Below the pieces are notes generated by a model. That model searched no databases and was not told where the DNA came from. It saw nothing but the letters and a program-made list of their open reading frames with translations. From Candidatus Saccharimonadota bacterium (GTDB lineage Archaea > Nanohalarchaeota > Nanosalinia > Nanosalinales > Nanosalinaceae): a stretch of DNA of 32,000 nucleotides. The position numbers and the translations under genes are program-made. Numbering within the stretch: position 1 is the stretch's first letter; each line of letters begins with the position of its first letter. The stretch spans positions 1,014,239 to 1,046,238 of the forward strand of contig NZ_CP180230.1 in NCBI RefSeq assembly GCF_047555085.1, given 5' to 3'. Shown in pieces: positions 1 to 32,000 of this stretch.

Positions 1-143
1 GTTACAGCACTGAAGAAAAAAGCAGTGTAGAAGAGGAAGACATCGATCTTGTAGTCGAGAAGACAGGTGCTTCAAGGGAAGAAGCAGAGCAGGCTCTTGA
101 AGAAAACGACGACGTTGCAGGCGCAGTAATGAGCCTCAACTAG
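1..143 (+). CDS. nac: nascent polypeptide-associated complex (NAC) protein, C-terminal fragment (5' end outside window)
   Basis: Frame 3 reads ...EEDIDLVVEKTGASREEAEQALEENDDVAGAVMSLN* and ends at TAG 141-143. This is the UBA-like C-terminal tail typical of archaeal NAC. Confidence 0.7.
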   Translation, partial: YSTEEKSSVEEEDIDLVVEKTGASREEAEQALEENDDVAGAVMSLN

Positions 144-163
144 TCACCCATCACAGATCCAAA

Positions 164-182
164 TTCTTTTCTTTTCAAAAAT
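164..182. terminator. candidate bidirectional oligo-T terminator between convergent nac and secD
   Basis: There are T4 runs at 167-170 and 172-175 on the + strand. A5 at 177-181 gives T5 on the - strand. The element lies in the 52-nt spacer between two convergent stop codons. Archaeal terminators are oligo-T tracts. Confidence 0.3.
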
Positions 183-195
183 ATTCTGAAGGCCT

Positions 196-1833
196 CTACT
201 TCTCCATATGTTCAAGGATCTTGGAGTATGCAGGCCTTGTGATAGTTATTCCTACAAGGATTCCAAGTATTGTTGTAGTTGCGAACTCTGTAATCTGCTG
301 TAGAGATGAAAGAGGGAATGTTGTAGCGAATGCTCCTACTGTAAGCGCCATTGCTCCTACGGCAATATAGTGCCTTCCAGCGCTGCTTTTGTACTGGCTG
401 TATCCTATCAAGCCTAGTCCTGCTGCTCCCACCATCATTGCAGAGAATCTTGGTGAGAGTATTGGCACCATCGCTCCGATTGTGGAGGCTGCAGAAGTGA
501 ATATAACGAAGAAAGCTGTCTTCATCCTCTGCTTCCAGTCCTTGACTGTTTTCCTGTCGGATTCATCTGTTATAATTATCTGGTCGTCTACTCCCGTACC
601 TACCGCAGCGATTATTCCTGCTATCGCTGAGAGGCTGAGTGTTGCAAAGCTTGTGAACCAAAGGCCTAGAAGTATGAATACCTCTGAAGCACCCGTCAGG
701 ACTATAGGTGCGACAAGCTTTGGATTGCGGTATCTTACAAAGATGAGCACTCCTACAGCGAGCAGTGCTCCGATTATCGATAGAATTGAAGCTGCCATGA
801 ACTGGCCTCCGAGCGAGCTTCCGAGGCTTGATGTGCTGACGATTTCAACAGGCTCTGGAAGCCTTCCGGACTGAAGTAAGGCCTCGATCCTGTTCATTTC
901 CTCTCTGGCAGCTCCTCCAGAATCTCTTGAGATGGTTATACTTGGATTGGTTATTGTGTTTCTCTGGAATTCTTGAGATACTGTGAATCCTGTGATGGCT
1001 TCGCTGTCGATGAATATCGTCAGTTCTGCCGGGCGACCGTTCTTCATCTGAAGGGAACCGCCACCGCTTGCTGAAGGAGACACATCATAATTATTGGCTA
1101 CATCCATCAGTCTCTGGGCGGACGTCTGTGAAACAGTTAGAGGTATCTGCCCCTGATATGTATTCTGTGCTACCTGGCGGACAGCAGACTGTGAAGTCCT
1201 TACATTGAGTATATCTGTGTTATCGTAGATCTGGAACTCCATTCTTGTGTATGAACCGTTCTGACCGGCGTAGTATACTCTTGTGTCCCCGAGCTCCTGA
1301 TGATCTCCCTGTTCCAGAGTCTTATTGTAGTATTCCAGGCCTGAATCTGTGTAACGACCTATACTTACTGTTGAATCATTGTTCTTGACGAAACGGTATG
1401 TATCAGATAAAGTGAAGTTGCCCGAGTCTGAGAAAAGATATGGCATCCGGGCCTCAAACGCTCCTTCTCGGGAGATAAGCTGCTGCAAACGAGTGTTGTT
1501 CTGTTCAGAAGTTGTAACGCTGATTCGATGTCCTGTACCGATGTCTATAGTATTAATAGTGGTTTCTCCGAATCCTATCTCATTTACACGTGTTCTGAGG
1601 ATTGATGCGATGTTCTCAACCAGTTCCTCCGATTGATTCTCGGACTGAACCTTTAGAAGGAGCTGTGAACCTCCAGAAAAGTCTATACCCATGTTATCTT
1701 CAAGGCCTGTGAACTCCAGATTGTAGTTGCCGTTGTTCGATGTGTATGTTGGCTGGAGGCCTGCTACGGAGAAAGCAAGGACTACAAGCAACAGTATTAC
1801 ACGCCATTCCTTGAGCATATTTTTTACGGCCAT
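196..1833 (-). CDS. secD: protein-export membrane protein SecD
   Basis: 545 aa. It has an N-terminal TM helix, a large extracytoplasmic domain and a C-terminal multi-TM block with a SecD/F-type GTGVDDQIIITDE segment. It overlaps the upstream secF by 10 nt. ATG start at 1833. Confidence 0.85.
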   Translation of the reverse strand: MAVKNMLKEWRVILLLVVLAFSVAGLQPTYTSNNGNYNLEFTGLEDNMGIDFSGGSQLLLKVQSENQSEELVENIASILRTRVNEIGFGETTINTIDIGTGHRISVTTSEQNNTRLQQLISREGAFEARMPYLFSDSGNFTLSDTYRFVKNNDSTVSIGRYTDSGLEYYNKTLEQGDHQELGDTRVYYAGQNGSYTRMEFQIYDNTDILNVRTSQSAVRQVAQNTYQGQIPLTVSQTSAQRLMDVANNYDVSPSASGGGSLQMKNGRPAELTIFIDSEAITGFTVSQEFQRNTITNPSITISRDSGGAAREEMNRIEALLQSGRLPEPVEIVSTSSLGSSLGGQFMAASILSIIGALLAVGVLIFVRYRNPKLVAPIVLTGASEVFILLGLWFTSFATLSLSAIAGIIAAVGTGVDDQIIITDESDRKTVKDWKQRMKTAFFVIFTSAASTIGAMVPILSPRFSAMMVGAAGLGLIGYSQYKSSAGRHYIAVGAMALTVGAFATTFPLSSLQQITEFATTTILGILVGITITRPAYSKILEHMEK

Positions 1834-2756
1834 GGGATCACCTCACGAAGATCAGGTACATTGAAGTCTCCTTCAACATACTTTTTCAGTATGAATGCGT
1901 TGCCGAACCAAGTGAACGGCATATCTGCCAGAAGGCCTATCACCATGACTGATGCAACGGCTGAAAGTTCTGAAGGCCCTACAAGAGCCATGGAGATAAA
2001 GTACAGAAGTGTGAAAGCTGCTATACCTCCCGAACTCATAGTTACTCCCGTCTTGACTGAGCTCCAGATCCTGTCACGCAGAGAACCTCTCTTCTGCTTC
2101 AGAACTCTTGAAGACAGAACAATATCGGTATCAACAGAGTATCCGATAAGCATCAGTAACGCCGATAGAGAACCGAGCGTCATCGGAATATCAAGAAGCG
2201 ACATAGCCGCTATAGTAAATATTATATCTGCAGACGCCGCAAGGACGACAGCAAATGCTGGCACAAGATCTCTGAACGAGGTGAAAATCACCAGGCTCAT
2301 GATTGTAAACGCTAGTATAAAAGCCCATACGGCCTGTATGAAAAATGTTTCAGCTACTGCACTGGTGGCAAAGTAGAACTGCTGGACATCGACATTAAAG
2401 TTCTTTATCGAGTTGTTCTCAAGGAAAGATTCGGCTACAGACTCGTTTTCCAGCTGTGGAGGCGGCACTGTAACTCTAAGTATAGGCCCGCTTTCAGTTT
2501 CCTCTCTCAAAGCACTTGTACCAGGCCTTCCCTGAGAGGCAAAAATCTCTTCTATCTGTACCGTATCGAACTCTTCCTGTATATTATATGTTACTTCTGT
2601 TCCTCCCGAAAAGACTACTCCTCTGTCGACAACGTTACCGTTAGCTGCGTACTGGCCTCCTATAACAGCTAGAGACAGCACGAAAAGTAGAACCGGGATG
2701 ATAAACCAGCGATCATAATCCGCATAGATCCTGTTAAAATATTCCTCTACGTTCAC
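1824..2756 (-). CDS. secF: protein-export membrane protein SecF
   Basis: 310 aa. It has an N-terminal TM helix, a loop domain, and a C-terminal TM bundle with a SecF-like GYSVDTDIVLSSRVLKQK motif. The start is GTG at 2756. It is paired with secD. Confidence 0.85.
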   Translation of the reverse strand: MNVEEYFNRIYADYDRWFIIPVLLFVLSLAVIGGQYAANGNVVDRGVVFSGGTEVTYNIQEEFDTVQIEEIFASQGRPGTSALREETESGPILRVTVPPPQLENESVAESFLENNSIKNFNVDVQQFYFATSAVAETFFIQAVWAFILAFTIMSLVIFTSFRDLVPAFAVVLAASADIIFTIAAMSLLDIPMTLGSLSALLMLIGYSVDTDIVLSSRVLKQKRGSLRDRIWSSVKTGVTMSSGGIAAFTLLYFISMALVGPSELSAVASVMVIGLLADMPFTWFGNAFILKKYVEGDFNVPDLREVIPWP

Positions 2757-2881
2757 TAAACGAAATTTTCTCCTGTAAACATTTTAAACTCACCGGAGAT
2801 TTTGAGGCCTCTGAAGAAAAATCTCGGCAAATTATTTTTCCGATGGACTAAAAAATGTGAAGACTAATTTAGCGAATAAGT

Positions 2882-5545
2882 ATGAGTCTGGAGCGATACA
2901 AGGAAAAAGTAAAGGATAATTTTTCAAGAGAAGGCCTCAAAAATAACTGGGCGTTTCTAGCCGTTGCAGCAGTTTTCGGAGTCGCTCTATGGCTCAGATA
3001 TCTTCCTGAACAGGGAATGCAGAATCTTCAGGCCCTGGATCCATACATGATCTTCAGGATGTCCCAGCATCTGGCATACGAAGGAGCTATGCCTGTAGCA
3101 GACTTTATGAGGTACTTCCCTTACAGCGCTCCAACTTACCTACTTAATATAGGAGATATCGTCTTCCCTGCTATACTTTACTGGATGGGGCCTTCGATGA
3201 TTTTCGAGAACTATCTTGAGTGGGCGCAGTTCTATCCTGCTCTTATGGGTGCTCTATCTACTGTTGTAATGTACTTTTTCGGTAAAGAAGTTGCAAACAA
3301 GCGTGTAGGAATTTTCTCAGCCTTTTTCCTAGCTGTAATCCCTGGCGTGATGCGTCGTTCATCCGCAGGATTCTTCGAGAAAGAGCCTATCGGGACGTTC
3401 TTCATGATGCTGACACTGCTCTTCTTCGCAAGAGCATGGAAGCGTGAAAGCTACATTTCGGGAATACTTTCAGGCCTCTCACTTGCATTCTTCACAATCT
3501 CCTGGGGAGGATCCCGGATGCTATGGCTGCTTCTTCCTCTCGTAGTCGGCTCCCTGATATTCATAGACGAGGAAGTCCACGAACTGATCGTTGCTTACAC
3601 GCCGACAGTGCTTGTAGGAGGCGGAGTGGCAGCAGCACTCAACTACAATCGTTACTGGATCACAGGAACACTTTTCGTCGCAAACATCGGCCTCTTGGGC
3701 CTGCTGTGGAGCAGATACCTGATCGAGGAACTTGATCTCGTCAAGGAAAAGAATCTGAAGTACTACGTTCCAACAGTCTCAATAACAGGCCTCATCTTTG
3801 TACTGCTTTCACCACTCTACTCCAACTTCATCGCCTCCAAACTGATGAGCATTATTAACATGGTGACTCAGACGACAGGAGGAGATGTCATCGGAGGAAC
3901 AGTCGCAGAAAACACAGCTCCAGGCCTCTCAAATCTTATAACAAGCCTTGGAGCAGAGACAGCTGGCAGCATCCATCCTGTTCTCGGAACTTTGGCCAGC
4001 ATAGTAGGTTCATGGCCTATGATGATGCTGGGAATAGGATTCATGGGCTCAACAGTTGCTTTCATGCTTCTAAAGAAATACGGCCTTGTAGAAAGCGAGG
4101 TAAGCGACAAGATCTACTTTGCAGGCTTTGAAACAGTTTTCCTATCCTGGATGCTTCTTGTAACAGGCTTCTTTGAGCAACTGCTGATCTTCAGCGCTCT
4201 AGCCGCATTAACAGTTATCGGAATGTTCATAGCGTTCACAAAGTACCTCGACGACGACTACACGTTCAAGCTTGTGACAATGGTGACCGGAACAGGCCTC
4301 GTGCTTGAGATACTGATGCTTTTCTCCGGTGCACAGATAGCGTACACCGTCATCCCTGCAACAGCTCTCGTGCTGGCAGGCCTTGTAGCACTTTACTACA
4401 ACGACAGGCTTGGAAGCAGAGAAATCGAGATGGAGTGGATAATCGTGCTCCCTCTTGCATGGGTGATCACAAATCTGCTGGGATCAGTTGCGAAAAGCAG
4501 GATAATCTTCCTTTCAACCTTTGCAGTGGCATTCGCAGCAGGATACGGCCTCGCCAAGATTATCGGAGGCCTCGAAAACATGGATCTCAACGAAGTGTTC
4601 GAGTTCGAGAACACTGAAAGACTTAAGTACGCTGCAATAGCGATCATACTAATTTTAACTGTTGCAGTGAACTTTTCAGCAGGATTTATCAACGTTCAGA
4701 GTGTTAGCGGATCCCCTAACCAGGCCTGGGATCAGAGCCTGAACTACATGGATGAACAGACTCCTGACGGATCAGTAGTCATGTCCTGGTGGGATTACGG
4801 ATACCATTTCCAGACAATCGGGAGAACTGCCTCTGTAGCGGACGGAGGAAACGCTGGATACTACTCGAACGAAGTTAGAGCAACGAACATGCCTCTGGCT
4901 GATTTCCTGACTTCCGATGATCCTATGAATACTCCAGGCCTTGACAGTTTCCTGGAGCAACATTCCGTGGATTACATACTGCTCGATAATACAATGATCG
5001 GGAAGTACAGTGCAGTGAGCACAATTTCAAACGGAGCAGCCAATCTCCCTAACGAGTCCACAGGAGATCCTAGCTCAATGCTTACACTGTCCACTTCAGC
5101 AAACATACAGGACTCCATAAGCCAGAGCGGAAACACGACAACAGTAACATTCACAAGCTCTAGAGGCCTGCAGATCTATGCACCAGTACAGATCTCCAAC
5201 AACAGCATCTCTCTATCAGATGAACAGGCCCCGACACTACAACAAACGACAGGCAGAGGAACAGTCAGACAGCCTATTGACTGCATACTTACAGAAAACG
5301 GAAAGATAGAGTTCGATGTCGACACCCAGATCCCTTACTGTCTCGCAGAGGATCCTTACTTCAATCTGGAAAGAGGATTCCAGACACGACTACAGGCCCA
5401 GTCAGTGCTTGTACCGAAGGAGATCTCGGACTCCCAGCTTGTAGAGCTTTACATCCAGGATGGAGAACAGCTTGACTACGTTGAAAAAGTAGAAGAGGCC
5501 TCTAACGACTACGTCAAGATGTGGAAAGTGACTAAGACAGAATGA
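2882..5545 (+). CDS. aglB: dolichyl-phosphooligosaccharide-protein glycotransferase, STT3/AglB family
   Basis: 887 aa with about 13 N-terminal TM helices. The catalytic WWDYG motif is encoded at 4787-4801. A DK/MI-type segment LLDNTMIGKY follows downstream, then a soluble C-terminal domain. Confidence 0.9.
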   Translation: MSLERYKEKVKDNFSREGLKNNWAFLAVAAVFGVALWLRYLPEQGMQNLQALDPYMIFRMSQHLAYEGAMPVADFMRYFPYSAPTYLLNIGDIVFPAILYWMGPSMIFENYLEWAQFYPALMGALSTVVMYFFGKEVANKRVGIFSAFFLAVIPGVMRRSSAGFFEKEPIGTFFMMLTLLFFARAWKRESYISGILSGLSLAFFTISWGGSRMLWLLLPLVVGSLIFIDEEVHELIVAYTPTVLVGGGVAAALNYNRYWITGTLFVANIGLLGLLWSRYLIEELDLVKEKNLKYYVPTVSITGLIFVLLSPLYSNFIASKLMSIINMVTQTTGGDVIGGTVAENTAPGLSNLITSLGAETAGSIHPVLGTLASIVGSWPMMMLGIGFMGSTVAFMLLKKYGLVESEVSDKIYFAGFETVFLSWMLLVTGFFEQLLIFSALAALTVIGMFIAFTKYLDDDYTFKLVTMVTGTGLVLEILMLFSGAQIAYTVIPATALVLAGLVALYYNDRLGSREIEMEWIIVLPLAWVITNLLGSVAKSRIIFLSTFAVAFAAGYGLAKIIGGLENMDLNEVFEFENTERLKYAAIAIILILTVAVNFSAGFINVQSVSGSPNQAWDQSLNYMDEQTPDGSVVMSWWDYGYHFQTIGRTASVADGGNAGYYSNEVRATNMPLADFLTSDDPMNTPGLDSFLEQHSVDYILLDNTMIGKYSAVSTISNGAANLPNESTGDPSSMLTLSTSANIQDSISQSGNTTTVTFTSSRGLQIYAPVQISNNSISLSDEQAPTLQQTTGRGTVRQPIDCILTENGKIEFDVDTQIPYCLAEDPYFNLERGFQTRLQAQSVLVPKEISDSQLVELYIQDGEQLDYVEKVEEASNDYVKMWKVTKTE

Positions 5546-6666
5546 TCTTCCTTGCTGTATCCCTGGCACTAGGATTCCTGACGACGTTCGTAGGAACACC
5601 ATATGCCAGGAAATACCTCCTCAGCTCCGGAATATACGGGGTAGATCAGCAAAAGAAGGAAAAGCCAAAACTGGCGACATCCGGAGGAATAAGCGTAGTC
5701 TTCGGATTTATAGTATCGCTTACAGTGTACCTAGGCCTTATATCTTTCTCAAGCGCTCCTGCCTCGAATATAACTCTGATACTCGCTGCCTTAAGCTCTG
5801 TATGCATAATCACGTTGATAGGCCTAGTTGACGACATACACATCAACATAGAGAAGTATGTGCAGGACGAACTTGAGATAGAGGAGTTTGAACTTGATCT
5901 CTCAAATGAAAAAGAAAGTAAAACCCCTTTTGCAAAGATATGGGAACGCATCACAGTATTTGAGGAGAATGAAAGGGAACAGGAAGTACACCGTGAAGGC
6001 CTCAAACAGAACCTGAAAATGCTTTTCGTACTTCCAGCAGCGCTTCCGTTGATCTCCGTAGGAGCCGGCTCATCAGTAATGACTCTTCCAGTAATCGGGA
6101 CAATCGAATGGGGAATCCTTTACCCTCTTCTACTGCTTCCGGTAGGCCTATTGTTCGTATCAAACGTGGTAAACATGCTTGCAGGGACTAACGGGCTCTC
6201 CGGAGGGATGAGCCTCGTAGCTTCATTCTATCTTGGCCTCTTCGCGTACCTTAACGGAGAAACAGCTGCAATGCTGATAGCATGGAGCCTTACAGCATCA
6301 CTGCTTGCTTTCATGTACTACAACTTTTATCCTGCCTCGATACTTCCAGGAGATTCTCTAACATACCTGTGTGGTGCAGCACTTTTCGCAGCGATGGTGA
6401 TAGGAAACATGGAGAAATTCGGCGTATTCCTATTCATCCCATGGATTACAGAGTTCCTTCTGAAACTCAGAAGCGGATTTCAGGCACATTCCTGGGGAAT
6501 ACTTCAAGATGATGGAAGTCTGAGGCCTCAGCACGAGAAAATTTACTCTTTAACTCATCCGCTAATGAATAAAGGCCTGAATGAAAAACAGATAACTGTG
6601 GCTCTAATGAGTGCCGAGATAGTTATAGGTGCTGTTGGTATTTTGCTTTTCTCGGGGATTCTGTAA
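5542..6666 (+). CDS. polyprenyl-phosphate N-acetylhexosamine-1-phosphate transferase (MraY/WecA/AglH family)
   Basis: 374 aa polytopic membrane protein with the family motifs LVDDIH and VVNMLAGTNGLSGG. Its start overlaps the aglB stop (ATGA at 5542-5545). Confidence 0.8.
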   Translation: MIFLAVSLALGFLTTFVGTPYARKYLLSSGIYGVDQQKKEKPKLATSGGISVVFGFIVSLTVYLGLISFSSAPASNITLILAALSSVCIITLIGLVDDIHINIEKYVQDELEIEEFELDLSNEKESKTPFAKIWERITVFEENEREQEVHREGLKQNLKMLFVLPAALPLISVGAGSSVMTLPVIGTIEWGILYPLLLLPVGLLFVSNVVNMLAGTNGLSGGMSLVASFYLGLFAYLNGETAAMLIAWSLTASLLAFMYYNFYPASILPGDSLTYLCGAALFAAMVIGNMEKFGVFLFIPWITEFLLKLRSGFQAHSWGILQDDGSLRPQHEKIYSLTHPLMNKGLNEKQITVALMSAEIVIGAVGILLFSGIL

Positions 6667-6695
6667 AGTTCAAATAGAAGTTTACGGGAAAATGT

Positions 6696-7073
6696 TTATT
6701 CCTCGTCTTCTTCACGCTCTTCCTTGTAAGGATCTTCTACGCGCGTGATATCTCCCGGTACGTAAGGGAACGAGATCTCAAGAATTTTGGCAACTTCGCT
6801 ATCGATATTCTGGATCTGATGCCTTTCATTCGAACGGATAACCATGGCATTGCCCTTTTCAATATCCTTCATATCTTCTTCATGACGGATAACGACGTTA
6901 CCTTCCTCCAGATAAATTATATCGGCCTGACGCTCGTGATAGGCGTAGGAAGTCATCTCATCTGCATCTATAACAAGTCTTCTGATTCCTAGCATACCTG
7001 TCTGGTCGCCGACATCGACCTGAGTCATGAGAACCTGTTCCTCAAATCCCCAGGGCTTGTCAATACGTCCCAT
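6696..7073 (-). CDS. cupin-domain protein (type II phosphomannose-isomerase-like small cupin)
   Basis: 125 aa. It has an N-terminal KPWGFEE motif and a cupin-like H/E pattern (YHERQADIIYLEEG ... NERHQIQN). It lies in the same minus-strand run as the epimerase gene upstream of it. Confidence 0.55.
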   Translation of the reverse strand: MGRIDKPWGFEEQVLMTQVDVGDQTGMLGIRRLVIDADEMTSYAYHERQADIIYLEEGNVVIRHEEDMKDIEKGNAMVIRSNERHQIQNIDSEVAKILEISFPYVPGDITRVEDPYKEEREEDEE

Positions 7074-7098
7074 ACCTACCTTATGGAATTAAAACTTC

Positions 7099-8037
7099 TT
7101 ATACGTGTTTACTGTAGTACTCCACAGTCTTCTCAAGGCCTTCCTCGAAGCTGTAAGAAGGAGACCAGTCCAGAAGACGCTGAGCCTTTGAATTATCCGC
7201 ATTATGCTGATGCACATACTTGTCACGCGGATTTTCAATTCTCTCGGCATCAATATCCGTTCCCAGAGCATCGTTAAGCTTCTCAACAACTTCATTGAAA
7301 GTTACAGGATCACCGCGTCCAACATTGAACACTTCTCCATCAAGCTCATCCTTTCTCTTAGAGGCCTTGATCAAGGCATCCACAACATCTTCAACGAAGA
7401 CGAAGTCTCTCTCCTGAGATCCATCTCCCCATATGACAGGCTGCTCATCATCCATCATCTTCCAGAGGAACTGAGTAACCACGTTAGCATACTTTCCTTT
7501 AGCTCTTTCATGAGGCCCGAAAACAGAGAAAAATCTCAGGCCTGTGGTCTCCATCTGATTATTGTAACTGTAGGCCTCCGCATACTTTTCACGCGACATC
7601 TTCGAAGCAGTATAAAGATTCGAAGGCACAGGATTCTGATCCTCCCTGTGAGGCGGCTCCACGCTTCCATACATCGAAGAAGTGGATGCGTAGACAACTT
7701 TCTCGACTTCTTCATCCTTTGCAGCTTCAACTGTCTTGATGAATCCTTCGATATTTACTCGCGCACCTTCAGCAGGATTTTCTTTGTGCATCGGACTGGA
7801 TGAACGTGCTGCCAGATGGAAAACAGTATCAACTCCCTGCATAGCCTCCTCTACAGTTTCTTCATCGAGTACAGATCCCTGTACAAACTCAATATCATTT
7901 TCAACTTCTGAAAGATTGTTCTCATCCCCAAGATAGAGATCGTCGAGTACAACTACGTCTTTGCCTCTTTCAACAAGTTCTTCTACAAGATTTGAACCGA
8001 TGAATCCTGCTCCACCTGTAACCAGCACTCTTTCCAT
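7099..8037 (-). CDS. NAD-dependent nucleotide-sugar epimerase/dehydratase (extended SDR)
   Basis: 312 aa with a TGGAGFIGSNL Rossmann motif, ASTSSMYG, the catalytic YTASK (Y-x-x-x-K), and LRFFSVFGP. Confidence 0.85.
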   Translation of the reverse strand: MERVLVTGGAGFIGSNLVEELVERGKDVVVLDDLYLGDENNLSEVENDIEFVQGSVLDEETVEEAMQGVDTVFHLAARSSSPMHKENPAEGARVNIEGFIKTVEAAKDEEVEKVVYASTSSMYGSVEPPHREDQNPVPSNLYTASKMSREKYAEAYSYNNQMETTGLRFFSVFGPHERAKGKYANVVTQFLWKMMDDEQPVIWGDGSQERDFVFVEDVVDALIKASKRKDELDGEVFNVGRGDPVTFNEVVEKLNDALGTDIDAERIENPRDKYVHQHNADNSKAQRLLDWSPSYSFEEGLEKTVEYYSKHV

Positions 8038-8071
8038 AGTATAGATTAACCTCTAGCAAAATTTATTAGAT

Positions 8072-9265
8072 TCAGTACTTTTCTACTGCCTCAGATACCG
8101 TGTTTGAGAGTTTTGTCGGATGATCAAACGAGGGATAATCATGTTCAGATGCAAGTTCATGTGCATCAGTACCTTCTACCGGAAGAGGTATCACCGTATC
8201 AGGATTTCTGATATAGTCCGAACTGCCGTTGCCGTGATGTAGCACGTTACGAATATCATCTCCGAAAACCTCGTTACGGGCCTTCATGTAGGCCTTGACT
8301 CCTTTCAGCTTGCCGGAATCAGGATGCCAGTACTCGAATCCTCCATCGGAATGAGACTCGAATCCCCAGTCCGGATTCGCGGATTCTACAGCAGCCTTCA
8401 TTCTTGACTGAAGATAGCTCTCATCCACATCAATATCAGCACGATCCCTGTAGAAAACAATATCTCCTTCATCATCTCTCTCAAATCGGAAGCCTTTGAA
8501 CTGTTCTAGCTCCCGGAAAACCTCTGTCATAAATGCATAGGCCTCTCTAGAATCATCCACTCTTATGGCCCCTTTATCATCAGGATTCTCAGGGCCTCCA
8601 GTTATCTCAACATCATTTACGCTTCTATCATAGGCCTCATCATACTGGAAGCTTTCAAGGCCTTCAAAGTGTTCGCTGTATATATCCTCCGTTGTCTTTC
8701 CCTCATTGACGAATGTAGGATCGTCTCTCGTGCTTCCACGAGAATGATCTGTCGTTCCTTCTGCCTCTACTCTTGTAACTCCTACTCCCCAGGAGAGATT
8801 GTTCTGGAAGTTTCCTTTCCATCCTTCATCCGCAAGAACGCCGTAAATATTCTCCTGAATATCCATGAAGTCGTCCCTGGAGTACTCTACATCAGGGAAG
8901 AAATCCTCGGTATGGAAAACATCTCCGTTTATCTCAAATACCGTACCACGGCCTCCAATAAGATCAATGTTTTTCAGTGCCGGAGCCTCACTCGCCCATT
9001 CGTCCCTCAACTTTCTCTGGTACGGAACAGGCTTCCCGGAATTGAAAGCGACTCTAACACTATCTAGATTCATGAGGCCTTCTATAGCATCGAATATGTG
9101 CCTGTCATAGACTTCTGTAGTCGCTCCTCCATGTTTCAATGTGTCATCGATGTCGAGAGTTACAGCTACTTCTCCTTCATCTTCAAGCATCGAATCTATC
9201 TGGCGAGCTGCCTCCTCATCCAGAGCATCAGGATCAGGATTCTCAGATACTGTTTTCACTGACAC
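8072..9265 (-). CDS. HAD-superfamily (type IIB, Cof/SPP-like) phosphatase-like protein with a very large acidic cap region
   Basis: 397 aa. Motif I is DIDDT, motif II FNSGKP, motif III lysine in SGKLKGVKAYM, and motif IV is degenerate (HHGNGSSD). The start is GTG at 9265. The function is not determinable from sequence alone. Confidence 0.45.
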   Translation of the reverse strand: MSVKTVSENPDPDALDEEAARQIDSMLEDEGEVAVTLDIDDTLKHGGATTEVYDRHIFDAIEGLMNLDSVRVAFNSGKPVPYQRKLRDEWASEAPALKNIDLIGGRGTVFEINGDVFHTEDFFPDVEYSRDDFMDIQENIYGVLADEGWKGNFQNNLSWGVGVTRVEAEGTTDHSRGSTRDDPTFVNEGKTTEDIYSEHFEGLESFQYDEAYDRSVNDVEITGGPENPDDKGAIRVDDSREAYAFMTEVFRELEQFKGFRFERDDEGDIVFYRDRADIDVDESYLQSRMKAAVESANPDWGFESHSDGGFEYWHPDSGKLKGVKAYMKARNEVFGDDIRNVLHHGNGSSDYIRNPDTVIPLPVEGTDAHELASEHDYPSFDHPTKLSNTVSEAVEKY

Positions 9266-9351
9266 TCACCCGAAAAACACACATGGTAATATGATGTATT
9301 ACTTTTTGTTTTTAAATGTGTTTCCATGCGTGCAGAAAGATGCGAGGAAGC

Positions 9352-10095
9352 CTAGTCAAGATCCTTCCATCTTCCGCCGTAGATGTATCCGGAAAGTTCT
9401 CCGTTATCGGCAAGTTTCTCGAATACCTCTTCCAGGGAATTTTCATCAAGTCTGTCGAAAATATCCGGATCAAAAATGTATCTGCCTGCATTGATAAGGC
9501 GTGAGAAAACTTCGCCTTCAGGCTTTTCCTCGAACCCCAGAATCTTTCTGCCTTTCAACTTGGCTACACCGTAACCAGATGGATCTTCAACACTTGTCAG
9601 GGCCATTGTCGATATCGAATCCTCATCCCTGTGAATCTCTACCATCTCCCTGATATCGACATCAGCAATAACGTGTCCGTTGACAGTTACGAAAAGGCCT
9701 GAAATCTCATCAGAAATATTTTCAAGCGCTACAGCCGTTCCTTTAGGCTCGTCCTCGGAAACATACTCGAGTTCCATTCCCTCGAAACGTGAGCCCAGTT
9801 CATCCATCAACTCATCAACATTTTGGCCTGCCAGGAGAAAAACACGTGAAATACCCTGTTCAGATAGATTCTCAAGAACATGCGAAATCACAGGCCTTCC
9901 CCTGTACTCATTCATAGCCTTGTTCTCAGGATCACCGCACAGAACTACAGCCGTGTCAAGGCCTCGTCCCTCAAGATACTCAGTTAAAATTTCCTCAACT
10001 TGCTGAGAACGATTCACGGAATTCTCTTCAGCTTCAGAATCAATTCTTTCAACCAGCTTCTCTTCCAGAGTCAGGGAGACACGCTTCTTCGGCAT
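9352..10095 (-). CDS. ribbon-helix-helix (CopG-like) domain fused to a sugar-1-phosphate nucleotidyltransferase-like domain lacking the G-x-G-T-R loop
   Basis: 247 aa. The N-terminal KKRVSLTLEEKLVERIDSEAEENSVNRSQQVEEILTEYLE shows an RHH pattern. The remainder aligns by eye to the NTP_transferase fold (KGTAVAL, EDPSGYG, GFEEKP, INAGRYIF). The signature LAGGxGTRLxPLT is replaced by LCGD-PENKAM. Confidence 0.7.
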   Translation of the reverse strand: MPKKRVSLTLEEKLVERIDSEAEENSVNRSQQVEEILTEYLEGRGLDTAVVLCGDPENKAMNEYRGRPVISHVLENLSEQGISRVFLLAGQNVDELMDELGSRFEGMELEYVSEDEPKGTAVALENISDEISGLFVTVNGHVIADVDIREMVEIHRDEDSISTMALTSVEDPSGYGVAKLKGRKILGFEEKPEGEVFSRLINAGRYIFDPDIFDRLDENSLEEVFEKLADNGELSGYIYGGRWKDLD

Positions 10096-10119
10096 AATAC
10101 AGAGTGTTACCTCTACGTT

Positions 10120-10127
10120 TTAATTAA
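10120..10127. promoter_or_regulatory. palindromic TATA-like element TTAATTAA shared by two divergent, probably leaderless genes
   Basis: This is the only strongly A/T-rich element in the 51-nt spacer 10096-10146. It is centred about 24 nt upstream of ATG 10147 (+) and about 28 nt upstream of ATG 10095 (-). Confidence 0.3.
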
Positions 10128-10146
10128 TCACTGAAAAAATAACTGT

Positions 10147-11046
10147 ATGAAAATCGCTGTCACCGGAGGAGCAGGATTCATAGGATCACACCTGTGCGAA
10201 AAACTCGTAGAAAAACATGAAGTAACCGCAGTAGATAACTTCTCCTCAGGCCTCAGAGAAAACCTGCCCGAAAAAGTAGAAATTGTAGAACACGACATAA
10301 AAGAAAAAGGCCTGGAAGAAATTTTCCAGGACAAAGACGTCGTCTTCCATCTGGCAGCGAATCCAAAAGTCAATACTTTCCCGGATGACAGAGATAAAGA
10401 CTTTGATGAAAACCTTGAGGGAACTCACAACGTTCTGGATGCAGCAGAGACCTCAAACGTCGAAGAAATAATTTTCACATCTTCATCAGTTGTCTACGGC
10501 GAAGACGCCGAGATACCGACACCTGAAGACGCCAACCTCGATCCTATCTCGATGTACGGGGCGACAAAAGCCGGAGGAGAACACATGTGCAGCGTCTACT
10601 CCGAGATATTCGATATAGACCTGACTATCGTCAGACTGGCGAATATAGTCGGCGGCCGGAATCAGAAAGGCGTAATCTACGATTTTATCCACAAACTGAA
10701 AGACAACCCGGAGAAACTCGTCATCCTCGGAAACGGAAAACAGAGGAAATCATACCTACACGTCGAAGACACTGTAGAAGGATTCATCAAGGCCTGGGAA
10801 TCCGATAAAACAGTTTTCAACATCGGAAGCGAGGACTCCATCGACGTAGATGGCATAGCCGAAATAGTAGCCGAAGAAATGGATCTTGAACCAGAATACG
10901 AGTACACAGGCGGAGAGAAAGGCTGGGAAGGCGACGTACCCGAGATGCGTCTGAGTATAGAAAAACTGAAAAACGAAGGATGGAGGCCTGAACACAACTC
11001 CTCCAGCTCCGTCAGGAAAACAGTCCAGGAACTTCTGGACAGATAG
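10147..11046 (+). CDS. NAD-dependent nucleotide-sugar epimerase/dehydratase (extended SDR)
   Basis: 299 aa with TGGAGFIGSHL, TSSSVVYG and the catalytic YGATK. Confidence 0.85.
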   Translation: MKIAVTGGAGFIGSHLCEKLVEKHEVTAVDNFSSGLRENLPEKVEIVEHDIKEKGLEEIFQDKDVVFHLAANPKVNTFPDDRDKDFDENLEGTHNVLDAAETSNVEEIIFTSSSVVYGEDAEIPTPEDANLDPISMYGATKAGGEHMCSVYSEIFDIDLTIVRLANIVGGRNQKGVIYDFIHKLKDNPEKLVILGNGKQRKSYLHVEDTVEGFIKAWESDKTVFNIGSEDSIDVDGIAEIVAEEMDLEPEYEYTGGEKGWEGDVPEMRLSIEKLKNEGWRPEHNSSSSVRKTVQELLDR

Positions 11047-11050
11047 AAAT

Positions 11051-12118
11051 TTACTCGTTCCACGTCCAGGCAACGTTACCTGTGTAGTTCCAGGCGAAAA
11101 CGATGAGAATCGCCAGGAAGTTAGCCAGGAGATAGTAAAGGCCTGTGAACTCTGTCAACGCCCAGAAAACCGCGATCTTTATACCGAGGCCTACAAGCGA
11201 TACAGCGTTGAACTTCGCTGCTCTCGATATGAAATGCTTCAAAGTTTCTCCTCCGATGCCGTTGAACGTCCAGAGATCGTTCCAGGTGTAGTTCCAGAGT
11301 ATAGCGGCCTCAGTCGCCAGTCCAGCGGATAAGACCTGATGAAGGCCTCCGAACTGTGTCAAAAAGTACAGGAGCCCCATATCAACGAATACTCCTGTCG
11401 CTCCGACAGTTCCGAACTTCAGAGGCCTTTCGTTTTTCTTCAGGAATGTTTTGCCGAAGAAAACCGCGTTTTTAACCAGATCCATGTGGTCGTACTTTGG
11501 ATTACCGGCTCTTCTCTTTTCAAACTCTATAGGAACTTCTTTGACGCTGTATCCATTGTCGACTATCTTCAGGAGTGAAGCTGCCTGGAAATGGAATCCG
11601 TCAGGCAGATCTTCAGTAAAATCATTCATTACTTCTCTATTGTAGGCTTTGAATCCTGATGTAAAGTCTTTGACCGGGAATCCGAGGCCGTAACGGTACA
11701 GATAGCTTCCGATAAGCGGGAAGATCCTTCTGTGAAGCGGATCCTGTCTGTCGCCGTCTTCCACGTATCTTGAGCCCACAGCTACATCGTTATTTTCGAG
11801 TGCGTCGAGAAGATCGTTGATGTATCTCGGCGGATGGGAGAAATCAGCATCCATCTGGACGATTTTCTCGCCTTCAGCTTTCTGGAATCCCTCCTTGTAA
11901 GCAGAGCCGATCCCGCCTTTACCGTCTCTTTCAATAAGTTTCAGGAAATCTCTGTCCTCCTGTAAATCTTTTACTTTTTCAGCGGTACCGTCAGGCGAGT
12001 TATCATCCACTATAACGATTTCAAAGTCTCTGCCCTCCAGTTCATCTGCTATACTTTCGATCAGAGGCCTCACATTATCCGATTCATTGTACGTGGGGAT
12101 GACTACAGAGACTTCCAT
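11051..12118 (-). CDS. GT2 dolichyl-phosphate hexose (mannose) synthase-like glycosyltransferase with C-terminal GtrA-like membrane domain
   Basis: 355 aa. It has VVIPTYNESDNV, VDDNSPDGT and DADFSHPP (Dpm1/AglD-type motifs). The C-terminal roughly 120 aa has four TM helices of GtrA type (FGTVGATGVFVDMGLLYFL...). Confidence 0.85.
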   Translation of the reverse strand: MEVSVVIPTYNESDNVRPLIESIADELEGRDFEIVIVDDNSPDGTAEKVKDLQEDRDFLKLIERDGKGGIGSAYKEGFQKAEGEKIVQMDADFSHPPRYINDLLDALENNDVAVGSRYVEDGDRQDPLHRRIFPLIGSYLYRYGLGFPVKDFTSGFKAYNREVMNDFTEDLPDGFHFQAASLLKIVDNGYSVKEVPIEFEKRRAGNPKYDHMDLVKNAVFFGKTFLKKNERPLKFGTVGATGVFVDMGLLYFLTQFGGLHQVLSAGLATEAAILWNYTWNDLWTFNGIGGETLKHFISRAAKFNAVSLVGLGIKIAVFWALTEFTGLYYLLANFLAILIVFAWNYTGNVAWTWNE

Positions 12119-12200
12119 ACTTAGACGAAAAACTCAGAGGTTAAAAAACCATCCACCACTAAAAACCTTCAGCGAGAAAAAATTTTCGGAGGCCTCAAAG

Positions 12201-12992
12201 ATGATCGATGGAGAAAAAATCGCGGACAACATACTGGAACAGCTGGAGAAAACAGATGAAAGTCCGCACCTGAAGATCGTACTTGTCGGAGACAACGAGG
12301 CCTCTAAAACTTTCGTGGAGGAAAAGATGGAGGCTGCTGAAAGAATCGATTTCAAGGCCTCACTGGAAAAATTCGATGAAAAAATTTCTGAAGAAAAAAT
12401 ACTTGAGAAAATCCAGGAACTTAACTCAGATGAGGAAGTCGATGGCGTACTCGTTCAGCTGCCTCTTCCAGATCATATCGACGAAGATAGAGTATTCGAA
12501 ACTCTGGAGCCAAGAAAAGACGTTGATGGATTGACACCGGAAAATATCGGGAAAACTCTGCGTGGAAATCCTTTCACAGTTCCTGGTGCTGTAGAGGCCG
12601 TCGAAAAAATTCTGGAAGATAGAGTAAATTTTGAAGGCCTTGAAGTCACCGTGATCAACAACTCAAATCTTATCGGTAGGCCTCTATCGATGCGTTTAAC
12701 GGATAGAGGAGCGACAGTAACACTGTGTAACGAACATACAGAAGAACTGGAAAAATACACGAGAGATGCTGATGTCGTTGTGACTGCTACAGGTATGAGA
12801 GGCCTCCTGAAGCCTGAAATGGTGATGGAGGATTCTATCGTGATCGATGCTGGCTACAGCCTTGGAAAAGGTGACGTCGAGGACAAGAAAGGTATGGATG
12901 AGAAAACTGTTTTCTGTGGCGTCCCTGGCGGTGTAGGGCCTGTTACAGTCGCTGTGACTATGAAGAATCTTCTGAAATGTTACAGGGAATGA
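12201..12992 (+). CDS. folD: bifunctional methylenetetrahydrofolate dehydrogenase / methenyltetrahydrofolate cyclohydrolase
   Basis: Motifs VGDNEASKTFV, DGVLVQLPLP, DVDGLTPENIG, NSNLIGRPLSMRL and PGGVGPVTVAVTM are present. I moved the start to ATG 12201, which is preceded by GGAGG at 12187-12191. The ORF-track start at 12087 would overlap the upstream gene. Confidence 0.85.
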   Translation: MIDGEKIADNILEQLEKTDESPHLKIVLVGDNEASKTFVEEKMEAAERIDFKASLEKFDEKISEEKILEKIQELNSDEEVDGVLVQLPLPDHIDEDRVFETLEPRKDVDGLTPENIGKTLRGNPFTVPGAVEAVEKILEDRVNFEGLEVTVINNSNLIGRPLSMRLTDRGATVTLCNEHTEELEKYTRDADVVVTATGMRGLLKPEMVMEDSIVIDAGYSLGKGDVEDKKGMDEKTVFCGVPGGVGPVTVAVTMKNLLKCYRE

Positions 12993-13663
12993 TCTACATC
13001 TTTTTCTGGTGTGATGTCAAGATTGAGGAAGAATCTTTCGCCATCATCCTCAAACCATGCCAGGCCGTCACTCGTGTATGAGAGTGCTCTGAGAAGATCT
13101 ATGAACTCTCCGACTTTCATCTCTTTTTCAGTATCGATTCTAGAGGCCTCATCTAGCTCCCTGCGGAAATGCGTGGTGCCGTCTTCAGGACTTTGATCGA
13201 CTGTCTCGGGGCCTTCCTTGATCCGCTCCCAGTTTTCCACGAAGATATCGGCCTGGGCTTTCATCAGTCTCTGGCGAAGCGATCTTGAATCATCGTCAGG
13301 CCTTTTCCTGATTTTCATCCTGTCGATTATCGGGCCTTCATCGATCTCCTCGTTCATGTAATGGACTGATACACCGGCCGGCGTACCATCGATAATCGGC
13401 CAGATATACGGATGCGAGCCACGATTGTACGGAAGAAAAGAAGGATGAAGATTCACGACACCTTTCTCCGGGACTTCGATTATCTCCTTCGGAACTTTGT
13501 GCTCGAAACCTGAAGAGATCACGATATCAGGCCTCAGCTCTTCAATTAATGATAACTGTTCTTCCTCCGTCAGAAGTGCGAGAACATCTACATCCTCCCG
13601 ATGATTCAGCCACTCGTAGACTTCTTCACCGGCCTCGTTCAATCCCAGGAAAACAGCTTCCAT
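12980..13663 (-). CDS. formyltransferase-domain protein (PurN / sugar N-formyltransferase-like)
   Basis: The Formyl_trans_N signature is present: VNLHPSFLPYNRGSHPYIWPIIDG...GVSVHYMNEEIDEGPII. I set the start to ATG 13663; the track start at 13684 is TTG. Its 3' end overlaps folD by 13 nt. Confidence 0.75.
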   Translation of the reverse strand: MEAVFLGLNEAGEEVYEWLNHREDVDVLALLTEEEQLSLIEELRPDIVISSGFEHKVPKEIIEVPEKGVVNLHPSFLPYNRGSHPYIWPIIDGTPAGVSVHYMNEEIDEGPIIDRMKIRKRPDDDSRSLRQRLMKAQADIFVENWERIKEGPETVDQSPEDGTTHFRRELDEASRIDTEKEMKVGEFIDLLRALSYTSDGLAWFEDDGERFFLNLDITPEKDVDHSL

Positions 13664-13672
13664 AGAAAATTT

Positions 13673-13684
13673 TTGAGGCCTCAA
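13673..13684. repeat. perfect 12-bp palindrome TTGAGGCCTCAA in the FkbM-formyltransferase spacer
   Basis: Read directly from the sequence. It is centred on an AGGCCT copy, 10-21 nt upstream of ATG 13663 on the minus strand. Confidence 0.6.
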
Positions 13685-13708
13685 GATTCAATTAAGTAAC
13701 GGCTGATC

Positions 13709-14563
13709 TCAGAAATCTCTTTTCCAGATATAATCCTGTCCGCTTTCAGAGACAAACTCCTCTCTGCCTACCTCCTTTCCTTCAAAATCCTGGACAAGGC
13801 CTTGACTGTCAAGTATATCGAAAATTTCAGCTAGCTCGCTTTCTGACATCTTGGATGGATGTAACTCCAGAAAAATCCCGCCTATACTGTCAAGGAAATC
13901 CTGGAGACCTTTTATCACGCCGTATTCTGCTCCCTCGATATCTATCTTCAGCCAGTCAATCTCGCCGTGACTCCTGATAATCTCCGAGGCCTCTTTTACA
14001 TCGACTTCAAAGACTTCAGATACTTTATCCGCACCTCTGAGAGATGAAGCACCGGTATTCCAGTCGTTGTGCTCGAGTTCTACAGTCCCTCCAGAATCCG
14101 ATACAGCGGACTCGAAAAGATCAACGTTTCCTAGCTCATTCTCGCTAACAGTATCCTCCAGCATGGAAAAATTTACCGGATTAGGCTCATATGCAAAAAC
14201 TTTGCCGTCCTCTCCTACAGCCTTTCTCAGTATCAAAGTCGTTGAACCGATATGAGCTCCTATATCGACTGCTTTATCTCCTTCCTCTACTTTATCAAGT
14301 ATAGCATCCCTCAACTCTTTTTCGTGGAAAGTTGAACGACAGATATTTTCACCTACGTACTCACCCGGATCTACAAGAAGCTCGAATCCTTCAAAATCTA
14401 CCCATCGCTTATCGTAGAAAAACTGTCTCGAACTGTAGTAAAGGCCTACAACAGACTCTCCGACAGCTCCTGAATCCGCAAGCCTGGAGCCTAAAACTTC
14501 TCCAAGCTCTACAGCGTCAGCCTTCAAACTATTGAAAACGCCCTTACCCAGCTCCATGAACAT
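13709..14563 (-). CDS. FkbM-family SAM-dependent methyltransferase
   Basis: 284 aa with a DIGAHIGSTTL SAM-binding motif and the FkbM-type WLKIDIEGAEYGV. Confidence 0.75.
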   Translation of the reverse strand: MFMELGKGVFNSLKADAVELGEVLGSRLADSGAVGESVVGLYYSSRQFFYDKRWVDFEGFELLVDPGEYVGENICRSTFHEKELRDAILDKVEEGDKAVDIGAHIGSTTLILRKAVGEDGKVFAYEPNPVNFSMLEDTVSENELGNVDLFESAVSDSGGTVELEHNDWNTGASSLRGADKVSEVFEVDVKEASEIIRSHGEIDWLKIDIEGAEYGVIKGLQDFLDSIGGIFLELHPSKMSESELAEIFDILDSQGLVQDFEGKEVGREEFVSESGQDYIWKRDF

Positions 14564-14629
14564 AATTAGTACAAAAGCACTGATAAATGTGAAAAATGGA
14601 AGAGGCCCTGTTACAGGCCTCCGGATTTT

Positions 14630-15547
14630 CTACATGTATCCAAGCTCACGCAGACGATTCATGATCTCTTTATCATCCTTATTCTGCGCTCTTCCAGCTC
14701 TTTCTTTCGTGTTCTCCACGTCCTGAAGCCATGCAGGGATCTCATCAGACTTGTCAGTCGAAACTTCACTTCCTAGTGAGCGGAATCCTGCCCAATACTT
14801 CGGACTTATCGGTACGTCGTCTTTTGAGAGGCCTTCCGGCAGATCTGATTCGTCCTCCGGATACTCTTCAACGTCAACGCCTGTGATATCAGGTACCATG
14901 TGGAACCATGAGACGTCCCATACATCTCTCTCATCCAGCTGAAGTATCGGATGCACTCTCAAGTGATCCGGATCGCTTCTAGGACTGTAAAAGTCTTCGT
15001 CGCCTCTTGATTCGTGCTCATCCCATCTAACTCCGTTGATAACAAGCTCGATATTTTCCTCTTCAAGCAGCTCGTTCATCGGAACAGTCTTCAGAAGATG
15101 GTTCCCGGACTCGGTGTCCATCAGCCATGGAACTTCTTCAAGATCCTCATCGATCCTGGAGGCCTCTTCCTGATTCCTGTCGTTCAGCTCTGCGACAGGC
15201 ACCATATCTCCCGGCTGATCAGCTTTTTCGATCAAGTCATCATTCCTGGCGATCAATACATCGAATCCCCAGTCGCTAGCCAGACGCTCGACGTAATCTT
15301 CAAGCTCATCGAAGTGCTGGCCGTGATCCACAAACATGAAACGTGGCTTCTCGAATCCATGCTCCTCGCAGACTCTCTTTACGAGCCAAGCTGTCAAGGT
15401 CGAGTCCTTTCCTCCTGTAAATCCGATAACGGCGTTCTCCGAGCCATATTCTTCCAGGGCTCTTTTGACGACTTCCTCTCCTGCTCTGATTTTTGCCTTT
15501 ATAGGCGCATTCTCAATTTCTTCTCGTGTTACTGGTGCTTCTGGCAT
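14630..15547 (-). CDS. PAPS-reductase / CysD-like PP-loop ATP pyrophosphatase family protein
   Basis: It has the PP-loop GFTGGKDS, GVRWDEHESRG, GFRSLGS (the usual Cys is absent) and a CysD-like tail ERAGRAQNKDDKEIMNRLRELGYM. There is no CysH-type ECG(L/I)H redox motif. I set the start to ATG 15547, which is preceded by AGGAG. The track start at 15571 is TTG. Confidence 0.75.
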   Translation of the reverse strand: MPEAPVTREEIENAPIKAKIRAGEEVVKRALEEYGSENAVIGFTGGKDSTLTAWLVKRVCEEHGFEKPRFMFVDHGQHFDELEDYVERLASDWGFDVLIARNDDLIEKADQPGDMVPVAELNDRNQEEASRIDEDLEEVPWLMDTESGNHLLKTVPMNELLEEENIELVINGVRWDEHESRGDEDFYSPRSDPDHLRVHPILQLDERDVWDVSWFHMVPDITGVDVEEYPEDESDLPEGLSKDDVPISPKYWAGFRSLGSEVSTDKSDEIPAWLQDVENTKERAGRAQNKDDKEIMNRLRELGYM

Positions 15548-15567
15548 AGTAAATCCAACTCCTAATA

Positions 15568-16353
15568 TCAATTATGTTCCGGATAATCGTAATCGTAATG
15601 ATTTAAGATAGCTTTTGCAACATCCTCCGGCTGATCAATCTCAAAATCAACGTTTTTCGTGATCAAAACTGCGTCCTCATGGTGATCTCCCTCTAACTTT
15701 CCGTGAGGAGTCTCTTCCGGCAATGTCTGTACCCTTCCCTCTCCGAACTCCGCGAATCCGTGGTCTGAAAGAACGATTAGTGGCTCATCGCTTTCAAAGT
15801 CGTAATACTCAAGTAGTTCTCCCAGAACTTCATCCATCTTCTTGTACCATTCCAAGATCAGTTCCTTGTCGTTCCAGTAGAAATGGGATACTCTATCGAG
15901 CTGCATGAAGACTACTGCGAAAAATTCCGGATCATCTTCAAGAACTTCCTTCGATTTTTTGATCAATTTTCCTCTGTCGGCCTCAAGCTCATCTAAATCA
16001 GATGAGACACCGAATCCCTCTGCCTCATACTCTGTATTGTAATTAATCGGTGGGATGACAGCTGGGATCTGCAGAATCTTTAAATCAACGTCGTCCATGA
16101 CCTCCCAAACAAAATCTCCATCGATATCCTCTCTCTTCTGAAGCTCATCACCTACGACGAAATCCTTGTGATTATGCTCATCCTGGCTGAGGCCTGTAAA
16201 AATAGATGTCCACAGAGGCGCACTCTTTGGCGTCTCCTCAACAGTCACAGTCTTGTAGTCACAGGCCTCCATCAATCTATCAAAATTCGGAAGCTCATCT
16301 CTATGAGGTTTAATCATATCCCAAGTCGCCGCGTCGATTCCGATTACTTTCAA
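15568..16353 (-). CDS. alkaline-phosphatase-superfamily protein, NPP/phosphodiesterase-like (short form, divergent)
   Basis: 261 aa. Metal-site and nucleophile pattern: VIGIDAATWD, KSAPLWTSIFTG, QLDRVSHFYW, VLSDHGF, GDHHED. No TM segment and no signal peptide. Confidence 0.65.
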   Translation of the reverse strand: MKVIGIDAATWDMIKPHRDELPNFDRLMEACDYKTVTVEETPKSAPLWTSIFTGLSQDEHNHKDFVVGDELQKREDIDGDFVWEVMDDVDLKILQIPAVIPPINYNTEYEAEGFGVSSDLDELEADRGKLIKKSKEVLEDDPEFFAVVFMQLDRVSHFYWNDKELILEWYKKMDEVLGELLEYYDFESDEPLIVLSDHGFAEFGEGRVQTLPEETPHGKLEGDHHEDAVLITKNVDFEIDQPEDVAKAILNHYDYDYPEHN

Positions 16354-16359
16354 ATTAAA

Positions 16360-16557
16360 TCACCTGTCCAAATATCCAAGTTTCTCAAGTTTTTGCGCAA
16401 TTTCCTTGGCCTGTTCTTCTGAAAGTTCTTCCTCTTCTTTAGAATCCGATTCAGAAAGTTCCCTCAACTTGTCCTGGACAAATCTTGAAAGATTGATATG
16501 ATTCTCATCCACAAAATCTGCTAGATCATCCGGCAAGGAAATAGTCTTTCGCTCCAT
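16360..16557 (-). CDS. small ribbon-helix-helix (CopG/Arc-like) protein
   Basis: 65 aa from ATG 16557. MERKTISLPDDLADFVDENHINLSRFVQDKLRE fits the beta-strand/helix/helix RHH pattern, followed by an acidic tail ending LEKLGYLDR. It lies 6 nt upstream of the AlkP-like gene. Confidence 0.55.
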   Translation of the reverse strand: MERKTISLPDDLADFVDENHINLSRFVQDKLRELSESDSKEEEELSEEQAKEIAQKLEKLGYLDR

Positions 16558-16560
16558 CAA

Positions 16561-16580
16561 TATGCATAACTTATGCATAA
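16561..16580. promoter_or_regulatory. tandem TATGCATAA repeats (11-bp register), candidate RHH operator / promoter element
   Basis: TATGCATAA occurs at 16561-16569 and 16572-16580. Each copy contains the palindrome ATGCAT. The repeats lie immediately upstream of the RHH gene ATG (16557) in a 43-nt spacer. Confidence 0.3.
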
Positions 16581-16600
16581 TCATTGATAAATGTGTGGAA

Positions 16601-18298
16601 TTATTTCCCTAGGACAATACTAGCACCCTCAGGCATAAACCTTGCTCCCGCTATAAGACGTATATCTGTCGCCTTTATATCAAATCCTCCTTTCCATAGA
16701 CCTGAAAGTTCAGTGGAATTGGTGACATTTAGTGATGTCTGTCCTGAAGATCTTAGAATTGCTTCTCTGCGGACATCAAATACGCTATTGATCGTGTAAG
16801 TTCGTGACGCCAAATCATTTTCTGCATTCATAATACACTCATTTAACGGACCTCTTTCATTACAGAACTCGGTATTATACCGAATCACAACAACTCCATC
16901 CCCTCCATCTCCACCAGAGTGACTATCGCTTCCTGCATATCCCATACCTCCCCCACCACCTCCAAATCCATCTACACCGTCCTCTGGAGGCGCACTTCCT
17001 AGGGCGCCATCCCCTCCACCTCCAAGGCCTCCTTCTCCATAACCAGCTTCAACAGAAATATCGTTTTCAGGGCCCCCTCCACCACCTCCAGCATAGTAAA
17101 TACATTTTCCAGCTATACAGTATTCTTTTCCGTCTCCTCCATCTCCAGGCCTGCCTCCAGCACCGTAACCGTCTTCTCCAGGCTCAGCTGCGCCTCCTCC
17201 ACCAGCTCCTGCTCCAGAACCGGTATCTCCCATCCCTCCATTGTTTCCGAGCCCGTCAGTAGTATCATTTTGAACAGTAGATCCTGGTGTGTCATGACAC
17301 TCTCCAGATCCTCCGCCTCCTGAACCTCCGTCTGTGGCGCTTCCTACAGACGAGTCTCCACACCCTGCTGCCCCACCACCACCTCCTAAAGCAGTGAAGC
17401 CAAAAGCAGATGTGTCACCACCGTTTTCTCCAGCAGTTTCAGTACCGCTCTGAGTTCCTCCCGCACCACCAGCACCTATATCTATACTATAGTCCTGGCT
17501 TGGGTCAACAGAAACACCTTCTCTATAAACAATTCCTCCAGCACCGCCACCACCTCCGTTATCGGCGCCTCCGCCTCCACCACCACCAACAAGCAAAATA
17601 TCAACACTGTTAACCCCGGAAGGTGGCGTCCACTGCGTTGAACCTCCAGTGGTGCTGTAATGTATTTTTTCAACATCTTCAGTTCCTGTGACATTCAGGT
17701 TATCGAAAGATGCAGAAGGATTCTGAGCATCCGATATAAAACCAATCGAATCAGGCTCCACGCCTATATCATGACTGGCAGAAATCTCTCCATCAACATA
17801 AAACTCCATCATTCCCTCACTGTACTCTACAGCAAACTCGTGAGGTGACCCAACATCAAAATTTTTACCTGAAGATACACCACTCACATCTCCGCCTTCA
17901 ATATATCCAATACCGTTAACACCGTGATCATTAGTTATAGTGGCAGTCCACCACCTATTCTCCGATTCATCATACAGAACGAGTCCTGAAGCATCATTGT
18001 CGCCAGCGCCTAAATAATCGGATTCAAAACGAAAACTTTCCGGAAGAGAGATGTCCGCAGGATCGACATGAATAGCAAGATCATCGTTTGAATCATCAGA
18101 CTCTAAAACACAACTAGATTCGTCCCAGATCCAGCCTCCATTGGTATTCCCTCCTCTATTAGTATGCTCCGTCTTCACATAACTAGACTCATTAGAAGAA
18201 CTACAGAAATCATCAGTCAAAACCGTAGAAGAAATGCCAACAGAACTGAAAGCCACAAAGAAGACGAACACAACAAAAAGACTCTTCACAGGCCCCAT
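16601..18298 (-). CDS. secreted or surface protein: signal/anchor helix, jelly-roll (LamG/DUF1080-like) domain, long glycine-rich domain, C-terminal domain
   Basis: 565 aa from ATG 18298; the track start at 18304 is TTG. It has a hydrophobic N-terminus (KSLFVVFVFFVAFSSVGI). Track residues about 236-476 are poly-Gly blocks, starting at VDILLVGGGGGGGADNGGGGGAGGIVY and ending at GGDGGDGVVVIRY. It carries five N-x-S/T sequons. Confidence 0.7.
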   Translation of the reverse strand: MGPVKSLFVVFVFFVAFSSVGISSTVLTDDFCSSSNESSYVKTEHTNRGGNTNGGWIWDESSCVLESDDSNDDLAIHVDPADISLPESFRFESDYLGAGDNDASGLVLYDESENRWWTATITNDHGVNGIGYIEGGDVSGVSSGKNFDVGSPHEFAVEYSEGMMEFYVDGEISASHDIGVEPDSIGFISDAQNPSASFDNLNVTGTEDVEKIHYSTTGGSTQWTPPSGVNSVDILLVGGGGGGGADNGGGGGAGGIVYREGVSVDPSQDYSIDIGAGGAGGTQSGTETAGENGGDTSAFGFTALGGGGGAAGCGDSSVGSATDGGSGGGGSGECHDTPGSTVQNDTTDGLGNNGGMGDTGSGAGAGGGGAAEPGEDGYGAGGRPGDGGDGKEYCIAGKCIYYAGGGGGGPENDISVEAGYGEGGLGGGGDGALGSAPPEDGVDGFGGGGGGMGYAGSDSHSGGDGGDGVVVIRYNTEFCNERGPLNECIMNAENDLASRTYTINSVFDVRREAILRSSGQTSLNVTNSTELSGLWKGGFDIKATDIRLIAGARFMPEGASIVLGK

Positions 18299-18339
18299 AC
18301 ACAATTAATCGATACTCTGAAATATAAATCTAGGAGAAC

Positions 18340-19740
18340 TTACATGTAGCCGAGATCCTTCAAGTTCTCTTTGATCTTTTCATCTTTTACATTCAAATCT
18401 TTCCCTTCCTCGTCCTCTTTCTGAGACGGCTCGCCCACCTTGCTTCTGATTGCCTCTGACGCAGAATCTGAAACAGCTTTATTTCCTCTGCACGGATTCT
18501 CCTCTCTTTCTCCATCCGAGTACTCTATCAGCTGTTCTCTCTCATTTACTGCCGATACACTGTATCTGGAATGCTTTTTCCGATCCTCATCAGTCAAGTC
18601 CAAGTCCCTGAATGCTGGAAAATTCTCTCCACCATAATCCTCAGAAATAGCATAATCCACAGGTTCAATAGTACTGGTGTCTCCATCTGCAAGGTCTATA
18701 ATATGATCTCTGAGCTGCCTCAACTCGACAGCTCCCTCAACATTTGCTTCAACTTCTTCAGGGAATACCTCGATGAGCGGGACATGTGTTACCTCTTCAT
18801 GTAGTCCTACGAGATGGTTCGGTCTCTTATGTGCATACAGGTACTCACCATGATCAGAAGTAAAGATAAATATCGTGTTAGGGTGTTTCCCCCTAATAGT
18901 TTTGTAAAGGTTCTCTAGACGGTAGTCAAGGTAGCTTATCGAGCCATCATACAGAGACTCCTTGATATCCATCATCTCCTCGTCCGGCTCCTTCCTGGAA
19001 TCAAGGTAAGGCTTCATATTCTCGTGATCTGCCTCAAAAATACTCTTGTACCTCAATTTTCTATCTAGGTACTTGTGAGAGTATGGAAACGGTGGCTTAA
19101 ACGGGGCGTGAGGCTCCGCATAGTTTAGAAACATGAAAAACGGCTCGTCATCCAAATCTTCCAAGTATTCAAATGCCTTCTCATTAGTTTTCTTAGCTCC
19201 AGAATCAATCCTCATCGAGGCCTTCTTCAATACGAAAAAACCAGCTTCAAATAGATCCCTGAAGTTGCCTCCCAGCAAGGCCTCTTTTCCGAGCTTCCAG
19301 TACTTCTCCAGCTTCGGGACATTGCGCATCTCCTTGGCCTTCTCAAAAATCGAGTTATCATCTAAGTCAACGCCCTCATTCATAAACTCATGTCTGTCAA
19401 AAAACGTGTCTACTCCTGTAGAAGACGAAAGATAACCTACATTGACTGCCGCCAAGTTAGTATATCCTTTTTCTTTCAAATCATCTTGTAAAACATTCAG
19501 GCCTTCAATATTCTTGTCAAGATCTGCCTTATGCTCCGAGAGATACTGGCCTGAAAACATTGATGCATGAGAGGACAAAGTCCAGTTCGCCTGACTGTAA
19601 GCATTCTCATACACCACATTCTCCTCAGCCAGTTCATCCAAGAACGGTGTTGTCTTCTTTTCATACCCGTAACACGAAAAATTCTGGGCACGGGCAGTAT
19701 CCATTACAACAAGGACAATATTATACCTCTCATCACTCAT
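18340..19740 (-). CDS. sulfatase-fold alkaline-phosphatase-superfamily protein with Thr nucleophile motif (long form 1)
   Basis: Motifs VVMDTARAQNFSCYGY, WTLSSHASMFSG, YAEPHAPF and FTSDHGE are present. It lacks the C/S-x-P-x-R formylglycine motif. The preferred start is ATG 19740 (MSDERYNIV...); the track start is 19779. Confidence 0.75.
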   Translation of the reverse strand: MSDERYNIVLVVMDTARAQNFSCYGYEKKTTPFLDELAEENVVYENAYSQANWTLSSHASMFSGQYLSEHKADLDKNIEGLNVLQDDLKEKGYTNLAAVNVGYLSSSTGVDTFFDRHEFMNEGVDLDDNSIFEKAKEMRNVPKLEKYWKLGKEALLGGNFRDLFEAGFFVLKKASMRIDSGAKKTNEKAFEYLEDLDDEPFFMFLNYAEPHAPFKPPFPYSHKYLDRKLRYKSIFEADHENMKPYLDSRKEPDEEMMDIKESLYDGSISYLDYRLENLYKTIRGKHPNTIFIFTSDHGEYLYAHKRPNHLVGLHEEVTHVPLIEVFPEEVEANVEGAVELRQLRDHIIDLADGDTSTIEPVDYAISEDYGGENFPAFRDLDLTDEDRKKHSRYSVSAVNEREQLIEYSDGEREENPCRGNKAVSDSASEAIRSKVGEPSQKEDEEGKDLNVKDEKIKENLKDLGYM

Positions 19741-19830
19741 AACAGAGATAAGATTCCTGTGAAGTAAAAAAGGTATCATTTAAACATCAAATTCGAATTA
19801 GATGATACTACGGAGTGCAGGATAAATCAA

Positions 19831-20706
19831 ATGAAAACTATAGTAATAGCACTTGACGGACTGGACTATGAACTTGTAAAGGAATTCGAACTGGAAAACA
19901 TTATCCAGGAAGAGACAGGGGAAATCAACAACTACGAAGGCATAAATAAAATCAAGACTTCGGAGCTTTTTGCATCATTTATCACAGGAAAAACCTGGGA
20001 AGAACACGGAGTAACAGGCCTAGCAAAATGGTCCAATCATAGAATACAGAAATTTGAAGATTTAGTTGAAGGGATCTGGTTCTTTGATAAGTTCAGGGAG
20101 CTCAGACAGGCTGTATTCGAGACAGTAGGCCTCTTCAATGCCAGTCAGAGAAAATACACTAAAGAAGATCTCGAGGCAGAAACAGTATTCGAAGAAATTG
20201 AGAACTCAAGAGCAATGTTCGTGCCAAGTTATAATCCCAGCATGACGTGGATTATAAGAGCCGGCACAGCACCTCTAAAATTTGGATTTACTTCCGAAGA
20301 TGTAGTGGAGTACTGGGATAGTAGAGAATACGAACACAGGAAAAGGGAGCTTTTCAGCGAACTGGAAAACGAATTTGTTCCAGCACGTGACCTCCTCATG
20401 TGTCACTTCCACAGGCCTGACATGCACCACCACATGTATGGCGACAAAAACCTCGGAAACTTCGATAAAGCAAAACTAAAAGAACTCTATAAAGAAACAG
20501 ATGACCTGGCTGGAAAGATTAAGAAAAAAGCCCTGGAAAAAGGATACGAAAGGATAATCTTCATGTCCGATCACGGCCTCCCTCTCGCAAAAGGACACAA
20601 CAAGAACGCTTTCTACTCATCCAACAAACCACTTTTCCCAGATAAAACACCACATATAACCGACTTCCATGACGCATTTGTTAAAGAATCAGCGACCAAC
20701 AAGTAA
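19831..20706 (+). CDS. alkaline-phosphatase-superfamily protein, NPP/phosphodiesterase-like (short form, paralog A)
   Basis: 291 aa with IALDGLDYELV, KTSELFASFITGKTWEEHGV, HFHRPDMHHH, IFMSDHGLP and GHNKNAFYSSNK. It is paralogous to 23591-24460 and 28371-29237. Confidence 0.7.
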   Translation: MKTIVIALDGLDYELVKEFELENIIQEETGEINNYEGINKIKTSELFASFITGKTWEEHGVTGLAKWSNHRIQKFEDLVEGIWFFDKFRELRQAVFETVGLFNASQRKYTKEDLEAETVFEEIENSRAMFVPSYNPSMTWIIRAGTAPLKFGFTSEDVVEYWDSREYEHRKRELFSELENEFVPARDLLMCHFHRPDMHHHMYGDKNLGNFDKAKLKELYKETDDLAGKIKKKALEKGYERIIFMSDHGLPLAKGHNKNAFYSSNKPLFPDKTPHITDFHDAFVKESATNK

Positions 20707-20708
20707 CT

Positions 20709-22253
20709 ATGCCTGAAGACGAAAATCGGGAGATACTGAATACTTTAGCCAAAGGAGCGGGCATAACCGCCTTCGGAATGTTCGCTTCAAAGTTTCTGAC
20801 GTATCTCTACAGAGCCTTAGTTGGAAGGACTCTCGGCCCTGAAGCCTACGGGCAGCTTGCACTTGGAATAATGATTGTTAATATTGCCGTAACTTTCTCA
20901 GGAGGGCAAATACGTAATGGCCTCAAAAAGTTTATACCCGAGTACAGAGAAGAGAGAAACACAGCTGCTATCAAGGGAATAGTCATTTCAGCACTAGGTA
21001 TAAACATTATAGGCTCCATAATAATTGGATTGACAATATTTTTCTCCGCAGAATTCCTCGCTAATCAGATTTTCAAGAATCCTGCACTAGTGCCAATAAT
21101 CAAAGTATTTGCATTTGTGCCTCTGATATCAAGACCCTATAACACATTCATAGATACAACTATCGGATTCAATACCGCAAAGTACAAAGTTATCACAACT
21201 AATTTCTTCCAGAACATAGTCCAGCTCATTGTAACTGCAGTGCTTATCTACGTCGGCTTTGATGTCATGGGGGCTGTTTGGGGATGGGTTGCTGGAGTAA
21301 CACTCGCTGGAATATTAGGATTCTACTATATGGAGAGAAAAGTTGGTCCTATACTCACAAGCGGAGAGAAACCAGAATACCATGGCAGAGAATTAGTCCG
21401 TTACTCGTTCCCCCTCATGCTCTCAGGGATGGTGAGCATATTCATGGGATGGACTGATACCGCATTCCTCGGATACTACATGAGCGAATCCGTAGTAGGT
21501 CTCTACAACGCAGCCTTTCCAACCGCAATGCTGATACTTATACCGATACAGGCTCTCGGAAGCCTTACACTCACATCCTTTGCAGAACAGAACACTAAAG
21601 ATGAAAATCCAGGAAAAACCCTCAAAACAACAGCAAGATGGGTATTCATATTCACATTTCCTGCCTTCCTCATAATGACGCTCTACTCAAGCGAATTACT
21701 ACACCTCCTATTCGGCTCCAAGTTCGCATCTGCCGGAACTGCACTAGCAGTACTGGCGCTCGGAAACATGCTGGGCGCATCAACAGGACATATCGCCGAT
21801 CTACTGAAATCAAAAGGGCACACAAAACCAATATTCTACAACAACATCGCCAACGTAGTGCTAAACATCATACTCAACATCGCACTCATCCCAACGTTAG
21901 GCATGCTAGGCGCAGCAATCGCCACAGCATCCTCAAGCATCTTCATGAACTTCCTACTAGTAGCAGAAACCTGGAGATACGAAAAAATACACCCATTCAC
22001 CAGAAAAATAATCAAGCCAGCAGCCGCAGGAACAATATCCCTAACAGCCACCTACCTACTCTTCCACCAGCTAATCTCTCCTGCACCGTACTGGCTGCTT
22101 ATACCCGCAGGAATAATCTTCCTAGGCCTCTACACACTAATACTCCTCAAAATAGGAGGCCTCACAGAATACGATCGTGAAATAATAACTACAATAGGGA
22201 GAAAAATCGGATACGAGAAGGAAGTAGAAAAAATGCTTAAGACTCTGACTTAA
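20709..22253 (+). CDS. Wzx/MOP-superfamily oligosaccharide flippase (AglR-like polysaccharide biosynthesis protein)
   Basis: 514 aa with about 14 TM helices. The N-terminal segment is typical of polysaccharide-biosynthesis flippases (GAGITAFGMFASKFLTYLYRALVGRTLGPEAYG). Confidence 0.8.
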   Translation: MPEDENREILNTLAKGAGITAFGMFASKFLTYLYRALVGRTLGPEAYGQLALGIMIVNIAVTFSGGQIRNGLKKFIPEYREERNTAAIKGIVISALGINIIGSIIIGLTIFFSAEFLANQIFKNPALVPIIKVFAFVPLISRPYNTFIDTTIGFNTAKYKVITTNFFQNIVQLIVTAVLIYVGFDVMGAVWGWVAGVTLAGILGFYYMERKVGPILTSGEKPEYHGRELVRYSFPLMLSGMVSIFMGWTDTAFLGYYMSESVVGLYNAAFPTAMLILIPIQALGSLTLTSFAEQNTKDENPGKTLKTTARWVFIFTFPAFLIMTLYSSELLHLLFGSKFASAGTALAVLALGNMLGASTGHIADLLKSKGHTKPIFYNNIANVVLNIILNIALIPTLGMLGAAIATASSSIFMNFLLVAETWRYEKIHPFTRKIIKPAAAGTISLTATYLLFHQLISPAPYWLLIPAGIIFLGLYTLILLKIGGLTEYDREIITTIGRKIGYEKEVEKMLKTLT

Positions 22254-23594
22254 TCAGGTAAAAATCTTCAACTTGTCAATCATACTCTCAGCTTTTTCCT
22301 CTAATCCCTCAAAAACTTCCTCAGCCTCCTCTTCACGGAAATCCGAGTTAATCCTAATATTCTCTTCACTGTAGCCTCTGATAACTTTTTCACCATCCTT
22401 TTCTACAGAAACACTGTCCTTCGTAAAGTCATATATCATCTCGCCCTCCACAAATTTTGGATTATTGGCGATATCCCTGCCAGGATACTCGGTAATAGCA
22501 TACTCAACCTCATCTATAGGCTTCAACGTCCCGTCTGCAATATCAATAATATGATCATGTAGCTGTCTGGTCTCTACCTGATATTCTATGTTCTTATTCA
22601 CATCTTCAGGAAAATCCTCAATTAGGGGTACGCGAGTAACTTCATCGTGAAGACTACCGAAATGCTCAAAGTGATCATGCTCTCCGAATGCTTCTCCGTG
22701 ATCGGATGTTATGATGAACACTGTATTCGGATAATCCTCTTTAATACTATCATAGAGCTCCTTAATCTTCCCATCAAGATACCTCTGCTCGCCTTTGTAG
22801 AGATTTTTCATGGTCTCCAACTCCTCATGATTCACATCCACATCATTCCTGTAAAAATGCGGCGTATGACGCCTCACATACGGAGAGAAACTAGCAAGAG
22901 ATGTAAGCGATAGCCACTTCTTTTTATTATCTAAAAACTTATGGGAATAAGGAAAGGGTGGGCTATAAGGGTCATGCACCTCAAGATAGTTTATAAACAT
23001 ATAAAATGGGTTGTCAGATGCATTAGCATGATTTAAAGCAATCTCATTAGTTCTCTTCGCCCCACTATCATTTAGGAGTAAGACCTCTTTAGTAAGATAT
23101 TTGCCAAGGTTAAATATACCTCTGAAACCTTCCTCTCTGTAACAGGACTTTACTGCTGCACCAAATTTTCCAAAAATACCCTCAGCTTTTTCTATATCCT
23201 CCATCACCCCAATCTTGCTCATGTAATTCGAATTCACATAGTCATATCTGTCAAAATACTCATCAAAACCATACTGAGGCCAGAGAAATGGAACATTTAC
23301 AACACCTATCGTCTCATAACCTCTTTCTGAAAGATGAGAAGGAAACATATCCAAATTTCTCAAATCGTCTTCCGCTGTCATGACTCCATGATGATGTTGA
23401 TGTTTGCCTGTAAACATTGATGCATGTGAGGGCATAGTCCATACCGCCTGAGACACCGGCCTCTCGTACTTAACACCTCCTTCAGCCAGAGAGTCCAAGA
23501 AAGGACTTGTTTCGTCTTCACATCCATAGCAGGAGAGAGTATCTGCCCTGGCTGTATCCATAACAATATGAACTATATTCGGTTTTTCACTCAT
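22254..23594 (-). CDS. sulfatase-fold alkaline-phosphatase-superfamily protein with Thr nucleophile motif (long form 2)
   Basis: 446 aa with IVMDTARADTLSCYGC, WTMPSHASMFTG, YLEVHDPY and ITSDHGE. It is a paralog of 18340-19740. Its ATG overlaps the stop of the upstream gene (ATGA). Confidence 0.75.
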   Translation of the reverse strand: MSEKPNIVHIVMDTARADTLSCYGCEDETSPFLDSLAEGGVKYERPVSQAVWTMPSHASMFTGKHQHHHGVMTAEDDLRNLDMFPSHLSERGYETIGVVNVPFLWPQYGFDEYFDRYDYVNSNYMSKIGVMEDIEKAEGIFGKFGAAVKSCYREEGFRGIFNLGKYLTKEVLLLNDSGAKRTNEIALNHANASDNPFYMFINYLEVHDPYSPPFPYSHKFLDNKKKWLSLTSLASFSPYVRRHTPHFYRNDVDVNHEELETMKNLYKGEQRYLDGKIKELYDSIKEDYPNTVFIITSDHGEAFGEHDHFEHFGSLHDEVTRVPLIEDFPEDVNKNIEYQVETRQLHDHIIDIADGTLKPIDEVEYAITEYPGRDIANNPKFVEGEMIYDFTKDSVSVEKDGEKVIRGYSEENIRINSDFREEEAEEVFEGLEEKAESMIDKLKIFT

Positions 23595-24460
23595 TTTATC
23601 TTGTCCTCGTTATCTGTTAACTCCAGAATTTTATCATAAAAATCCGTGATATGCGGAGTCTCATCTCCAAACAGCTCTCTATTACATGAATAAAAAGCAT
23701 TCTTGTTATGTTCATGTGGACCTGATTTTTTCTCAGGACGACCATGATCCGACATGAAAATCACAGTCCACTCATCACCATACTCCTCAAGAATCTGCCC
23801 GGCAATATCATCAAGTCTTTCATATTCTTCTTCTAAATCTCCAAGACCTGTATCCTGAAACGCATCAGGGTCATGAAGATGAAGCATGATAAAATCCCAA
23901 AAATCCTTTGAAACATCAAAGAAAGCAGGCTGAGTAGCAGTCCCCTGGCGCAACCTTACTTCAGTATCATGTCTAGACTCTTCTACAAACCTTTCTTCTC
24001 CATAATATCTTACAACCGCATGAGGTAAAGCCACGAGCCAGTACATAGAAGGATTATAACTAGGAACATACAGCGGCAATGAAGCATCAATCTCTTCAAA
24101 AATAGTCTCTACCTGCAAATCATCTCTTATATAATTAGTATCCTCCAAGGACTTGCTTTGCTTAATTACATCTCTCAAAGTCCGAAATCCACGAACATGA
24201 CTGACCAAAAAATCAGGAATCAAGTGCTTCGAAATCTTATCTCTAAAAGTAAGCTTCTTCGAAAGGCCTTCAACGCCATGGTCTCTGTAAGTTTCACCTG
24301 TAATAAACGAAGCGAAAAGCTCACTAGTCATCCTATTCTTGATTCCAGTAGAATTATCTATATCCCCGAACTCCTCTTGTGGGATATTTTCAAGATCAAA
24401 CTCTTCTACCAGTTCTTTATCCATTCCATCAAAAGCCACAACTAGAACATTTTCCGTCAT
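23591..24460 (-). CDS. alkaline-phosphatase-superfamily protein, NPP/phosphodiesterase-like (short form, paralog B)
   Basis: 289 aa with VAFDGMDKELV, MTSELFASFITGETYRDHGV, HLHDPDAF, IFMSDHGRP and HEHNKNAFYSCNR. Confidence 0.7.
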   Translation of the reverse strand: MTENVLVVAFDGMDKELVEEFDLENIPQEEFGDIDNSTGIKNRMTSELFASFITGETYRDHGVEGLSKKLTFRDKISKHLIPDFLVSHVRGFRTLRDVIKQSKSLEDTNYIRDDLQVETIFEEIDASLPLYVPSYNPSMYWLVALPHAVVRYYGEERFVEESRHDTEVRLRQGTATQPAFFDVSKDFWDFIMLHLHDPDAFQDTGLGDLEEEYERLDDIAGQILEEYGDEWTVIFMSDHGRPEKKSGPHEHNKNAFYSCNRELFGDETPHITDFYDKILELTDNEDKIK

Positions 24461-25180
24461 TTATTTCCACACCGCTGTTATGACTTTAACATCTCTTTCC
24501 TGGATTTCTTCGTCTTCCTCAGCTTCCTCTATACTCTCAATCTCATATCCGAGTTCCAGTATTTTCTCTTTAACTTTTTCTGTTGGCGAATCAAAAACAC
24601 CATGAGTCTCCACTATCAATACTTCAGGCCGAATTTCAAGACTATCCAGTATTTTCAACTCAGCTCCTTCCACGTCAATTTCTAGAACATCACATTCGGG
24701 AAGATCCTCTACAGGCATAACTTCGGCGTTCATCTCTTCCCCGAACAGGTTCCCTTTCTCTCCTACAATTTTGTGATGAACTGAAATATCTTCTTTTTCG
24801 TTAAATCTCAGCGTCCTTCGAATCTTTTCGACCTGCTCACCACTTGCCTCATATACAGAAACATTTTCAGGTGAAGTTATCTCTGCCGCATGAACTGCAG
24901 AAACACCTAGGCCTCCACCTATAATTATGACTTCGTCTCCAGAAGATACATTTTTCTCAAGGGAATTCAAAATCCCTTTTTCGTAAGTCTCATTGTTCAG
25001 TTCTTTCAGATCTAGAGAGGGTTGGAAAAACCTTGCTGAAGGCACTTCTACACCATTATAAACTCCCTTTCTAAGAGGCATAACTTCTTCCAAAAAATTC
25101 TGGTAAACGAACCTCATACCTCTCTTCAATAATAGAGAAATTCCTCCTTCTTTCACGGCTTTCCGAACTTTATTTTTCAT
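24461..25180 (-). CDS. class I SAM-dependent methyltransferase-like protein (FkbM-like)
   Basis: It has a Rossmann motif VIIIGGGLGVSAVHAAE, an acidic VYEASGEQ segment and the FkbM-like VLEIDVEGAELKIL. The preferred start is ATG 25180; the track start at 25189 is GTG. Confidence 0.5.
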   Translation of the reverse strand: MKNKVRKAVKEGGISLLLKRGMRFVYQNFLEEVMPLRKGVYNGVEVPSARFFQPSLDLKELNNETYEKGILNSLEKNVSSGDEVIIIGGGLGVSAVHAAEITSPENVSVYEASGEQVEKIRRTLRFNEKEDISVHHKIVGEKGNLFGEEMNAEVMPVEDLPECDVLEIDVEGAELKILDSLEIRPEVLIVETHGVFDSPTEKVKEKILELGYEIESIEEAEEDEEIQERDVKVITAVWK

Positions 25181-26162
25181 TTTTCTCACTGGTTGAATTA
25201 TCTCTTGATTCTTTTTCAGAATACCTGTCCATTATTTCTTGAAATTCTTCAGAAAATTTCGAAATAGAATTTTCCTTCTCAAAATTTCCTAATTTGTTCT
25301 GAAGCTCTTCCAAAATTTTTTCTCTAGCTCCATCTCCAAGGTCTGCGTATTTTACTCCTTCTGCAAGATCTTCAGCATCAAATTTTCTGATTAGGTTTTC
25401 GTCCACATTTCTTACGATTTCTTTGGCTCCGACATTCTCTGTGACTACAGGGATGCTTCCTGCGGCTATGGCTTCGAGTACTGAGATTCCGAAGGCGTCG
25501 GCTCTAGACGGTTGTACGTAGATTTTCGATGTTTTGAGTTCGTGTATGAGTTTTTCTTCTGGTACGTAGCCGAGGTTTTCGACATTTTTGTGGTATTCAA
25601 GGTCTGTCTTGTTTCCGATCAGCTTGGCTTGAAAATCTCCTTTCTCTGCTGCTTCCTCGAGTACGTCGGTTCCTTTCCAGCCGTTTTTTCTGGTGTGTCT
25701 GGCGACTGTTAGGATTCCTTCTCGTTCTTCTCCTGTTTCTTCCATTAGTTTTTCTTTCCTTTCCTCGTCGATGTACGGATTGATGACTTTGATCGGGCAG
25801 TCAAGGAAAGTTTCTGCCTGTTCTTTGATCCATTCAGAGTCTGCGATTGCTCCGTCAACCTTTTTTGCAGCCCATTTTTCGCCTTTCATTGCATCGTGAC
25901 CGTTCTGAATCATATAGTAAGTTCCTCCAACTATCATACGAACTATTTTTGTCCCAGGCCGGATTTGTTTATGGAGTGCTGCTGTTCTGGTGCTTCCTGA
26001 ATCTTCGCAGAGAAGTACATCGTACTTGAAGAGTTTTGGATGAATAGCCTGAAGAATTCCTAACTTTCCATGCTTTATCTGCATGAAGTCTGCGTCGACT
26101 GATTCTGCCCATGAGGAATGTACTTCATGTGGCTCTCCATTATGTAGGAATAAAACATCCAT
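25170..26162 (-). CDS. GT-B fold glycosyltransferase (GT4 / Glycos_transf_1)
   Basis: 330 aa with the C-terminal donor-binding motif ADAFGISVLEAIAAGSIPVVTENVGAKEIV. Confidence 0.8.
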   Translation of the reverse strand: MDVLFLHNGEPHEVHSSWAESVDADFMQIKHGKLGILQAIHPKLFKYDVLLCEDSGSTRTAALHKQIRPGTKIVRMIVGGTYYMIQNGHDAMKGEKWAAKKVDGAIADSEWIKEQAETFLDCPIKVINPYIDEERKEKLMEETGEEREGILTVARHTRKNGWKGTDVLEEAAEKGDFQAKLIGNKTDLEYHKNVENLGYVPEEKLIHELKTSKIYVQPSRADAFGISVLEAIAAGSIPVVTENVGAKEIVRNVDENLIRKFDAEDLAEGVKYADLGDGAREKILEELQNKLGNFEKENSISKFSEEFQEIMDRYSEKESRDNSTSEKNEK

Positions 26163-26219
26163 TCTGTAAACTAGTTATTGAAGCGAATAGATAAAAGACA
26201 TCTGAACGAATTCCAGGAC

Positions 26220-27308
26220 ATGAGGATTGCTGTTGTTTATCCTAGGATCAGTCGTGGAATAGGCGGGATTGAGTCTGTTACTGATGAGATTCTTTCAGAG
26301 TTATCAGAAGAGGATGATGTTGTTTTCTTTTCTGTGGTCCCGGAGAAGTTTAGAGAGTCTCTGAGTGAGGAAGTTCTAGGGCGGATTGAGGTCAGGGATG
26401 TTGGATCGAATATTCGTATTCCTCTGCGTGATTCGGAGCGTTTCCAGTTGTTGAAGGAGAAGCTAATTCATAGAAGAATCGGAAGCTTCATGGAGGAGGA
26501 AAGCGGAGATTTTGACGCAGTTGTTTTTTCTGCGAAGTTCATGTATTCGGGGAATTTTGACTGTCCGACCATCCAATATGTTCATAATCCGAGTGTAAGT
26601 TTTCAGCGGAGTGAGTATTCCTCCAATCCTCTGAAATCTGTTTATGATAGTTTCCTGAATTTTCTCAGTTCTGACGTATTTGATGCAGACCTGAATCTGT
26701 TTAACTCAGAGTTCACACGTGAAACGTACTCCAGTATTTCAGGAGACGTCCTGTATCCACCTGTAGAATCCGATTTTTTTCCAGGCGATAAGGAGGATAG
26801 AGTCATCTGTCTGGGCCGGATTGCAAGGAATAAACGTATTGATGAGGCTATCGATATCGTTGCTTCTACCGAAAAAAATCTTGAGATGACAGTGATGGGT
26901 AGAACTACAGAAGGTACGCCAGAGTCTTATTTACAGAAACTTGAAAGCCGGGAGAAAAAATACGACTGGCTGGAGATCAAAACGGATGTTCCTCAGGACG
27001 AACTGGTTAAAGAAATGGCTAAGTCAAAAATCGGTATTCTAAGTACGAGGAATGAGCATTTTGGCATCGCTGCCGTGGAGTACATGAAGGCTGGTGCGCT
27101 TCCAATGGTACACAGTAGTGGAGGTGTCCAGAGCTTAGTGAATAAAGACAGATTCACGTATGAATCAATAGGAGAGGCCTCAGAAAAGATTGATGAGAAT
27201 CTCGGAGAATACGATGAGTTGAGAGATTTCGTTATTGAACGCGGGAAAGATTTTGATGTAGAAAGTTTCAGAAAAGGAATCAGAGAATCAGTGAACGGTA
27301 TTACCTGA
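26220..27308 (+). CDS. GT-B fold glycosyltransferase (GT4 / Glycos_transf_1)
   Basis: It carries the motif NEHFGIAAVEYMKAGALPMVHSSGGVQSLV. I set the start to ATG 26220 (MRIAVVYP...); the track start at 26178 is TTG. Confidence 0.8.
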   Translation: MRIAVVYPRISRGIGGIESVTDEILSELSEEDDVVFFSVVPEKFRESLSEEVLGRIEVRDVGSNIRIPLRDSERFQLLKEKLIHRRIGSFMEEESGDFDAVVFSAKFMYSGNFDCPTIQYVHNPSVSFQRSEYSSNPLKSVYDSFLNFLSSDVFDADLNLFNSEFTRETYSSISGDVLYPPVESDFFPGDKEDRVICLGRIARNKRIDEAIDIVASTEKNLEMTVMGRTTEGTPESYLQKLESREKKYDWLEIKTDVPQDELVKEMAKSKIGILSTRNEHFGIAAVEYMKAGALPMVHSSGGVQSLVNKDRFTYESIGEASEKIDENLGEYDELRDFVIERGKDFDVESFRKGIRESVNGIT

Positions 27309-28374
27309 ATTCTTCAATAGCTTTTTCTAAAGCTGAGGTGCCTTTATCTAAAGATATATATTTTTCTGAAGTTTCAGGATTTTTCTTGAGTAAATTTTGG
27401 AGCTCAGAAGCATCTCCCTCTCTAAAAATTTTTTCTTTATCCAGTAGTTCTTTTGCGCCGGCTGCTTCTGTTGTGATTGCTGGAGTGCTGTAGTGCAGGG
27501 CCTCGTTGATGACTAGGCCCCATGGATCGTGATGTGTTGGGAGTACGAATAGATCCGCTGCATCAAAGTAGTTTGCTTTCTCCTGCTCCGATAAGTAGCC
27601 GACAAACTCTATCCTGTCGTCCTCTGAGGCCTTTTTCTTCAACTGTTTTTCGTATGGGCCTGTTCCTGCAATTACAAGCGTGTAGTCCTCATCGTCAATT
27701 CTCCGAAAGGCCTCAATTAAGTCTTGTACTCCTTTTCTTTCTTCTAGGTATCCTAGTGATAGGATCATTTTTTGGCCTGAGTAGTTCTCCTTCAGATCGT
27801 GATTTTCCGGCTCCGGCAGTAGTTTTTCCGGCATTACTTGTATCTGTGTCTCGATTTTTTCCTCCGCTACTCCTCTTCTCACAAGAAATTCTTCTGCCAT
27901 CTCGGAAAAGGCGACGAATCTATCGGAGAACTTGAAAAGTATTTTTCTGTAACTCTCTTTGAAGCTTCTCCAGGCCTTTACAGGTATTTTCTTGAGAACT
28001 GAGTCTGGAATTTCCCTAGATTTTTCTGTATCTATAGTTTCGCTCCAGATTACTACAGGCCTCTGTTTGAGTTTTGCTACTGTTAGAATCGCGAACGATT
28101 GTAGAAAAGTTGATGGATTCTCGTTGATGAAGTATACGTCAAAATTTTCATTTAGTAGTTTCCAGAAAAATCCTGGATTGAATGTGAGTGGGCCTAGTTG
28201 AAAATTATCCAAAATTTTGTAGTCAAAGCCGTAGTCGTCGAATTCGGCTTCCCATTCTCTTTCTTCTCCTTTCCTGTGGAACCATACTTCTACATCGTAT
28301 TCTTCATTTAGCTCCTCGAAAAGTGGAAGTCGGTACGGGGAAATAATGTTTTGATTGAAAAATATTCGAGTCAT
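27301..28374 (-). CDS. GT-B fold glycosyltransferase (GT4 / Glycos_transf_1)
   Basis: 357 aa with the motif HHDPWGLVINEALHYSTPAITTEAAGAKELL. Its 3' end overlaps the convergent GT gene by 8 nt. Confidence 0.8.
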   Translation of the reverse strand: MTRIFFNQNIISPYRLPLFEELNEEYDVEVWFHRKGEEREWEAEFDDYGFDYKILDNFQLGPLTFNPGFFWKLLNENFDVYFINENPSTFLQSFAILTVAKLKQRPVVIWSETIDTEKSREIPDSVLKKIPVKAWRSFKESYRKILFKFSDRFVAFSEMAEEFLVRRGVAEEKIETQIQVMPEKLLPEPENHDLKENYSGQKMILSLGYLEERKGVQDLIEAFRRIDDEDYTLVIAGTGPYEKQLKKKASEDDRIEFVGYLSEQEKANYFDAADLFVLPTHHDPWGLVINEALHYSTPAITTEAAGAKELLDKEKIFREGDASELQNLLKKNPETSEKYISLDKGTSALEKAIEEFR

Positions 28375-29237
28375 TCAACTAGCTCCAGAACCTTATCGTG
28401 GAAATCCATGATTTTAGGAGTTTGGTCTAGGAACAGTTCTTTGTTGGAGGAGTAGAAAGCGTTTTCGTTGTGTCCGATCTTCGCTGGCAGGCCATGATCG
28501 GACATGAATATTATGTAGTCGTAGCCTTTCTCTAGGGCCTTCTCCTTGATCTCTCCCGCAAGTTCATCCATCTCGTTGTACATTTCCCTGAGTTTCTCTT
28601 CATCGTAATTCGCGTCTTTATCGCCGTAGAGATGATGGAATGTATCTGATCTATGAAAATGCATCATTAGAAAGTCTCGAGCTGGAATAAACTCGTTTTC
28701 CAGTTCGCTGAATAATTTTTCTTTCCTGTGACTGAACTCTCTCGTGTCGTAGTGCTCCATCGTCTCTGCCGGAGTCTTTCCGAACCCTAGAGGTCTCAGA
28801 TCTGCCTCTATAGTCCAGAAGGTCGAAGGATTATACCCTGGGACAAAGATAGGCCTTGAATTATCTATCTTCTCGAAAAGTGTATCGACTTTGAGGTCTT
28901 CTTTTTCCCATTTTGTCTCTTCAGCGTCAAGTGCCGATTTCAATGTCTCTCGTACCCTATGCAGTCCTCTCTTTGTTTCAAGCAAATTTTTAGGTACTAA
29001 AGTATCCAGAATTTCTCCACGAGAATCTTTCCACTTATTGAGGCCCTCAATTCCGTGCTCTTCCCAGTTAGTGCCTGTGATAAAAGATGCGAAAAGCTCA
29101 GAGGTGTAGATATTCTTCATCCCTGTCTGGTTGTCGATCGATCCGAACTCTTCCTGCCTAATATTTTCCAGTTCAAACTCTTCAATCAGTTCTTTGTCAA
29201 GTCCGTCGAAAGCGACTACAAGTACGTTTTCACTCAT
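28371..29237 (-). CDS. alkaline-phosphatase-superfamily protein, NPP/phosphodiesterase-like (short form, paralog C)
   Basis: 288 aa with VAFDGLDKELI, YTSELFASFITGTNWEEHGI, HFHRSDTFHH, IFMSDHGLP and GHNENAFYSSNK. It is the closest paralog of 19831-20706. Confidence 0.7.
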   Translation of the reverse strand: MSENVLVVAFDGLDKELIEEFELENIRQEEFGSIDNQTGMKNIYTSELFASFITGTNWEEHGIEGLNKWKDSRGEILDTLVPKNLLETKRGLHRVRETLKSALDAEETKWEKEDLKVDTLFEKIDNSRPIFVPGYNPSTFWTIEADLRPLGFGKTPAETMEHYDTREFSHRKEKLFSELENEFIPARDFLMMHFHRSDTFHHLYGDKDANYDEEKLREMYNEMDELAGEIKEKALEKGYDYIIFMSDHGLPAKIGHNENAFYSSNKELFLDQTPKIMDFHDKVLELVE

Positions 29238-29251
29238 TTCTGTCAGGCCCT

Positions 29252-30334
29252 CTAGTTGTTATAGAGTTCTAGAAGTTTTTCAAGATGTACTTTAGGCCTG
29301 TAGTTTTGTTCATAGTCGTCACGAGAATTTTCTCCAAGAACTTTCCAGTCAACTTCTGTTGAAAGATTCCTGATCAGGCCTTCTACATCTTCTGATTTGA
29401 ATATAAATCCTGTTTCTCCTTCTTCGACAAGTTCCGGGAGACCTCCACGATCTGAAACAATTAAAGCTGAACCAAAGGCCTTGGCCTCCAAGGCAACTAG
29501 AGGATTGTTTTCTCTCCATCTAGAAGGTATCACTACGGCTTTTGAATTTCTGTAGAGCCCTTCCAGTTTCTCCTCTGACACGTATCCGTGGACTGTTACT
29601 TTTCCCATACCTGAAGATTTTTCCTCTAATTCTTCTTTCATCTTTCCTTTTCCTGCTATTTCCAGCGGCGGAATATCGTAATCATCTCCTGAGGCTTTTC
29701 TGTAGGCCTCTACAAGTAGGTCCGGTGCTTTCCCGTCTTCAAGTCTGCCGACGAAGAGGAAGTGTTCTCCCTCGTAATCAGGTTCTCGGTCGGTTACGAA
29801 GTTAGGTAGATGTGTGGATGGTGTGTATCCGTTTTCCTCCAGTTCTTGTGTTAGAGCTCTCGAAGGAGCTGTGTATCTATTTATGACGTTTTCTCTCAGT
29901 TTTTTTAGGTATCTCTGTGTGCCTCTGTCCAGTGTTTTTCTTATCTTTCTCTCAAATTGATTCATTTCATAGGCGTACTTGTCTTTCAGTGAGACGAAGC
30001 CAAAGTCATGTACAGTCTTGACAACTTTCTCCCCTCTTAGGCCTTTCAGGACTGCGACAGGAGCCACTACATTCTTATTGAGATGTACTACATCAGGATC
30101 AACTTCTTCCACAACTTGCTGGACTTCTCTCTTGATCCTTCTGTTGTAAAAGTACCTGTTCTTCAATTTAAGTACAGGATTAGAGGCCTCTTCGATACTG
30201 TAATCAGATTCATCCGAATCATCGAGCGTCAGTGTTTTGACTTCGTGATCCTCTTCAAGCTCTTCTTCAAGGCCTCTAACATAGTTCTCTGCTCCTCCAA
30301 AGGAGTAGTGGTCGTTCACTAGGAGAATATTCAT
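29252..30334 (-). CDS. GT-B fold glycosyltransferase (GT4 / Glycos_transf_1)
   Basis: 360 aa with the motif RENNPLVALEAKAFGSALIVSDRGGLPELVEEGETGFIF. Confidence 0.8.
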   Translation of the reverse strand: MNILLVNDHYSFGGAENYVRGLEEELEEDHEVKTLTLDDSDESDYSIEEASNPVLKLKNRYFYNRRIKREVQQVVEEVDPDVVHLNKNVVAPVAVLKGLRGEKVVKTVHDFGFVSLKDKYAYEMNQFERKIRKTLDRGTQRYLKKLRENVINRYTAPSRALTQELEENGYTPSTHLPNFVTDREPDYEGEHFLFVGRLEDGKAPDLLVEAYRKASGDDYDIPPLEIAGKGKMKEELEEKSSGMGKVTVHGYVSEEKLEGLYRNSKAVVIPSRWRENNPLVALEAKAFGSALIVSDRGGLPELVEEGETGFIFKSEDVEGLIRNLSTEVDWKVLGENSRDDYEQNYRPKVHLEKLLELYNN

Positions 30335-31485
30335 TTCTCTGTTTCCTCTACTACTTCATTTATTTTTTCATCGAATTTGTTAACGAATTTGTCCCAAGTG
30401 TATTCTTTTGATCTCTTTTTCCCTTTCGCTCCCATTTCCCTGACTAGTTCCTCGTCTTCAACCAGTTTTTCCATGGCTTCTGCCATCTCGTCCGAGTTAT
30501 CGACTAAGAGGCCTGTCTCGTCCTGTAGGACTGATTCTGTTGGGCCTCCTTCGTTCACGCTTATAATCGGCTTTTCGTAGCTTCCGGCTTCTATCGGAAT
30601 GATGCCCCAGTCCTCGTTGATGGCGCAGAAAAGGATTGAATACGCATTCCTGTACAGGTCTTCCCATTCGTCGCCGGGAACATCACTTTTGACTTCTACT
30701 CCTTCTATTCTTTCTGCTCGTTCCTTGATCTCTTCATAATATTCTTGCTTTTCCTCGTTGACTCCTCCGGCGATCACTAACCTGAAGTCAGTCTCGGGAT
30801 TGTTTTCCCTGAATTTTTCATATGCATCTAATGTGAGGTCCTGACGCTTGTAGTATGCGAACCTGGATGGATAGAAAAAGTAGTTGTCGTATCTGTTACC
30901 GGAGTTGTCGGATGTATCGGCTCCCGGATGATTGATCGATGTCTTTTCCTTATGGATTAAATGATCTGAAGTGGCTCTCTCCTGTGTAGTTCTTGAATTG
31001 AAGATCACGTGATCGAACAGTTTCCATGCCGGCCTTTCTATTATTTCATATACGCGTGTGGCCAGTCTGTAAAAATTCCTCTTCAGCAATCCTGAGTTCT
31101 CGATCTTGTGCCTGTATATATCCTCGTCGTGTACAGGCCTCAAAGGTGTATGACAGAATCCTATCAACGGCTTTGAGTGATTCCTGTAGTTGATGACTTC
31201 CGCGACTCCTCCTGTAGACACAACCAGCGCATCGTGTTTCTTCATCGGAAGCTTGGAGATCATCGCTCCAAGCGTAAATGTGAGGCCTCTGAAGATCTCT
31301 CCTATTATCGGTAGGCCTCCCAGCTCCACCACGTTATGCTCCTCGAACTCGTCGTACGTATCTTCCGGTACGTACTTGTTAGTATATACTGTGATGTCGT
31401 GCTCCGAGTTCTCCAGGAGCTTGAGAAGTACTTTCTCTCCACCGCCTTTGCAGTGGATCCATGCGTGGTAGATCGCCAGGTCCAT
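30331..31485 (-). CDS. GT-B fold glycosyltransferase (GT4 / Glycos_transf_1)
   Basis: It carries the motif NEDWGIIPIEAGSYEKPIISVNEGGPTESVLQDETGLLV. I set the start to ATG 31485 (MDLAIYHAW...); the track start at 31551 is TTG. Confidence 0.8.
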   Translation of the reverse strand: MDLAIYHAWIHCKGGGEKVLLKLLENSEHDITVYTNKYVPEDTYDEFEEHNVVELGGLPIIGEIFRGLTFTLGAMISKLPMKKHDALVVSTGGVAEVINYRNHSKPLIGFCHTPLRPVHDEDIYRHKIENSGLLKRNFYRLATRVYEIIERPAWKLFDHVIFNSRTTQERATSDHLIHKEKTSINHPGADTSDNSGNRYDNYFFYPSRFAYYKRQDLTLDAYEKFRENNPETDFRLVIAGGVNEEKQEYYEEIKERAERIEGVEVKSDVPGDEWEDLYRNAYSILFCAINEDWGIIPIEAGSYEKPIISVNEGGPTESVLQDETGLLVDNSDEMAEAMEKLVEDEELVREMGAKGKKRSKEYTWDKFVNKFDEKINEVVEETEK

Positions 31486-32000
31486 ACAGAAGTATTGTGT
31501 GATGTAAACTTGAAGTTTGTTACGCGAGAGATGAGAGAAGACTGAACACAAAACGGAACAATCCCTCGATAAATCTTCCGATCCCTAGAACGATGGCAGC
31601 AATCAGATTTGCCACTGCCTCGTGAGAATCCTTCGCGTCTGATCGTCGATGGTGTGAATGACTCACTGATCTACAGTTCCGAGTGAAGATTTTTGAACTA
31701 GACGGAAGGCCTCTTTTTAGTCATAACTAAGTAACATCTCCACTTGAAATCAGGGGGTGGTTTTGGTAGATAATCGATGGATAAATTCAGAGAAACTCTT
31801 AGCTTCAAGCCTGAAACTCAGATCGTTTCGAGAAGTTAGTTTGAGGCCTGGAACTCGAAGAGAAATTTCTAGAATATAGATAGTTTCTAGAAAGATCAAG
31901 GAGTAATCACGGCAGATGAAAATCGAGTGTCAAGTGCAGATGAACCAGAGGTCAAACGACAGGTGTCTGGAAAAACGTGTTTTCAGGCCTTGTTCCGTAC

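Follow-up and report, generated by a model that had tools for sequence, protein, structure and literature searches.

The question raised by this locus is what maintains a single palindromic hexamer, AGGCCT, at about 16 times its expected frequency in genes and spacers alike. The window, i.e. the whole 32-kb stretch of DNA analysed here, belongs to Candidatus Nanosalina sp. VS9-1, of the phylum Nanohaloarchaeota, and holds exactly 98 copies, the number that the first-pass annotation had claimed as an approximate one. This amounts to one copy per 327 nt, and the related genome L003 has one per 265 nt.

Abundance and reading frame of the hexamer

Dinucleotide-preserving shuffles of the window produced 6.30 ± 2.44 copies with a maximum of 13, bearing out the first-pass claim of roughly tenfold or greater over-representation. 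Markov expectations at orders 0, 1, 2 and 3 are 5.9, 6.4, 18.3 and 45.5, and no hexamer exceeds AGGCCT in count or in order-2 z-score (18.7). The order-4 (maximal-order) expectation, proposed earlier as a check, is 94.9 and thus indeed close to the count. It is not a refutation, because the two pentamers on which the model conditions, AGGCC (116 copies) and GGCCT (135 copies), consist mostly of the hexamer, which contains 84% and 73% of their copies, respectively; each is itself 5–6 times above expectation. The order-4 result says that, given a GGCC core, the outer bases (5' A, 3' T) occur almost independently of each other, and nothing more.

The core is flanked by A and T 98 times, by A and a non-T base 18 times, by a non-A base and T 37 times, and by neither A nor T 12 times (40 expected, about 3-fold depletion). 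One-base deviants of the hexamer have O/E values of 1.6–3.2 at the outer positions, 0.9–1.1 at positions 2 and 5, and 0.47–0.88 at positions 3 and 4. The outer one-step relatives occur 2–13 times each, where the annotation had 5–12. AGGC is not enriched in the window outside the hexamer, and a simple tetranucleotide drive from AGGT to AGGC on either strand was rejected for this reason. Flanks are not uniform, in that position +1 favours C and disfavours A; beyond ±1 their composition is near background and unconserved. Some copies do lie within longer palindromes, in 16 cases GAGGCCTC and in one, at 13673, TTGAGGCCTCAA.

A shuffle that preserves each protein and its per-gene codon usage, the null asked of any such claim by the annotation, gives 13.3 ± 3.4 copies (maximum 22) in coding sequence against 91 observed, and the enrichment stands. 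All three frames contribute: AGG-CCT with 17 sites (3.1 expected), xAG-GCC-Txx with 24 (2.9 expected) and xxA-GGC-CTx with 50 (7.2 expected). The last, the Gly-Leu frame, holds 51% of the 98 sites, and had been counted correctly at nine of 11 sites in aglB and four of six in secD. Its prominence is not explained by the dipeptide, which occurs 84 times in the window proteins against 71 expected; GGC-CTN encodes 62 of these 84, though GGC makes up 24% of Gly codons, and A precedes 50 of the 62 pairs. With a conservative ORF call, non-coding DNA carries 4.2 copies/kb and coding DNA 3.0/kb, and in spacers pooled over four loci the O/E is ~29. Rfam and tRNA searches gave no matches, and AGGCCT is not a peptide or RNA motif. 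The signal acts at the DNA level, with three frames enriched and spacers at least as dense as genes.

Distribution along the window

The copies are unevenly distributed, with two dense zones separated by a sparse one (Table 1). In the core genes that flank the sparse zone, or island, 77 of 98 synonymously permissive positions (79%) are filled, and occupancy reaches 100% in nine genes of the left-hand dense zone. The island consists of lower-GC glycan, sulfatase and glycosyltransferase genes; 13 of its 32 permissive positions (41%) are occupied, and its orthologous cluster in L093 has 0.5 AGGCCT/kb. The data show that less long-resident DNA carries fewer sites. Spacing is under-dispersed (coefficient of variation 0.65–0.93) and close pairs are avoided, with 3 pairs ≤25 bp apart against 21.4 ± 4.3 expected.

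Seven of the eight copies that the first-pass annotation listed as non-coding are so placed. For the eighth, at 13676, this requires that the formyltransferase gene start at its first ATG (13663) and not at the TTG at 13684. The gene model used for our counts began folD at 12195, the T of the copy at 12190..12195.

Table 1. AGGCCT zones and individual copies in the window
Feature	Position	Description
Dense core zone	1..16400	66 copies, 4.0/kb; first at 190, last at 16263; secD, secF, aglB, GT4 glycosyltransferase, epimerases, folD, formyltransferase and others
Sparse zone (island)	16401..27100	12 copies, 1.1/kb, still ~5x composition
Second dense zone	27101..32000	20 copies, 4.1/kb; glycosyltransferase genes and right-hand spacer
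Intergenic AGGCCT	190..195	directly 3' of secD stop codon
Intergenic AGGCCT in GAGGCCTC	2805..2810	divergent secF/aglB spacer
AGGCCT in GAGGCCTC	12190..12195	ends 5 nt ahead of folD ATG at 12201
12-bp palindrome TTGAGGCCTCAA	13673..13684	contains copy 13676
Intergenic AGGCCT	14615..14620	between FkbM-type methyltransferase and PAPS-reductase-like genes
AGGCCT	31707..31712	right-hand region without ORF >=60 aa
AGGCCT	31844..31849	right-hand region without ORF >=60 aa
AGGCCT	31985..31990	right-hand region without ORF >=60 aa

Comparison with relatives

Densities of 2.4–3.8/kb, 16–20 times expectation, were found in the window and in L003, L005 and L091, whose AglB proteins are at least 72% identical, against 0–0.44/kb in six relatives with AglB at most 64% identical. 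Among the genomes compared, the enrichment is confined to one Nanosalina subclade, and this on/off split fits the gain of one factor. A SecD search of genome contigs returned two irrelevant bacterial matches and no close relative. AglB patterns such as MSWWDYG are universal STT3 motifs, and the metagenome matches listed are distant homologues. Scanning viral contigs for the AGGCCT pattern gave mostly chance matches or tandem repeats, with one dispersed case (L137) that is unrelated to halophiles.

The occupancy of permissive positions is 79% in the window and in L003/L004, 50% in L005, and 0–8% in the outgroups, where the peptides, such as Gly-Leu and Arg-Pro, are unchanged but specified by different codons (GGA, GGT or GGG for Gly). 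Permissive positions are themselves ~25–30% commoner than in the outgroups. At positions of amino acid identity, 19 of 22 sites are common to the window and L003, whereas only 36% of control hexamers are (p = 2e-6). For the window and L005 the figures are 10 of 16 sites and 27% of controls (p = 0.003); in a third genome pair site conservation was not significant. The L005/L006 and L003/L004 pairs differ by 21 SNPs and 1 SNP, too few for a selection test. The conservation exceeds the expectation from synonymous saturation or neutrality, and sites, once formed, outlast neutral synonymous positions by far.

Among the substitutions that produced sites between the window and L003 are A>C, T>A and G>A, besides multi-base changes, and some sites were created by amino acid replacement (KS>RP, IAI>IGL, KCY>EAY). 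Of the 21 glycan-cluster sites specific to the window relative to L093, 15 involve amino acid differences. The data show a strand-symmetric, frame-independent pressure that favours the complete hexamer by any route, and that has filled ~80% of the positions allowed by the proteins, and spacers too, occasionally forcing amino acid replacements. The earlier proposal of DNA-level selection or drive layered over coding sequence is strongly supported by the frames, the spacers, the near-saturation, the clade restriction and the site-making replacements.

The background is one of avoidance. All lineages examined show a depletion of GGCC other than in AGGCCT (6 against 85 expected in L009), and GGCC is 1.4–14-fold depleted in all non-enriched relatives, in keeping with the annotation's remark that short palindromes are normally avoided. 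In total GGCC occurs 165 times in the window, versus 13–36 times per ~20 kb in relatives. A further property specific to the AGGCCT-rich clade is a ~2.2-fold, frame-independent depletion of GGT/ACC, which is relaxed in the island (O/E 0.57–1.06). GGT has been lost by many routes, to GGA, AGT, TGT, GGC and GAT. The O/E of GGTC/GACC is 0.27 in the clade against 0.86 in outgroups, and that of AGGTCT/AGACCT is 0.62 against 1.12; AGGTCT is nonetheless the least depleted of the NGGTCN contexts, the loss of GGT being context-independent, and AGGGCT/AGCCCT is depleted as strongly as AGGTCT/AGACCT.

Known systems and candidate explanations

HIP1 (GCGATCGC) and alternate HIPs, e.g. GGCGCC in Calothrix PCC 7103, are hyper-abundant palindromes of cyanobacteria (Elhai 2015, PMC4390886; Xu, Lawrence and Durand 2018, PMC5861425). 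Words are counted as HIPs when at least ~15-fold over-represented and present at roughly 500–2500 or more copies per Mb; AGGCCT, likewise a short GC-rich palindrome, has an O/E of 16–20 and the equivalent of 2400–3800 copies per Mb at four loci. HIP1 density is at most one per 350 nt, and AGGCCT stands at about one per 300 bp; both occupy all frames of genes as well as spacers. Conservation of HIP1 has been taken as evidence for selection, and AGGCCT, too, is kept between genomes more often than codons would lead one to expect. Words one base away from HIP1 are biased to the outer positions (Elhai 2015), as those of AGGCCT lean to the first and last, and AGGCCT resembles HIPs also in being scarce in putative islands and on or off between lineages. 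The differences are that high HIP1 abundance has been stated to be absent outside cyanobacteria while the host here is a DPANN archaeon, that the sequence is neither GCGATCGC nor a described variant, and that GGT/ACC avoidance is undescribed for HIPs. By analogy, AGGCCT would work like a HIP, outside the HIP1 family proper.

Our best guess, which we rate at about even chances, is that AGGCCT is a lineage-specific HIP-like element of this Candidatus Nanosalina subclade, retained in a selection-like manner linked to a methyltransferase. The founder of the clade would have acquired a site-specific DNA-recognising activity, most plausibly an AGGCCT-specific (StuI-type) cytosine methyltransferase. 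Modified sites could then be favoured downstream, through methyl-directed mismatch correction or a retention ratchet, through recombination or through DNA exchange, so that the net outcome would resemble selection for the full site and not a single mutational path. Such downstream favouring of modified sites is also the proposal made for HIP1 and alternate HIPs of cyanobacteria, whose abundance tracks cognate methyltransferases, often orphan ones. Alcanivorax borkumensis SK2 has an active AgGCcT methylation system with 1674 genomic sites (PMC12128166), so enzymes of exactly this specificity exist. StuI-type restriction-modification systems (AGG^CCT) share the recognition sequence, but restriction-modification as a rule leaves its targets under-represented, the opposite of the abundance seen here. 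That a true restriction-modification system at AGGCCT would predict avoidance speaks against the methyltransferase model, as does GGT/ACC avoidance, which such a HIP-like model does not predict; moreover, the MutS/MutL machinery that Elhai's model assumes may be missing from this group of archaea. No DNA-modifying enzyme gene lies within the 32-kb window. Its PAPS-reductase-like protein was rejected for such a role (CysD/CysH-type models below threshold, a faint SspD match), as were the FkbM-type methyltransferases, which fit the glycan-synthesis context.

Direct selection for protein binding or for uptake, without methylation, explains conservation and saturation equally well, and we regard this as a possible, if less probable, alternative: an abundant protein would bind AGGCCT, either to organise the chromosome or to mark DNA for self-recognition or uptake when conspecific ectosymbionts exchange it. 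Sites that arise by any mutational route, amino acid change included, that fill nearly all permissive positions, that are conserved beyond neutral expectation and that keep apart from one another all suit such a role, and HIP1 is now proposed as a conserved, quasi-periodic uptake or transformation-enhancing sequence, with a periodicity of 10–90 kb. The DUS of Neisseria and USS of Pasteurellaceae are over-represented genome-wide, with at least one copy per kb within genes and with frame biases, and a self-recognition role is plausible for AGGCCT too, but these are non-palindromic, 9–12 nt long and have known receptors; a 6-bp palindrome discriminates weakly by comparison, and with weak preference at ±1 and no extended consensus AGGCCT was rejected as a DUS/USS. 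The effect of HIP1 on transformation is, furthermore, reportedly methylation-dependent, so this explanation may merge into the methyltransferase one.

Biased repair of the very-short-patch type, suggested in the first-pass annotation, would have an m5C methyltransferase at (A)GGCC(T) act with a Vsr- or Mig-like T:G enzyme that converts AGGTCT/AGACCT to AGGCCT. GGCC is a classic cytosine-methylation target, an archaeal GGCC methyltransferase, M.MthTI, is paired with the T/G glycosylase Mig.Mth, and the depletion of AGGTCT/AGACCT and of GGTC/GACC in the clade is of the kind such a drive would leave. Support for the suggestion is mixed, however. The depletion of T-containing words is part of the context-independent loss of GGT/ACC; AGGGCT is equally depleted; gains are not limited to T>C (A>G) transitions and include amino acid changes; AGGC outside the hexamer is not enriched; sites are conserved well beyond neutral expectation; and the enrichment exceeds by an order of magnitude that in Dcm/Vsr of E. 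coli or M.MthTI/Mig.Mth, the effect of E. coli Vsr being far smaller than 16-fold. A pure Vsr-type drive therefore fits poorly, and we consider it improbable. The idea that AGGCCT is a by-product of restriction, GGCC being cut by an enzyme of the organism, its host or a virus and only AGGCCT being protected by a narrower methyltransferase, draws on the depletion of GGCC in non-enriched relatives and of GGCC flanked by neither A nor T in the window; the excess over composition that AGGCCT shows tells against the idea, and it is very unlikely, since protection gives tolerance and not a 16-fold excess or new GGCC cores, and since unprotected half-sites are enriched rather than depleted. A Gly-Leu motif, codon-pair preference, dispersed repeat or mobile element could claim the 50 of 98 sites in one frame, but the codon-preserving null, the other two frames (each 6–8 times over that null), the near-expected dipeptide count and the spacers refute a coding artefact, and we give this reading practically no weight. 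As to repeats such as REP and MITE, there is no conserved flank or hairpin unit, and the sites lie at orthologous codon positions in independent assemblies.

In the searchable literature we find neither a description of enriched AGGCCT in archaea nor any study of strain VS9-1. Hyper-abundant palindromes have so far been treated as a cyanobacterial peculiarity whose function has been debated for 30 years; the present case is independent of cyanobacteria, equally extreme, and apparently arose within one genus. The relatives that lack the excess mean that a comparison of gene content across the on/off boundary could identify the responsible enzyme or enzymes. More tentatively, and doubtful as it stands, the AGGCCT excess and the GGT/ACC avoidance would be two footprints of one undescribed DNA-recognition system gained by the subclade, one possibility being self/non-self marking or DNA exchange in an ectosymbiont that shares cytoplasm with its haloarchaeal host. 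If this single-system reading is true, the element would be the first archaeal HIP, and the organism a tractable 1-Mb model for HIP function. AGGCCT density together with GGT/ACC depletion is a sensitive marker for lineage binning and for recently acquired DNA, and the locus illustrates how strongly the codons, and even the proteins, of a streamlined symbiont can be remodelled by a DNA-level pressure.

AGGCCT excess at the level of DNA

The 32,000-base window holds exactly 98 copies of the palindromic hexamer AGGCCT, against 6.30 ± 2.44 (maximum 13) in dinucleotide-preserving shuffles, so that the over-representation claimed in the first-pass annotation is real and extreme. AGGCCT is the top hexamer of the window by both frequency and order-2 z-score (18.7); the ranks below it are overlaps of AGGCCT itself (GGCCTC, GAGGCC, CAGGCC), and all other palindromic hexamers have at most 28 copies. 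Markov expectations of orders 0 to 3 (5.9, 6.4, 18.3 and 45.5) all lie below the count, while the maximal-order (order-4) model, which that annotation had proposed as a check, expects 94.9. This near agreement is uninformative and does not refute the excess, because the pentamers on which the model is conditioned, AGGCC (116 copies) and GGCCT (135), are mostly AGGCCT itself; all it shows is that, around a GGCC core, the 5′ A occurs almost independently of the 3′ T. Among NGGCCN hexamers in the window, 98 are A..T, 18 A..non-T, 37 non-A..T and 12 neither.

We called 28 genes in the window (secD, secF, aglB, a GT4 glycosyltransferase gene, epimerase genes, folD, a formyltransferase gene, sulfatase genes, a flippase gene and many glycosyltransferase genes were named) and shuffled synonymous codons within each, so that every protein and the codon usage of every gene were preserved. 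The excess persists under this null, with 91 coding sites observed and 13.3 ± 3.4 expected, and it appears in all frames: AGG-CCT (17 observed, 3.1 expected), xAG-GCC-Txx (24, 2.9) and xxA-GGC-CTx (50, 7.2). The Gly-Leu dipeptide is hardly over-represented (84, with 71 expected), yet GGC-CTN spells 62 of the 84 although GGC makes up just 24% of Gly codons, and an A-ending codon precedes 50 of those 62. Within the window site density is 4.2/kb in spacers and 3.0/kb in genes, and the pooled spacers of four related loci hold 31 sites in 8 kb (observed/expected ratio, O/E, ~29). Gly-Leu frequency combined with codon usage, with no spacer excess, is thus not what we find; the signal resides in DNA, not proteins, as had been read from the sequence at first pass. 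C is favoured and A disfavoured at position +1 after the site; there is no extended consensus, which rules out that AGGCCT belongs to a dispersed repeat. The window yielded no tRNA or Rfam features.

A subclade trait and the history of its sites

The AglB encoded in the window has 100% identity to a protein of Candidatus Nanosalina sp. VS9-1, on a contig of 1,046,238 bp. Syntenic contigs of relatives were retrieved via their AglB proteins. Site density splits them in two, which makes the trait derived and confined to one subclade, with a sharp onset between lineages; AGGCCT is 16-20 times over composition in the window, L003, L005 and L091, which we call the enriched loci. The enrichment appears in independent assemblies from several projects and so is not an assembly artefact.

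AGGCCT density in the window and in relatives' contigs (L handles), by AglB identity to the window
Locus	AglB identity	AGGCCT per kb
Window	100%	3.06
L003	81%	3.77
L005	74%	2.43
L091	72%	3.32
L007	64%	0.18
L092	64%	0.20
L008 (J07AB43 scaffold)	61%	0.44
L009	49%	0
L010 (Nanohalobium constans)	46%	0.13
L011	44%	0.07

We term permissive those positions where AGGCCT can be written without protein change: R-P, K/Q/E-A-F/L/S/Y/C/W, or an amino acid with an A-ending codon followed by G-L. In the core genes, on both sides of a glycan island described below, 77 of 98 permissive positions (79%) are occupied, with nine genes at 100%; in the lower-GC genes at 16.6-27.3 kb the figure is 13/32 (41%). Across six orthologous genes aligned by codon, occupancy is 79% in the window, 79% in the strain pair L003/L004, 50% in L005 and 0-8% in the outgroups (non-enriched relatives). 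Permissive positions are also ~25-30% commoner in the clade than in outgroups, which evidently reflects some shift in the proteins. The codon alignments show that outgroups mostly retain the same amino acids, spelled otherwise (AGGACT, AGGTCT, AGGGCT, CGGACT and so on), and that several sites needed amino-acid changes (KS>RP, RS>RP, IAI>IGL, VAL>VGL, RGF>RGL, KCY>EAY).

Once formed, sites are long-lived. At amino-acid-identical positions, with same-frame hexamers as controls, the window shares 19/22 sites with L003 (controls 36%, p = 2e-6) and 10/16 with L005 (controls 27%, p = 0.003); third positions are near saturation (0.41-0.65 identity), yet AGGCCT sharing exceeds controls. Differences between the window and L003, polarised by L005, include gains via A>C, T>A, G>A, T>C and multi-base changes. 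One-base neighbours were compared between the four clade loci pooled (89.7 kb) and outgroups. Variants at the outer positions are enriched in the clade (O/E 1.6-3.2; outgroups 0.2-0.8), and those at positions 2/5 are unchanged (O/E ~1.0). Among central variants, AGGTCT/AGACCT (0.62 in the clade, 1.12 in outgroups) and AGGGCT/AGCCCT (0.47, 1.01) are depleted and AGGACT/AGTCCT is barely altered (0.88, 0.95). These data show a strand-symmetric pressure for the entire AGGCCT, exerted via any mutational route and sufficient to drive amino-acid replacements to fixation.

Spacing within the dense parts of the four clade loci is evener than random (coefficient of variation 0.65-0.93), with 3 site pairs at most 25 bp apart, all in L091; uniform placement across these parts of the four loci gives 21.4 ± 4.3. 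Outgroup permissive positions have no such close-pair deficit (35, with 27.8 expected, per-locus values summed), and from the occupancies we estimate that ~9 of the 24 permissive pairs lying close together in clade genomes would be doubly occupied. We take this as modest support for interference, or diminishing returns, when sites lie near each other.

Where it is not part of AGGCCT, GGCC is rarer than expected in every lineage examined: 12 copies with neither flanking A nor T in the window (40 expected), 6 in L009 (85 expected) and 13 in L007 (29 expected). The depletion is also seen in L008, L010, L011 and L092, and points to restriction directed at GGCC, or decay linked to methylation, as widespread in Nanohaloarchaeota. 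GATC is moderately enriched in the four clade loci (O/E 1.27-1.76; relatives 0.55-1.34), where CGCG and GCGC are further depleted.

GGT/ACC avoidance and the glycan island

Exactly the AGGCCT-enriched clade also avoids GGT/ACC, with O/E of 0.32-0.53 in its four loci versus 0.84-1.15 in all seven non-enriched relatives. No other trinucleotide has shifted nearly so far (ratio 0.45 for this one, 0.84 for the next); all eight tetramers containing GGT/ACC are within the ten most depleted, and among pentamers it occurs in 26 of the 30 with the strongest depletion. Depletion is frame-independent (GGT 0.43, 0.38 and 0.50; ACC 0.29, 0.26 and 0.46) and strand-symmetric. From outgroups to clade, GGT falls from 28% to 12% of Gly codons and ACC from 21% to 6% of Thr codons, by diverse routes: GGT is replaced by GGA, AGT, TGT, GGC and GAT, and ACC by ACA, ATC, GCC and ACT. 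Outside the hexamer AGGC is not enriched (65 without a following C, ~76 expected), so simple GGT>GGC conversion does not connect the two signatures.

Within the window, avoidance is strongest at 1-16000 and 26001-32000 and relaxed in the AGGCCT-poor island (O/E 0.57-1.06 versus 0.35-0.59 elsewhere). The glycine-rich-domain gene is the sole place in the window without it.

Features of the window and of related or matching contigs
Contig	Feature	Coordinates	Strand	Remarks
Window	ORF, 397 aa	8072-9265	-	single ORF; no Pfam hit, faint HAD-IIB match
L005	PfkB kinase and HAD genes	15199-16943		separate genes, same position as the 397-aa ORF
L091	PfkB kinase and HAD genes	12458-14193		separate genes, same position as the 397-aa ORF
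Window	Glycan/sulfatase/glycosyltransferase island	16601-27308		lower GC
Window	Glycine-rich-domain protein (PF21722) gene	16601-18304	-	GGT-rich repeats; CACCAC, CCACCA and ACCACC clusters on + strand; GGT/ACC O/E 1.06
Window	Sulfatase gene	18340-19779		paralogue of 22254-23594
Window	AlkP-type phosphodiesterase gene	19831-20706		one of three paralogues
Window	Sulfatase gene	22254-23594		zero AGGCCT
Window	AlkP-type phosphodiesterase gene	23591-24460		one of three paralogues
Window	AlkP-type phosphodiesterase gene	28371-29237		one of three paralogues
L137	Viral or integrative contig (IMGVR_UViG_3300047319_000951)	23248-32960		encodes integrase

The site-free sulfatase gene has homologues 82-86% identical elsewhere, and a site-poor cluster orthologous to the window's glycan genes is carried by two further contigs, L093 and L094. 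In L093 it matches 18.3-31.5 kb of the window at 72-81% nucleotide identity, with 0.5 AGGCCT/kb; the genes in common hold 26 sites in the window and 7 in L093, of which 5 are shared, and amino acids differ at 15 of the 21 window-specific sites. The segment at 22.2-24.5 kb combines the highest similarity to this cluster (81%) with the fewest sites, suggesting that it was exchanged recently with a lineage that lacks the enrichment. The island as a whole fits a variable surface-glycan cluster that may be swapped with non-enriched lineages and progressively converted. The phosphodiesterase paralogues, with near-identical N-termini, and the sulfatase paralogues are interleaved with GT4 glycosyltransferase genes, in what appears to be a repeated surface-glycan module.

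Explanations and known systems

Very-short-patch-type repair was an earlier candidate, and a pure T:G mismatch drive of the Vsr/Mig type could in principle inflate AGGCCT. We consider it improbable: the transition neighbour AGGTCT and the transversion neighbour AGGGCT are lost alike, which is not the pattern of a drive based on deamination repair alone, and sites arise by non-transition and multi-base changes and even by amino-acid replacement. The varied routes of GGT/ACC loss and the unenriched AGGC likewise count against it. A methylation-independent role as a binding site for a protein or as an uptake signal, maintained by selection, is possible, if somewhat unlikely.

To a HIP-like, methylation-linked explanation, after the highly iterated palindromes (HIPs) of cyanobacteria, we give about an even chance. 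As to the specific mechanism, we infer that a site-specific activity would have been gained at the base of the enriched clade. Its most economical candidate would be an AGGCCT cytosine methyltransferase. Enzymes with exactly this specificity exist (PMC12128166), and every cyanobacterial HIP is accompanied by a cognate methyltransferase (PMC4390886; PMC5861425). Methylated AGGCCT might then be favoured by biased mismatch correction or retention (Elhai's ratchet) or, alternatively, through a role in recombination or DNA exchange. The 32-kb window encodes no DNA-modifying enzyme.

AGGCCT resembles the HIPs in fold-enrichment, density, frame independence, conservation, outer-position deviants and island depletion; the outer bias matches that of HIP1 one-base deviants (Elhai, PMC4390886). 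It differs in its DPANN archaeal host, its sequence and the accompanying trinucleotide avoidance. High HIP1 abundance has been stated to be absent outside cyanobacteria, and our search of the accessible literature returned no report of AGGCCT enrichment in archaea and no description of strain VS9-1. In a viral contig scan, one unrelated integrase-bearing element among the matches listed (L137) carries 29 dispersed AGGCCT in 9.7 kb, ~12.6 times composition, with an NGGCCN table resembling the window's and low GGT/ACC (O/E 0.41); the proteome is non-acidic, and no known phage matches the contig. AGGCCT hyper-abundance may thus exist outside this clade too. The case described here represents HIP-like behaviour in an archaeon, with a sequence different from HIP1.

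Follow-up and report, generated by a model that had tools for sequence, protein, structure and literature searches.

Our analysis makes it probable, though by no means certain, that the gene at 9352-10095 (minus strand) of the window, i.e., the whole 32,000-nucleotide stretch of DNA analysed, encodes a one-component regulator, namely an RHH repressor that responds to a ligand and governs sugar and NDP-sugar metabolism. This reading draws on the architecture of the protein, on the loss of catalytic motifs throughout its orthologues, on a two-box candidate operator placed at the starts of sugar genes, and on the covariation between the RHH ribbon and the boxes. The sequence-only reading had seen in it a candidate sensor of nucleotide-sugars, which we would keep as one option only for the putative ligand.

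Architecture of the fusion protein and decay of its catalytic motifs

The open reading frame runs from an ATG to a stop codon at 9352-9354 and encodes 247 residues in two domains, as had been read from the sequence alone. Residues 1-45 (9961-10095, minus strand) correspond to an RHH DNA-binding domain, since Pfam RHH_1 matches residues 5-42 above threshold (E 6.4e-6, 26.4 bits for a cut-off of 20.5), and a profile made from 18 orthologues retrieves solved RHH proteins, namely the Rv0298 antitoxin (1.9e-7), CopG (9.4e-4) and NikR (1.7e-3). In addition, the AlphaFold2 model, computed from a 42-sequence alignment (mean pLDDT 94.2, pTM 0.85), displays an extended N-terminus (residues 1-11) and helices at residues 12-25 and 29-43, followed by the alpha/beta nucleotidyltransferase fold. 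Note that the RHH strand pairs only in a dimer, and the model shows it as an extended segment of one chain. The strand-helix-helix order is recognised, and a G/N-x-S/T turn precedes helix 2: the ribbon reads K3-K4-R5-V6-S7-L8-T9 and the turn N28-R29-S30, and K3, K4, R5, S7, L8, T9, N28, R29 and S30 are invariant in the orthologues. The Pfam search of the protein returned no match to NikR_C.

The remaining residues 48-247 (9355-9954, minus strand) form a nucleotidyltransferase-like, probably pseudoenzymatic domain. NTP_transferase (PF00483) covers residues 59-245 (profile positions 23-228 of 245, E 2.4e-25), and the best solved Foldseek matches are human GMPPB (7d74/7d72), Arabidopsis VTC1 (7x8j) and the short RmlA-type 4ecm, the top matches having E-values of 1e-17 to 6e-19 (down to 5.6e-19) and a TM of about 0.7; the inactive GMPPA is also among the matches. 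The C-terminus comes directly after the W-x-D motif, without a left-handed beta-helix. With NCBIfam, the protein matches Arch_glmU, mannose-1-P guanylyltransferase and AglF (E about 1e-24 to 1e-26) with scores of a quarter or less of each cut-off, the top score being 91 bits against an Arch_glmU cut-off of 292, so that all stay far below the equivalog cut-offs. The motifs quoted in the sequence-only reading (VVLCGD, PENKAM, KGTAVAL, NGH, EDPSGYG, GFEEKP and INAGRYIF) are all found in the translation. Since more than 120 clusters of full-length orthologues occur at 56-85% identity, the fusion is, judging from this conservation, not an assembly or frameshift artefact.

The degeneracy first noticed in the pyrophosphorylase signature was borne out by alignment with canonical relatives, in which no intact GxGTR is seen. 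Where canonical enzymes carry (A/V)GGxGTRLRPLTxxxPK, the fusion protein reads CGDPENK; about ten residues are deleted and GxGTRxxPxT is gone, the deletion site G54-D55-P56-E57-N58-K59 lying at 9919-9936 (minus strand). Indeed, the Pfam match begins only at profile position 23, and the first 22 positions, which are the home of the GxGTR signature, remain unmatched. The replacement of NGD by NGH holds as well: N139-G140-H141 (9673-9681, minus strand) has a histidine where NGD/NSD motifs have the metal-binding Asp, and in the HMMER alignment to GMPPB ‘vnghv’ stands opposite ‘LNSDV’, with H141 on the Asp of LNSD. Among 120 orthologues, His141 is present in 119, N139-G140-H141 is invariant bar one sequence, and C53-G54 is invariant, whereas at least 90% of the wider RHH-nucleotidyltransferase family have Asp at the H141 position.

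RmlA and GlmU-type enzymes grip the phosphates of the NTP with the loop and its signature Arg; because both are missing here, catalysis by the fusion protein appears very unlikely. The window's genome (G000), which belongs to a tiny halophilic archaeon, moreover keeps three canonical PF00483 paralogues, with intact motifs and starting at profile position 1 or 13, and therefore catalysis would not be required of the fusion copy. In the sample examined, none of the 14 unfused relatives departs from the canonical loop, Asp, Lys and Asp. In the fusion protein, the motifs of the sugar and base sides (GTA, YGV, EEKP, INAG-Y and W-x-D) are retained, and K59 (K or R in 101 of the 120 orthologues), K191 of EEKP (115 K, 5 R) and D245 of W-x-D-x-G (73 D, 40 E) are kept, which leaves room for some residual or altered chemistry.

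Two-box candidate operators and the genes that carry them

The candidate operator consists of two 7-bp boxes, GTAWTAC-N3-GTAWTAY, with a 10-bp period and a total size of 17 bp, located between the TATA box and the start codon, 6-9 bp after TATA and on or beside the start codon of leaderless genes. Candidate operator 1 (10094-10110, minus strand) joins GTAACAC (10104-10110), TCT and GTATTAT (10094-10100), and its second box overlaps the ATG of the fusion gene (10095-10093), so that the promoter reads TTAATTAAAA-cgtagag-GTAACAC-tct-GTATTAT-G; this layout is common to the ROK, aldolase and nucleotidyltransferase promoters described below. The A/T box TTAATTAAAA (10118-10127), a probable TATA, would be shared by two divergent leaderless genes, as it lies in their 51-nt spacer, and in 21 orthologous loci an equivalent TTAAA precedes the ATG by 26-33 nt. 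Candidate operator 2 (9286-9302, minus strand), made of GTAATAC (9296-9302), ATC and ATATTAC (9286-9292), is located ahead of the gene at 8072-9265 and starts 6 nt downstream of the TATA TTTAAAAA (9309-9316).

When the 32-kb window was scanned with up to two mismatches, three places matched the motif for 0.6 expected by chance, and the two best (one mismatch each) flank the fusion gene. The third, at 22731-22747 (two mismatches), was taken as a chance match because it falls within an ORF. Inverted repeats between TATA and ATG (AGAG-N6-CTCT and similar) were also considered as operators and set aside, as they are not commoner than in control promoters (arms of at least 4 in 71% of orthologous versus 44% of control promoters, and arms of at least 5 in 14% versus 21%).

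The surrounding glycosylation region contains AglB, GT4, cupin, epimerase, a 397-aa HAD-like gene, the fusion gene, a divergent epimerase and a DPM-synthase-like GT2. The head-to-head arrangement pointed out earlier was recovered, with the NAD-dependent epimerase/dehydratase (10147-11046, plus strand; Pfam) 51 nt from the ATG at 10095, and it recurs in about 18 of 30 orthologous loci, where the epimerases are 62-77% identical. On the other side, and again in agreement with the sequence-only reading, the HAD-like gene (8072-9265), an epimerase (7099-8037) and a cupin (6696-7073) follow the fusion gene on the minus strand. The gaps between these three genes are 34 and 25 nt, and from this spacing they are possibly co-transcribed. 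The product of 8072-9265, a probable target gene, is an acidic HAD-IIB-like protein of 397 residues, for which TIGR01484 gives a match below the cut-off (E 7.8e-4) and Pfam none, and whose structural neighbours in the Atlas are HAD-IIB proteins of the trehalose-P / sucrose-P phosphatase type (TM about 0.5). No orthologue of this gene is conserved at the other loci, and its position is taken by two acidic families that look unrelated.

Beyond the window, the scan of the 1.05-Mb genome identified 17 box pairs, 9 of which are at gene starts; over 150 trials with column-permuted motifs, the averages were 15 pairs in all and 1.46 at starts, where no trial exceeded 8. The genes with a box pair are the fusion gene itself, the 397-aa gene, a GlmU-like nucleotidyltransferase, a ROK kinase, a DeoC-type aldolase and phosphoglycerate kinase, while two LamG lectin genes and one Usp gene have variant boxes. 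The arrangement TATA-N6-9-GTAWTAC-N3-GTAWTAT(G) is kept in orthologous promoters of the nucleotidyltransferase (25/30), ROK (22/29) and aldolase (23/29) genes, against 0.8% of control starts. At the scale of the phylum, the strict 17-mer occurs in 63 of 70 Nanohaloarchaeota genomes with 2-13 copies each, for a single occurrence in total of the reversed control.

The sequence-only reading placed the fusion gene as a regulator of precursor supply for the glycosylation island. Its own start and the promoter of the HAD-like/epimerase/cupin string each bear a candidate operator, which speaks for this in part, but the inferred regulon is not the whole island. It would comprise the two promoters flanking the gene (that of the fusion gene, perhaps together with the divergent epimerase, and that of the HAD-like/epimerase/cupin string) and the distant genes for the ROK sugar kinase, the DeoC-type aldolase, phosphoglycerate kinase and the GlmU-like nucleotidyltransferase.

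We suggest the following mechanism. RHH dimers, held by the enzyme-like domains, would occupy both boxes on one face of the DNA; two dimers joined in this way would fit boxes one helical turn apart, as in tandem-box RHH repressors and NikR tetramers. Since the boxes follow TATA and span the start of leaderless genes, their occupancy would block initiation and the protein would act as a repressor by occlusion, which is a common mode of archaeal repressors. Finally, a hexose-1-phosphate or an NDP-hexose bound in the remnant active site may alter the affinity for the operator. The retained sugar- and base-side motifs, the lost triphosphate clamp and the precedent of GMPPA point to such a ligand.

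The fusion family and the candidate reader of the boxes

Searching for RHH plus NTP_transferase fusions and their taxonomic spread, a check proposed along with the sequence-only reading, showed that the fusion extends over DPANN archaea and CPR bacteria. Within Nanohaloarchaeota, a single-copy full-length orthologue is present in ~53 of 70 species genomes across three families (the raw tally was 56, three of which were paralogue-only matches) and in 23 of 28 high-quality genomes. In an exhaustive search of representatives, ~96 of the best 150 are RHH-fused full-length relatives with 30-46% identity, aligned from residues 1-5 to 243-247, and the named members belong to Micrarchaeota, Diapherotrites, Woesearchaeota and Gottesmanbacteria. 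The peptide pattern I[RK]NRSHAIE, searched in 185,579 species genomes, found 440 loci, which sets the family at 440 species loci or more; the CPR lineages with matches are Gottesmanbacteria, Saccharibacteria and Kerfeldbacteria.

The loop has not decayed to the same extent everywhere. In 173 RHH-fused sequences, it is canonical (GxG[TS]R) in 15, substituted in 75 and short in 83, the substituted loops being of full length (GIK, GVN, GSQ and others). In a FastTree phylogeny of the enzyme domain without the loop columns, the nanohaloarchaeal sequences form one clade of 30 inside the family (support 100), all with a short loop, and the loop state changes at least seven times on well-supported branches, although for such a quick tree the count of changes is of lower confidence.

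Phased boxes are also obvious in the 100 nt upstream of the wider family. Indeed, GTATGA/TCATAC is the top hexamer, found in 39 of 71 loci versus 3 expected and ranking above TATA words; 70% of these upstream regions contain the degenerate box GTA[AT][GTC]A[CT], compared with 14% at the other genes in those loci, and 32% versus 1% contain box pairs 9-12 bp apart. As for the neighbours, a PGM/PMM phosphohexomutase gene lies directly downstream on the same strand in 51 of 75 loci, and canonical nucleotidyltransferases, epimerases, UDP-glucose dehydrogenase, aldolases and GlpX are recurrent. The window gene differs in this respect, as the HAD-like gene comes next; a replacement of the missing phosphohexomutase by this gene was considered and rejected, the window's genome having two PGM/PMM genes elsewhere.

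Altogether, we infer from these genomic patterns that the fusion protein itself binds the boxes, and several observations link the gene closely to the sites. Families f2 and f3 of Nanohaloarchaeota have neither the gene nor the two-box site, and genomes with zero sites make up 5 of the 15 without the gene versus 2 of the 55 with it (Fisher p 0.004, kinship not corrected). Note that related genomes are not independent, so that genome and locus counts overstate the statistics. In 22 of 30 orthologous loci, a strict pair is located within 1.5 kb of the gene, usually 30-520 nt beyond its 3′ end, where it falls in the promoter of an acidic gene that evolves fast and, in the window, looks HAD-like. 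In eight genomes, all from the deep families f4 and f5, the gene's own promoter has TTTA-ATAATAC-N3-GTAATAC 6-9 nt before the ATG, while in family f1 the strict pair is on the own promoter in only 3 of 22 loci. Moreover, the R-x-S-x-T ribbon, which is the Nanohaloarchaeota type, goes with GTAWTAC (7:1) and the R-x-T-x-T ribbon with GTATGA (29:9), with a Fisher p of 0.0014 that becomes 0.009 after near-duplicates are collapsed.

The main caveat is that the protein could be a target of the boxes and not their binder, because genome G047 (one contig, 99% complete) has the fusion gene deleted between conserved flanks, and yet its ROK and aldolase genes retain perfect box pairs. Protein, RHH profile and DNA searches of G047 for a divergent or split orthologue found none, the flanks surrounding the deletion. 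Genome G031 (93% complete) is similar, with no orthologue seen and eight pattern matches that amount to about four palindromic sites, both strands being counted. In such a case, the fusion protein would be a member of the regulon, another DNA-binding protein would read GTAWTAC, and the RHH head would bind other DNA or only dimerise. Sites on the own promoter are equally expected of a target and of an autoregulator, and they are weak in family f1. We nevertheless consider this alternative unlikely, although it deserves serious weight, since the same boxes accompany the same fusion in archaea and bacteria with no other shared DNA-binding protein evident, the protein shares the ribbon of NikR, for which the half-site is the very GTATGA of the wider family, and the type of box changes with the ribbon residue. 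The window's genome has only one other close RHH candidate, a true NikR whose gene neighbours that of a ZIP transporter; as this NikR has no Arg in its ribbon and no box pair nearby, it is an unlikely box binder.

Two further explanations grant the enzyme-like domain another role. That the protein is a bifunctional ‘trigger enzyme’, both an active nucleotidyltransferase and a DNA binder like PutA, BirA and NadR, would fit the retention of K59, K191 and D245 (D or E), as well as those distant members that have a fully canonical loop and stand ahead of a phosphohexomutase gene as pathway enzymes do. It becomes improbable in view of the deletion of GxGTRxxPxT and the Asp to His change in 119 of 120 orthologues, when both features are kept in all unfused relatives and canonical paralogues exist in the genome. 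Slightly less probable still, in our opinion, is a non-catalytic regulatory subunit of a canonical nucleotidyltransferase, as GMPPA is with GMPPB, in which the RHH would be an oligomerisation module only. GMPPA and GMPPB chains are indeed among the best structural matches, and the promoter of the GlmU-like paralogue has the same boxes, which can be read as co-regulation, but the fusion protein is without the C-terminal left-handed beta-helix that mediates GMPPA/B assembly, and its ribbon residues and N-R-S turn are invariant, more than oligomerisation alone would require. The ligand-sensing repressor remains the reading that we favour.

Significance and comparison with known systems

Gene regulation in DPANN archaea and CPR bacteria is, to our knowledge, almost wholly unexplored, and their genomes contain very few transcription factors. 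In this context, we put forward the tentative view, which we judge rather less likely than our reading of the single protein, that RHH-pseudo-nucleotidyltransferases are the main carbohydrate regulators of these ultra-small organisms. Enzymes would have become sensors many times, the hexose-phosphate/NDP-sugar pool would be read, and glycolysis entry (sugar kinase, aldolase, PGK) and surface-glycan precursors would be jointly controlled, in Nanohaloarchaeota through a near-invariant two-box operator overlapping leaderless gene starts. If the regulator reading holds, it would provide a testable regulator-operator-regulon triplet that a whole phylum has kept, a clear natural series in which an enzyme turns into a pseudoenzyme sensor (loop canonical, substituted, deleted), and a means of studying how episymbionts link sugar uptake and glycolysis to the production of the surface glycans required for host contact. 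Fusion proteins of this kind are everywhere annotated as ‘mannose-1-phosphate guanylyltransferase’ or ‘sugar phosphate nucleotidyltransferase’, a labelling that would inflate metabolic reconstructions, and the 17-bp operator on the TATA-to-ATG stretch would be a useful marker for annotating nanohaloarchaeal promoters of leaderless genes.

We found no description of an RHH-nucleotidyltransferase fusion in the literature searched. The wider DPANN/CPR fusions, annotated ‘sugar phosphate nucleotidyltransferase’, resemble the window protein in their two domains and in the boxes near the gene, but many of them have a full-length or canonical loop and the Asp. The nanohaloarchaeal clade stands apart from them by its deleted loop, the Asp to His change, the invariant Cys53, the GTAWTAC box and the divergent epimerase neighbour. 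We regard as new the full loop deletion of this clade with its Asp to His change, the GTAWTAC box variant with ribbon covariation, the phylum-wide candidate regulon extending into glycolysis, and the G047 counter-example.

Among characterised proteins, GMPPA (PDB 7d72-7d74), the inactive GDP-mannose pyrophosphorylase paralogue, has the same enzyme fold as the body of the fusion protein and is a non-catalytic sensor of the pathway product that regulates its enzyme partner allosterically. It has no DNA-binding domain, whereas the fusion protein has an RHH and no beta-helix domain. PutA, BirA and NadR combine a DNA-binding head (RHH in PutA) with a metabolic enzyme domain, and a metabolite controls the transcription of the related pathway; they are active enzymes, in contrast to the fusion protein, which has lost the signature loop and the metal ligand. 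RHH dimers of Omega, CopG and MetJ bind adjacent 7-8-bp boxes cooperatively, and the heptad size and tandem layout are similar to those of the boxes described here. These are small stand-alone proteins, MetJ taking its small co-repressor directly on the RHH dimer, and unlike the fusion protein they have no enzyme-derived sensor domain.

NikR (PDB 1q5v, 2hzv) shares with the fusion protein the N-terminal RHH, the R-x-T/S-x-T ribbon, the N-R-S turn and a C-terminal oligomerising domain for ligand binding, both functions being predicted for the fusion protein, although this domain is the ACT-like NikR_C in the former and a nucleotidyltransferase fold in the latter. Its targets are nickel transport genes, whereas the candidate targets of the fusion protein are sugar genes, and the window's genome has a separate true NikR. 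The half-site of E. coli NikR is GTATGA, and its operator, GTATGA-N16-TCATAC, is made of two inverted half-sites (PMC7055735). The GTATGA box of the wider fusion family is therefore identical to the NikR half-site, with the R-x-T-x-T ribbon common to both, but the half-sites of NikR are inverted and ~16 bp apart, while the nanohaloarchaeal boxes stand in tandem with a 3-bp spacer and a 10-bp period.

Box pairs beyond the window

Outside the window, the same genome carries perfect GTAWTAC-N3-GTAWTAT pairs, i.e., candidate operators, at the starts of genes for a ROK kinase (C1:14926-14942), a phosphoglycerate kinase (C1:184256-184272), a GlmU-like nucleotidyltransferase (C1:331189-331205) and a DeoC-type aldolase (C1:883228-883244). 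Orthologues were compared for the ROK kinase, the GlmU-like nucleotidyltransferase and the aldolase, and for these three the box pair is conserved phylum-wide. The complete nanohaloarchaeal genome G047 has lost a stretch of about 1.4 kb that contained the RHH-nucleotidyltransferase gene, while the flanks still match a congener (G047:C1:953296-954428; L238, L239); despite this loss, its ROK and aldolase genes retain perfect operators.

An identical variant pair, GTGATAC-TGTA-GTATGAC, was also observed 4 nt ahead of the starts of two LamG/ConA-like lectin genes of the window's genome (C1:26083-26100 and 468507-468524), and a Usp gene (613931) displays a pair resembling it. Surface lectins may be further members of the regulon.

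Divergent spacer and candidate downstream operator

Midway in the spacer at 10096-10146, between the two divergent leaderless genes, lies one palindromic A/T box (TTAATTAA), and the epimerase side bears a G-TTTT-rich stretch. About 14 orthologous spacers, each 51-58 nt long, keep this single-A/T-box layout.

The gene preceded by the candidate downstream operator codes for a highly acidic protein that evolves fast (window 8072-9265 (-); L009:34-939 (-)). In different genomes this position is occupied by two protein families with no detectable mutual similarity, namely one of 397 aa with a DxDxT motif and weak HAD-IIB signals (the window's gene) and one of 301 aa with no Pfam match (the L009 gene).

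Clade-specific cysteine, wider loci and the NikR homologue

Cys53 (window 9937-9939), which adjoins the deleted loop of the RHH-nucleotidyltransferase protein, is invariant in 119 of 120 nanohaloarchaeal sequences; it stands where the canonical L-A-G-G strand has Ala and is limited to this clade.

At the Altiarchaeota-type loci L083, L089 and L091 (around 4290-4931 (-)), the fusion gene and a gene for a DPM-synthase-like GT2 form a head-to-head pair; an enzyme of this type is also encoded at window 11051-12118. Several contigs with the DPANN-type gene (among L038-L117) bear the title ‘uncultured Methanosarcinales’ or ‘Aminicenantes bacterium’, probably through mislabelling or mis-binning.

The window's genome also encodes a true NikR homologue of 128 aa (L006:1492-1878 (+), at about 971.4 kb of C1), with RHH_1 plus NikR_C (E 2e-12), a ribbon reading E-I-I-S-L-S, without Arg, and a divergent gene for a ZIP-type metal permease.

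Follow-up and report, generated by a model that had tools for sequence, protein, structure and literature searches.

A conserved three-gene unit of nanohaloarchaeal glycosylation islands, most likely a source of activated sulfate for cell-surface glycans

Three adjacent genes of a nanohaloarchaeal glycosylation island, encoding a small RHH-like protein, a phosphodiesterase-fold enzyme (AlkP_A) and a divergent CysD-like PP-loop protein, most likely supply activated sulfate for the decoration of cell-surface glycans. In the explanation that we favor, and in which we place about even confidence, this conserved unit activates sulfate, AlkP-fold transferases use it for glycan sulfation, and the FkbM methyltransferase and formyltransferase genes that follow are variable tailoring genes.

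Organization of the locus

The window (the whole stretch of 32,000 nucleotides analysed) comes from a nanohaloarchaeon and contains an aglB-anchored N-glycosylation island, with AglB/STT3, an AglH-like gene, a flippase, glycosyltransferases, sugar-nucleotide genes and six AlkP-fold genes. The initial annotation had placed five chained minus-strand genes inside such an island, and both the location and the layout hold: five ORFs lie between 12980 and 16584 on that strand, with gaps, counted from the likely true starts and running from the RHH-like gene to the formyltransferase gene, of 6, 20, 66 and 45 nt. The five genes, and the one that meets them at the 3' end, are as follows.

16360..16557, minus strand: small RHH-like protein, 65 aa from the likely true start ATG 16557 (74 aa if the ORF is read from 16584)
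15568..16353, minus strand: AlkP_A, a minimal NPP-like alkaline-phosphatase-fold metalloenzyme, 261 aa, TTG start
14630..15547, minus strand: divergent CysD-like PP-loop ATP pyrophosphatase, 305 aa from the likely start ATG 15547 (ORF 14630-15571)
13709..14563, minus strand: FkbM-family SAM methyltransferase, 284 aa (PF05050, 1.7e-20)
12980..13663, minus strand: sugar N-formyltransferase, 227 aa from the likely start ATG 13663 (ORF 12980-13684, 234 aa)
12201..12992, plus strand: FolD, methylene-THF dehydrogenase/cyclohydrolase (PF00763, PF02882)

Three of the five genes travel together

Synteny was compared across 29 loci from genomes and 14 from metagenomes of Nanohaloarchaea. The RHH-like, AlkP_A and CysD-like genes are kept together in most of them; they are the only ones of the five to co-travel across the approximately 40 loci, and in none of these related loci do all five genes occur together. 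In some genomes AlkP_A and the CysD-like gene stand apart, with insertions of up to 6.7 kb between them, and two nanohaloarchaeal genomes (L001, L009) have the RHH-like and CysD-like genes with no AlkP_A within the flanks.

This pattern bears on the initial proposal that the five genes form one operon and a fixed module for sulfate or phospho, methyl and formyl decoration. The single strand and the short gaps are consistent with such a module, as is a plausible glycan-tailoring role for all five products. However, the co-conservation on which the proposal depended is absent, FkbM is almost confined to this genome, the formyltransferase changes place, and signals resembling a terminator and a second promoter separate the CysD-like gene from FkbM. 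We therefore regard the five-gene unit as highly improbable. The signals are listed below.

16585..16595, minus strand: TATA-like 11-mer CACATTTATCA, 28 nt (TTTATC to ATG) before ATG 16557 of the RHH-like gene
14601..14622, minus strand: terminator-like hairpin of 8 pairs followed by TCCATTTTTC, directly 3' of the CysD-like stop codon, a consensus match
14581..14591, minus strand: second copy of CACATTTATCA, a putative separate promoter, with the FkbM start codons 18-24 nt downstream

Exact CACATTTATCA occurs twice in the window, each time just upstream of a start codon, a weak statistic given that 16 of 100 shuffles yield at least two matches with one mismatch allowed. Sites with a hairpin and T-run numbered 3 in the region, with 2.6 expected. 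Since such a site follows the PP-loop gene and CACATTTATCA precedes FkbM, the chain probably comprises at least two transcription units, on consensus-level promoter and terminator evidence.

FkbM and the formyltransferase are thus variable tailoring add-ons beside the conserved trio. The FkbM protein scores well above its family model (TIGR01444, 106.7 bits; cut-off 37.7) and matches RfbT weakly. Related loci have no FkbM gene at this position except one (L019), where an FkbM-type gene, 35% identical, sits between AlkP_A and the CysD-like gene; FkbM is a strain-variable glycan-tailoring gene outside the conserved unit and would act as a glycan O-methyltransferase. The formyltransferase exceeds the cut-offs for both Formyl_trans_N (1.2e-22) and N_formyltrans_C (7e-10), and the NCBIfam model that it fits best is dTDP-4-amino-4,6-dideoxyglucose formyltransferase, with a score of 106 bits that falls short of the cut-off of 238. 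About 8 loci have the formyltransferase gene immediately after the CysD-like gene; in others it is elsewhere or not found. FolD is convergent with it and overlaps its 3' end, an arrangement seen again in four loci (L010, L026, L043, L044); in another (L015) the two genes are adjacent but divergent. FolD is likely the supplier of N10-formyl-THF, from which the pair would produce an N-formylated amino sugar.

The PP-loop protein belongs to the CysD lineage

The motifs reported initially for the PP-loop protein are all present, namely a CysD-type core (GGKDS, RWDEHESRG, FRSLG) and a CysD-like tail (ERAGRAQNKD...LRELGYM), as is an AGGAG 12 nt before ATG 15547. ECGLH is absent, and the single cysteine is not conserved. 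The protein matches PAPS_reduct (PF01507, 2e-20), and among NCBIfam models it scores best with CysD, reaching 67 bits against a cut-off of 195. Aligned by hhalign with a threshold-passing CysD from a distant operon (see below), it gave probability 100, E 2e-41 and 36% identity, and the alignment runs through the C-terminal tail ERxGRAQxK...LRxLGYM. These results bear out the assignment to the CysD rather than the CysH lineage. Fold searches did not separate CysD, FMN adenylyltransferase and APS/PAPS reductases.

We propose that the protein is a sulfate adenylyltransferase without an encoded GTPase partner, an assignment drawn from homology. As the annotation had stated, no CysN-type GTPase and no APS kinase was found among window ORFs of at least 100 aa; nor does the window contain a sulfate transporter. 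Together with the below-cut-off CysD score, two insertions and a lost CC motif, these absences mean that the substrate has possibly changed. The substrate adenylated might instead be, for example, a phosphate monoester or another oxyanion, with AlkP_A adding a phospho-group to the glycan; EptA/LtaS-type enzymes would be the model for the transfer and FMN adenylyltransferase for the PP-loop step. Fold matches point the same way, FAD synthase and FMNAT being among the highest, as do the phosphorus chemistry of NPP-type enzymes and a PstS-like ABC transporter in one related operon (L078). PstS-like transporters are usually for phosphate. We nevertheless consider this quite unlikely, as the CysD-specific loop (RWDEHESRG...FYSPR) and tail are retained, relatives in orthologous operons pass the CysD model and occur with a CysN-like GTPase and TauE, and FAD synthesis in H. 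volcanii is already served by RibL (PMC8305020).

Nanohaloarchaeal orthologues of the PP-loop protein share 60-94% identity with it, halobacterial ones about 54%. The halobacterial genes have ribosomal-protein, diphthamide-synthesis or chaperone genes as neighbors, and their surroundings contain no AlkP or glycan genes. These housekeeping surroundings, and the very high conservation of the protein in reduced genomes of about 1 Mb, would suit an enzyme of cofactor or RNA modification, or a residual assimilatory step, whose place in the island is incidental. That is very unlikely in our view, because the aglB island holds the CysD-like gene in the nanohaloarchaeal loci examined, mostly beside AlkP_A, the pairing recurs in Altiarchaeales (42% identity, L037), and AlkP-fold fusions exist, including a bacterial one inside an ABC-transporter-type polysaccharide cluster (L034).

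The trio as a probable GTPase-less form of a wider operon

AlkP_A orthologues (66-93% identical in Nanohaloarchaea, 39-51% in other archaea and Chloroflexota) nearly always have a CysD-type neighbor gene, and they adjoin PAPS_reduct genes in sugar or glycan clusters of a DPANN archaeon, Altiarchaeales and Chloroflexota. Among 66 distant metagenomic loci, a CysD-type neighbor was present in 21 of the 22 with enough flank, and a CysN/EF-1alpha-like GTPase lay directly upstream of AlkP_A in 39 of 53, often with a 4-nt overlap. Of the 66, 14 have TauE, 13 a sulfatase-like gene and 5 an AglB-like gene. TauE or an ABC anion transporter is often present (non-TauE anion ABC transporters in L055 and L078, that of L078 being the PstS-like one), and sulfatase-like, flippase or AglB-like genes sometimes follow. 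The operon CysD proteins exceed the NCBIfam cut-off (341 and 256 bits vs 195); the GTPase scores 299 bits against a CysN cut-off of 336.

The order in these distant operons is small RHH-like protein(s), anion transporter, CysD, CysN/EF-1alpha-like GTPase and AlkP_A. The arrangement is widespread in archaeal and Chloroflexota glycan clusters and apparently undescribed. The window trio is probably a single transcription unit and a GTPase-less form of this operon. As the orthologous operons combine threshold-passing CysD, a CysN-like GTPase and TauE, sulfation is the best-supported chemistry.

The functional tie between AlkP-fold and PP-loop proteins, suggested from the outset, is strongly supported: their adjacency is conserved across domains of life, and gene fusions occur. 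Among close CysD-like relatives of the PP-loop protein, the fusions involve Phosphodiest domains (P0136, P0202), sulfatase domains of the Sulfatase_A subtype (P0125, P0134) and a domain related to the small RHH-like protein (P0124). An LGY[LMF] tail at the C terminus is confined to CysD-like, small and sulfatase-like proteins; this common tail and the fusions suggest a physical complex. For the small protein, the RHH label reflects only a sub-threshold CcdA match (18 bits vs the Pfam cut-off of 22.4) and a sequence pattern. It has an acidic linker and the tail ...KLEKLGYLDR, its nanohaloarchaeal orthologues (64-86% identity) are encoded immediately before AlkP_A or the CysD-like gene, and small ORFs of the distant operons share its architecture and tail. 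It may be a subunit or a regulator.

BrxP and PglZ likewise combine a PAPS_reduct protein with an AlkP-fold partner, and one weak SspD match (2.6e-4, P-loop only) was obtained, so DNA-modification defence of the BREX type 4 or Dnd/Ssp kind had to be weighed. PADLOC models for BREX and Dnd components gave no BrxP, PglZ or DndC match, the BrxC, BrxL and DndA, B, D and E partners are absent, and AlkP_A matches NPP in fold. Moreover, the locus is core-conserved within the aglB island, and the partners in other lineages are CysN-like GTPases, anion transporters and glycan genes. The low rank given to defence initially was justified; we consider it extremely improbable.

AlkP_A and the fate of activated sulfate

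AlkP_A matches Phosphodiest (PF01663, 4.7e-22), and D7, S44, D153, H157, D197, H198, D223, H224 and H225 are invariant among 20 homologues. Ser44 is the candidate nucleophile; the metal ligands and nucleophile are intact, and the fold is NPP-like (AMP-binding). An AF2 model (pLDDT 86) had Xac NPP and ENPP1 as its top Foldseek matches.

These nearest structures attack phosphorus, not sulfur, and such action on APS would be mere hydrolysis, which speaks against a transferase. The same sulfate-activation unit could instead use AlkP_A to hydrolyze PPi, surplus APS or a nucleotide by-product, pulling or regulating the unfavorable CysD reaction, with sulfate transfer left to sulfatase-like proteins alone. 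The closest structures are indeed AMP-releasing nucleotide pyrophosphatases/phosphodiesterases, 39-51% identity across domains of life despite varying glycans suggests a small universal substrate, sulfatase-like genes often directly follow AlkP_A, and AlkP_A lacks the LGY tail of the other components. However, APS hydrolysis would be futile, and most cells already have a general pyrophosphatase. The Phosphodiest fusions and the 4-nt GTPase overlaps suggest hand-over rather than clean-up, and a sulfatase-like gene lies in the sequenced flank of only 13 of the 66 AlkP_A operons. We judge a purely hydrolytic role to be unlikely.

In the sulfate-activation reading that we favor, the CysD-like enzyme would, by homology, convert ATP and sulfate to APS and PPi, and AlkP-fold enzymes would use the APS on the spot, as adjacency, translational coupling and fusions suggest. 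Ser44 of AlkP_A could take the sulfuryl group, which would then go to a conserved acceptor or to variable Thr-type sulfatase-like transferases; alternatively, AlkP_A may help to drive the unfavorable activation step. APS kinase and PAPS would be dispensable on this direct route, and the end product would be a sulfated N-glycan or cell-surface glycan. The initial view that haloarchaeal sulfotransferases are poorly defined is outdated: a 2025 study, which does not discuss the sulfate donor, established the AlkP-fold proteins Agl30 and Agl31 as N-glycan sulfotransferases of Halobacterium (PMC11980604). These two proteins are a precedent for the AlkP-fold transferases proposed here.

Two sulfatase-like proteins are encoded upstream of the five genes.

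18340..19740, minus strand: Sulfatase_A, soluble sulfatase-like AlkP-fold protein (PF00884, 1e-37)
22254..23594, minus strand: Sulfatase_B, second Thr-type sulfatase-like protein (WTMPSH), without the LGY tail

Sulfatase_A has Thr at the nucleophile position (WTLSSH) and the tail ...LKDLGYM. The C/S-x-P-x-R formylglycine motif is missing from all 120 homologues, W-T-x-[PSAT]-S-H is found in 71 of them and the LGY tail ends 91. Sulfatase_A is a candidate glycan sulfotransferase. Sulfatase_B begins within the end of AlkP_C (23591-24460), with FkbM_B (24461-25189) upstream of both.

A glycosylation island rich in AlkP-fold genes

A Pfam scan of all large ORFs revealed an aglB-anchored glycosylation island across the window, which has a G+C content of ~45% and encodes acidic proteins. 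The closest relatives of its PP-loop protein (87-94% identity) are from Candidatus Nanohaloarchaeota (Nanosalina/Nanohalobium-like).

Features of the island identified by Pfam scan
SecDF, then AglB/STT3 (2882-5545)
AglH-like gene, GlcNAc-1-P transferase family
Cupin and two epimerase/dehydratases
9352-10095, minus strand: sugar-1-P nucleotidyltransferase fused to RHH (PF01402 above cut-off)
DPM-synthase-like GT2, FolD, then the five chained genes (RHH-like, AlkP_A, CysD-like PP-loop protein, FkbM methyltransferase, formyltransferase)
Flippase; secreted glycine-rich protein
Two sulfatase-like proteins; three further small Phosphodiest-type proteins
Second FkbM; five GT1-type glycosyltransferases
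15568-16353, 18340-19779, 19831-20706, 22254-23594, 23591-24460 and 28371-29237: six AlkP-fold genes in 32 kb

The six AlkP-fold genes are AlkP_A, two sulfatase-like genes with Thr at the nucleophile position (Sulfatase_A and Sulfatase_B), and three paralogues of ~290 aa (AlkP_B, AlkP_C and AlkP_D). In the cassette FkbM_B, AlkP_C, Sulfatase_B, the genes touch or overlap. Besides the five chained genes, window ORFs of at least 100 aa encode glycan, Sec or folate functions, plus one 397-aa protein; neither a CysN-like GTPase nor an APS kinase is among them. The 397-aa ORF (8072-9265, minus strand) lies among the conserved sugar-nucleotide genes of the island and has no Pfam match.

Sulfatase_A and Sulfatase_B carry WTLSSH and WTMPSH, respectively, in place of the formylglycine motif. 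This motif (C/S-x-P-x-R) was found in 0/120 sulfatase-like homologues, most of which have Thr at the nucleophile position, as do transferases of the AlkP fold. A search with Sulfatase_A for named Agl31 homologues returned only generic "sulfatase" names, from Halobacteria at ~31% identity.

A conserved three-gene core within a variable gene chain

The initial annotation described the five minus-strand genes as one modification module. The ORFs are present with gaps of 6, 20, 66 and 45 nt when likely ATG starts are used, as are the AGGAG that precedes the PP-loop gene and the motifs that had been quoted for its product. The domain calls were upheld by Pfam and NCBIfam. For the "RHH" call, the only model match was CcdA, below threshold (18-18.6 bits vs. 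a cut-off of 22.4), combined with a sequence pattern. The module itself did not survive comparison with relatives. From nanohaloarchaeal genomes, we collected the surroundings of the PP-loop gene at 29 loci, added 14 loci from metagenomes, and compared each ORF with the window proteins; across these loci, the five genes are not a unit. What recurs is a backbone consisting of flippase (minus), RHH-like, AlkP_A, CysD-like, a variable stretch, epimerase (minus), RHH-nucleotidyltransferase, epimerase, cupin, AglH (minus) and AglB (minus).

The RHH-like gene, AlkP_A and the CysD-like gene (hereafter the trio) occur together in most loci, with identities to the window proteins of 64-86%, 66-93% and 74-97%, respectively. 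AlkP_A is absent within the flanks in two genomes, Ca. Nanohalobium constans (L001, flanks of 10 kb) and strain M3_22 (L009). FkbM was detected at only one other locus (L019, 35% identity), where it separates the CysD-like gene from AlkP_A. The formyltransferase is directly 3' of the CysD-like gene in ~8 loci, and elsewhere or not found in the others. FolD adjoins the formyltransferase in at least 5 loci and is convergent with it in four. The five-gene chain is therefore a conserved core with strain-specific tailoring genes, both the formyltransferase and FkbM being variable tailoring genes. Such an arrangement is what diversity of surface glycans among symbiotic nanohaloarchaea would lead one to expect.

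In several genomes, AlkP_A and the CysD-like gene are split by insertions of 0.7-6.7 kb. The gap between them is an insertion hot spot, as seen in L027 (1240-8001), L040, L045, L046 and L006. In Ca. Nanosalina sp. J07AB43 (L008, 21-3599), an intact CysD-like gene is preceded by two tandem occurrences of AlkP_A and CysD-like gene fragments (partial copies at 21-356, 1821-2096 and 2048-2599). These fragments could represent a duplication, pseudogenes or an assembly artefact.

Transcription signals in the window were also considered. There is a hairpin with a T-run 3' of the CysD-like stop codon, and the same 11-mer, CACATTTATCA, lies upstream of the RHH-like ATG (28 nt from TTTATC to ATG) and of the FkbM ATG. 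At the level of consensus matches, the hairpin and the repeated 11-mer fit two putative transcription units, one for the trio and one for FkbM, perhaps with the formyltransferase. A scan for sigma-70-type promoters was uninformative, the host being an archaeon.

The PP-loop protein belongs with CysD

The initial annotation placed the PP-loop protein with CysD rather than CysH, and HMM placement agrees. CysD is the best-scoring curated family, with scores that fall below the cut-offs (66.9 bits vs. 195 and 41.9 vs. 396.6; NCBIfam NF003587 / TIGR02039), and CysH-type NCBIfam models give only 24-44 bits against cut-offs of 154-254. The CysH motif ECG(L/I)H is absent, and the sole Cys of the protein, C60, is not invariant. 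The PP-loop motif FTGGKDST is present, with G45, G46, K47, D48 and S49 invariant in 23 homologues, and the protein keeps the RxDE..SR..E.(F/Y)SxR loop, FRSLG and the ERxGR...GY[FM] tail.

Further evidence comes from CysD proteins encoded beside AlkP_A in distant lineages (alignment A3). Comparison of the alignment of the window protein (A2) with A3 by hhalign gave a probability of 100, an E-value of 2.1e-41 and 36% identity over 224 columns, beginning at the PP-loop and extending through the final residue of the tail ER(A/S)GRAQDKE...LRxLGYM. The two A3 members tested, from L036 and L035, exceed the NCBIfam CysD cut-off (341 and 256 bits). A sequence search of the PDB was weak (best match CysD 1zun, E 0.002). 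In the AF2 model (pLDDT 88), FAD synthase, APS/PAPS reductases and CysD match about equally (TM ~0.5), so the fold alone does not discriminate among CysD, CysH and FMNAT. Together, the curated scores and the profile-profile match to the operon CysD proteins argue that the PP-loop protein is a diverged CysD, which has gained two insertions and lacks the CC motif. FAD synthase (eukaryote-type FMNAT), listed by both the sequence and the fold searches of the PDB, was rejected as the main reading: H. volcanii possesses RibL (PMC8305020), and sequence, operon relatives and tail all lead to CysD.

Orthologues of ~320 aa and ~54% identity are found throughout the Halobacteria, with housekeeping surroundings in the two cases examined. 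In Haloplanus halobius (L002) and Halodesulfurarchaeum sp. (L003), the 54%-identical orthologue keeps the LGYM tail, and no AlkP_A, small protein or glycan genes were found near it. Halophilic archaea are characterised by sulfated glycans and glycolipids, and the halobacterial orthologue is a candidate enzyme for activating the sulfate that goes onto haloarchaeal glycans and lipids. A housekeeping role outside glycan synthesis is also possible for the CysD-like enzyme, as the two halobacterial surroundings would allow; it is less well supported, the nanohaloarchaeal gene lying in a glycosylation island.

AlkP_A resembles nucleotide pyrophosphatases/phosphodiesterases

The 261-aa AlkP_A matches PF01663 at 79.5 bits (gathering cut-off 23). 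D7, S44, D153, H157, D197, H198, D223, H224 and H225 are invariant in 20 homologues, which amounts to a complete two-metal site with a candidate Ser nucleophile. S44 lies in TPKSAPLW and, judged by eye against the NPP motif, presumably corresponds to the NPP Thr. The top Foldseek matches of the AF2 model (pLDDT 86) are 2gsn, 7n1s and ENPP1, with E ~3e-8, probability 1.0 and TMq of 0.52-0.64; a profile search of PDB sequences with the AlkP_A alignment returned nothing at E <= 0.01. AlkP_A thus shares with NPPs (Xac NPP 2gsn and ENPP1, its best structural matches at TM ~0.53-0.6) its Pfam family, the Ser/Thr nucleophile and the two-metal ligands, but it is only 18-20% identical to them, is a cytoplasmic minimal core of 261 aa, and is genetically tied to CysD(N). 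Such a linkage is not known for NPPs.

Orthologues with 39-51% identity occur in Aenigmatarchaeota, Altiarchaeales, an unclassified archaeon (833-kb chromosome) and Chloroflexota. Three of these contexts were inspected, and in each AlkP_A belongs to a sugar or glycan cluster and has a PAPS_reduct gene as its neighbour.

CysD and AlkP_A are adjacent in distant lineages

A metagenome scan with the AlkP_A alignment yielded 66 distant loci. Among the 22 with enough flank, 21 have a CysD-type gene adjacent to AlkP_A. A GTPase gene lies directly upstream of AlkP_A, often with a 4-nt overlap, in 39/53 loci with at least 300 bp of upstream sequence. TauE (14), small ORFs (24), sulfatase-like genes (13) and AglB/STT3-like genes (5) also occur among the 66 loci. 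In the Chloroflexota locus, two small ORFs are followed by TauE, CysD, an EF-Tu/eEF1A-type GTPase and AlkP_A, in this order. With 299 bits, the GTPase falls below the cut-off for CysN (336), and with 372 bits below that for EF-1alpha (502).

In Altiarchaeales, the operon takes a second form that has no GTPase: a small ORF is followed by AlkP_A and a CysD-like gene, whose product matches the window protein along its full length at 42% identity. The trio of the Nanohaloarchaea is of this second form: no adjacent CysN-type GTPase was found in the window or in the nanohaloarchaeal loci. No APS kinase was found in the window or in the annotated AlkP_A operons.

In two distant loci, TauE is replaced by an anion ABC transporter, with an NMT1/SsuA-like binding protein (L055, 2152-4703) or a PstS-like PBP_like_2 protein (L078, 415-3935). 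Sulfate may therefore not be the anion that is transported in all lineages.

Gene fusions and a shared C-terminal tail

The family of the CysD-like protein is small (409 clusters, 38 of them below 1e-30 in an all-against-library search). Its nearer members include proteins of ~510-820 aa in which Pfam places a Sulfatase or Phosphodiest domain at the N-terminus and PAPS_reduct at the C-terminus. One such fusion, from an archaeon, is encoded next to RNA polymerase genes (L033); a bacterial one (L034) lies in a polysaccharide cluster, 3' of Wzm/Wzt-like ABC genes and 5' of epimerases, a methyltransferase and GT1s. The fused sulfatase domains share the motif W-T-L-P-S-[HF] with Sulfatase_A and Sulfatase_B of the window. 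In a further CysD-like relative (P0124), a small RHH-like domain is fused to the N-terminus. The small RHH-like protein of the window and the small ORFs of the distant operons have in common a pattern of a beta-strand followed by two helices.

Three window proteins share a C-terminal L-x-x-L-G-Y tail, which also occurs in the related loci L035-L117: the CysD-like protein (...LRELGYM, 14630-14650), the small RHH-like protein (...LEKLGYLDR, 16360-16385) and Sulfatase_A (...LKDLGYM, 18340-18360). We counted the proteins of each class that end in the motif (K/R)L(K/R)xLGY[LMF].

Proteins ending in the LGY tail
CysD-type proteins: 56/72
Small RHH-like proteins: 68/71
Sulfatase_A homologues: 91/120
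AlkP_A orthologues: 0/102
Unrelated ORFs: 17/853

The L-x-x-L-G-Y tail is family-wide in the CysD-like, small RHH-like and Sulfatase_A kinds, and is absent from AlkP_A.

Relationship to known systems and a proposed sulfation route

NodP/NodQ is a paralogue of CysD/CysN dedicated to Nod-factor sulfation. The window protein is likewise of CysD lineage and forms a dedicated copy in a glycoconjugate cluster, as in nodPQ; one PP-loop relative is annotated "nodulation protein" by its source. The distant AlkP_A operons carry a threshold-passing CysD and a CysN-like GTPase. The window copy scores below the curated CysD level and has two insertions, no CC motif and no GTPase partner in the window. A further difference from CysD/CysN and NodPQ is that no APS kinase (CysC, or the C-terminal domain of NodQ) was found in the window or the annotated operons, with an AlkP-fold enzyme in the place of CysC.

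AlkP-fold sulfotransferases have a precedent. VNG1056C (Agl30) and VNG1057C (Agl31), which are AlkP-fold proteins of an aglB cluster, sulfate the N-linked tetrasaccharide of Halobacterium salinarum, as genetics has shown, and their expression in Haloferax led to sulfation of the Haloferax glycan (PMC11980604). Identified only in 2025, they are the first archaeal N-glycan sulfotransferases, and the report makes no mention of PAPS, a sulfate donor or a CysD-like partner (PMC11980604). The window has the same kind of island, an aglB-anchored halophile cluster with two soluble sulfatase-like and four small AlkP-fold proteins; the likeness is one of fold and cluster context, and AlkP_A differs from Agl30/Agl31 in being a 261-aa NPP-like protein rather than sulfatase-type. 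Agl7 of H. volcanii was considered as an AlkP-type precedent and rejected. In open-access papers, we found no described CysD and AlkP module, no sulfate donor for Agl30/Agl31 and no nanohaloarchaeal sulfate activation.

Four ties connect AlkP-fold proteins to CysD: near-obligate adjacency in two domains of life, several independent fusions, a shared tail and the lack of an APS kinase in the window and the annotated operons. These lead to the testable hypothesis that sulfotransfer is channelled and depends on APS rather than PAPS. In such a route, the CysD-like enzyme would convert ATP and sulfate to APS and PPi, the AlkP-fold enzymes would use APS directly, without phosphorylation to PAPS, and the sulfate would end on glycans assembled by the island. 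The halophile version would operate without an encoded GTPase; we speculate that aEF1alpha could substitute. Nucleotide pyrophosphatases/phosphodiesterases bind AMP-type ligands, and our preferred reading is that AlkP_A may itself be the sulfuryl transferase. Alternatively, AlkP_A could relay sulfate to the variable sulfatase-like enzymes. It could also be a hydrolase that pulls or regulates the reaction, as its NPP-like fold would permit. Phospho-group chemistry is possible as well and would suit the Phosphodiest family, but it is less well supported, the partner being of CysD lineage.

The known kinds on which this proposal draws are dedicated CysD/NodP-type sulfate activation and AlkP-fold archaeal sulfotransferases, and there is a real chance of a new APS-channelling sulfation system. 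What was observed is gene content, conservation, adjacency, fusions, motif conservation and fold. A more demanding joint reading can be put forward, which we regard as tentative and, taken whole, rather doubtful: that CysD-type enzymes and AlkP-fold proteins (NPP-like AlkP_A together with Thr-type sulfatase-like enzymes) may form a previously unrecognised PAPS-independent sulfation system, in which small RHH-like subunits and the LGY tail, acting in docking, would hold the components together, APS would be channelled from the CysD-type enzyme straight into AlkP-fold sulfotransferases, and the system would be widespread in DPANN, other archaea and Chloroflexota. If this were true, the halophile version without the GTPase would account for the missing supply of sulfate donor in the sulfation of archaeal glycans and glycolipids, that by Agl30/Agl31 included. 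The analysis also gives a short list of genes for study, among them the halobacterial orthologue in genetically tractable hosts. Of the initial interpretation, the pairing of sulfate and AlkP chemistry and the glycan context are retained, and are much more general than one genome; the five-gene module is not.

The initial annotation had also raised, at lower probability, a role in DNA-modification defence. BREX type 4 (BrxP/PglZ) and DndC systems likewise bring together PAPS_reduct and an alkaline-phosphatase fold. Unlike these, the window has a glycan context, no defence partners, a PP-loop protein of CysD lineage and an NPP-like AlkP_A. PADLOC models run on eight proteins gave no BrxP, PglZ or DndC match, and only an SspD match at 2.6e-4 covering residues 48-108 (P-loop). 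Both scan and context disfavour the defence reading, which we rejected.

Tailoring genes and other features of the island

The formyltransferase exceeds the cut-offs for Formyl_trans_N (80.9 bits vs. 26.1) and N_formyltrans_C (38.8 vs. 25.8), and the catalytic pattern NLHPS...D was seen by eye. It falls below the dTDP-4-amino-4,6-dideoxyglucose formyltransferase equivalog (106.1 bits vs. 238). It shares the two-domain make-up of sugar N-formyltransferases (WlaRD/VioF-type and dTDP-4-amino-4,6-dideoxyglucose formyltransferase), N_formyltrans_C being the dimerisation domain. FolD, which is able to regenerate the formyl donor, adjoins the window gene. Together, the two would suit the making of an N-formylated amino sugar. 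The formyltransferase requires an amino sugar, yet none of the window genes was recognised as a sugar aminotransferase. FkbM (TIGR01444, 106.7 bits vs. 37.7; PF05050, 74.3 vs. 22.7) fits glycan O-methylation. In the window, the formyltransferase and FolD genes are convergent with a 13-nt 3' overlap (12980-12992), and the convergent pair recurs in L010, L026, L043 and L044, usually with an overlap of a few nt.

The RHH domain (PF01402) of the sugar-1-phosphate nucleotidyltransferase (9352-10095) is N-terminal, and the gene recurs in most nanohaloarchaeal loci (43-66% identity). The fusion would give a metabolic enzyme a DNA-binding domain. The gene directly upstream of the RHH-like one encodes a 567-aa protein (16601-18304, minus strand) that is hydrophobic in an N-terminal segment and has a Gly_rich_2 domain; this protein may be a surface protein and glycosylation target. 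A copy 69% identical to it occupies the equivalent place in L045.

Follow-up and report, generated by a model that had tools for sequence, protein, structure and literature searches.

Six soluble alkaline-phosphatase-superfamily proteins of three families in a nanohaloarchaeal glycan island: candidates for cytoplasmic ester decoration

The window analysed here, a stretch of 32,000 nucleotides from Candidatus Nanosalina sp. VS9-1, encodes six proteins of the alkaline phosphatase (AlkP) superfamily. Judged from their sequences, all six are soluble with an intact catalytic scaffold, and they fall into three families: two long sulfatase-fold proteins (L family: A2 and A4), three mini-NPPs (S family: A3, A5 and A6) and A1. 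Our best explanation, to which we give an even chance as a whole, is that the stretch with the six genes makes up the variable part of a cell-surface glycan island anchored by aglB, and that the six enzymes decorate lipid-linked glycan with esters, chiefly sulfate, in the cytoplasm.

All six open reading frames are found where a preliminary description of this DNA had placed them, between 15568 and 29237 (Table 1), and the profile HMM search upheld their superfamily membership: each exceeds the Pfam gathering threshold of its family (23 for Phosphodiest, 25 for Sulfatase). Purpose-built family HMMs found no seventh AlkP member in the window. The six are, however, not one set of equivalent paralogs, as had been thought: A3, A5 and A6 are 43-57% identical to each other (A3 and A6 57%, A5 to either of the two 43-46%), A2 and A4 share 40% identity and A1 shows no more than marginal similarity to the other five (E 1e-5). 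The length given earlier for A2 agrees with the NCBI annotation (466 aa; P0146, from 19740), but the longest open reading frame has 479 aa.

Table 1. Coordinates of the AlkP-superfamily genes and their neighbours in the window
Feature	Position	Strand	Description
AglB/STT3 oligosaccharyltransferase	2882-5545	+	Pfam STT3 2.3e-21, STT3-PglB_core
MraY/AglH-type sugar-1-phosphate transferase	5542-6666	+	Glycos_transf_4, Pfam PF00953 2e-24
Nucleotidyltransferase	9352-10095		
FkbM-family methyltransferase	13709-14563	-	Pfam Methyltransf_21 1.7e-20; TIGR01444 106.7 bits
CysD-like PP-loop protein	14630-15571	-	PAPS_reduct family, Pfam 2e-20; divergent
A1	15568-16353	-	261 aa; Pfam Phosphodiest 79.5 bits, 4.7e-22
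A2	18340-19779	-	Long form; Pfam Sulfatase 130.5 bits, 1e-37
A3	19831-20706	+	S family, 291 aa; Pfam Phosphodiest 49.4 bits, 6.5e-13
Wzx/AglR-type flippase	20709-22253	+	Pfam Polysacc_synt 4.4e-28, Polysacc_synt_3, MatE
A4	22254-23594	-	Long form, 446 aa; Pfam Sulfatase 115.6 bits, 3.5e-33
A5	23591-24460	-	S family, 289 aa; Pfam Phosphodiest 32.8 bits, 7.5e-8
FkbM-like protein	24461-25189	-	Pfam Methyltransf_21 1.1e-5
GT4	25170-26162	-	Pfam Glycos_transf_1 2.9e-17
GT4	26178-27308	+	Pfam Glycos_transf_1 4.8e-14
GT4, downstream of A6	27301-28374	-	Pfam 1.2e-27
A6	28371-29237	-	S family, 288 aa; Pfam Phosphodiest 50.0 bits, 4.5e-13
GT4, upstream of A6	29252-30334	-	Pfam 1.3e-28 (joint figure with next GT4)
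GT4, upstream of A6	30331-31551	-	Pfam 1.3e-28 (joint figure with previous GT4)

The gene context is as first described: the AlkP genes lie among GT4 genes and a flippase gene in a glycan island anchored by aglB, from which they are 10-24 kb away. The WWDYG motif is readable in the AglB/STT3 translation, and aglB overlaps with the MraY/AglH-type gene by 4 nt. There are five GT4 genes across 25170-31551. A2 and A3 are divergent and A3 is followed by the flippase gene 2 nt on; A5 and A4 overlap by 4 nt (ATGA-type junction) in an operon headed by the FkbM-like gene, while the FkbM-family methyltransferase gene adjoins the pair of A1 and the CysD-like gene. Of the 4-nt overlaps described on both sides of A6, the one with the downstream GT4 is present, but the upstream GT4 is separated by a 14-nt gap.

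Related archaea also have such genes linked to GT4 and flippase genes, namely in the nanohaloarchaeal loci L001, L002 and L003; in L002, eight genes of the AlkP superfamily share 15 kb with genes for GT4, GT2, acetyltransferase and flippase. The haloarchaeal plasmid pHLAC01 has a GT-sulfatase-GT4 arrangement. The GT4-S-GT4 cassette around A6 is kept in L001, where the GT4 proteins encoded downstream and upstream of the S gene are 68% and 75% identical to their counterparts in the window, and the outermost GT4 of the window (30331-31551) shares 88% identity with a GT4 of L002.

The metal and nucleophile motifs quoted in the preliminary description are all present and fall on invariant columns of each family: D11, D14, T45, H193, D198, D247, H248 and H256 in the S family, D13, T53, H57, H207, D298, H299 and H311 in the L family and D7, S44, D153, H157, D197, H198, H224 and H225 in the A1 family. 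A Thr nucleophile is thus correct for the S and L families; that of A1 is Ser. TM segments are lacking, with no 19-residue window above a Kyte-Doolittle value of 1.01 in any of the six proteins, and a signal peptide is absent, because the metal-binding Asp already stands at residues 7-14 and leaves no space before it; both are in line with soluble proteins. The isoelectric points range from 4.3 to 5.6, but the earlier argument that acidic proteins should be cytoplasmic does not hold, as acidity is uninformative on location in a salt-in halophile.

A2 and A4 are not classical formylglycine sulfatases, since T-x-P-S-H stands where the C/S-x-P-x-R formylglycine motif would be (118 of 121 aligned L-family members). 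The nucleophile segments are WTLSSH in A2 and WTMPSH in A4, and the Thr of A4 aligns to the formylglycine position of the choline sulfatase 7oz8. Formylglycine, which hydrolytic sulfatases require, cannot form at this motif, and a classical sulfatase function was rejected for both proteins. Among PDB structures, the A4 AF2 model (pLDDT 86.4) best matches S1 sulfatases and phosphonate monoester hydrolases, with TM scores of 0.6-0.69. A2, which has an ortholog with 44% identity in L002, ends in the tail ...LKDLGYM; such an LGY tail is also found in 88 of 120 L-family homologs and is absent from A4.

A glycan-sulfation system was first shown in Halobacterium in 2025 (PMC11980604), and a pathway model for the Halobacterium glycan has been published (PMC12624080). 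The Hbt. salinarum proteins VNG1056C and VNG1057C (Agl30 and Agl31) are sulfatase-like proteins with an AlkP core, encoded inside the aglB cluster; their deletion leaves the dolichol-phosphate-bound tetrasaccharide without sulfation and their expression in Haloferax volcanii causes sulfation of the host glycan (PMC11980604). The evidence in that study is genetic and from heterologous expression; it names no donor and includes no in-vitro demonstration that an AlkP-fold enzyme transfers sulfuryl groups (PMC11980604). Agl31 is soluble, cytosolic and of the arylsulfatase family (PMC11980604), and thus exactly the type of protein that the preliminary description had considered undescribed in an archaeal N-glycosylation cluster; for the long forms this claim is outdated. 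A2 and A4 resemble Agl30 and Agl31, a likeness judged by C-terminal tails, by the descriptions of the family and by haloarchaeal relatives in common: the cloning primers in PMC11980604 encode the C-termini ...HLEDLGYL and ...LEELGYT, similar to that of A2, and 6hhm and 5g2t, reported as closest to VNG1057C/VNG1056C, are also among the structure matches of the A4 model.

The S family is a small, divergent mini-NPP family with three proteins of about 288 aa in the window; it is named only from Nanohaloarchaea and appears to be undescribed. The AF2 model of A6 (pLDDT 94.5, pTM 0.91) has its best PDB matches among NPP/ENPP enzymes, and a phmmer alignment with ENPP4 (4lqy) places D11, T45, D198, H202, D247 and H248 on the ENPP4 motifs DG, T-F-P-N-H, D-x-x-x-H and SDHG.

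A1 is an NPP-like protein of a widely conserved family, with orthologs of 42-50% identity in DPANN, ANME-1, Methanosarcinales and Chloroflexota. In 29 of 34 A1 loci in other genomes, CysD and/or CysN (ATP sulfurylase) is encoded on the same strand and no more than 1.5 kb away. CysD-CysN-A1 cassettes are present in L005-L007, with CysD homologs that score 256-341 bits (NCBIfam CysD cut-off 195), and A1 adjoins a CysD-like gene in the window, L003, L004 and L008. The CysD-like protein of the window, whose true start is likely the ATG at 15547, has the CysD subfamily as its best NCBIfam match, at 66.9 bits and thus below cut-off, and no CysN is found beside its gene; it aligns end to end with CysD of L005 and L006 (27.6% identity, E 1e-28 to 1e-30) and has a CysD-type C-terminal tail (...RLRELGYM). 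In L006, TauE, CysD, CysN and A1 share the locus with FkbM, a flippase and a sulfatase of the L type, and an FkbM gene is within or next to the A1/CysD pair in both L006 and L008. Longer A1 relatives of bacteria adjoin APS kinase, TauE and L-family genes. The CysD-A1 cassette, too, appears to be undescribed.

In the mechanism that we propose, the lipid-linked glycan would be decorated at the cytoplasmic face during its assembly by the GT4 enzymes, ahead of export by the flippase and attachment by AglB. The CysD-like protein would convert sulfate to adenylyl sulfate (APS), and A1, as fixed partner of this step, may relay the sulfuryl group of APS or clear away a nucleotide by-product. A2 and A4 would act like Agl30 and Agl31 and take the sulfuryl group onto Thr for transfer to a sugar hydroxyl, in a ping-pong reaction as in phosphoethanolamine transferases. 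A3, A5 and A6 may be additional ester transferases with position specificity, and the gene of each is coupled to that of an adjacent GT4, long form or flippase. We infer sulfate as the transferred group, and likewise donor, ping-pong mechanism and acceptor. The earlier proposal was that phospho- or sulfoesters are added to or trimmed from dolichol-linked glycan: the sulfoester part is backed by the linkage of A1 to CysD/CysN and by sulfation through Agl30/31, and addition is favoured over trimming; phosphoester chemistry is a possible alternative, above all for the three mini-NPPs.

Thr enzymes of the NPP type classically act on phosphorus rather than sulfur, and this counts against sulfate, as does the finding that S-family genes sometimes lie away from CysD/A1 (L002). 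The divergence of the window's CysD-like protein, the lack of a neighbouring CysN, the absence of APS kinase from the surroundings of all A1 cassettes and the occurrence of some of these cassettes outside glycan loci also speak against it. The mini-NPPs, and possibly the long forms, could instead be cytoplasmic phospho-alcohol or sugar-phosphate transferases, which we consider possible but rather unlikely: Thr would attack a CDP-alcohol or NDP-sugar and the covalent phospho-intermediate would be passed to a glycan hydroxyl, a soluble counterpart of EptA, LtaS and OpgB. The complete NPP bimetal site of the S family with its Thr nucleophile and its nearest folds, the NPP/ENPP phosphodiesterases, is consistent with such a reaction, as are partial NCBIfam matches of the long forms to the catalytic domains of EptA/MCR and CptA, the nucleotidyltransferase gene in the window, the genes for a CDP-alcohol-transferase-like protein (CDP-OH_P_transf) and a nucleotidyltransferase (NTP_transferase) among the AlkP genes of L003, and the presence, in two Chloroflexota loci, of a Pst-type ABC transporter (for phosphate) immediately upstream of the A1 cassette; moreover, an archaeal N-glycan bearing inositol phosphate is known (PMC11407970). 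However, no CDP-alcohol gene is found in the window, A1 has as its conserved neighbour a gene for activation of sulfate rather than of a phospho-alcohol, APS kinase adjoins the distant A1 relatives, and the only relatives from aglB clusters with experimental data add sulfate.

Members of the AlkP superfamily are hydrolases by default, and the proteins could serve in trimming or recycling: they would edit intermediates as sulfatases or phosphodiesterases, cleave nucleotide sugars as pyrophosphatases or remove by-products. A1 would then be a non-canonical PAP/PAPS phosphatase (CysQ analogue) or a pyrophosphatase pulling ATP sulfurylase, and part of general sulfur metabolism rather than a glycan enzyme. 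The Ser nucleophile of A1, as in phosphomonoesterases, agrees with this, and its unusual conservation (column identity averages 60% in archaea and Chloroflexota) would suit a substrate that is small and universal; A1 cassettes are also found outside glycan loci, by comA/comB in L026 and by cofactor genes in L028, and methanogens are known to have non-canonical PAP phosphatases (PMC10322725). Yet we regard hydrolysis as quite unlikely: APS kinase is near none of about 30 A1 cassettes, and thus there is no source of PAP, the long forms cannot make formylglycine, expression of Agl30/31 resulted in a gain of sulfation, and the tight translational coupling between S and GT4 genes speaks for a step in biosynthesis. 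A placement of the AlkP domains, by chance within the glycan island, as PglZ-like parts of a BREX/DISARM-type defence system is effectively refuted: A4 has a weak PglZ match (E 0.036) and the GT4 genes have weak 'GT4-conflict' Pfam matches, but the PglZ score of 14.5 bits is far under the cut-off of 25, the Sulfatase, Phosphodiest and ordinary GT4 families match more strongly, BREX or DISARM partner genes are absent and every context is one of glycan biosynthesis or sulfate activation.

If sulfate is indeed the group transferred, the soluble AlkP-type set would extend the glycan-sulfation system of Halobacterium to a nanohaloarchaeon.

All six open reading frames that the preliminary description had placed in the alkaline phosphatase (AlkP) superfamily belong there, with scores above the Pfam gathering thresholds: four have a Phosphodiest domain (PF01663; A1 79.5, A3 49.4, A5 32.8 and A6 50.0 bits, threshold 23) and the two long forms have a Sulfatase domain (130.5 and 115.6 bits, threshold 25). 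The motifs quoted for them are genuine: metal-binding Asp, nucleophile, mid Asp/His pair and (S)DHG, which make up the AlkP core, fall on columns that are invariant in all three family alignments, and the predicted models of A4 and A6 have an AlkP-type fold at high confidence. Searches of the window with custom family HMMs found no seventh member. The six proteins are acidic (pI 4.3-5.6) and, as had been noted, have neither signal peptide nor transmembrane helix (maximum KD19 1.01 over the six proteins); the first beta-strand, with the metal-binding Asp at position 7-14, begins no later than residue 14 and leaves no room for a signal peptide.

The description of six equivalent paralogues did not hold, as BLASTP among the six separates three families. 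A3, A5 and A6, the mini-NPPs of the S family, are 43-57% identical, the long proteins A2 and A4 of the L family are 40% identical and A1 stands alone, only marginally similar to S (E 1e-5); when the S and A1 profiles are compared with each other, the probability is 96.9% and T45 of S falls on S44 of A1. A6 is indeed sandwiched between two GT4 genes, but one of the two 4-nt overlaps reported for it, the upstream one, is a gap of 14 nt. The observation is real, with more structure than had been seen.

Coordinates of features in the window and in comparison loci (L numbers) of other genomes that carry homologues
Feature	Locus	Coordinates (strand)	Properties
AglB/STT3	window	2882-5545	WWDYG motif
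Acidic protein	window	8072-9265 (-)	397 aa, strongly acidic, DIDDT motif
RHH-nucleotidyltransferase	window	9352-10095 (-)	ribbon-helix-helix (CopG) domain N-terminal to sugar-phosphate nucleotidyltransferase, one fused protein
FolD and sugar N-formyltransferase	window	12087-13684	adjoining; Formyl_trans_N + N_formyltrans_C
CysD-like	window	14630-15571 (-)	PAPS_reduct family
A1	window	15568-16353 (-)	261 aa, Ser nucleophile
Glycine-rich protein	window	16601-18304 (-)	567 aa, N-terminal hydrophobic leader, Gly_rich_2 domain (1.6e-28)
A2	window	18340-19779 (-)	L family, 466 aa in the annotation
A3	window	19831-20706 (+)	S family
A4	window	22254-23594 (-)	L family, 446 aa
A5	window	23591-24460 (-)	S family
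A6	window	28371-29237 (-)	S family
Insertion in homologous glycan island	L001	7047-8913	PIN and RHH toxin-antitoxin-like genes between GT4 genes
FolD and N-formyltransferase	L003	17240-18714	synteny with A1/CysD-like pair kept
Pst-type ABC transporter and cassette	L006	1-6780	Chloroflexia/Chloroflexota
Nucleotide-sugar dehydrogenase (UDPG_MGDP_dh)	L008	268-2976	gene split by intein with LAGLIDADG endonuclease domain
RHH-nucleotidyltransferase	L008	14499-15248	same fusion, another nanohaloarchaeon
ComA, ComB-like gene, membrane protein, CysD-CysN-A1	L026	656-6765	Methanosarcinales MAG JAODGH010000039.1
Pst-type ABC transporter and cassette	L030	267-6774	Chloroflexia/Chloroflexota
APS kinase and longer A1 relative	L053	52-2986	abutting; order TauE-CysC-AlkP
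APS kinase and longer A1 relative	L055	660-2639	abutting
Glycosyltransferase, 'sulfatase', GT4	L091	10974-14214	Halorubrum lacusprofundi megaplasmid pHLAC01

The L family shares its fold with the S1 sulfatases and phosphonate monoester hydrolases (7oz8, 6pt6, 4uph, 2vqr), as well as the positions of the metal Asp, the Asp-His pair and the His: the A4 model (pLDDT 86.4) matches S1 sulfatases with Foldseek E values of ~1e-20 and TM scores of 0.6-0.69. The nucleophile is different. In phmmer alignments with the choline sulfatase 7oz8, the Thr of W-T-M-P-S-H falls on the formylglycine position and a His stands in place of the motif Arg; the aligned motifs are T-M-P-S-H in A4 and T-L-S-S-H in A2, and neither protein has the C/S-x-P-x-R of type I sulfatases. 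As 118 of 121 aligned L-family rows have Thr in this column, the L proteins cannot be matured into classical sulfatases. Also unlike type I sulfatases, they are predicted to be cytoplasmic, lack a signal peptide and stand in a biosynthetic context. The family is large (3,789 matches), with many 'sulfatases' of haloarchaea and bacteria among its members (~30% identity). A C-terminus of the form ...L-x-x-L-G-Y plus 0-3 residues is present in 88 of the 120 best matches and in A2 (...NLKDLGYM; ...RLEDLGYL in haloarchaeal homologues), but not in A4.

A Thr nucleophile on an AlkP-superfamily catalytic domain is likewise found in EptA/MCR-1, LtaS and OpgB, where it transfers a group through a covalent intermediate (Thr-phosphoethanolamine in EptA-type enzymes), and the long forms have partial NCBIfam matches to EptA-type families, with 25-64 bits against cut-offs of 500-660 (for example 64 against 561). 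However, these enzymes act outside the cytoplasm, while the window proteins are predicted to act inside and lack the N-terminal multi-span membrane domain (KD19 at or below 1.01). A reading of A4 as a PglZ defence protein (BREX/DISARM) was rejected: the PglZ match is restricted to A4, reaches 14.5 bits against a threshold of 25, and the window has no partner genes. On the haloarchaeal megaplasmid pHLAC01, a 'sulfatase' gene encoding a T-R-P-S-F motif and the tail ...RLRDLGYQE is sandwiched between a glycosyltransferase and a GT4 gene, with ISH3 transposases on the flanks; this arrangement looks like the same module in a mobile form.

The preliminary description considered soluble intracellular AlkP enzymes in an archaeal N-glycosylation cluster to be undescribed; for the long forms, this is no longer true. 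Two AlkP-core, sulfatase-like proteins of Halobacterium salinarum, VNG1056C and VNG1057C, are encoded inside an aglB-anchored cluster; either of them alone causes sulfation of the host glycan when present in Haloferax volcanii, and they were renamed Agl30 and Agl31 as N-glycan sulfotransferases (Zaretsky et al., mBio 2025, PMC11980604). VNG1056C is membrane-associated and VNG1057C cytosolic (PMC11980604), and both were placed at the cytoplasmic face, ahead of the flippase (PMC12624080), acting on the dolichol-phosphate-bound glycan. The sulfate donor is not named in PMC11980604 and the term 'PAPS' is absent from its text. By description, A2 and A4 are alike to this pair: they are AlkP-core sulfatase-like proteins of an aglB cluster and their genes lie among flippase and GT4 genes. 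From the cloning primers (PMC11980604, Table 1), the two proteins end in ...HLEDLGYL and ...LEELGYT, the tail of the L family; compared by these primer-encoded termini, Agl30/31 match A2 (...LKDLGYM) and the majority of the best homologues, but not the tailless A4. The structures reported as closest to Agl30/31 (6HHM and 5G2U, PMC11980604) are also among the structural matches of the A4 model (6hhm and 5g2u/5g2t). Halobacterium has two or three such genes, against two long forms here; the window has three mini-NPPs and the A1/CysD-like pair in addition.

The VNG1057C cloning-primer sequence had no exact match in the genome contigs, probably because the species representative there is strain 91-R6, in which the cluster next to aglB falls within divSEG18, a strain-specific replacement (PMC7002104). 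When metagenomes were scanned with the primer sequence of the 3' end, two matches came up by chance, both in unrelated genes. Hfx. volcanii Agl7, with a function in sulfation of DolP-hexose, was set aside as a comparator, as its protein family is not stated in the literature searched.

The S proteins are closest to nucleotide pyrophosphatases/phosphodiesterases (NPPs): the A6 model (pLDDT 94.5, pTM 0.91) has its best matches among NPP/ENPP enzymes, with TM scores of ~0.5 and 12-16% identity, and in a phmmer alignment with ENPP4, D11, T45, D198, H202, D247 and H248 fall on NPP motifs. The invariant H256 is a likely seventh ligand. S proteins and A1 share the Phosphodiest match and the six bimetal ligands with the NPPs (Xac NPP 2gsn, ENPP1/3/4), and S also shares the Thr nucleophile, which is Ser in A1; however, with ~260-290 aa they are shorter than a minimal NPP (~380 aa), and they are intracellular proteins with no signal peptide or transmembrane helix, while NPP/ENPP proteins are secreted or ecto-enzymes. 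The S-family profile, run with HMMER exhaustively against 1.84 billion representatives, gave 731 matches at E values up to 1e-3 and 117 up to 1e-30, nearly all 270-300 aa long, indicating that the family is a small, divergent clade; all named members are nanohaloarchaeal. S genes follow GT4 genes, and the window's GT4-S-GT4 triad recurs in L001 as an orthologous cassette, its three genes being 75%, 62% and 68% identical. In a Nanohalobium MAG (L002), eight AlkP-superfamily genes lie within 15 kb together with GT4, GT2, acetyltransferase and flippase genes.

A1 is a protein of another kind, and widely conserved. Its orthologues are uniformly ~258 aa long, 42-50% identical and have an invariant Ser nucleophile (mean column identity 60%); they are found in Nanohaloarchaea, Aenigmatarchaeota, Iainarchaeum, Hydrothermarchaeales, ANME-1, Methanosarcinales and Dehalococcoidia/Chloroflexia. 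In the window, A1 adjoins the CysD-like gene, and the pair recurs in L003, L004 and L008; L005, L006 and L007 have the arrangement CysD-CysN-A1, often with TauE ahead, and L006 has an L-type protein, FkbM and a flippase in addition to TauE, CysD, CysN and A1. In a survey of the genome collection, with loci annotated by custom HMMs, CysD and/or CysN lie within 1.5 kb and on the same strand at 29 of the 34 loci with a strong A1 orthologue (CysN is present at 18 loci); two of the remaining loci are truncated at a contig end. The CysD homologues of the CysD-CysN-A1 cassettes reach 256-341 bits against the NCBIfam CysD cut-off of 195; the homologues in L004, L005 and L030 are above this cut-off. 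The CysD-like protein of the window is divergent (66.9 bits against the same cut-off); it aligns over its full length to the cassette CysDs (E 1e-28 to 1e-30) and has a GGKDS loop and the CysD tail. Its gene probably starts at ATG 15547, ~20 nt downstream of A1, and would thus not overlap A1. There is no CysN gene in the window: Nanohaloarchaea and other DPANN archaea have a CysD-like gene without CysN, unlike the heterodimeric CysD-CysN.

The cassette also differs from the known CysD-CysN (NodP-NodQ) systems with APS kinase. CysD/CysN homologues flank A1 in most genomes, but the third gene encodes the AlkP-type A1 instead of an APS kinase, and a classical PAPS sulfotransferase was not seen. 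BLASTP with an approximate E. coli CysC query identified no APS kinase within 6 kb of any A1 cassette; elsewhere, at five loci, the same query does pick up APS kinases, with 44-53% identity. In several of the bacterial MAG loci L052, L053, L055, L059 and L064, an APS kinase gene is found beside the gene for a longer (450-570 aa), Phosphodiest-type relative of A1. This is a second, independent link of the AlkP branch to activated sulfate. The longer relatives frequently adjoin L-family genes, and CysD/CysN in a Woesearchaeote, a Patescibacterium and a Planctomycete. In the literature, the CysDN of ANME is taken as genuine CysDN, with no mention of the adjacent AlkP gene (PMC6286981).

CysD and L proteins end alike: 30 of 32 CysD homologues (window and L003-L039) have the terminus ...(K/R)LRxLGYM, close to the L-type tails and to those of Agl30/31 (...LEDLGYL, ...LEELGYT), whereas the LGY tail is absent from all A1, S and CysN proteins examined in the same set. 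Judged from these sequences, the extreme C-terminal peptide may be a common docking tail.

The genes are part of a cell-surface glycan island that starts with SecD/F, AglB/STT3, an AglH/MraY-type transferase and two SDR epimerases, continues with the RHH-fused nucleotidyltransferase, a GT2-GtrA protein of the dolichol-phosphate-sugar synthase type and FolD with the sugar N-formyltransferase, followed by an FkbM methyltransferase, the PAPS_reduct-family protein and a secreted glycine-rich protein, and ends with a Wzx-type flippase, a second FkbM-like protein and five GT4 genes. FolD and the N-formyltransferase suggest that the glycan contains an N-formylated amino sugar served by its own supply of formyl-THF. 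The glycine-rich protein between A1 and A2 bears several N-x-S/T sequons and is a possible surface glycoprotein substrate. The acidic protein in the sugar-nucleotide part of the island has no Pfam match, and a weak HAD-IIB signal was its sole match (TIGR01484, 19.6 bits). GC content drops from ~0.46 (0.45-0.47) in the left part to 0.40-0.42 over 18-30 kb of the window, which fits a variable, exchangeable segment. A related 1.03-Mb genome (L008) keeps the left-hand genes (A1, FkbM, CysD-like, epimerases, RHH-nucleotidyltransferase, cupin) but within 10 kb shows neither S nor L genes. The S/L/GT4 block has the appearance of a variable island.

We propose that the island makes a sulfated surface glycan, an account that, taken as a whole, we consider evenly balanced between right and wrong. 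The CysD-like protein would activate sulfate to APS, A1 would act next in a step that we leave undefined, and the L proteins, by analogy to Agl30/31, would transfer sulfate position-specifically. Further transfers would possibly be the work of the S proteins, every one of which is coupled to a GT4, to an L gene or to the flippase. By analogy with the Thr-phosphoethanolamine of EptA-type enzymes, transfer could be ping-pong, via a Thr- or Ser-sulfate intermediate. For the S proteins in particular, phosphoester transfer is an alternative that we regard as doubtful: NPP-type Thr enzymes normally attack phosphorus, and CDP-alcohol-transferase-like and nucleotidyltransferase genes lie among the AlkP genes of L003. 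The surroundings of the cassette also leave room for the readings that compete with sulfation: in two Chloroflexota loci, PstC/PstA/PstB-type genes with a divergent binding protein, for a transporter whose oxyanion may or may not be phosphate, are immediately upstream of (TauE)-CysD-CysN-A1 (in L030, the NCBIfam cut-offs are exceeded by PstC and PstA and narrowly missed by PstB, and the binding protein has 89 against 206 bits).

Hydrolytic or housekeeping roles, mainly for A1, are in our view unlikely; the neighbourhood of the cassettes speaks for them. In a Methanosarcinales MAG, CysD-CysN-A1 comes directly after genes for ComA (phosphosulfolactate synthase; 312 bits, cut-off 280), for a ComB-like protein and for a membrane protein, which places the cassette beside genes of coenzyme M biosynthesis, a pathway that needs sulfite; the ANME-1 loci L027, L028 and L033 carry the cassette too, and in ANME-1 cofactor genes lie beside it. 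With such neighbours A1 looks like a general partner of ATP sulfurylase, and its role may be that of a phosphatase acting on a by-product, not that of a transferase. A sulfoquinovose route, considered as SDR and thioredoxin genes are found near the cassettes of L006 and L007, was set aside: APS reductase is missing and the SDRs of the window are of ordinary size. The sulfation account can be extended to a PAPS-independent, all-AlkP system that combines CysD(-CysN)-A1 without APS kinase, Thr-type sulfatase-fold proteins and mini-NPPs, although this extension is rather unlikely. CysD would make APS, A1 would handle the sulfuryl group, covalent Ser/Thr-sulfate intermediates would pass it to glycans or other acceptors and the ...L-R-x-L-G-Y-M tail of CysD and the sulfatase-like transferases could serve as a docking peptide between activation and transfer. 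The range of such a system would take in DPANN archaea, ANME/Methanosarcinales, haloarchaea and Chloroflexota.

The kind of system is already known and the window is a clear variant of it. It is set apart by multiple Thr-type long forms, by a mini-NPP family that is small, undescribed and found in conserved GT4 cassettes, and by the widely conserved CysD(-CysN)-A1 cassette without APS kinase; no account of the A1-CysD link came up in the open-access literature searched (COG3379; 'type I phosphodiesterase' combined with genes of sulfate activation). Sulfation of archaeal N-glycans was opened up in 2025, when two sulfatase-like proteins were named and donor and chemistry were left as a question. 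In islands that also encode sulfatase-fold proteins of the Thr type, a CysD fixed beside the AlkP-type A1 without APS kinase is a concrete lead to the donor and makes the question testable: APS or PAPS, with or without a covalent Ser/Thr-sulfate intermediate. The T-x-P-S-H subfamily, thousands of which are now annotated 'sulfatase', are candidates for non-hydrolytic enzymes, and a small uncharacterised family of mini-NPPs is brought to attention. Nanohaloarchaea are obligate ectosymbionts of haloarchaea, and a heavily decorated, variable surface glycan is likely to matter for their contact with the host and for the evasion of viruses.
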